NCBI GenBank assembly: GCA_038216025.1
Contig: JBBQQK010000003.1
Coordinates: 1 to 33,424, forward strand
Direction: 5' to 3'
Length of the DNA: 33,424 bases
Source: Patescibacteria group bacterium
GTDB lineage: Bacteria; Patescibacteriota; UBA1384; XYA2-FULL-43-10; 1-14-0-10-43-13
Under the pieces are notes generated by a model. That model was given only the letters and a program-made list of their open reading frames with translations, was not told the DNA's origin and made no database searches. Of the stretch, positions 1-33,424 are shown piece by piece. Positions within the stretch are counted from its first letter, which is position 1, and the number at the start of each line of letters is the position of its first letter. Position numbers and translations under genes: made by a program.

Positions 1-141
1 CAACAACGAAAGACCACATTCTAGCTTAGATGATTTGACTCCAGTAGAAGTATACTTTAACAAAATTATTTAATTATTTAGTCCAAGACTTTACTATCTA
101 GAAACTTTCATGTAACTGTCTAGACAAGCGGTACCACCTTA
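1..141 (+). mobile_element. 3' end of an IS3-family insertion sequence (transposase C-terminus plus probable right terminal repeat)
   Basis: Frame 2..73 reads NNERPHSSLDDLTPVEVYFNKII*, matching the YNxxRPHSSL..LTP C-terminal motif of IS3-type integrase cores. It is followed by CTGTCTAGACAAGCGGTACCACCTTA (~116-141), which resembles IS3-family ends. The dedA frame resumes immediately afterwards. Confidence 0.75.
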
Positions 142-456
142 AAATACGGCCCAATGACAATTATTCTTGCGCGTTTTATACCAGTAGTGAGAACTTTTGC
201 TCCTATCGTCGCAGGTATTGGAAAAATGGATTACAAAGTATTTTTATCTTATAATATAATCGGTGGAATTCTCTGGACATTTACCCTCACCTTAGCCGGC
301 TTTATTCTTTCAAAAATCATACCTGACATAGAAAAACACCTTGAATTAGTCATCGTAATAATAATTATTATCTCTGTTATACCTCCGATACTTCATTTGA
401 TAAAAGAGAAGTTAATGAAAAAGAAAGAATTTTATGGATCACAAGAGTCTCTCTAA
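142..456 (+). pseudogene. dedA: C-terminal half of a DedA/SNARE-associated membrane protein, 5'-truncated by the IS
   Basis: The frame from 142 reads KYGPMTIILARFIPVVRTFAPIVAGIGKM, the conserved central DedA motif. The N-terminal half is absent and the IS end abuts it. Confidence 0.8.
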
Positions 457-553
457 TTCTCTTGAGAAATATCCGACCTTCCAAATGGAATCGGCCAATG
501 GTTGCAAAATCTTTCTCAACTGATAAAATAAGCTCTATTTACAGGATGACTAA

Positions 554-634
554 ATGAAAAATATTTACGCAACAATAATCGTCATTTTATTGCTGGTGCT
601 GTTTGTAGCTTCCAGCTTTGTTAGTTTTATCTAG
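554..634 (+). CDS. putative 26-aa single-TM small protein (MKNIYATIIVILLLVLFVASSFVSFI)
   Basis: Read by hand, below the ORF-track cutoff. AGGA lies 7 nt upstream of the ATG, the peptide is almost entirely hydrophobic, and its TAG overlaps the AGGAGG Shine-Dalgarno of the ATPase. Confidence 0.45.
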   Translation: MKNIYATIIVILLLVLFVASSFVSFI

Positions 635-642
635 GAGGACAA

Positions 643-3207
643 ATGGAAGGATTAACTTCCGCTGAAGCAAATATTAGACTCAAAGAGGTTGGTTTAAATA
701 AACTTGAAGACAAGTCGCCTGTTTCTCCTTGGAAAATTTTCTTTCGACAGATTAGAGGTAATTTTCTACTCTATGTGTTGGTGGCAGCGGCAATCATCTC
801 ACTGCTAGTCGATAAACATAGTACATCCTATACTATATTCGGCGTTATCGGGATAATTATTATAACCAGTTTTATCCAAGAGTTTAAAGCCGAAAAAGCC
901 ATCAAAGCGCTCGAAGGCATGATTTTGCCGACAACAAATGTGTTTCGAGACGGAAAGATCAAAGAAGCTCCATCTTCAGAAATTGTACCGGGAGATGCTT
1001 TGTCTTTGAAAACGGGAGAGAGGATTCCCGCCGATTGTATTGTTATGGAGGAAACTTGCTTAAGGGTAGATGAATCGGTTCTTACTGGTGAGTCAAAAGA
1101 GATTAAGAAATCTATCATTGTGGATAACGAAAACAATAGCAATAAATTATTCATGGGCACCTATATTACCGCCGGAAAATGCACTGCAAAGGTAATTGCA
1201 ACCGGCATGTCAACAGAGTTCGGCAAGATTGCTCAATTAATTTCGGCTACCGAAAAAGAAATGCCATTACAAAAGAAGGTTAATAAAATTGCAAAATACA
1301 TGGCAATTATCGCTTTTGTTGCCTCGGCATTTAATGGCACCGTTTTGCTCTTTGGTTATGAATCCGTAAATTCAACAGTTCTAATTGAAGTACTCATAGT
1401 AGTAATCGCTCTATCGGTATCGGCCATTCCAGAGGGATTACCTCTTGTACTGACCACCACCTTGGCGACTGGATCTTACAGGATGGCCAAAAAAAACGCG
1501 GTCGTAAATAGAATGTCAGTCATTGAAACCTTGGGTGAAACCACTGTTATTTGTTCGGATAAAACAGGGACGATCACCAAAGGAGAAATGAATGTTACTA
1601 AGGCATATTTTAATAATAAAACCTTTAATATCAATGAAAAATCTAATCATGAAATAATCCAGAAAGACTCAGAAGTTTTTTTCAAGACCGCAGTATTGTG
1701 TAATGATGCTATTCTGGAGCACGAAGACAAAGGCACCTATAAAATCTTCGGATCGCCGACAGAAAAAGCTTTAATATTAATGGGGATTCAATTCAACGCA
1801 AACAAAGATAATTATACCGGCAAAAAAACCGAAGAAATTCCATTTTCTTCCGAGAGAAAAAAGATGTCTATCTTGTATGAAGATAGAGGCAAGTCTTTTG
1901 TTTACGCAAAAGGAGCAGCAGAGATAATCCTAGACTGTTGCGATCGCATCCTCATAAATTCTAAAGAAAGTGAATTAGATAAATCGCAAAAAGAAAATAT
2001 TCATCAGAAAATTAAAGAGTTCAATGATGGCGGCCTCAGAACTATTGCCTTAGCATATAAAGAAACGAGCAACAACAATCCCGACACGATGGAAAAAGAA
2101 CTAATCTTCGTCGGTCTAGCAGGCATTGAAGATCCTCCTAGGGCAGAAGTGGCTGAGGCTATAAAAACATGTGAGAAGGCTGGCATAACAGTGAAGATTA
2201 TCACCGGTGACAATCTTCATACCGCCTTAGCTATTGCAAAACAGGTTGGTATTGAGGGCGAAGGCATTGAAGGTTCAGCTCTTGATGAGTTGGATGACAA
2301 AGAACTCCGATCCTTGGTCGCAAAAACCAATATTTTCGCCAGAGTAAAACCCGAGCAAAAACTCCGTATTATTAAAGCCCTGAAGAAAAACGGTGAAATA
2401 GTGACTATGACGGGCGACGGAGTAAATGACGCTCCTGCATTAAAAGAGTCGCATATAGGCGTTGCAATGGGCAAGAACGGAACCGATGTTACTAGAGGCG
2501 TAGCCGACATCACTTTGAAGGATGACAATTTCTCTACAATTGTTTTGGCAATAGCCGAGGGCAGGACGATATTTGGTAATATTAAGCGATTTGTAACTTA
2601 TCAGTTATCGATTAATTTTGCCCAACTCTCAATCATCACACTGGGCTCCATCTTCCATTTGCCCTTACCTCTACTTGCACTCCAAGTGTTATTTATAAAT
2701 TTGATTACCGACGTAATCCCGTCTATAAGCATCGGTTTAACGCCACCACATGCCAACGTAATGAATCAAAAGCCAAGATCTAATTCAGATCTCATTGATA
2801 AGCGCTCGGTTACAAGAATTCTGATATTAGGTAGCGTGATGGTTGCCGGAACATTAGGTGTGTACTATTACTTCTTGCGTAAGACAGGTTGGAATATTGA
2901 ACTTTCTAGAACAATAGCTTTATTAACGTTGATTTTTTTTGTCGTCGCCAACTCTTACAATTTCAGATCGCTTCACACGCTTGTATTAAAAACTTCATTG
3001 TTTAGCAATAAATTCCTCATATATTCATCAATCATAACTCTTTTGGGCGCATACATTATTACCCATGCACCGCTAAACAAGATATTTGAGACGACGCATC
3101 TAGACTCGATTTATTGGATAACAGCCGGATTGCTTTCTTTAAGTATTATTGTTGTTTCCGATTTCATAAAAATATTTTTCAATAGGTATGAAAAATTCAA
3201 AGAGTAA
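643..3207 (+). CDS. P-type II cation-transporting ATPase (Ca2+-ATPase-like)
   Basis: Motifs LTGES, PEGLP, CSDKTGT (phosphorylated Asp), KGAAE, TGD and GDGVNDAP are present with multiple TM helices and an AGGAGG RBS. Confidence 0.95.
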   Translation: MEGLTSAEANIRLKEVGLNKLEDKSPVSPWKIFFRQIRGNFLLYVLVAAAIISLLVDKHSTSYTIFGVIGIIIITSFIQEFKAEKAIKALEGMILPTTNVFRDGKIKEAPSSEIVPGDALSLKTGERIPADCIVMEETCLRVDESVLTGESKEIKKSIIVDNENNSNKLFMGTYITAGKCTAKVIATGMSTEFGKIAQLISATEKEMPLQKKVNKIAKYMAIIAFVASAFNGTVLLFGYESVNSTVLIEVLIVVIALSVSAIPEGLPLVLTTTLATGSYRMAKKNAVVNRMSVIETLGETTVICSDKTGTITKGEMNVTKAYFNNKTFNINEKSNHEIIQKDSEVFFKTAVLCNDAILEHEDKGTYKIFGSPTEKALILMGIQFNANKDNYTGKKTEEIPFSSERKKMSILYEDRGKSFVYAKGAAEIILDCCDRILINSKESELDKSQKENIHQKIKEFNDGGLRTIALAYKETSNNNPDTMEKELIFVGLAGIEDPPRAEVAEAIKTCEKAGITVKIITGDNLHTALAIAKQVGIEGEGIEGSALDELDDKELRSLVAKTNIFARVKPEQKLRIIKALKKNGEIVTMTGDGVNDAPALKESHIGVAMGKNGTDVTRGVADITLKDDNFSTIVLAIAEGRTIFGNIKRFVTYQLSINFAQLSIITLGSIFHLPLPLLALQVLFINLITDVIPSISIGLTPPHANVMNQKPRSNSDLIDKRSVTRILILGSVMVAGTLGVYYYFLRKTGWNIELSRTIALLTLIFFVVANSYNFRSLHTLVLKTSLFSNKFLIYSSIITLLGAYIITHAPLNKIFETTHLDSIYWITAGLLSLSIIVVSDFIKIFFNRYEKFKE

Positions 3208-3431
3208 TAGCTTTTCAATTGGCAGAGCTTATTAGTTAGTTTAATTCTCAAAAGCTCAACAATTATTTAGTGTTTTAGGGTTATAAAAAAATTCGATAGT
3301 AAATTAGGGTCAAAGTGGCAAACCACCAAAACAAGCACCTTTGGCAACAAAAAAGACCCTAAACAACTATTATGGTCTTTTTTTTGTATATAAACTGGTT
3401 TCAAAGCTTACAATTAGTTTCAGAATATTTA

Positions 3432-3473
3432 TGGCGGAGAGCCTGCCTGCCGGTAGGCAGGGGCGGGATTCGA
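3432..3473 (-). repeat. duplicate of the tRNA-Ser 3' end, interrupted by a 20-bp near-palindrome
   Basis: TGGCGGAGAG (3432-3441) plus GGCGGGATTCGA (3462-3473) equals 3607-3628. CCTGCCTGCCGGTAGGCAGG is inserted at 3442-3461. Confidence 0.85.
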
Positions 3474-3606
3474 CCACCCGTCAAATTCTGCTGAATTTGC
3501 GGTCGGCCCCGGCTCCCCCGACGTATCGGGGTCCGCCTTTCTCATCCCTTTTACTGTCAGCCTTTACCAAACCTACTGGCCTGACGGCCGTAGCTTTAGC
3601 AAGGGC

Positions 3607-3695
3607 TGGCGGAGAGGGCGGGATTCGAACCCGCGATACCTTGCGGTATACACGCTTTCCAAGCGTGCGCACTAGGCCAACTATGCGACCTCTCC
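3607..3695 (-). tRNA. tRNA-Ser (anticodon GGA)
   Basis: Minus strand reads GGAGAGGTCGCATAGTTGGCCTAGTGCGCACGCTTGGAAAGCGTGTATACCGCAAGGTATCGCGGGTTCGAATCCCGCCCTCTCCGCCA. It has an acceptor stem, anticodon arm CACGC-TTGGAAA-GCGTG, a long variable arm, a GGTTCGAATCC T-arm and an encoded CCA. Confidence 0.97.
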
Positions 3696-3717
3696 GTGTT
3701 TATAGGCTGATGTTTGA

Positions 3718-3746
3718 ATTTTAGCACTTTCCTCTGTATTATTCAA
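3718..3746 (-). promoter_or_regulatory. sigma70-type promoter for tRNA-Ser
   Basis: Minus strand TTGAAT-17 nt-TAAAAT with a TGn extension, ending about 22 nt upstream of the tRNA 5' end. Confidence 0.55.
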
Positions 3747-3929
3747 TTGAGGCTATAGAACGATTGTATTCCTTATTGTGCGATTATTTGCCAAAAATAA
3801 AAGTTAAGGTAAAAATTGTTGCAAAAAGGGATAGATCGTAAAGTGTGAAAAAGTATGAATATCGGACAATCGGCCGTTATGATAAAGTATGAACAAATTA
3901 CAAATCTCTAATCTAGAAGCTTGTTAAAA

Positions 3930-5648
3930 ATGGACGAAGTACAAGAAATAAAAGAAAAAATCGATATTGTCGAAGTCATTTCGAGCTATTTGACGTTGAA
4001 AAAAGCAGGTGTTAACTGGAAAGCGAAGTGTCCTTTTCATAACGAAAAATCCCCATCCATGATGATCTCTGCCGAGCGGCAAAGTTTCAAGTGTTTCGGA
4101 TGCGGCGAAGGGGGAGATGTCTTTACTTTTATCGAAAAAATAGAGGGAATAGATTTTTATAATACTTTAAAACTTTTGTCAGAGCGGGCCGGCGTACAAT
4201 TGAAAACAAAGCAGATTAGTTATGCTGGAAGAGAGCATACTTCTGATAACAAGACTAGATCTTTTGAAATGAATGAATGGGCTAAAAAGTTGTACCATAA
4301 GGTTTTGATTGATCATCCAAAAGCAGAAAAATCCAGAGAGTACTTATCTAATCGCGGTCTTAGTTTGGATACTATTAAATCATTTGAGCTTGGATATGCT
4401 CCAAAATCATGGGATTTTCTCATAAAGTTCTTGAAGAGCAAAGGTTATCAGGAAAAAGAGATGTCCTCCGCAGGTTTGGTTATCCAGAACGAAAAAGGAA
4501 GTCACTACGATCGTTTTAGGGGCCGTATTATGTTTCCGATAAATAACATAATGGGCAATACGATAGCGTTTACTTCCAGAATTTTAGAAGATGAAGGAGA
4601 ACAGGCCAAATACATCAATTCGTCAGAATCACCGATCTATGTAAAAGGCAAAACGATCTATGGTCTGGACAAGGCTAAAATGGCGATCAAAGAAAAAGAT
4701 CTGGCGATTTTTGTTGAGGGGAATATGGATGTGATCGCTTGTCATCAATCGGGGTTTAAAAATGTAGTTGCGACGTCAGGAACCGCTTTGACAGCAGATC
4801 AATTAAAAATATTAACCAGGTATGCATCAACGATAGCTTTTTCATTCGATTCTGATAATGCAGGGCAAATAGCTTTCAAAAAGGCTGTCGAGCTATCGAT
4901 AAAAAATGATATTAGCAGCAAGATTATTTCTATTCCTTTTCCCTATAAAGATCCCGATGAGGTTATCAAAAAAAATCCGGAACTTTGGCAAAAAGCCGTT
5001 GATGAAGCTAAGCCAGCCGTCGAATATTGGATTGACTGCCTTGTAAAGAAAACCCCCGACCTGAATACAATTGATAAGAAAAAGATTGCAAAGGAAATAC
5101 TGCCAGTCATTAAGCTTGTTTATTCTGATATTGAAAAAGAATGTGATTTAAAATATCTTTCAAAAAGACTTATGGTCTCTGAAAAATCTTTATTAGCAGC
5201 TTTAGAAAAAACAGTAGACCAGGGGAAAGAGACTGTAAAAGAGACTCTGGATAAGCCAAAGCTCAACTTTGAGCAGAAAATTATGGGCATTTTGTGGCTT
5301 ACTCCGCAGCTCATTGAAAAGATAGACCCTAGCTTAATAGAGTTTATTGCTGATGAAAATAATAAAAGCTCGTTGGAAAAATTATTGAAAGGTTCCAACA
5401 AAGAGTCGTTTGCTCCGGGCATAGCATGTGAATACGACCAATACGCGCTGATGACTTTTGAGGAGTACAATACTCAGGATCCAGAGTTATTGTTTAGTGA
5501 GCTTCAATTCTTGTTGGGTCGCTTGAAGTCAGACAAAAGGGAAGAATTGAGAGAAGAATTCGCAAAAAAGATTAGAGAAGCAGAGATGATGAACGATAAG
5601 AATAGGCTCAAAGAGTTGCTTGTAGAGTTCTCTACCTTGATAAAATGA
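3930..5648 (+). CDS. dnaG: DNA primase
   Basis: CHC2 zinc finger (CPFHNEKSPS...CFGC), DRFRGRIMFPI, KYINS, TOPRIM VEGNMDV and FDSDNAG, and KDPDE. ATG 3930 is preferred over TTG 3921. Confidence 0.97.
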   Translation: MDEVQEIKEKIDIVEVISSYLTLKKAGVNWKAKCPFHNEKSPSMMISAERQSFKCFGCGEGGDVFTFIEKIEGIDFYNTLKLLSERAGVQLKTKQISYAGREHTSDNKTRSFEMNEWAKKLYHKVLIDHPKAEKSREYLSNRGLSLDTIKSFELGYAPKSWDFLIKFLKSKGYQEKEMSSAGLVIQNEKGSHYDRFRGRIMFPINNIMGNTIAFTSRILEDEGEQAKYINSSESPIYVKGKTIYGLDKAKMAIKEKDLAIFVEGNMDVIACHQSGFKNVVATSGTALTADQLKILTRYASTIAFSFDSDNAGQIAFKKAVELSIKNDISSKIISIPFPYKDPDEVIKKNPELWQKAVDEAKPAVEYWIDCLVKKTPDLNTIDKKKIAKEILPVIKLVYSDIEKECDLKYLSKRLMVSEKSLLAALEKTVDQGKETVKETLDKPKLNFEQKIMGILWLTPQLIEKIDPSLIEFIADENNKSSLEKLLKGSNKESFAPGIACEYDQYALMTFEEYNTQDPELLFSELQFLLGRLKSDKREELREEFAKKIREAEMMNDKNRLKELLVEFSTLIK

Positions 5649-5656
5649 CGAACTTT

Positions 5657-5665
5657 TGATATAAT
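5657..5665 (+). promoter_or_regulatory. extended -10 element upstream of rpoD
   Basis: TGATATAAT in the dnaG-rpoD intergenic region. Confidence 0.4.
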
Positions 5666-5736
5666 TATAATTAAAGAATTCCAATTTTGGAATTTGTTTA
5701 GATTTATGGGCTCTAATATTTATCTAGGGAAAAAAT

Positions 5737-6855
5737 ATGGCAAAAAAAGTTTTTGTTCCAAAAAAGGAAGAACCATTAGAGTTTTCGTCTGCGGTTAATA
5801 CTTTGTTGCTTAAGGGGCGGGCGCACGGTTACATTTCTATGCAAGAACTCGTTCAAGCATTTCCTTCACCAGAGGAAAACGTTTCTGAACTGGACGAAAT
5901 TTTTGATTACATATACAGGAACGGTATCGACTTCATGGAAGAAGTTGAAAAGCCAAAAGGTGTCCTTGAAAAAATTCTCAAAGAAGGCAAGAAAAAGGAT
6001 GATTCTCCGGAAATAAGCTTAGAAGATATTGCCGATGACTCAGTCAGAATGTATCTGCGTGAAATTGGAAAAATTTCTTTGCTTATAACAGAGGAAGAAA
6101 TACGGTTGGCAAAAAGAATTGAAAAGGGTGATATTCTGGCTAAAAAGAAACTTGCTGAAGCAAATTTGCGTTTGGTTGTGTCAATCACCAAAAAGTATAT
6201 TGGTAGAGGATTGTCTCTGCTTGATCTAATACAAGAAGGCAATACCGGATTGATGAGGGCTGTTGAAAAATTTGATTACCGTAAAGGTTTTAAATTTTCA
6301 ACTTATGCTACTTGGTGGATCAGACAAGCGATCACAAGAGCTATAGCTGATCAAGCGAGGACAATTCGTATTCCGGTTCACATGATTGAAACAATCAATA
6401 AACTGATACGAGTTGAGAGACAGCTTGTTCAAGAGCTCGGACGCGAACCAACCCCGGAAGAAATTGCTCAAGAATTGGGCTTGGATGTCGAGAAAGTCGA
6501 ACATATTATCAAGATATCTCAAGAAACAGTATCACTTGAAGCACCTGTCGGCGAGGAAGAGGATTCTAAATTGGGCGATTTTATTGAAGATGATAAAAAT
6601 ATCTCTCCAGAAGAGTCTACTTCACAACAACTGCTCAAAGACAAAATAAAAGAGTTTCTCAATGAACTCTCACCAAGAGAACAAAAAATATTGAAGATGA
6701 GATTTGGCTTAGAAGATGGAAGAACTCATACTCTCGAAGAAGTAGGTCAAGAATTCGGCGTGACCAGAGAGCGAATTCGTCAAATTGAAGCGAAGGCATT
6801 AGCTAAGCTTAAAAAAGGCGAAAAAGCAAAAGACTTAGAAGAATATTTAGGATAA
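5737..6855 (+). CDS. rpoD: RNA polymerase primary sigma factor sigma70
   Basis: [58 protein letters not shown] and TRERIRQIE; follows dnaG. Confidence 0.98.
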
Positions 6856-6859
6856 ATTG

Positions 6860-6898
6860 ATTAAAAAAATAGAGCCCAATGGGCTCTATTTTTTTAAT
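6860..6898. terminator. bidirectional intrinsic terminator
   Basis: Perfect inverted repeat ATTAAAAAAATAGAGCCCA-A-TGGGCTCTATTTTTTTAAT just after the rpoD stop. Confidence 0.85.
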
Positions 6899-6968
6899 AT
6901 CTCGAATTCCGGTTTTTCTAGACAAATCCTGACAGGTAGCACTTGCTTTCCATACTACCTCCTTTCGT

Positions 6969-7065
6969 GGACTAATTAATGTCCTGGTGGATCATATGGC
7001 GAAGGGTTAATAATTTTGACCCTAGGGTCAGACCAGTTTGCCGGTCGATGCATTTAACCCTTTGC
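6969..7065. ncRNA. candidate structured RNA (three-way junction), family unknown
   Basis: An outer stem GCGAAGGGTTAA/TTAACCCTTTGC (6999-7010 with 7054-7065) encloses hairpins TGACCCTAGGGTCA and GACCAGTTTGCCGGTC. A further small hairpin lies at 6969-6984. Confidence 0.3.
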
Positions 7066-7308
7066 AATTACTTCAATATTAGATTAGTCCTATCGCAATC
7101 AACGCGCAATATATTGAAGGGGAATGTATGGGATCATCAGTTTTGTACTACACAATTTCATACATATTTTCAAGACTTATTTCGTTGTTGTGCTTTGTGT
7201 GCGATTGGACGTTTTTTTATCGATAAAGTATAATATATGGGTAGGAAACTTGAATGCTCTAAAGTAGCGGTATTGTTTTCTTTATTTAAAATGATGATAA
7301 GGAGATAA

Positions 7309-7866
7309 ATGGCTAAAAAGATATTACGCAAGCGTTATTTAATTCCCGCAGCAATTTTTGCTATTTTTTTATCATTTTACATTTTATATTTAAAGCCAAA
7401 TCCTGTCTTACGCGTTGATGCAAATAAGATTATCGCCCGAGGCAAAAATACCTCCGCTTTGAATATCATTGCTCCAGAGGAAATTGATGGCGTCGGCAAA
7501 ACTTTTACGGTGCAAATCGAGCTTGATTCTATGGGAACTTTTGTTAACGCTATTCAAAGTTATTTAGAATTTGACCCTCGAGTACTTCAAATTTCAGATG
7601 TTGATACTTCTCAATCGTTTTGTAAATTTTACCCCGAGAATAATTTCAATAACGAAAAGGGTATCGTTAAGTTATCATGCGGCAGTCCATATCCAGGATT
7701 CAGGGGCAAAAACATTGTTCAAAAAATTGATTTTACGACAAAAGCTATTAGGACAACTGAGTTGAAGTTACAAAAAGATAGCATGGTTCTTGCAAATGAT
7801 GGCAAAGGTACAAATTTATTAAAGGAGTTGCCCACGGTTTCTATCAAAGTTAAAGCAGCTTTATGA
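7309..7866 (+). CDS. membrane-anchored cohesin-like domain protein
   Basis: N-terminal TM helix, then GKTFTVQIELDS..VNAIQSYLEFDPRVLQI, a cohesin-like beta-sandwich pattern. AAGGAG RBS. Confidence 0.7.
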   Translation: MAKKILRKRYLIPAAIFAIFLSFYILYLKPNPVLRVDANKIIARGKNTSALNIIAPEEIDGVGKTFTVQIELDSMGTFVNAIQSYLEFDPRVLQISDVDTSQSFCKFYPENNFNNEKGIVKLSCGSPYPGFRGKNIVQKIDFTTKAIRTTELKLQKDSMVLANDGKGTNLLKELPTVSIKVKAAL

Positions 7867-8912
7867 TAAATGTTTTCCAAAAAAAGAATTTTTTCTTATT
7901 CTTCTTTGCTTTATGCCTAGTCAGTATTTGGCTATTTTTACCATATCGGATTTTTGCGAAGGAAGTAGTTCTATCTACTGATGCGGTCAGTGTAGAAGCA
8001 GAGAAAATCATTCAAATCAAGGTCAGTATTAATACCGATGCGGAGAAAGTTAACGCAATTGGTTTTGTAATTGATTTTTCAACAGAAATACTAGAAGGGC
8101 TTACCCCCAATCAGTCTGGTTCTTCCTTCCCTATGTGTGCTACTTTGTCGTCTACAAAATATGAATGCGGGGTTTCAGGACAAAATGGTTTTTCAGGAGG
8201 GGGGCTGGTGACCACTTTGACTTTTAGGGGAAGGACAGCTGGTGCAACCACTATTACCCTCAGGAATTTCAACGCACATATGACAAGAGAGATAAACGGT
8301 TCACCCGTTGTAGAAACAATTTCCGGATTTGAACCGAATCCAATAGAAATTACCGTTCTTGGGTCGGGCACAAAACAACAAAGAGACAATGCTGGCCCTT
8401 TAATACAAGATAGCAGCAATCAATTACCGGCTCCTTCAGCACTTCCTGCCGGGCAAACTGCTGAATCGCCTCAGCCAACAGAACCCGGCCAGTCTTTAGG
8501 GTCTCGCATTCAAGTTCCTGGAAAAATAGGTGCCGGTCCGGAAGAAATTCTAAAACAGGCCGCAACCGAAACACAACAATCTTTAGTTAAAGGACTTTTT
8601 TCTTCGAACAATAAAACCTACTTAAGTTTATTTCCAACCCTTCTTTTGTTAGCTCTAGCTTCTTTCTTAGGCACTAGATTACATTTTTCGGAAAAAAAGC
8701 GTCATATAGAAATTGAACGCCTTTTTGATAAGCAGCTCGGAATGCTTTCTTCCTTAGAGAGCAAAATCGACTTAGTAGAGCAAAAAGGTGGAGGAGGCAA
8801 GGAGAAATTCCTTTCAGAATTTGAAGAAGCTAAAGAAGAAATTATAAATATTGAAAAAGTCGGTGGTAAGCATGAGGACAAAGCTGAGGATAAGGTTGAG
8901 GATAAAGCCTGA
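7863..8912 (+). CDS. exported cohesin-like protein with Pro/Gln linker, C-terminal TM and charged tail
   Basis: Signal peptide, IQIKVSINTDAEKVNAIGFVIDFS...GLVTTLTFRGRTAGATTITL, a P/Q-rich linker, a TM segment (LFPTLLLLALASFLG) and an E/K-rich tail. ATGA overlap with the previous gene. Confidence 0.65.
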   Translation: MINVFQKKNFFLFFFALCLVSIWLFLPYRIFAKEVVLSTDAVSVEAEKIIQIKVSINTDAEKVNAIGFVIDFSTEILEGLTPNQSGSSFPMCATLSSTKYECGVSGQNGFSGGGLVTTLTFRGRTAGATTITLRNFNAHMTREINGSPVVETISGFEPNPIEITVLGSGTKQQRDNAGPLIQDSSNQLPAPSALPAGQTAESPQPTEPGQSLGSRIQVPGKIGAGPEEILKQAATETQQSLVKGLFSSNNKTYLSLFPTLLLLALASFLGTRLHFSEKKRHIEIERLFDKQLGMLSSLESKIDLVEQKGGGGKEKFLSEFEEAKEEIINIEKVGGKHEDKAEDKVEDKA

Positions 8913-8924
8913 TAAGCAGGAGAT

Positions 8925-8954
8925 TTGACAACCATGGCCATTATTGCATATCAT
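8925..8954 (+). promoter_or_regulatory. sigma70-type promoter
   Basis: TTGACA-18 nt-TATCAT upstream of the AAGGAG RBS of 9002. Confidence 0.45.
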
Positions 8955-9001
8955 AATAGTAAGTTTAAGATAACCAAAAATGTTTTCATAAAGGAGAAAC
9001 T

Positions 9002-9937
9002 ATGCTTAAGAGGATAATCGCTGTTTTTGTTGGAGTAATCTCTGTTCTCGCTGTATTAACGTCAATAAATTCAGCAAAGGCTGCTGATCCTGTGGCTGGT
9101 CGGGGTAGTATTACGGTATCACCAATTTCATTCGAGCTCTATGCCAATCCAGGGGATAGCTTGAGCGAAAAGATTAGAGTTAGAAACGATTCTGGTGCAG
9201 ACATGAATTACCAGATATTAATTGAAGACTTCAAAGCGGTCGGCGAAGAAGGAAGCGTTGATACAGTTTTAGATCAATCAAACAGCAGCTTTTCTCTAGC
9301 AAAATGGGTTGTTCCTGAGCCAAAAAATATCTCTATTAAAAATGGCCAAGAAAAAGAAGTTCAATTCTCGATTAATGTTCCCAAAGATGCTGAGCCAGGC
9401 GGCCACTATGCTTCAATTTTGGTTAAAATGGGTGGTGGCGACATTCAAAATGGTGCAGCAGTTGCCTCTAGAGTCGGTTCTTTGATCTTATTGCGGGTTG
9501 CCGGAAACATTAAAGAAGAATCGATGGTTGAGTCTTTCAAAGCCGATAAAGGATATTACCAATCAGGTCCAGTAAATTTTGACTTAAGAGTTAAAAACAA
9601 CGGTAACAATCACGTTCAGCCAAAAGGTACAATTCTCATCACAAATCTTTTTGGTCAAAAAATAGCAGAGATTCCTTTAAACGGAAAAAATGCATTGCCG
9701 GGTGCTATTAGAAGAATGGACACAGAGTGGTCTCCTGGTAAATTTCTTGCTAACCGATATACGGCAACCTTGGTTGCCAACTATGGCCAACAAAGCAAGA
9801 CGCTGTCTGCCAGCACAAGCTTTATTATCTTTCCTAAAGCATTGTTGATCACATCCATATCTATTATTCTTCTTATCGCACTTATGTTCATCTTTAAAAA
9901 GAACATTAAGAATTTTATTCATAAGTTATCTAAATAA
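9002..9937 (+). CDS. DUF916/DUF3324-like (WxL-interacting-protein-like) cell-surface protein
   Basis: Signal peptide, two Ig-like domains (FSINVPKDAEPGGHYASI; VKNNGNNHVQPKG..ITNLFG; ALPGAIR), a C-terminal TM and a basic tail. Paralogous to 25594..26520. Confidence 0.65.
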   Translation: MLKRIIAVFVGVISVLAVLTSINSAKAADPVAGRGSITVSPISFELYANPGDSLSEKIRVRNDSGADMNYQILIEDFKAVGEEGSVDTVLDQSNSSFSLAKWVVPEPKNISIKNGQEKEVQFSINVPKDAEPGGHYASILVKMGGGDIQNGAAVASRVGSLILLRVAGNIKEESMVESFKADKGYYQSGPVNFDLRVKNNGNNHVQPKGTILITNLFGQKIAEIPLNGKNALPGAIRRMDTEWSPGKFLANRYTATLVANYGQQSKTLSASTSFIIFPKALLITSISIILLIALMFIFKKNIKNFIHKLSK

Positions 9938-10042
9938 ACAAATATATGACTTTACAAAAGGTTGCAAAAGCATCCTTTTGTAAATTTATTTGCCGAACTA
10001 TATCTGGATAAACAATCTACCAAGGAGAGGGAGGGTTTTGAA

Positions 10043-11293
10043 TTGAAACTTATTTGTCGGAAAATAACGGCGCTAATCCTTTTGGTAAGCTTGATTTCGT
10101 TTTTTGATATTTCAAGTCATTGCTATGCGGCTGATGCCTTACATGGTGTTACTGATCTGGTGAGCATATATGCTCCTGGAGCAACAGTTAAACACATAAT
10201 TTCTTTTCACTTGCCAGAAGGCACTAACCCGGCCATCGAAACCACCGATTACATCATTGTGGATATGGATCAATACGATGATGTTTCTGCTCCAACCTAC
10301 GTCACGGGACCTTATACTGGAACTCCGGTATATTCGCAAGTTGGAAAAAGGTTGTATATTACAGGCATCGGTTTGCAGCCTGGACAAAATCTCTCAATTT
10401 TGGGCATCATCGCGAAAAGTCCTGATGTGGCTGAAGCGATGTTCTCAAGAATCATAATAGCAACCGATTTCAGCGCGAGTGATATCAAGTATGAACAAGG
10501 TGTCGCAACTGCTAGACAAACCAATAGGGTTACGATGACGGCAGCCAAGCCCGGAGAAGTGGGAACGCTAATTATTTCCGGCCTTACATCCCCCGGTATG
10601 TTTCTGACATTCATTGAGGGGGGCAATATCATTGGCAGCAATCTTGCTTCGGAAGATGGTACTTTTACGAATAGCTTTCCAGGACTTCCGTCCGGAGAGC
10701 ATACCATTGTAATTTATGGTTCCGATCTTGATAATCATATTACTCCCGGTGTATATCTGGAAAATTTATTTATGGTCACTCAAACCACCGTAAGTGTGAG
10801 CAATGTTCTTATCCCTCCTACTATCTCAATTGATAAAGAGGAAATACAGCAAGGCGAAACAATCAATGTGTTAGGTAGAGGAGCTCCAGATCATACTTCA
10901 ATTGTTTTCACGGAACCACCTCTTCAATCCCATGAAGCTTTGACAGACAGTTCTGGAATTTATCAATATTCGATCGAGGATACAATTGATTTTGAATATG
11001 GAGATCATAAGGTTTATGCTCTTCTTCAAAATGAACTGGGAGCTCAAAGCCGCCAAAGTATAATGCTGTTTTTTAGAGTTGGTTCCGCAGGAGATCCGGG
11101 CGATAATGGCGGCGAGCAATGCAGTATTATTCGCGGCAACTTAGACTGTGATGCCGACAATCAAGTCAACCTTACTGATTTCTCAATCTTGCTGTATTAC
11201 TGGGGTAGCGGTTCTGCCTCGTCCGATATCAACGGTGACGGCGTAGTTAACTTAATAGATTTTTCTATCATGATGTTCTATTGGAACGGTTAG
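10043..11293 (+). CDS. secreted Ig-like protein with C-terminal dockerin-like double EF-hand
   Basis: Probable TTG start at 10043 after GGAGAGGGAGGG gives a signal peptide (the ORF track starts at 9962). The C-terminus repeats a Ca-loop/helix unit: GNLDCDADNQVNLTDFSILLYYWG and SDINGDGVVNLIDFSIMMFYWNG. Confidence 0.75.
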   Translation: MKLICRKITALILLVSLISFFDISSHCYAADALHGVTDLVSIYAPGATVKHIISFHLPEGTNPAIETTDYIIVDMDQYDDVSAPTYVTGPYTGTPVYSQVGKRLYITGIGLQPGQNLSILGIIAKSPDVAEAMFSRIIIATDFSASDIKYEQGVATARQTNRVTMTAAKPGEVGTLIISGLTSPGMFLTFIEGGNIIGSNLASEDGTFTNSFPGLPSGEHTIVIYGSDLDNHITPGVYLENLFMVTQTTVSVSNVLIPPTISIDKEEIQQGETINVLGRGAPDHTSIVFTEPPLQSHEALTDSSGIYQYSIEDTIDFEYGDHKVYALLQNELGAQSRQSIMLFFRVGSAGDPGDNGGEQCSIIRGNLDCDADNQVNLTDFSILLYYWGSGSASSDINGDGVVNLIDFSIMMFYWNG

Positions 11294-11360
11294 TAGTCCA
11301 TATCAATGCCTTTTGCTGGAGAGTGTGCCTGATTTGCTTACGATAATAACACTTTGATAA

Positions 11361-13379
<2,019 letters not shown>

Positions 13380-13479
13380 AAGATAGTCCGCCTATATCGC
13401 ATCATAGGAAAATCTAATATAATTACAATATAATCAATATTGAAATAGTGCTCGATATCCAAAACCATGGAGGGAATAG

Positions 13480-13995
13480 GTGCCTTTAGATTTACTAATC
13501 AACGTTTTTATTACCGGACTATGTTTGCTAGGCATGGGACTATATTTTAATCACCGAGAAAAAAAACTCCATTCAGTAGCAGAAAAGCGCTTGTACAGCT
13601 TTAAGGATCAATACCTTCACCACGTAGCCAGAAGAAAGGTTAAAGAAAAGGAAGAGATCGCTAAGTTAAAAGAACTAGCTAGAAAATTGGAAGAAAAACA
13701 TCTTCAGATGATTGTTAGCGAGAAAAAAGTGACAGTCCAAAACAAGGATTATCTGGAGATTGAGGTGGAAAAAGTGATGAAGCAAGCGCAAGAAAAAGCC
13801 CGCCAGATTGAAGAAGAAACTAAAGCCAGCTCTCAGATATTTTTGGAGGAGCAAAAAAAAGAAGTTCAGATGAAGATGGTTGATCTGGTTATGGGCGTGA
13901 CAGAAAAGGTTCTCAACAAAACACTGGCTTACGACGATCATAAAAAAATGATTGAGGAGGCGCTGGCTGATATGGAAGGAGAAGATGGAGAATGA
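13480..13995 (+). CDS. atpF: F-type ATPase subunit b-like
   Basis: A single N-terminal TM and a long charged coiled coil ending VDLVMGVTEKVLNKTLAYDDHKKMIEEAL, a b-subunit C-terminal pattern. GGAGG RBS and operon position agree. Confidence 0.8.
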   Translation: MPLDLLINVFITGLCLLGMGLYFNHREKKLHSVAEKRLYSFKDQYLHHVARRKVKEKEEIAKLKELARKLEEKHLQMIVSEKKVTVQNKDYLEIEVEKVMKQAQEKARQIEEETKASSQIFLEEQKKEVQMKMVDLVMGVTEKVLNKTLAYDDHKKMIEEALADMEGEDGE

Positions 13996-14536
13996 TATTG
14001 GAAAGATTATTGACGATATCATTTTGCTGGTTGACAAAAAAGAACAGCTAGACCAGATCATATTTGATGTTTCAAATATTGGCGATGAGATCGGCTATAA
14101 ATCGGTAGTAGATAAAAACGGTGATGATCCTGCCGAACGCAAGGAGCTGGTAAAAAACGCTGTTTCCAAGATTAAATCAGAGTTAATGAAAGACTATTTT
14201 AACAAATATATCAATGAGAGCAATATATTGATCTTTGAACCAAACCGGTTCAAAAATTTTCAAGATCAGCTGCAAGCAGAGATAAAAAAAATTATCTGTA
14301 TCCGTTTGACCATAGCTGTTGAACTGAAAAAAGAAGATACAAAAAAAATATCAACAAAGTTATCTGAAAAAATGGAACAAAAGGTTCTGATCGATATAAC
14401 TGTGGATAAGTCGATTGTCGGAGGGGCTATAATACATAAAGACAATTATATTTTTGATTTTTCTGTTAAATCAAAGCTGGGCAGACTGGCAGACGAATGG
14501 AAATTGGCAATAGAAGAGGCAAACAGTGATGCTTAG
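13985..14536 (+). CDS. atpH: F-type ATPase subunit delta-like
   Basis: C-terminal delta/OSCP motif LTIAVEL...VDKSIVGGAII...DFSVKSKL. ATG 13985 after GAAGGAG is preferred over 13952. Confidence 0.85.
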   Translation: MENDIGKIIDDIILLVDKKEQLDQIIFDVSNIGDEIGYKSVVDKNGDDPAERKELVKNAVSKIKSELMKDYFNKYINESNILIFEPNRFKNFQDQLQAEIKKIICIRLTIAVELKKEDTKKISTKLSEKMEQKVLIDITVDKSIVGGAIIHKDNYIFDFSVKSKLGRLADEWKLAIEEANSDA

Positions 14537-16502
14537 AAGTATCGAAGACTACCTAGAAGACGCCGATATGAAGCCGGCAAAAAAAAGCAGAGCCGCCAAG
14601 AAAGACAAAGAAAAGCGCAGCGATGCTCATTTTTTAGTTGCAAAGAGTTCAAAAAAAATAAGTAGGAAGCTAAATCCGAAAGAAAACATCGAAAAACAAT
14701 ATGCTGAACTGATAAAAGCAAAAAAATTGGAAGCGGTTGAAAAAAAAGTTGCTACTGAAACTTTATCCGAGGAAAAGAAATCTCCAGAACCGGTCAGCCG
14801 CAAAGGTAAACTCTTTACCGATCTTCTCGGCACAATTGACGAAAAAGTTGTCAAAACAGTAAAGAGAACCGGAAAAGCCAATCTCACAATGACCGAGACA
14901 ATGGTCAAAGCTATGCCTGACTCGAAATCCGCCCCATCTATTCTAGAAGTCGGCGAAGTTGTCTATATCGGTGATGGTATCTGTAAAATTTCCGGTCTGA
15001 CTAATGCTAGGATTGACGATGTTCTTCGGATTAAAACCGATGGCGAGGATGTTTTAGTTTTGGTTTTGGGCATTACCGGAGATATGGTAGAAACAGTTGT
15101 GCTTGGTGATTATTTTACTGTCAAAAAAGGAAATATGGTTTTTTCAACACAAAAAACATTGAAGATTCCAGCCGGACCAGGAATATTGGGGCGAGTGCTT
15201 TCGCCGATTGGAAGGCCGATAGACGGTAAAGGTCCGCTTGATATTTCCAAACAGATGAATGTGGAGCGGCCGGCACCGGCAGTTTATATGAGAACGCCGA
15301 TTGTAGATCAGCTTAGAACCGGTTTTATAGTGATTGATTCCATTATTCCAGTGGGCAGAGGGCAAAGAGAGTTGGTAACTGGCGACAGAAAGACCGGCAA
15401 ATCTCGTTTGATGGCTGATGTAATCTGCAATGTTACGAATAGGGATATTTATTGTATTTATGTTGCGATTGGCGGTCAAAAGGCTAAGATAAAAGAGATG
15501 GCGATGTATCTGGATAAATATGGAGCATTGAAAAATACTACAATCGTTTTGGCTAGCTCAGATGATCCGCCCTCTCTCAATTATTTGGCTCCGTATGCCG
15601 GATCAGCTATTGCAGAATATTTTTGCGATTTGGGCAAAGACGCTCTCATTATTTACGATGATCTTTCAAAACACGCCAAAGCTTATCGTCAAATGTCACT
15701 GTTACTAAAAAGGTCCCCTGGAAGAGATGCTTATCCTGGGGATATCTTCTACCTTCATTCCCGTTTGCTGGAACGAAGCGCTAAAGTAGCCGATGAATTT
15801 GGTGGCGGATCGATCACCGCTCTTCCAATATGCGAAACACAAAACGGGGATATTTCCGAGTATATCACCACTAATTTGATGTCGATTACCGATGGGCATA
15901 TGTATCTTGATAGTCAGATGATGCATGATGGTATCTTTCCGGCTGTAAACTCAAGCTCATCCGTATCTCGTATCGGCGGCAGTATCCAAGCTAAACTTTT
16001 GCGAAAGTTCGGCGCGATTGCCGGTTCGCAATTGGCTCGGTACAATGATGTAAAATCATACGAAACGATGAACACGGAGATTACCGAAGAAACCGAGCGG
16101 GAGATCAATCGCGGTAAAAGAATATTAGAAATATTCAATCAACCTTCTGGGCTGAATTTTGACGCGCCGGAAGAGACAATTCTATTGTATATTGTGACCG
16201 AAGGATATCTCGACTATATTCCGATCGATGTGGTGGCAATATTAAAAGTTGAAATCATTACCTATTATCATGATAATATGAAGTCGTTTACAATATTGAC
16301 GGATCAATCGATGAGTAAAGACGCGGACGACAAGGATATGTCTCATCTCGAAGAATTTATGAAACAATACTTTAATACCGGCAGTGATCCGGCCAAGGCA
16401 CTCAAAGAAGCATACGAGAAAAAACTGGAAAAAGCAGCCGCCGCTGAGGCGGAAAAGGTAGCCGTGGCCGACGAATCCGCCGACAAAAAGGAGAAGAAAT
16501 AA
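14526..16502 (+). CDS. atpA: F1 ATPase alpha subunit with long N- and C-terminal charged extensions
   Basis: IPVGRGQREL.TGDRKTGKS (Walker A), YDDLSKHA.AYRQMSLLLKRSPGRDAYPGDIFYLHSRLLER, SITDG and SVSRIGG (arginine finger). Confidence 0.95.
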   Translation: MMLRSIEDYLEDADMKPAKKSRAAKKDKEKRSDAHFLVAKSSKKISRKLNPKENIEKQYAELIKAKKLEAVEKKVATETLSEEKKSPEPVSRKGKLFTDLLGTIDEKVVKTVKRTGKANLTMTETMVKAMPDSKSAPSILEVGEVVYIGDGICKISGLTNARIDDVLRIKTDGEDVLVLVLGITGDMVETVVLGDYFTVKKGNMVFSTQKTLKIPAGPGILGRVLSPIGRPIDGKGPLDISKQMNVERPAPAVYMRTPIVDQLRTGFIVIDSIIPVGRGQRELVTGDRKTGKSRLMADVICNVTNRDIYCIYVAIGGQKAKIKEMAMYLDKYGALKNTTIVLASSDDPPSLNYLAPYAGSAIAEYFCDLGKDALIIYDDLSKHAKAYRQMSLLLKRSPGRDAYPGDIFYLHSRLLERSAKVADEFGGGSITALPICETQNGDISEYITTNLMSITDGHMYLDSQMMHDGIFPAVNSSSSVSRIGGSIQAKLLRKFGAIAGSQLARYNDVKSYETMNTEITEETEREINRGKRILEIFNQPSGLNFDAPEETILLYIVTEGYLDYIPIDVVAILKVEIITYYHDNMKSFTILTDQSMSKDADDKDMSHLEEFMKQYFNTGSDPAKALKEAYEKKLEKAAAAEAEKVAVADESADKKEKK

Positions 16503-16505
16503 TAT

Positions 16506-17390
16506 ATGGCTATAAATGAAATAAAAGAAAAAATAGGAGTGGTAAAATCGGTAGGCGGTTTTGCTAACGCTCTTCAACAGATCGCTTCGATGCGAATGAT
16601 TTCTTTGCGTGAAAAAGTAATGGCCAGCAAAAGGTTTGTTGATGAAGCAACTGAAATATTGCGCGAGCTGAATTTGCACAAAGAGCTAAATCTTGACCGG
16701 GAGCTTGAGCGGGCAGACAAAAAAGGATTCAAAAAGTCTAAGAAAGAGAATGAAGGAAAGCCAAAAATGGTGGCCAACCAAGCTCTCATTATTATCACTT
16801 CAAATCAAGGATTATGCGGCAAATTCAATGCTGAAATATTTAAGCCCCTAGAGAATAAAATATTTTCCGAAAATGAAAATTCGGATATATTTATTGTCGG
16901 CAAAAAAGGACAGGAGCATTATCTAACTAGTAAAAAGTATAAATTGAAATTTTATCCATATGCTCTTCCTGACAATTTTACTTCAGATGATCTGCTGCGG
17001 TTGGTCAGCATGTTTCCTTATTATGAAAAAATCACTATGGTATATTCACGCTTTATAAATACTATCACCCGAGATGTGATGGAAACCATGTTGATCAGTC
17101 CTCCCACAGGCAAGCCGGAAAACACCGAAGAGGCGATCAGGTTTATTTTCGAGCCTTCAGTCGAGGAGTTAATCGCCGAAGTACAAGCAAAATTGAGGGC
17201 GGGGACTTTTCAGCAGCAGATATTGGATTCCCGTTTGGCTCAATTTTCAGCTCAGATGGTTGGTATGCAAGCTGCGTCTGAAAACTCCAAGGTGCTGTTG
17301 AACGATCTAAGTCACGAATATAACAAGCAGAGAAGAAAATTGATTGATAAAAAGATATCGGAAGTTCTGGCTGGAAAAGCATTGTGGTAA
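16506..17390 (+). CDS. atpG: F1 ATPase gamma subunit (divergent)
   Basis: ITSNQGLCGKFN, IVGKKG, FIFEPS and MVGMQAASEN...LSHEYNKQR; lies between alpha and beta. Confidence 0.92.
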   Translation: MAINEIKEKIGVVKSVGGFANALQQIASMRMISLREKVMASKRFVDEATEILRELNLHKELNLDRELERADKKGFKKSKKENEGKPKMVANQALIIITSNQGLCGKFNAEIFKPLENKIFSENENSDIFIVGKKGQEHYLTSKKYKLKFYPYALPDNFTSDDLLRLVSMFPYYEKITMVYSRFINTITRDVMETMLISPPTGKPENTEEAIRFIFEPSVEELIAEVQAKLRAGTFQQQILDSRLAQFSAQMVGMQAASENSKVLLNDLSHEYNKQRRKLIDKKISEVLAGKALW

Positions 17391-17401
17391 GCGAAGGATG
17401 A

Positions 17402-19098
<1,697 letters not shown>

Positions 19099-19188
19099 AA
19101 TAGTAGTAAATTACTAAGGATCTGCCTGAGAAATTACGATTTTTCTATTTGTTTGTTTGATGGCTGTGCTCCCTGCGGATAACTTTTA

Positions 19189-19217
19189 TTGACAGCATGC
19201 AACAATGAATTTATTAT
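19189..19217 (+). promoter_or_regulatory. near-consensus sigma70 promoter
   Basis: TTGACA (19189-19194), 17 nt spacer, TATTAT (19212-19217). Confidence 0.7.
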
Positions 19218-19339
19218 ATAAACAGACATCTTTTTGTCTATCTATGGGTTAATTGTTTGAATGGAGGTGGAAGGGAAATTCAATCGCGTAGTTGTTTATC
19301 AATCGTTTATTAACAAAGTAATTAATTTTGGAGGGAATA

Positions 19340-20551
19340 ATGACAAAAGGTCTACACAAAACCATAGTCTCATTGACAGTCTTTGCAATGACTTTTATGT
19401 ATCTGTTAGTTCCGGCACAAGCTGCCATGCTTTATTCGGCAAGCGTAACGCTAAGTAATCCGGCAGCCAGTGGTTCTGGTACCCACGCTTTCTCAATGAA
19501 AGTAAAAACGCCTGCTACAATTAAGGGTATTAAGCTGCAGTATTTGAAAGCTCCTTCCGGTTCATCCCAGAACCCGACAAGTCTTTCATATGCCGGCGCA
19601 CCGGCCAACGCTACTAGTCTGACCGGTCTTACCGGCAACTGGGCGGTTGATAAGACCACTGACGCCGCAACAGACATTTACTATCTTTCTAAGGCGGCCG
19701 GAGATGCTCTTATCGAAGATGTGACAATCGCCTTCTCAATCACCGGTGTTGGAAACCCGCCCATCTCCGATGGTAATACCGGTTGTACAACTCAAACAGG
19801 GGACGTCAACGACACGACCGGCACCTGTTTTATAAAAATATCTACATGGGACACGGATACTATCGCCACCATGCAAGATGAAACAACCAACGCTGCCAAT
19901 ATCAAAGACTCTACTACTGTTTCATTCGTTGTTACCACTTTGGTCACTATGACCGCAACGGTTGACTCGAGTATGTCTTTCATAGTAGCAGGAGTGGCTG
20001 CCGGTCAAGCAGGCGCCAATGACGCCGGTCTTGTCACATCTACCACTGACCCGTCGACTTATTCCACCTTGCCTTTCGGCAACCTAACGGTTGGTACACC
20101 ACAGCTTATGGCTCACAAATTATATGTTAAGACAAATGCCCAAAATGGCTATACGGTCAAGCTTAGATCGACAACGGATGATACAGGCGCTGCTGCAGAT
20201 GCTAACGGTATCTTGAAGGGCCAGTATGCGGGCAATAACATTGACGGCTTTTCATCAGCTTTTGGTGCTCCCGGTGTTTGGGCTTCACCTACCAATGAAG
20301 AGGCCAATGTTAACTCTGGTTTTCTTGGAGTCAACTCTAATGATACCGGTACTATTTTCAACGGAGATGCCGCTCTGAAATGGGCCGCTATGGAGAACGA
20401 TACATGGAATACCGTTATGACAAAAGGCGGTCCTGACCTTGGCGCTGAAGCTGATGCTCACATAGTTTCTTACGCAATCGAGGTAAACGTTTACCAGCCT
20501 GCAGATACATATACCGGTACTTTCCAGTATCAGGCAACTCCTACTTACTAA
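19340..20551 (+). CDS. secreted Thr/Ala/Gly-rich beta-protein with a WxL-like C-terminal domain; candidate major surface protein
   Basis: ATG 19340 after GGAGGG, signal peptide ending AQA, and C-terminal motifs LPFGNL, VKTNAQNGYTV and QPADTYTGTFQYQATPTY. It has its own promoter and terminator. Confidence 0.6.
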   Translation: MTKGLHKTIVSLTVFAMTFMYLLVPAQAAMLYSASVTLSNPAASGSGTHAFSMKVKTPATIKGIKLQYLKAPSGSSQNPTSLSYAGAPANATSLTGLTGNWAVDKTTDAATDIYYLSKAAGDALIEDVTIAFSITGVGNPPISDGNTGCTTQTGDVNDTTGTCFIKISTWDTDTIATMQDETTNAANIKDSTTVSFVVTTLVTMTATVDSSMSFIVAGVAAGQAGANDAGLVTSTTDPSTYSTLPFGNLTVGTPQLMAHKLYVKTNAQNGYTVKLRSTTDDTGAAADANGILKGQYAGNNIDGFSSAFGAPGVWASPTNEEANVNSGFLGVNSNDTGTIFNGDAALKWAAMENDTWNTVMTKGGPDLGAEADAHIVSYAIEVNVYQPADTYTGTFQYQATPTY

Positions 20552-20577
20552 AGAACCTTTAGTTCGATAGTTCGTAT

Positions 20578-20615
20578 AATTTAAAACCCCACGCATATGC
20601 GTGGGGTTTTAAATT
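20578..20615. terminator. bidirectional intrinsic terminator
   Basis: Perfect 38-bp palindrome AATTTAAAACCCCACGCATATGCGTGGGGTTTTAAATT. Confidence 0.85.
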
Positions 20616-20675
20616 TACATCTCAGTTAGTCTGTTGACCTATACTCTGTACCGTTTGGTTTGGTATAATCAGAAT

Positions 20676-21749
20676 ATGCTCAAAATCGCAAAAAAATTGA
20701 TTATTTTTATACTAATATTCGGCTTTTTATTTGTCCCAAAACCTACGAAGGCCAATGCTATTACTGATTTATCAGTCAGTTTGGGAAACGGTTTGCCTAT
20801 TACTGACGACGTTCACACTCTATCCTTTAGTCTGGCAACTACGTGGGCTTTGAAAAAAATCAATGTACGATATCATAAGAAAGATGGAGACATGAACAAG
20901 CCATCGCATTTGAGCCTCAATAACTCGATCGCCGGCGCTATTACCGGTCTTGGCGGCACTTGGTCGGTTGATTTTACCGGCGCAGCGAGCGGACTTGTTG
21001 TCTTGCAAAATAGCGAAGAAGTACCGACCGAATTGACTGCTGATACCTCTATTTCTTTTTTTATGAATAACGTAACCAATCCGGAACTAGGTGATTGCTC
21101 TATGACTACTATGAAAGACACATGTATGGTCACCATAGAGACTGTCGATAGTATAGAAAATACAATCGACGTTGGATCAGATACTTATGATATTTCAGAA
21201 GATCCCTCTCTTTCTTTTATAGTTTACGGTGTGGAGTCAGGGACTACTACAAATGGTATCGTTACCAGCATCTCCACGGAATTCGATAGAATAAATTTTG
21301 GGAATCTTGCGATAATCGAGCCAAAATTTGGAGCGCAAAAAATGAGAGTAGAGAGTAACTCTCCCAACGGATATGAGGTAAAAATGAAACTTGACGGTTA
21401 TATCGAGGCACTCAATCCAACCTATAAAATAGATCCGTTTGGACCCTATGATGTGACCTGGAATGATCCGGGCGTGTGGCAATCGCCATTCGGCTCCTGT
21501 GACGAAGTAAGCTGTTCTGATACCGGCTGGATAGGGGCCAATACATCTGATACTAGAATCGGTGGCAGTTGGGCAAACGCTTCTGGCAAATTTGGACCGG
21601 TTAGCTCAACTTCTCATCTCGTAATGAGTTCAGCCGGAAGAGATATCGGCACAGATGTTTATGTCACTTACGGTTTAGAAGTCAACGAAAACCAACCTCC
21701 GGATAATTATGCCGGAACTCTTATTTACGATATACTTGCCAGATACTAA
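20676..21749 (+). CDS. secreted WxL-like surface protein, paralogue of 19340..20551
   Basis: Signal peptide from ATG 20676 and shared motifs (DTCMVTIET, INFGNL, VESNSPNGYEV, PGVWQSP, QPPDNYAGTLIYDILARY). TGGTATAAT ends 6 nt upstream of the ATG. Confidence 0.6.
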   Translation: MLKIAKKLIIFILIFGFLFVPKPTKANAITDLSVSLGNGLPITDDVHTLSFSLATTWALKKINVRYHKKDGDMNKPSHLSLNNSIAGAITGLGGTWSVDFTGAASGLVVLQNSEEVPTELTADTSISFFMNNVTNPELGDCSMTTMKDTCMVTIETVDSIENTIDVGSDTYDISEDPSLSFIVYGVESGTTTNGIVTSISTEFDRINFGNLAIIEPKFGAQKMRVESNSPNGYEVKMKLDGYIEALNPTYKIDPFGPYDVTWNDPGVWQSPFGSCDEVSCSDTGWIGANTSDTRIGGSWANASGKFGPVSSTSHLVMSSAGRDIGTDVYVTYGLEVNENQPPDNYAGTLIYDILARY

Positions 21750-21787
21750 TATTCAAAATAGAAAATTTAATTTGCGTTTGGGTCAGC

Positions 21788-23524
21788 CTATCTAATGATA
21801 ATGTTTTGGCCCAATTGGCTGCTCTCTGTAATACTTGAAAAGTTGCCAAGGGACGTCGTTATGTAAGATTCAGCAGACATTAATTTTATTGATGCTGTGC
21901 CTTTTTCGCTGGCTGTTGCCGAAATAACTCCTAATTCTTTTGGGCTATTTATAGAAGAGTTCGTTTGTAGTTCGCAGCCAACTGTGAAAGATTTTTTATC
22001 AATTACTTTCTGAGCTACTTTATTGCAGGCAGCTGAAGGAACAAAATCCTGTATCTCTAATGAGCTGTCGGTATAATCAACTTTAAACATGACGAGACTT
22101 GATTCAATTCCTTTTGAATCAGCGTATAATTTAATGTTTATTTTGTCGCCGGTACTATAATAGCGATCATCTAAAAGAATGTATAAATTGGGCTCGCCTT
22201 TGGCATCTTCTATTTTTGGTTCAATTTGAGGAGATGTATGAGCATAGTCAAACTGACTTGCTGTTACAAATGAGATCAACAAGCATAAGGGGATAATAGG
22301 AAAAAGGAAAAGTGAATTCTTCATTTTAGGTATTAAATTAACCGGCTCAATATTTAGAATTGAACTCCTCATAAGTAGAAAATAAATATAGGCAAGAGAC
22401 ATAAGAAATGTTAGCGAAGTAAGGATAATTAATGAGGGAAAAAAGGCTTTGTTTTCATTAATGATCAAAAAATCTAATATTGTTAGATTTTCAGGGTTAT
22501 TGATTTTATAAAACTTGAATGCATAGCTGTTCTTTTCATATGTAATAAAACCAAAATCATTCGATTTTCCTTCAATATGATCAAAATTATTATTTGACAC
22601 GATGCCCTTAGCTACAAGGTTTCCATTCGATTGGTATCGGCTGCTTCCTTTTGTGATTAGCCCAAAGCTGGTTGGTATGTCGGCCAATAAATTATCATTG
22701 ATGAATTTGCCCGCGTAAACAGCGCCTATCGGACCATATTCTTTGTTGATGGCCTTCCCTGAAAATATGTAAGGATTCTTTTCGTTTGCGGCCGAGATTG
22801 AAGAGTATTCGCCATTGCTTATTGCTTTGCCTGCTTCAGGTATTTCTTTGAAATAATCCGTGCCAATTTTATCCTTGTCGTGGGTGCTGACGATAACCGT
22901 TCCTGTTTTATCAGTAATAACAAAATAAGATAATTTATAGGCAACCATAATGTTTTCAGAATATTTTGAAAGTTTTTCGTACTCTCCATTGGCTAGGTAA
23001 TCTTTGATTGAATCATCAGAGCTAAAAATATCTGCCTTAGTTCTAATGAACTCTTTCTCTTGATTAATTTTATCTTGAAAAGTGGCGGCATCTTTATCGT
23101 ATGATTTTATCAAATTGGCAGTGTAAAGATTTTGAATAAAGATAAACGCCAAGGGGATAATTAATATTATCAAAGCGCCATATAATGTTTTTGATCTGAT
23201 TGATTTGTTGTATCCACTTTTGTCTTGATGCCCAATGAAAAATAATCCGGTAAAAATCATACCCAGTAGAATCATTAGCCACACTTGTGTATTAAAATAA
23301 AAATAGATCACTCCTAAGGCTATTAAAATAAGATACTTGAGGATAAAAATACGCCAGTGCGGCTTGCTCTTCAAGCGAAGAAAAAACAATATACTAACAC
23401 TGGTATAGAACAGCAAAATAGCGGGAATGATTATCAGAAAATAATCGTAGAAGAGTGGTTTAAAAAGAATGAAAAGAACTAATTCGATTGGGTAATAGAA
23501 TATGTGATGGGCAAGATTTTTCAT
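21788..23524 (-). CDS. multi-TM membrane protein with a Cache-like extracytoplasmic domain and a C-terminal cohesin-like domain
   Basis: Several N-terminal TMs, a Cache-like segment (YFVITDKTGTVIVSTHDKDKIG...PIGAVYAG), two more TMs, then TGDKINIKLYADS...KVDYTDSSLEI...GTASIKL. Confidence 0.55.
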   Translation of the reverse strand: MKNLAHHIFYYPIELVLFILFKPLFYDYFLIIIPAILLFYTSVSILFFLRLKSKPHWRIFILKYLILIALGVIYFYFNTQVWLMILLGMIFTGLFFIGHQDKSGYNKSIRSKTLYGALIILIIPLAFIFIQNLYTANLIKSYDKDAATFQDKINQEKEFIRTKADIFSSDDSIKDYLANGEYEKLSKYSENIMVAYKLSYFVITDKTGTVIVSTHDKDKIGTDYFKEIPEAGKAISNGEYSSISAANEKNPYIFSGKAINKEYGPIGAVYAGKFINDNLLADIPTSFGLITKGSSRYQSNGNLVAKGIVSNNNFDHIEGKSNDFGFITYEKNSYAFKFYKINNPENLTILDFLIINENKAFFPSLIILTSLTFLMSLAYIYFLLMRSSILNIEPVNLIPKMKNSLFLFPIIPLCLLISFVTASQFDYAHTSPQIEPKIEDAKGEPNLYILLDDRYYSTGDKINIKLYADSKGIESSLVMFKVDYTDSSLEIQDFVPSAACNKVAQKVIDKKSFTVGCELQTNSSINSPKELGVISATASEKGTASIKLMSAESYITTSLGNFSSITESSQLGQNIIIR

Positions 23525-23526
23525 GG

Positions 23527-25482
23527 TTAGATAAATTCAAAACTATCGATCATTTTTTCCAGTCTTTTTTGATCGTCTGTATTATTGTCATCAATAGTTT
23601 TAAACCATAGCTCAAGAATGAAGCCGTTTGATTGAATAAGATAGGTTGTGCCCATAATCGGGATATTCTCGTCTGGTGTCAATTTTACAGCAATTTTCCC
23701 TTTCCATTCGGTGGCTTCAACCTTGTAAGTAATCTGAGGCTTTAAGTTGCTTACATATTGTTCTAAGCTGGTTTCGGTAATAATTTTCTGCGCTTTGAAC
23801 AAATACCCGTCTTTTCTTATGATCCATATATTATTGCTGCCGACTTGCTGAAGTTTATTGCTGGTATTCTTGGGATAAGTGAAAGAGATTCCTAAGTCGC
23901 TAGCTGTATACATGTCCCATATTGTATTTTCAAATGGAAGATCTGCATAGGCTTCCTTATATCTTTCTTCGGGCGGTTTGCTCATAAGATCGTATGCTTT
24001 AGAGTCGCTGCTACCGCTGTTTTCAATTGCTATATTTCTATTCTGTCTCGCTTGAGAAACATAAGCTTCTCTTAATTGGCCTGCGTTTTTGATTTGATAC
24101 GTAAAATAGGCAGAAACAAATATCAGCAACACTACTGCCGCTTTAACAGCAGTTTTGCCAAGTCCGCCGATTTTTTCTTTATCGTTTTTTTCCTCAATTT
24201 TTATTTGTTTTTGTTTTTTTCCATCGGCTTGCGCCGGGGCTGGTTTTTGTACTGGAGCTTCGGGCTCAGTCTCTTTTGGCGTTTCCTTCTCACCGTTCTT
24301 TTGCTCTATAGTGTTAACCGTGGTATCGGATGTTGATTTTAAATTTTCTTTTTTTTGCTTTTTATTACCCATAGGGAATAGTCCTAAAAACTTCTTAGGT
24401 TTTTTTCCGGGGTAGGGGTCGTTCCCATTCCACTCAATTTTTACAGCCGGAGCAGCTGCAGTCTGAGCGATATTGTTGTTGGGCATGAAGCCGTTTTCTA
24501 GAGCTTCAAGTTCCATTTTTATTTTTTCATATTCATTGAGCTCGGCATCAACCTCATTTTTTACAGCTGCATTTTCGGCTGTAGTTTCAGGCTTTTGTTC
24601 TAGTTGAGTAGGCTGTTCTTCTGTTTTTATCTCTTCTTCTGGTGCTTCTTCAACTTTTGCGACTTCTTCTTTTGCCTCGGGTGTTTCCGCTTTTTTTTCT
24701 TCATTCTTTTCTTCTTCTTTTTCTGGTTGACCAGCGGCAGGTTCATCTTTAGTTTCTGCGGTCGTTTTATCTACGGGCTTGCTCTCGGTGGTTTCTTCTT
24801 TGGTTGCGATAGCGGCAGGAGCTTCTTCTATTTTCTCGGAAACTTTTTCTCCAGCGGAATTTTTAATCGAATCTTCAATTTCTGCTGCTCTGTGAGCTTC
24901 TAAAACAGCTTCTTCCGGACTCTTGTTTTCTGGTTCTTCTGTTTCTTTTTCTTCCTTCTCTGGCGTTTTATCAATTTCGATATTTTTTTCTAATTCGACT
25001 ACTTCTTCTAACTTGTGGACATCTTTGCTCTTTTTTTCAACTTCTTTAACTAAATGTGATTTTCTTTCAATTTTAGACTCTGCTTCTTCGAGAATTTTGA
25101 GTGAATCAGCTACCTTGGACTGTAGCTGAGATGAAGAAAAAATCAAATCATCTTTAAGGGAAGCGATTATGTGCTTTAGGGAGTTGATTTCATAGTGATA
25201 ATTTTTGAGGTCTGCCTTGAGAATAAGATTTTCTTCTTTTAACTTTTCGGCATTAATGCGCTCTTTGTCTTCATTTGTCTTGGCTAGATTCTTTTTTCTT
25301 TCCTTTTCAAGTTTTTCCTTTAAATTTTGCAAATCCAAAAGAGTGCCCTGCGCCTTTTTGAGTTGATTTTCAATGCTTGCTATTTGGCCATCGACTTTAT
25401 CGTCAAAATCAACCTCATGTGATAGAGCAATATTGCCGGAATCACTTCCGGCTATTTTTCCCTCTGCTTTTTCTTCGTTCAT
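23527..25482 (-). CDS. single-pass membrane protein with coiled coil, long acidic low-complexity region and C-terminal PsbP-like domain
   Basis: N-terminal heptad-rich region, an E/K/A/P/T-rich stretch, a TM (AAVVLLIFVSAYFTY), then WDMYTASDLGISFTYPKN...KMIDSFEFI. Confidence 0.55.
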   Translation of the reverse strand: MNEEKAEGKIAGSDSGNIALSHEVDFDDKVDGQIASIENQLKKAQGTLLDLQNLKEKLEKERKKNLAKTNEDKERINAEKLKEENLILKADLKNYHYEINSLKHIIASLKDDLIFSSSQLQSKVADSLKILEEAESKIERKSHLVKEVEKKSKDVHKLEEVVELEKNIEIDKTPEKEEKETEEPENKSPEEAVLEAHRAAEIEDSIKNSAGEKVSEKIEEAPAAIATKEETTESKPVDKTTAETKDEPAAGQPEKEEEKNEEKKAETPEAKEEVAKVEEAPEEEIKTEEQPTQLEQKPETTAENAAVKNEVDAELNEYEKIKMELEALENGFMPNNNIAQTAAAPAVKIEWNGNDPYPGKKPKKFLGLFPMGNKKQKKENLKSTSDTTVNTIEQKNGEKETPKETEPEAPVQKPAPAQADGKKQKQIKIEEKNDKEKIGGLGKTAVKAAVVLLIFVSAYFTYQIKNAGQLREAYVSQARQNRNIAIENSGSSDSKAYDLMSKPPEERYKEAYADLPFENTIWDMYTASDLGISFTYPKNTSNKLQQVGSNNIWIIRKDGYLFKAQKIITETSLEQYVSNLKPQITYKVEATEWKGKIAVKLTPDENIPIMGTTYLIQSNGFILELWFKTIDDNNTDDQKRLEKMIDSFEFI

Positions 25483-25593
25483 TATATTTATTTTACACCA
25501 TTAGGAGTCTCGGATGCAAAGGGATTTCACTCAAAAATCTGTGGAAAAAAGATCATTTGCTCAAAGCAATTCTTGTAAGTATACTTGATACAT

Positions 25594-26520
25594 ATGAAAA
25601 AAATCGCTCAATTATTTATAATTCTTTTTAGCTTTTTATTTGTCGCAATCACTCCTGTTTTAAATAAAGTTAAATCTCAAGACGTGGAGTCCGCTAGCGA
25701 TTATCTGACGGTTACCCCGCCAAAAGTTGAACTTTGGACAGAGCAGGGCAAAGAGATTCATCAGACACTCAAAATAACCAACGAGTCCGACCAGCCAGCT
25801 TTGATAGCCCTAAGTCTTGAAAGCTTTAGTGTCGCCGAATCGGATGGAACGGTGGTTTTAGGGCAAAATTTTTCATTGCCTAATGATATTATTTCATGGA
25901 TAGAATTTGAAAAAAGGGATGCTCATCTAGCGCCAAAAGAGACAAAATATATTAGTTATAATATAAAAACACCGGCCAATGCTTATCCTGGTGGTAACTA
26001 CGCTGCCATCATCGTCTCGATGGATAAAGTCGACAGAAAACCTGAAGATAAGGCAGGGACAGCCAAGGTTGTATCTTTGGTTTTATTGAGCGTGGCGGGA
26101 GACATACGTGATACTGTGGCGGTAGAAAAGTATGAGCACATTACAAGCAAGGCAAAGGGTAATACCAATCACAACTTTGTTCTAAAACTAAAAAACAACG
26201 GCAATAACCATATTCGGCCGAAAGGCATGATCGTGATAACTAATTTCTTTGGAAAAAAAGTGGCAGAGGTTCCTCTTGAAAGCGAAAATGTCTTGCCTAA
26301 TGTTTCTAGAACTTTAGAAACTACCTGGTCACCCAAAGGATTCCATTTTGGTAGATATAATGCGAACCTCGTTGCAACTTATGGGTATAAAGGAGACAAA
26401 CAAATTGCAGAATCAATAGGTTTCTTTATTTGGCCTAATTTGATTACCATCGTGTCTATTATATTGGCTCTTTTTATTGTGGCGATGTTAGCGCTAACCT
26501 TTAAGTCGAAGAGGCGATAG
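25594..26520 (+). CDS. second DUF916/DUF3324-like (WxL-interacting-protein-like) surface protein
   Basis: Visible similarity to 9002..9937 (TPANAYPGGNYAAI; LKNNGNNHIRPKGMIVITNFFGKKVAEVPL; RYNANLVATYG), with signal/TM segments at both ends. Confidence 0.65.
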   Translation: MKKIAQLFIILFSFLFVAITPVLNKVKSQDVESASDYLTVTPPKVELWTEQGKEIHQTLKITNESDQPALIALSLESFSVAESDGTVVLGQNFSLPNDIISWIEFEKRDAHLAPKETKYISYNIKTPANAYPGGNYAAIIVSMDKVDRKPEDKAGTAKVVSLVLLSVAGDIRDTVAVEKYEHITSKAKGNTNHNFVLKLKNNGNNHIRPKGMIVITNFFGKKVAEVPLESENVLPNVSRTLETTWSPKGFHFGRYNANLVATYGYKGDKQIAESIGFFIWPNLITIVSIILALFIVAMLALTFKSKRR

Positions 26521-28171
26521 GGCTGTAAATTTGCTCGATATAATCTTTGAGCATTCGATCGGTGCCAAAGTTTTCTAATATCGTATTGCGAGATGCAACC
26601 ATCTTGTCGGTCCATTTTTTATTGTTCAGGTATTCTTCGTTGTAGTATAGAGGAGTAACTTGGTCTCCAAAGGTTTCCATTAAACTAGCGTTTATGTTGT
26701 CGGAGTCAAGCAAGAATCCAGTTTTGTTTAAATCTATTTCTGGAACCCAGCCATCATTTGTGCTGCAAGGCAGCGTTCCGTTTAACGCTGCTTTCATGCC
26801 GCTTGTGCCACAAGCTTCTAATCCAACGTAAGGAGTATTAAGCCAGATATCGCAACCGGCAATCATTATTTCAGACAATTTTGTACTGTATCCTTCAAGA
26901 TATACCATAGAACCCCTTAGTTCACCCTTGGCAAGATCTCTTAGACGATTTAAAAGCCAATGAGCCTCCTGATCAAAATAATGGGAATAACCAGCGTAAA
27001 TTAGTCTTATCGGTCTTTTATCATAAGAAAGAAGTTCTTTCGCCCGTTCCAAATCGTCAAAAAAACAAATAGGTCTTTTGTAGCTAGCTATTCTTCTTGC
27101 CCAGCCAACAACCAAGTCTGTATCCGCCCATCGGACGCCTGTTTCTCTTCGAACTCTATCTAAAAGTCTTCTTTTATTCTCTAAGTGCAGTTTATTTATT
27201 TCTTCTGTTTTTTCTATTTTGCCCCAACGCTTGATATTAATTCCGTTCGTTATAGGTATCATTGGTGATTCCGGCCATGCATTTTTTGCCATTTCTGCAT
27301 GCAGCTTGCTCACTGCATTAACCTTAGTAGCCGCTCTTAGGGCTAAGTGCGTGGTCGAGAATTTGTCGTCGTTTTTTGGATCAAGTCCTTTTTCAACTAA
27401 TTCTTCGATAGGGATATTAATTTCGTTTGCATAAGAGGTGAGAAGATCGGTTACAAAATCCTGATCAAAAACGTCATGACCGCCAAGTACCAAAGTGTGA
27501 TTGGTAAAAGCGATATGTTTTTTTGCAGTTTCGAAAGCGTCGGAAAATGATATTCCATTTTCGTTTCTTATCACGTTGGATATTTCATAAGACAAAAATG
27601 CGGAATGGCCTTCATTCATATGATAAATTGATGGCTTTATTCCCATTTTACTTAAAAAGCGAATACCTCCGATTCCTAAAATCATTTCCTGTTTAACTCT
27701 TAAATCATGATCTGTAACGTAAAGTGTGTCGGATATTTTGTAGTCAGAAGGATCGTTCTCGTATAAGTTTGTATCCAGTAAGTATATTGGAATAGTGCCT
27801 TCGTCATATAGCCACCCTTGTATATTGATATTTCTTCCTTTGATTGGGACGGTGACTTTTATTCTGTTGCCTAGTTTATCCACAACCGGCTTAAGTCCTA
27901 GATTGATCGGGTCATTGGTGATAGATGTGTCTTCATGGACGTTAATTTGGCACTTTTTTGAATAGAAAAGACCGACGGCTATCATCGGAAAATTTTGTTC
28001 TTTGGCCTCAATCACATAGTCGCCTGCTAATACGCCAAGACCTCCCGCATAAATCGGCAGGTTCTGAGGTGTCGCGTACTCCATACAAAAATAAGCTACC
28101 GGATTGTCTTTTAGCTTCTTATAAGTATCCGAGTACTCGAATCGATTAAACCAATCATTAAAATGTCCCAT
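26501..28171 (-). CDS. glgP: alpha-glucan (glycogen/maltodextrin) phosphorylase, GT35, compact form
   Basis: VAYFCMEY, YAGGLGVLAGD, HMNEGH, FTNHT, ITNG, WARRIASYKR and the PLP-site motif EACGTSGMKAALNG. Confidence 0.93.
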   Translation of the reverse strand: MGHFNDWFNRFEYSDTYKKLKDNPVAYFCMEYATPQNLPIYAGGLGVLAGDYVIEAKEQNFPMIAVGLFYSKKCQINVHEDTSITNDPINLGLKPVVDKLGNRIKVTVPIKGRNINIQGWLYDEGTIPIYLLDTNLYENDPSDYKISDTLYVTDHDLRVKQEMILGIGGIRFLSKMGIKPSIYHMNEGHSAFLSYEISNVIRNENGISFSDAFETAKKHIAFTNHTLVLGGHDVFDQDFVTDLLTSYANEINIPIEELVEKGLDPKNDDKFSTTHLALRAATKVNAVSKLHAEMAKNAWPESPMIPITNGINIKRWGKIEKTEEINKLHLENKRRLLDRVRRETGVRWADTDLVVGWARRIASYKRPICFFDDLERAKELLSYDKRPIRLIYAGYSHYFDQEAHWLLNRLRDLAKGELRGSMVYLEGYSTKLSEIMIAGCDIWLNTPYVGLEACGTSGMKAALNGTLPCSTNDGWVPEIDLNKTGFLLDSDNINASLMETFGDQVTPLYYNEEYLNNKKWTDKMVASRNTILENFGTDRMLKDYIEQIYSPIASST

Positions 28172-28317
28172 ATAGATATTCTACCACAAGCCAAAGATGG
28201 CAAGGCAAGGGGGCGGGTAACATTATTTTCAATTTTCAAAAATTTTGTTTCTTGACGCTTTGTTGTTTTTGGCTCAAAATATAGAAAAGTAATGTATGCT
28301 GAGGGGCAAAATAATCC

Positions 28318-30318
28318 ATGGGAAAAACTTTTAAGGTTTCGAAAGGCATTCCTTATCCATTGGGCGCAACTGTTCAAAAGGGAGGGGTAAATTTTTCAGT
28401 TTTCTCTGAAAATGGGATTGGTGTTGAACTGCTTTTATTCGAGCGGCATGATAGCTTGGAGCCTTTTTTGGTAATAAAATTTGATCCCAATGTTAATAAA
28501 ACTTTTAATATTTGGCATGTTTTTGTTGCCGACATAAACTCTGAATTTTTCTACGGGTATCGTATTGATGGAAAGTTTGATCCGGAAAATGGACATCGGT
28601 TTAATCACAAAAAGGTTTTGATTGACCCTTATTCAAAAGGAATCGATTATGCATTGTGGAAAAAAGAAGATGCCATAAATGATGGAGACAACTTAAGGAC
28701 CTCTTTGCGCAGTGCTATTATAGACACCTCAAACTACAATTGGGAAGGTGATACACTTTTAAAAAAGCCGTTAACAAAAACCGTTATTTATGAATTGCAT
28801 GTTGGCAACTTTACTAAATCGCCAACATCTGGCTGTAAATTCGCTGGTAAATTCAAAGGATTGATAGAGAAAATTCCTTATCTGAAGTCCTTGGGAGTAA
28901 CAGCCATTGAATTATTACCGGTATTTGATTTCAAAAGCGGTGATCCAAAAAATGTTTGGGGTTATGGAACTACCGGCTTTTTTGCACCGGAGAGCTCCTA
29001 TTGCATCGCTTCAAGCGAGGCTTCTCATGTAAAAGAGTTCCGTGATATGGTAAAGGCTCTTCATAAGTCTGGGCTCGAAGTTATTCTCGATGTGGCCGTA
29101 GGCTATACAACGGAAAGCGATGGCAGCGGAACAACTATATCCTTTAAAGGTTTTGACAATTCGGTTTATTATCTACTCGATCCTAATAACAAAGAAAATT
29201 ATTTAAATTATTCTGGTTGTAAAAACACTTTAAACTGCAATCATCCGGTAGTCGCCAAGTTCATTTTGGACTGCTTGGAATATTGGACTAAAGAAATGCA
29301 TGTTGACGGATTCCGGATTGATGAAGCCTCTCTTCTCTCTCGCGACAATAAGGGCAACGTCGAGCCAGGTTCTCATATTCTGTGGAACATAGATCTTTCC
29401 GAAATTCTAAGCGAATCAAAGATTTTTGTTGAGCCATGGGATGCAAGCGGCGGCTATACTGTAGGCGCCTACCCAAGCCAAAGGTTTGTGGAGTGGAACG
29501 ATAAATTTAGAGACGATACCAGAAAATTTGTGAGAGGAGATTCCGGGATAATTTCTTCCATAGCCTCACGATTGACGGGCAGCAAAGATTTATATCTTCC
29601 TGAAATAAAACAACATCAGCGATTTGTAAATTACATCACAGTACATGATGGCTTTACTCTTTGCGATCTTGTCTCTTATAATCAAAAACACAATGAAGCC
29701 AATGGCGAAGATAACAGAGATGGAATGGACCAAAACTATTCTTGGAATTGTGGAGCAGAAGGAGAGGTTAATATAGATTTTGTCCAAGCACTAAGAAAGA
29801 AGCAAATGAAGAACTTTCTAACGCTTCTGCTTATAGCTCAAGGGATCCCGATTATTTCTATGGGCGACGAAATAGCCAGAACTCAAAAGGGGAACAACAA
29901 TGCATATTGCCAGGACAGTGAATTAACCTGGTTTGATTGGAGTTCAATTGAAAAAAATAAAGAGATACTTGAATTTTTCAGAAATTTGATTGGTTTGCGT
30001 AAGTATTACAGCTTCTTCAATGATATTGAAAGTAAATCAATCAAGTTTCATGGTTGTAAGTTAAACTGTCCCGGTTGGAATGACGTGGCTTCAAGGGTTT
30101 TGTCGTCTACGATAGATCGAGAAATTCAAGTGATAATCAATATGGAAGACAAGGCGCTTGAATTTGAGTTATTGCCTGTGGAGAAGAGTTGGTATGAATG
30201 TATAAATACTGCTGCAAAAGAAGTAGGGGCCTGTCTTCCGGGCCGCGAAAAGTCCCTAGGAGACAGGTTAAAGTTAACAGTAGAAAGTAGAAGTGTTGTT
30301 GTTTTAATTGCCAAATGA
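28318..30318 (+). CDS. glgX: glycogen debranching enzyme / isoamylase (GH13)
   Basis: PYPLGAT..GVNFSVFS, VIYELHV, WGY, DGFRID, EPWD, HDGFTLCDLVSYNQKHNEANGEDNRDG and GNNNAYCQD. Confidence 0.93.
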   Translation: MGKTFKVSKGIPYPLGATVQKGGVNFSVFSENGIGVELLLFERHDSLEPFLVIKFDPNVNKTFNIWHVFVADINSEFFYGYRIDGKFDPENGHRFNHKKVLIDPYSKGIDYALWKKEDAINDGDNLRTSLRSAIIDTSNYNWEGDTLLKKPLTKTVIYELHVGNFTKSPTSGCKFAGKFKGLIEKIPYLKSLGVTAIELLPVFDFKSGDPKNVWGYGTTGFFAPESSYCIASSEASHVKEFRDMVKALHKSGLEVILDVAVGYTTESDGSGTTISFKGFDNSVYYLLDPNNKENYLNYSGCKNTLNCNHPVVAKFILDCLEYWTKEMHVDGFRIDEASLLSRDNKGNVEPGSHILWNIDLSEILSESKIFVEPWDASGGYTVGAYPSQRFVEWNDKFRDDTRKFVRGDSGIISSIASRLTGSKDLYLPEIKQHQRFVNYITVHDGFTLCDLVSYNQKHNEANGEDNRDGMDQNYSWNCGAEGEVNIDFVQALRKKQMKNFLTLLLIAQGIPIISMGDEIARTQKGNNNAYCQDSELTWFDWSSIEKNKEILEFFRNLIGLRKYYSFFNDIESKSIKFHGCKLNCPGWNDVASRVLSSTIDREIQVIINMEDKALEFELLPVEKSWYECINTAAKEVGACLPGREKSLGDRLKLTVESRSVVVLIAK

Positions 30319-30374
30319 TAATATATAAACACAATTGAAAAAGGTAAATTACTCTTTTTGGAGTGGGATTTTTT

Positions 30375-31814
30375 ATGATAAACAAGAGGTTTACTTTCTT
30401 TAAAAAAAGGCTCGGAGGACTGATCGGTAAGATTGGTCAAAAAAGCAAGAAGCTTGCTAAGGTTGAGCCCATAGAAAAGAAGGAAAGCTTAAAAAAACAA
30501 ATAGAGAAAAACGATAAGAAGGTCCTAATGTTTGGTTGGGAGTTGCCTCCTTTTAACAGCGGCGGTCTTGGTGTTGCTTGTTACGAAATGGCTCAGTCTA
30601 TAGCTAAACAGAATACCGACATTACATTTGTCCTTCCTAAAAAGCAAGCCGTCAGCTCTCCCTTTATGAAAATTTCGTTTGCTAGGAATAAATTAGAAAA
30701 TGAAAAAGAAATTTCCGATTTTAGATTCAAGAATCAATTGAATAAAAAAATTGACCTAAAAAGAGTTGATACCTTGTTATCCCCATACTTAACAGAAGAG
30801 TCTTATCGTAACAATCTGGCAAAATTCTCCAAGCTCTCTGTGTTCTGGAGATGGCTAGGCTTGCGTAATCCTAACAGTATTTATGGCGACAATCTACTTG
30901 CTGAAGTATTGAGGTATGGTAGATCTGCGGCAAGTATCGCCAAGGTGGAAAAGTTTGATGTTATTCACGCGCATGATTGGCTGGCTTACCCCGCTGGAGT
31001 TACTGTCAAAAAAATCAGCAAGAAGCCACTTGTGGTCCATGTTCACGCTCTTGAATACGATCGGTCTTCGGAAGATTCTGTTGACCCTAGAGTTTGTGCT
31101 ATTGAGAGACTGGGCTTTGAAAATGCTGACAAGGTTATCGCTATCAGTAATTACGTCAAAAATCGCATAATGCGTTATTATCAAGTTGCTGAAAATAAGA
31201 TTGAAGTTGTTCACAATGGTATTACTATATATAAGAAGCCTCAAAAGAAAATATCGCTAAAAATGATTAAAAATGGTAACAAAAAAATGGTTCTTTTTGT
31301 TGGAAGAATCACCTACCAAAAAGGGGTAGACTACCTTATTAAGGCAGCTGCTAAAGTTATAGGCGTAAATCCTGACGTTGTCTTCATGATTGTTGGAGCG
31401 GGCGATATGCAATATCAAATTATTGATCAAGCCGCCACGCTAGGCATTTCTGATAAAGTCTTTTTTCCTGGTTTTTTGCGAGGTGAAGAGTTGGAAAACA
31501 TATATCGAGCAGCAGATGTTTTTGTTATGCCATCCGTTTCAGAACCATTTGGTCTGGTTGCCTTAGAGGCTATGGTAAATAAAGTTCCGGTTATCATCTC
31601 TAAGCAATCGGGGGCTGCTGAAGTAATCGATCACGCCTTGAAAGTCGATTTTTGGGACACAGACGAGTTGGCCAACAAAATAATTGCCTTGGCAAAACAC
31701 GGTGCTTTACGCCGTTCCCTTTCAGATATGGGTTATAAGAATGCTGAAAGATGCAGTTGGGATGATGCGGCTACGAAGTTATTGAAGATTTACGAAGGAC
31801 TTGTTACAGTATAG
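30375..31814 (+). CDS. GT4 glycosyltransferase (probable alpha-glucan synthase)
   Basis: VLMFGWELPPFNSGGLG, VIHAHDW, FVGRITYQKG and MPSVSEPFGLVALEAM. The start is uncertain (30363 GTG, 30375 ATG or later). Confidence 0.88.
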   Translation: MINKRFTFFKKRLGGLIGKIGQKSKKLAKVEPIEKKESLKKQIEKNDKKVLMFGWELPPFNSGGLGVACYEMAQSIAKQNTDITFVLPKKQAVSSPFMKISFARNKLENEKEISDFRFKNQLNKKIDLKRVDTLLSPYLTEESYRNNLAKFSKLSVFWRWLGLRNPNSIYGDNLLAEVLRYGRSAASIAKVEKFDVIHAHDWLAYPAGVTVKKISKKPLVVHVHALEYDRSSEDSVDPRVCAIERLGFENADKVIAISNYVKNRIMRYYQVAENKIEVVHNGITIYKKPQKKISLKMIKNGNKKMVLFVGRITYQKGVDYLIKAAAKVIGVNPDVVFMIVGAGDMQYQIIDQAATLGISDKVFFPGFLRGEELENIYRAADVFVMPSVSEPFGLVALEAMVNKVPVIISKQSGAAEVIDHALKVDFWDTDELANKIIALAKHGALRRSLSDMGYKNAERCSWDDAATKLLKIYEGLVTV

Positions 31815-31816
31815 AT

Positions 31817-33094
31817 ATGCCAGCTGTTTGTTTTTATTTTCAAGTTCATCAACCATACCGGGTAAAACGATACTCGGTTTTTAAAGTTGGCGAAGATCAT
31901 GATTATTTTACCAGTCCAGAAGATCGTCACAGCAACGAAAAGATCTTTCATAAAGTGGCCCAAAAGTGTTATCTTCCTACAAACAAATTGATGCTCGATT
32001 TGTTAAATAAACATCCAGAGTTTAAAATTTCATATTCATTGTCCGGAGTTTTTCTAGAGCAAGCCGAAAATTTTTCGCCAGAAGTAATCAAATCTTTTAA
32101 AGATTTGGTGGATACCGGCCGGGCCGAAATTTTGGAGGAAACTTATTATCATTCTCTCTCCTTTCTTTACTCAAAAGATGAATTCAGAAAACAGGTCGGA
32201 AAACATCGAGATAAGGTCAAAGAGCTTTTTGGAGTTACTCCAAAAGTTTTTAGAAATACCGAGCTTATTTATAACAATGACATAGCCAAAGAAGTAGAAG
32301 CGTTGGGCTACGATGGAATATTGGCTGAGGGCGCAGATCATATATTGGGTTGGCGTAATCCTAACTTTGTTTATCGGCCGATGGGCAGCGACAAAATAAA
32401 ATTACTTCTTAAAAATTATCGCTTGTCGGACGACATAGCTTTCAGGTTTTCAACTCCTGGCTGGGAAGGCTATCCTGTAACAGCCGAGAAGTTTGCCGAC
32501 TGGGTCTCTAAGATAAATGGCAATGGTCATCTGGTTAATCTTTTTATGGATTATGAAACTTTCGGCGAACATCAATGGGAAGATACTGGCATATTCGAGT
32601 TTTTAAAACATCTGCCCGGAGAGGTATTAAAACACCCTGACAATAGCTTCGTGACCCCGTCAGAGGCCATTAGTAAATATGCGGACTGCGGCGAGATCGA
32701 TTTTCCTCATTATGTCTCATGGGCAGACACCGAAAGAGATTTGTCGGCATGGAAATCAAACTCTATACAGCACGATGCCTTAAAAAATTTATATAAATTT
32801 GAGCAGTCTGTTATGGCAAGTGACGATGAGCAGCTTATTCATGACTGGCGCAAACTGCAAACATCTGACCACTTTTATTATATGTGCACAAAATGGTTTG
32901 CTGACGGAGATGTGCACAAATACTTCAATCCTTATGAAACACCATACGAGGCCTTCATCAATTTTATGAATATCTTGAGTGATATGGAACACAGAATCAA
33001 ACTTTCAAAAAAGAAAATTTTGTCTGACAAGAAAATTTCCAAATCAAAGGAAATAAAATCCAGTCCAAAGAGAGCAAAAATTAAGAAAAAATAA
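31817..33094 (+). CDS. GH57 alpha-amylase-type glycoside hydrolase
   Basis: YFQVHQP, ETYYHSL, FRNTELIY (nucleophile Glu), LSDDIAFRF, FMDYETFGEH (acid/base Asp) and LQTSDHFYYM, plus a Lys-rich tail. Confidence 0.92.
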   Translation: MPAVCFYFQVHQPYRVKRYSVFKVGEDHDYFTSPEDRHSNEKIFHKVAQKCYLPTNKLMLDLLNKHPEFKISYSLSGVFLEQAENFSPEVIKSFKDLVDTGRAEILEETYYHSLSFLYSKDEFRKQVGKHRDKVKELFGVTPKVFRNTELIYNNDIAKEVEALGYDGILAEGADHILGWRNPNFVYRPMGSDKIKLLLKNYRLSDDIAFRFSTPGWEGYPVTAEKFADWVSKINGNGHLVNLFMDYETFGEHQWEDTGIFEFLKHLPGEVLKHPDNSFVTPSEAISKYADCGEIDFPHYVSWADTERDLSAWKSNSIQHDALKNLYKFEQSVMASDDEQLIHDWRKLQTSDHFYYMCTKWFADGDVHKYFNPYETPYEAFINFMNILSDMEHRIKLSKKKILSDKKISKSKEIKSSPKRAKIKKK

Positions 33095-33120
33095 AACCTG
33101 CAGTTTTAATGCTTTTGTCG

Positions 33121-33145
33121 AGATCCATTTCTTTGGATCTTTTTT
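33121..33145 (+). terminator. possible intrinsic terminator after GH57
   Basis: AGATCCA-TTTCTT-TGGATCT followed by a T run. Confidence 0.5.
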
Positions 33146-33240
33146 AATATGTAGGAAACCCCGTACAAGACGCCATTATCGAAGGCTCCTTGTAATGCAT
33201 GCAATGACTAAGTCGTAGTGCGGAGATGAATACATCCGCT

Positions 33241-33275
33241 CTTACCATAGGCCGAAGGCCTATGGTAAGCTTTTC
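33241..33275 (+). terminator. 13-bp perfect hairpin followed by a T-rich tract
   Basis: CTTACCATAGGCC-GAA-GGCCTATGGTAAG, then CTTTTC. Confidence 0.45.
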
Positions 33276-33424
33276 TCATGAGAATTAAAAAACTCAATCA
33301 TTCTACGTATCAACATCTATACCATATTGTTTGGGGAACCAAATGGAGAAGAAAGTTCTTAAAAGAGTATGTTAAGCCAGTGTTGCTTAAATCTTTTTAC
33401 CAAACTATTGAGAAATATCCCATT

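Follow-up and report, generated by a model that had tools for sequence, protein, structure and literature searches.

The window analysed here, a stretch of 33,424 nucleotides from a Patescibacteria genome, holds 18 genes between positions 7309 and 26520, seven of which form an F-type ATPase operon (positions 11391-19098) in the order c-b-delta-alpha-gamma-beta-epsilon. Each of the 11 non-ATPase genes encodes a product with an N-terminal hydrophobic segment and/or a transmembrane (TM) anchor, as called by a Kyte-Doolittle hydropathy scan rather than by a dedicated signal-peptide predictor. The original prediction, made from the letters of the sequence, had described an ATPase operon bracketed on both sides by genes for exported or membrane-anchored proteins; gene calls, hydropathy, and Pfam and profile matches all agree with that description.

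The ATPase is a second copy, the genome having a canonical operon, subunit a included, on a different contig (C10). The beta subunit of the second copy (17405..18799, +; ATP-synt_ab, E 3.6e-70), with catalytic motifs intact, is 51% identical to the canonical beta and, among the genes of the locus, is the best conserved (orthologues are 64-83% identical to the window's); its alpha subunit (14526..16502, +; ATP-synt_ab, E 3.5e-73), which shares 48% identity with its canonical counterpart in this genome, has a Lys-rich stretch of some 120 residues added at the N terminus and a charged C-terminal tail. When motifs were scored against what we take to be their consensus forms, Walker A and the catalytic Glu motif (GER.REG) were found in 23 of 23 beta orthologues and the Arg finger in 26 of 26 alpha orthologues, the latter ranging from 539 to 798 residues. 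With the motifs of alpha3beta3 intact, F1 looks catalytically competent.

The stalks are likewise represented. Gamma (‘gamma2’; 16506..17390, +; Pfam ATP-synt, E 3.8e-43), only 26% identical to the canonical gamma and rare as a family among 1.84 billion representatives, was used as the marker of the second-ATPase system in genome counts. Delta (OSCP; 13952..14536, +) matches Pfam OSCP (E 7.4e-16), and epsilon (18781..19098, +; ATP-synt_DE_N, E 1.6e-15) consists of the beta-sandwich domain alone, without the inhibitory C-terminal helices (105 residues versus 138 in the canonical copy). The peripheral stalk is represented by a subunit b-like protein (13480..13995, +) with one N-terminal TM helix and a charged helix; single sequences of this family have no Pfam match, and its identity is confirmed only by the family profile, which aligns with solved ATP synthase subunit b (E 2.1e-7) co-linearly, residues 30-165 against 26-161. 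Ten of 16 members of the family also match FliH weakly. The operon accordingly holds alpha and beta with their catalytic motifs, gamma, delta, epsilon and b, the F1 and stalk subunits by which an F-type enzyme is recognized; the ion-binding Asp/Glu in helix 2 of subunit c, by which it is also recognized, is not there.

That residue is missing from a c subunit of unusual build. BigC (11391..13379, +; Big_1 and ATP-synt_C) comprises a signal peptide, five predicted Ig-like domains and a C-terminal c-subunit hairpin, and its AF2 model (pLDDT 83.9) displays a signal helix, five beta-sandwich domains and the two hairpin helices (H590-623 and H627-659), together with a disordered linker rich in Gly, Ser and Asp; some 560 residues per c subunit are predicted to face outward. 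All 47 fused c proteins collected keep GRNP, have no D or E after it and place L, I, V or F at the position of the Glu, and the carboxylate is lost likewise in 18 of 18 locus orthologues of BigC. The loop that contacts gamma and epsilon is retained. Subunit a (PF00119) occurs in this genome in the canonical operon on C10 only, is absent from the window operon and from every mapped second-ATPase locus, and in four of five other carriers checked is single-copy and far from the second operon. Because subunit a is missing and the c-ring lacks its carboxylate, the second ATPase is predicted to be incapable of ion transport and confined to ATP hydrolysis.

Compared with canonical F1Fo, therefore, the operon keeps the gene order, the F1 motifs and the GRNP loop, and differs in lacking subunit a, in the exchange of the c carboxylate for L/I/V/F, in the outer residues added to c, in its short epsilon and in the extensions of alpha. 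N-ATPases, whose gene order starts beta-epsilon and which possess atpQ/atpR and a subunit a, were considered and rejected, on the grounds of the operon order and the missing subunit a. F1-related or other ATPases also sit beneath the surface filaments of flagellar and type III systems (FliH-FliI-FliJ) and of the archaellum motor; unlike these, the locus keeps a full hetero-hexameric F1 and a c-ring, and has neither an export gate nor a secretion-type ATPase.

Close parallels lie in the mycoplasmas, where a type 2 F1-like X0 ATPase belongs to the gliding motor of Mycoplasma mobile (PMC8406192, 10.1101/2024.06.11.597861, PMC3369863) and a type 3 enzyme is linked to the MIB-MIP system and needed for its function (PMC12994834). 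The mycoplasma systems consist of alpha-, beta-, gamma- and epsilon-like genes and a 12-TM protein, with no delta, b or c (PMC12994834). The likeness is one of circumstance (a second F1-derived ATPase beside a genuine F1Fo in a genome-reduced bacterium, with a genetic tie to surface proteins) and extends to a protein of the type 3 cluster that is built like BigC, with a signal peptide, outer domains and, at the C terminus, two TM helices, although homology is not implied. Unlike those systems, the locus keeps delta, b and a recognisable c hairpin, has no 12-TM protein and is linked to other surface genes. Membership of the mycoplasma group was rejected, since delta, b and the c hairpin are present and beta is nearer to ordinary F1: the window beta scores 500-546 bits against solved F1 beta chains, versus 342 against the G1 beta of M. 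mobile. These scores point to a second ATPase derived independently of the mycoplasma X0 enzymes.

Among the surface genes, cohesin and dockerin domains are both found, with one of each above its Pfam cut-off. The first gene, coh1 (7309..7866, +), encodes a small membrane-anchored protein (185 residues, TM 10-28) that matches Pfam Cohesin at E 2.1e-8 (34.9 bits, cut-off 24.1) and has orthologues in linked loci, and a gene downstream of it (9962..11293, +) encodes an exported Ig-like protein with a C-terminal type I dockerin (Dockerin_1, E 7.3e-7, 29.7 bits, cut-off 22.9). Between them, coh2 (7863..8912, +), whose start overlaps the coh1 stop by 4 nt, encodes a divergent cohesin-like ectodomain, a Pro/Gln-rich linker, a TM segment (252-270) and a charged cytoplasmic tail of about 80 residues, the topology being that given by hydropathy; the window protein has no Pfam match of its own, and two of the six family members (the window gene and five orthologues) match Cohesin, at 24.5 and 17.3 bits. 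On the far side of the operon, a reverse-strand gene (21788..23524, -) encodes a multi-pass membrane protein with six hydrophobic segments by hydropathy, an extracellular dCache domain (dCache_3, E 4e-9, above cut-off) and a C-terminal cohesin-like domain that is homologous to the coh1 family (hhalign probability 97.1, E 7.3e-11), so that cohesin-like domains do occur on both flanks, as had been proposed. In clade B and in CPR2 the Cache and cohesin-like parts are adjacent separate genes. Next to it, CC (23527..25482, -) is by hydropathy a charged single-pass membrane protein (35% charged residues), with an acidic, charged N-terminal region of about 437 residues that is probably cytoplasmic, a TM segment (438-456) and a conserved outer domain of 195 residues; this C-terminal domain is conserved at 38-44%. 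CC has no Pfam match, and its nearest atlas clusters, GldD and PsbP-like, are a lead only. With three cohesin-like domains and a single type I dockerin protein, the locus recalls cellulosome assemblies, unlike which its dockerin is not on a carbohydrate-active enzyme and the organism is an ultra-small bacterium.

The remaining surface genes resemble a chaperone-subunit system. Two genes encode WxLIP/ElrE-like membrane-anchored proteins: DUF916a (9002..9937, +), a two-domain protein with a signal segment and a C-terminal TM segment (280-298, hydropathy), and DUF916b (25585..26520, +; alignment A3), which is 32% identical to it. Both fall 2.6-2.7 bits short of the 27.3-bit cut-off of PF06030 (WxLIP_PGBD), at 24.6 and 24.7 bits, respectively; all 17 of the family's 17 sequences nevertheless match PF06030 with E<=0.01 (best 9.8e-10), and the family profile matches solved EfmWxLIP1 at E 2.3e-5. 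Immediately beyond epsilon lie WxL1 (19328..20551, +), an exported two-domain protein with no Pfam match (AF2 pLDDT 76.5), and its paralogue WxL2 (20634..21749, +; alignment A1, 31% identity), orthologues of which in related loci vary from 358 to 793 residues.

The label ‘WxL-like’ carried by the original prediction needs qualification. A search with PF13731 (WxL) does not support it: none of 15 family members matches at E<=1 and, even at E<=10, nothing genome-wide does. What favours it is indirect: of the named clusters in the atlas, those nearest are WxL (0.78 and 0.77; a lead only), the only matches to the WxL1 C-terminal domain among the top 50 fold matches are donor-strand pilus subunits, with middling scores (TLP-1a/b, Z 8.7; 6k73_D, a chain of a CFA/I chaperone-tip adhesin complex, Z 6.3), and a complex was predicted between WxL1 and DUF916a. 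The assignment thereby draws its support from models rather than from sequence. The complex scored 0.80, 0.80 and 0.82 (ipSAE 0.80) versus 0.00 for the best control, figures that may reflect likeness to a possibly solved relative complex (EfmWxLIP1, entry 9i25); in it, DUF916a residues 148-161 run parallel to WxL1 residues 394-407, the subunit's C-terminal strand. This is the geometry of the enterococcal ElrE-ElrD pair, in which, as a preprint has it, ElrE 141-152 is the donor strand lying parallel to the strand at the subunit's C terminus (bioRxiv 10.64898/2026.10.17.759780), and the analogy drawn earlier with DUF916/WxL pairs has proved a good one. DUF916a is, by these models, a candidate donor-strand chaperone, and the C-terminal domain of WxL1 its predicted acceptor, making WxL1 a candidate fibre subunit or adhesin. 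Chaperone and subunit genes lie within 10 kb of each other, the pairing criterion given in the same preprint, in 7309-26520, on contig C42 and in five of five ATPase-free cassettes examined.

[quoted passage not shown] In both systems, to judge from those portions, a membrane-anchored DUF916-type protein adjoins exported subunits and the chaperone strand (here, a predicted one) is parallel; unlike the Elr subunits, those of the locus are without a Pfam WxL match and have an extra N-terminal Ig-like domain, the host is a member of the Patescibacteria, and cohesin/dockerin proteins and, in some clades, the ATPase are added.

The association of these surface genes with the altered operon, the loss of which in relatives was named as grounds for abandoning the original prediction, holds across genomes: the two are linked and co-distributed. 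Gamma2 was found in 15 of 162 genomes of the class, and WxL-like (E<=1e-30), dockerin-protein and coh1 orthologues were found in all 15 of these, versus 4, 12 and 17, respectively, of the 147 gamma2-negative genomes, counts that overstate the co-distribution in that related genomes are not independent. A WxL-like gene is present in 18 of 21 informative second-ATPase loci (it was not found in the other 3), and in 15 it follows epsilon immediately. The block is rearranged between clades with its linkage kept: in clade B the cohesin, dockerin and DUF916 genes lie downstream on a single strand, in one CPR2 genome coh1-coh2 has moved to the far end, and in two genomes the operon is split, with a WxL-like gene retained on either half. 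In the beta2 tree the family is monophyletic (99/98), with clades that correspond to the gene-order types, and gamma2 is more similar to the window's in CPR2, which is another class (61-68% identity), than in the same-class family f13 (47-54%). In clades A and C, glycogen genes also lie close to the operon, a synteny that is plainly not functional.

The proposal of one system of about 19 kb stands insofar as its parts are linked, and fails insofar as they are not indivisible. A cassette of WxL-like, DUF916, dockerin and two cohesin genes occurs without the second ATPase in five of five loci examined in gamma2-negative genomes, and therefore assembly and export of the fibre do not need the ATPase; conversely, the operons of clades C and D have other neighbours or no such neighbours (a PMT_2 glycosyltransferase inside the operon, LVIVD-repeat proteins, or unrelated genes). 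The ATPase-free cassettes include large proteins with a WxL-like C-terminal module, and, where clade B has its ATPase operon, they carry a giant protein and one more DUF916 gene. The locus is thus composed of two separable modules, a surface-fibre cassette and a second ATPase.

It seems to us probable, though by no means strongly so, that ATP hydrolysis turns the proton-blind c-ring, which acts on the surface fibre complex; the second ATPase may, in other words, be a motor that delivers the power of ATP to the cell surface. In such a machine, membrane-anchored DUF916-like chaperones would hold the exported two-domain WxL-like subunits in the manner of the enterococcal Elr/WxL pilus, with the donor strand inserted parallel to the subunit's C-terminal strand, and the cassette would be completed by the dockerin-bearing Ig protein and three cohesin-like proteins, two or three of them membrane-anchored. 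Hydrolysis by F1 would rotate gamma-epsilon together with the c-ring, the ring's crown of Ig-like arms would move relative to the b/delta stalk, and torque or stepping would pass through the membrane to the fibre and the cohesin-dockerin complex. Membrane proteins with charged tails in the cytoplasm (coh2, and probably CC) or with wall-binding parts might anchor the stator in the absence of subunit a; rotation might do no work without a subunit a to hold b against the ring. We infer rotation, its coupling to the fibre, the identity of the stator and a role in attachment or surface movement. A bolder version, which we regard as improbable, would make the locus a third kind of prokaryotic rotary surface organelle: the F1-spun ring with its five-Ig arms as the turning base of a donor-strand-exchange fibre, the cohesin/dockerin and charged-tail proteins as a wall-anchored stator, and the whole an ATP-driven rotating or winding appendage for moving on, pulling in or drilling at a host.

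To our knowledge, rotary ATPases, the mycoplasma cases apart, are ion-coupled energy converters. Here, by sequence alone, ion coupling is lost, yet the rotor and stator parts are under selection and the ring bears large outer arms: a rotary ATPase appears to have been put to a new use, which raises the question of what the ring turns. No published description of this altered ATPase/fibre locus was found in the literature searched. As far as we know, attachment in CPR bacteria is largely obscure beyond type IV pili, and the locus is a candidate envelope machine of these organisms, as well as a distant form of the WxL/DUF916 fibre pathway that widens its range to the Patescibacteria. Its architecture, intermediate between F1Fo and the mycoplasma F1-like X0 enzymes, offers a possible bridge to the latter, the mechanism of which is likewise unexplained.

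Of the other readings, the one that survives best, although we consider it unlikely, is that of an assembly or anchoring platform, in which the fused c-ring is a membrane base for the Ig-like arms and F1 a switch or an assembly/release factor, undergoing limited conformational change rather than acting as a continuous motor. By analogy with ElrB and the sortase anchoring of the Elr pilus, the c-ring might then be the terminal, membrane-bound subunit of the fibre. The giant protein and extra DUF916 gene that replace the operon in ATPase-free cassettes suggest just such an exchange of ‘base or tip’, no stator partner has been identified, and the type 3 mycoplasma enzyme is needed for MIB-MIP by a mechanism left unexplained; however, the full rotary set (gamma, epsilon, delta, b and the gamma/epsilon-contacting c loop) is strongly conserved, which would be difficult to account for if the transmission of torque were of no importance. 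Less probable again, and about as doubtful as the bolder organelle, is that the modules are uncoupled neighbours, the ATPase having a job of its own (for example, as a device in the membrane that consumes ATP and is coupled to the BigC arms alone) and the synteny reflecting shared descent and the clustering of envelope genes. Each module does occur without the other, glycogen genes show that bystanders can lie near the operon, and promoter and terminator scans gave signal no greater than in shuffles; against this, the linkage has outlasted at least three kinds of rearrangement, both halves of split operons keep a WxL-like gene, the WxL-like co-distribution is 15/15 versus 4/147, and the gamma2 identity of CPR2 exceeds that of the same-class family. 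Finally, an ion-translocating synthase or pump, drawing on the canonical subunit a in trans or on some other ion path, would account for the complete F1 and stalk and for the subunit a elsewhere in the genome, but is close to refuted by the missing subunit a at all loci, by hairpin helices without any acidic residue in helix 2 (47 of 47 proteins) and by the bulky outward domain modelled on each c subunit.

The genome spans 1.06 Mb in 108 contigs, of which C3 is the window; positions 7309-26520 hold 18 genes, of which 13 form a forward-strand run (7309-21749) with gaps of at most 229 nt and several overlaps. The order in that run is coh1, coh2 (both cohesin-like), DUF916a, a dockerin protein, the seven subunits c-b-delta-alpha-gamma-beta-epsilon of a second ATPase, and the paralogues WxL1 and WxL2. 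Beyond WxL2 lie a dCache membrane protein gene and then CC, which encodes a charged single-pass protein, both on the reverse strand; a second DUF916-like gene, DUF916b, follows on the forward strand. Upstream (1-6855) are the ordinary genes of a VTT-domain fragment, a P-type cation ATPase, dnaG and rpoD, and an rpoD fragment is likewise found close to the corresponding locus (L065) of genome G161. An 84-residue frame between rpoD and coh1 (6979-7233), without a family match and of odd, Cys/Arg-rich composition, is unlikely to be a gene, and a promoter-like site (7206-7234) falls within it. Neither the promoter scan (58, versus 48.5 +/- 7.1 in shuffles) nor the terminator scan (24, versus 16.6 +/- 3.8) rose above shuffled sequence, and neither is used to set the limits of an operon.

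The same genome has a canonical atp operon on contig C10, with subunit a (PF00119, E 4.9e-47) and a 75-residue c subunit that bears the usual Glu. Identity between the window's subunits and these canonical copies falls from 51% (beta) and 48% (alpha) through 38% (c hairpin) to 26% (gamma) and 23% (epsilon), while b and delta give no BLAST match to their counterparts; only a profile revealed the b-like gene, by a co-linear match of 136 residues to the solved Bacillus PS3 subunit b (E 2.1e-7). Subunit a is absent from the window operon. The epsilon subunit is reduced to its beta-sandwich domain (105 residues versus 138 in the canonical copy), and alpha carries a variable Lys-rich N-terminal extension, its orthologues ranging from 539 to 798 residues. 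Walker A and the catalytic-Glu motif were found in 23/23 beta sequences of the second ATPase, and the Arg-finger motif in all 26 alpha sequences, so that F1 appears to be active. Against ordinary F1 beta chains its beta subunit reaches 500-546 bits, versus 342 bits for the G1 beta of Mycoplasma mobile. Judged from its sequence, the enzyme can bind ATP and probably hydrolyzes it, and both rotor and stalk are retained. Two other identities were considered and rejected: a decaying pseudo-operon, because the reading frames are unbroken and shared by more than 20 genomes, and an N-ATPase, because the gene order differs and subunit a is missing. Split genes were seen in two genomes, with delta and alpha (G038, L039/L074) or BigC and beta (G265, L070-L071/L097) spread over two or three frames, reflecting either errors of assembly or a system in decay there.

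The c subunit of the operon is the C-terminal hairpin of BigC (11391-13379), a 662-residue fusion of predicted Ig-like domains to a c subunit. Its AF2 model (pLDDT 83.9) shows five beta-sandwich domains besides a signal helix, a linker of Gly/Ser/Asp that is disordered (residues 333-378) and the two helices of the hairpin (590-623 and 627-659). A search of 5.8 billion proteins, limited to lengths of 364-1159 residues, recovered 47 fused c proteins of this type (382-818 residues). All 47 keep the cytoplasmic GRNP loop and none has an Asp or Glu downstream of it; where the canonical c subunit has its Glu, these proteins have L (31 proteins), I (9), V (5) or F (2).

The distribution of the second ATPase was scored by its gamma subunit (gamma2), which occurs in 15 of the 162 genomes of the window's class, the host genome included: one of the 22 others in its own family, 4/8 and 8/11 in families f2 and f13 of the class, and one genome in family f41. 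A phylum-wide sample contained six carriers among 401 genomes, two of them from another class (61 and 68% identity) and one a distant variant (31%). Scanning species-representative genomes gave 26 loci at 44-73% identity, whose carriers are labeled candidate division CPR2, Candidatus Berkelbacteria or Patescibacteria group, some of these labels being evidently loose. Among 1.84 billion representatives clustered at 50% identity, those above the plateau of ordinary gamma chains amount to three clusters and one weaker protein (184 bits), all full-length, plus three fragments; the gamma2 family is rare. Subunit a is present as a single copy, far from the second operon, in four of five other carriers, and was not found in the fifth, whose genome is 94% complete. 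A distant operon without subunit a (locus L072, contig C112 of genome G207; gamma 27-31% identical) encodes a 507-residue protein whose end resembles c, along with delta, alpha, gamma, a 690-residue beta and epsilon, with no b-like gene recognized.

The original prediction was that the ATPase operon and the surface-assembly genes on either side of it form one system of about 19 kb. Its inventory of genes was right, as judged by Pfam, family profiles and a hydropathy scan, and the linkage and co-distribution on which it depended are both borne out in related genomes. When the window's proteins were mapped onto each fetched locus, 21 loci had flanks long enough to judge; a WxL-like gene is present in 18 of them, directly after epsilon in 15 and nearby in three, and is absent from the remaining three (L086, L088 and L093). 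DUF916-like genes occur within the available flanks of 11/21 loci, contig ends cutting two more. In a tree of beta subunits the second ATPase is monophyletic (99/98), on a long stem from canonical beta, and its four clades (A-D) match the types of gene order. Clade A unites the window with CPR2 and two further families of the window's class, and has the bracketed order seen in the window. In one CPR2 genome coh1-coh2 stands at the far end. Clade B (family f13) has all genes on one strand, as BigC-b-delta-alpha-gamma-beta-epsilon-WxL(1-2)-x-DUF916-dockerin-coh1-coh2-CC-Cache-cohesin. Two clade C genomes have the operon split into gamma-beta-epsilon-WxL and BigC-b-delta-alpha-WxL. The order thus differs between clades while the genes stay together, so that linkage has survived several rearrangements. 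Within the class, all 15 gamma2-positive genomes match the WxL-like protein (E<=1e-30), the dockerin protein and coh1 (both E<=1e-10), as against 4, 12 and 17 of the 147 gamma2-negative genomes, figures that are quoted as counts and not as a test because kin are not independent. Three of the exceptions among the negatives are genomes of carrier families, 75-84% complete.

Several of these loci contain further genes. In L083 (3906-6188) and L098 (3388-5868) the second atp operon has a PMT_2-type membrane glycosyltransferase (760 and 826 residues) inserted between gamma and beta, a hint that surface parts are glycosylated in that clade. In single genomes the operon is interrupted by a HAD phosphatase or a histidine phosphatase between gamma and beta, or by a reverse-strand exported protein between beta and epsilon (L081:9513-10145; L089:11056-11601; L082:12892-13902), and in a CPR2 genome two tandem Beta-lactamase2-family genes (260 and 262 residues) separate WxL1 from WxL2 (L076:15053-17024). 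Four glycogen genes lie downstream in the window (26501-33094); GlgP, GH13, GT5 and GH57 flank the locus in clade A, and GH57 and GT5 stand immediately upstream of BigC in clade C, making glycogen genes a second recurrent neighborhood (window, L085, L086, L088 and L091).

The claim of one system itself needs correction. The remaining matches in gamma2-negative genomes are weaker and clustered, and all five such loci that were fetched (L109-L113, from genomes G062, G069, G148, G080 and G097) contain a cassette free of the ATPase: a giant protein, DUF916, a WxL-like protein, a further DUF916, dockerin, coh1 and a long cohesin protein. The giant protein has 1,925-2,233 residues in three of the five, and its C-terminus matches the WxL-like profile in one; other very large proteins with a WxL-like module (frames of 1,246-3,845 residues) appeared in a WxL-like search of the class genomes. 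The host genome has, on contig C42 (L107, 4726-9095), a third DUF916-like gene (315 residues, PF06030 26.7 bits) adjoining a distant WxL-like paralogue (361 residues), together with a 724-residue Ig-like protein and U32 and M50 peptidase genes, and no ATPase nearby. Clade C ATPase loci contain other envelope genes, namely PMT_2 in two loci, multi-pass membrane proteins and three LVIVD-repeat exported proteins. Because the cassette occurs without the ATPase, and the clade C ATPase with other neighbors, the surface cassette is autonomous and the ATPase is an addition to it in some lineages.

Matches above the Pfam cut-off comprise Cohesin (coh1), Dockerin_1, dCache_3 and every ATPase part but b. 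DUF916a and DUF916b fall short (24.6 and 24.7 bits versus a cut-off of 27.3); PF06030 is nonetheless matched at E<=0.01 by all 17 aligned members of their family, whose profile finds the solved WxL-interacting protein of Enterococcus faecium (E 2.3e-5). The cohesin-like nature of coh2 is visible through orthologues only, two of six scanned family members giving a match (the window gene, which gives none, and five orthologues). Profile comparison with hhalign shows the C-terminal domain of the Cache protein to be a homologue of coh1 (E 7.3e-11, probability 97.1). BLAST between pairs of the window's own sequences detects neither relationship (coh1 versus coh2, E 0.96; coh1 versus the Cache C-terminus, E 8.5), and both kinships emerge only from profiles and orthologues. 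Pfam has no match for CC's outer domain, for the Cache C-terminus of the window or for a conserved 257-residue gene of clade B. The atlas clusters nearest to the CC outer domain (23530-24114, reverse strand) are 'gliding motility lipoprotein GldD' (0.94) and PsbP-like families (0.92-0.93), a lead only. In a Kyte-Doolittle scan each non-ATPase protein has an N-terminal hydrophobic segment, a transmembrane anchor or both, and coh2 and CC have one transmembrane helix each, their charged tails probably lying in the cytoplasm.

A preprint of 17 October 2026 (10.64898/2026.10.17.759780) describes enterococcal WxL proteins that polymerize by donor-strand exchange, with the DUF916/DUF3324 membrane protein ElrE as their chaperone (its strand 141-152 and the subunit's C-terminal strand run in parallel), and places this Elr-type system in Bacillota only among 4,698 genera screened. 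The WxL-like proteins of the cassette match no Pfam family (0/15); PF13731 (WxL) itself is matched by 0/15 members at E<=1 and by no protein of the whole genome at E<=10, and their profile finds no solved chain at E<=10. Their nearest named atlas clusters are both WxL (0.78 and 0.77), again a lead only, and they are not filed here as WxL-domain proteins. AF2 models WxL1 as two beta-sandwich domains (pLDDT 76.5). A conserved N-terminal strand of WxL1 and WxL2 has the consensus A-x-V-T-L-S. Foldseek with the whole model returned generic two-Ig adhesins and integrin legs only, at an uninformative TM of about 0.2; among the top 50 fold matches, the only ones to the C-terminal domain are donor-strand pilus subunits, namely TLP-1a/b of the pond fibrils (141-146 residues at Z 8.7) and one chain of the CFA/I chaperone-tip adhesin complex (6k73_D, Z 6.3), with middling scores. 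Identity with TLP-1 was dropped because its paper assigns the closest protein to Flavobacteriales.

A predicted complex of DUF916a (28-276) and WxL1 (33-407) scored ipSAE 0.80, 0.80 and 0.82 (best control 0.00) against a mark reached by 58/80 solved complexes and 2/110 mismatched pairs, a pass that shows likeness and not binding, because a related complex (entry 9i25) may be solved. At least 88% of contacts agree between runs and partner pLDDT is at least 80. Residues 148-161 of DUF916a run parallel to WxL1 394-407, and residues 32-43 antiparallel to WxL1 214-222; the predicted pairing has the geometry of Elr, and on this model the pair would work in the manner of Elr.

What has been shown is the parts list, the loss of subunit a and of the carboxylate, a catalytic core that is intact, linkage that is conserved and a model that is chaperone-like; the mechanism is a proposal. 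F1 would hydrolyze ATP and turn gamma-epsilon together with a c-ring unable to carry ions. The termini of bacterial c subunits face outward, and the signal peptide and model topology of BigC fit that arrangement; outside the membrane each ring would then display some ten or more arms of five domains. For useful work a stator would be required, and subunit b keeps its transmembrane helix but has no subunit a; coh2 and CC, both membrane-spanning proteins that have outer domains and charged cytoplasmic tails, are candidates, as are the DUF916 proteins and the Cache-cohesin protein. We lean, by a little, towards a ring that acts mechanically, driven by ATP, on the fibre/cohesin-dockerin complex.

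A mainly anchoring or assembly role for the second ATPase appears unlikely. That ATPase and cassette are mere neighbors is more doubtful still, the ATPase-free cassettes being set against linkage that outlasts rearrangement. Both elements required for ion movement are lost from the second ATPase, and that it transports ions is very improbable. The bolder version of the mechanical reading, a rotary surface organelle, is an unlikely possibility.

Literature on CPR/Patescibacteria ATP synthases, c-rings, cohesin/dockerin and pili yielded no description of this system. Unusual neighborhoods of CPR beta homologues were examined in 10.64898/2026.10.01.756066, of which the main-text passages available do not contain this one and the supplementary figures may show it. 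The closest known counterparts of the window's system are the mycoplasma F1-like X0 ATPases, which are also second enzymes derived from F1 with ties to surface systems; MIB-MIP needs the type 3 enzyme by an unknown mechanism (PMC12994834). In contrast to these, it retains delta, b and a recognizable c, is nearer to ordinary F1 and is linked to a different surface cassette.
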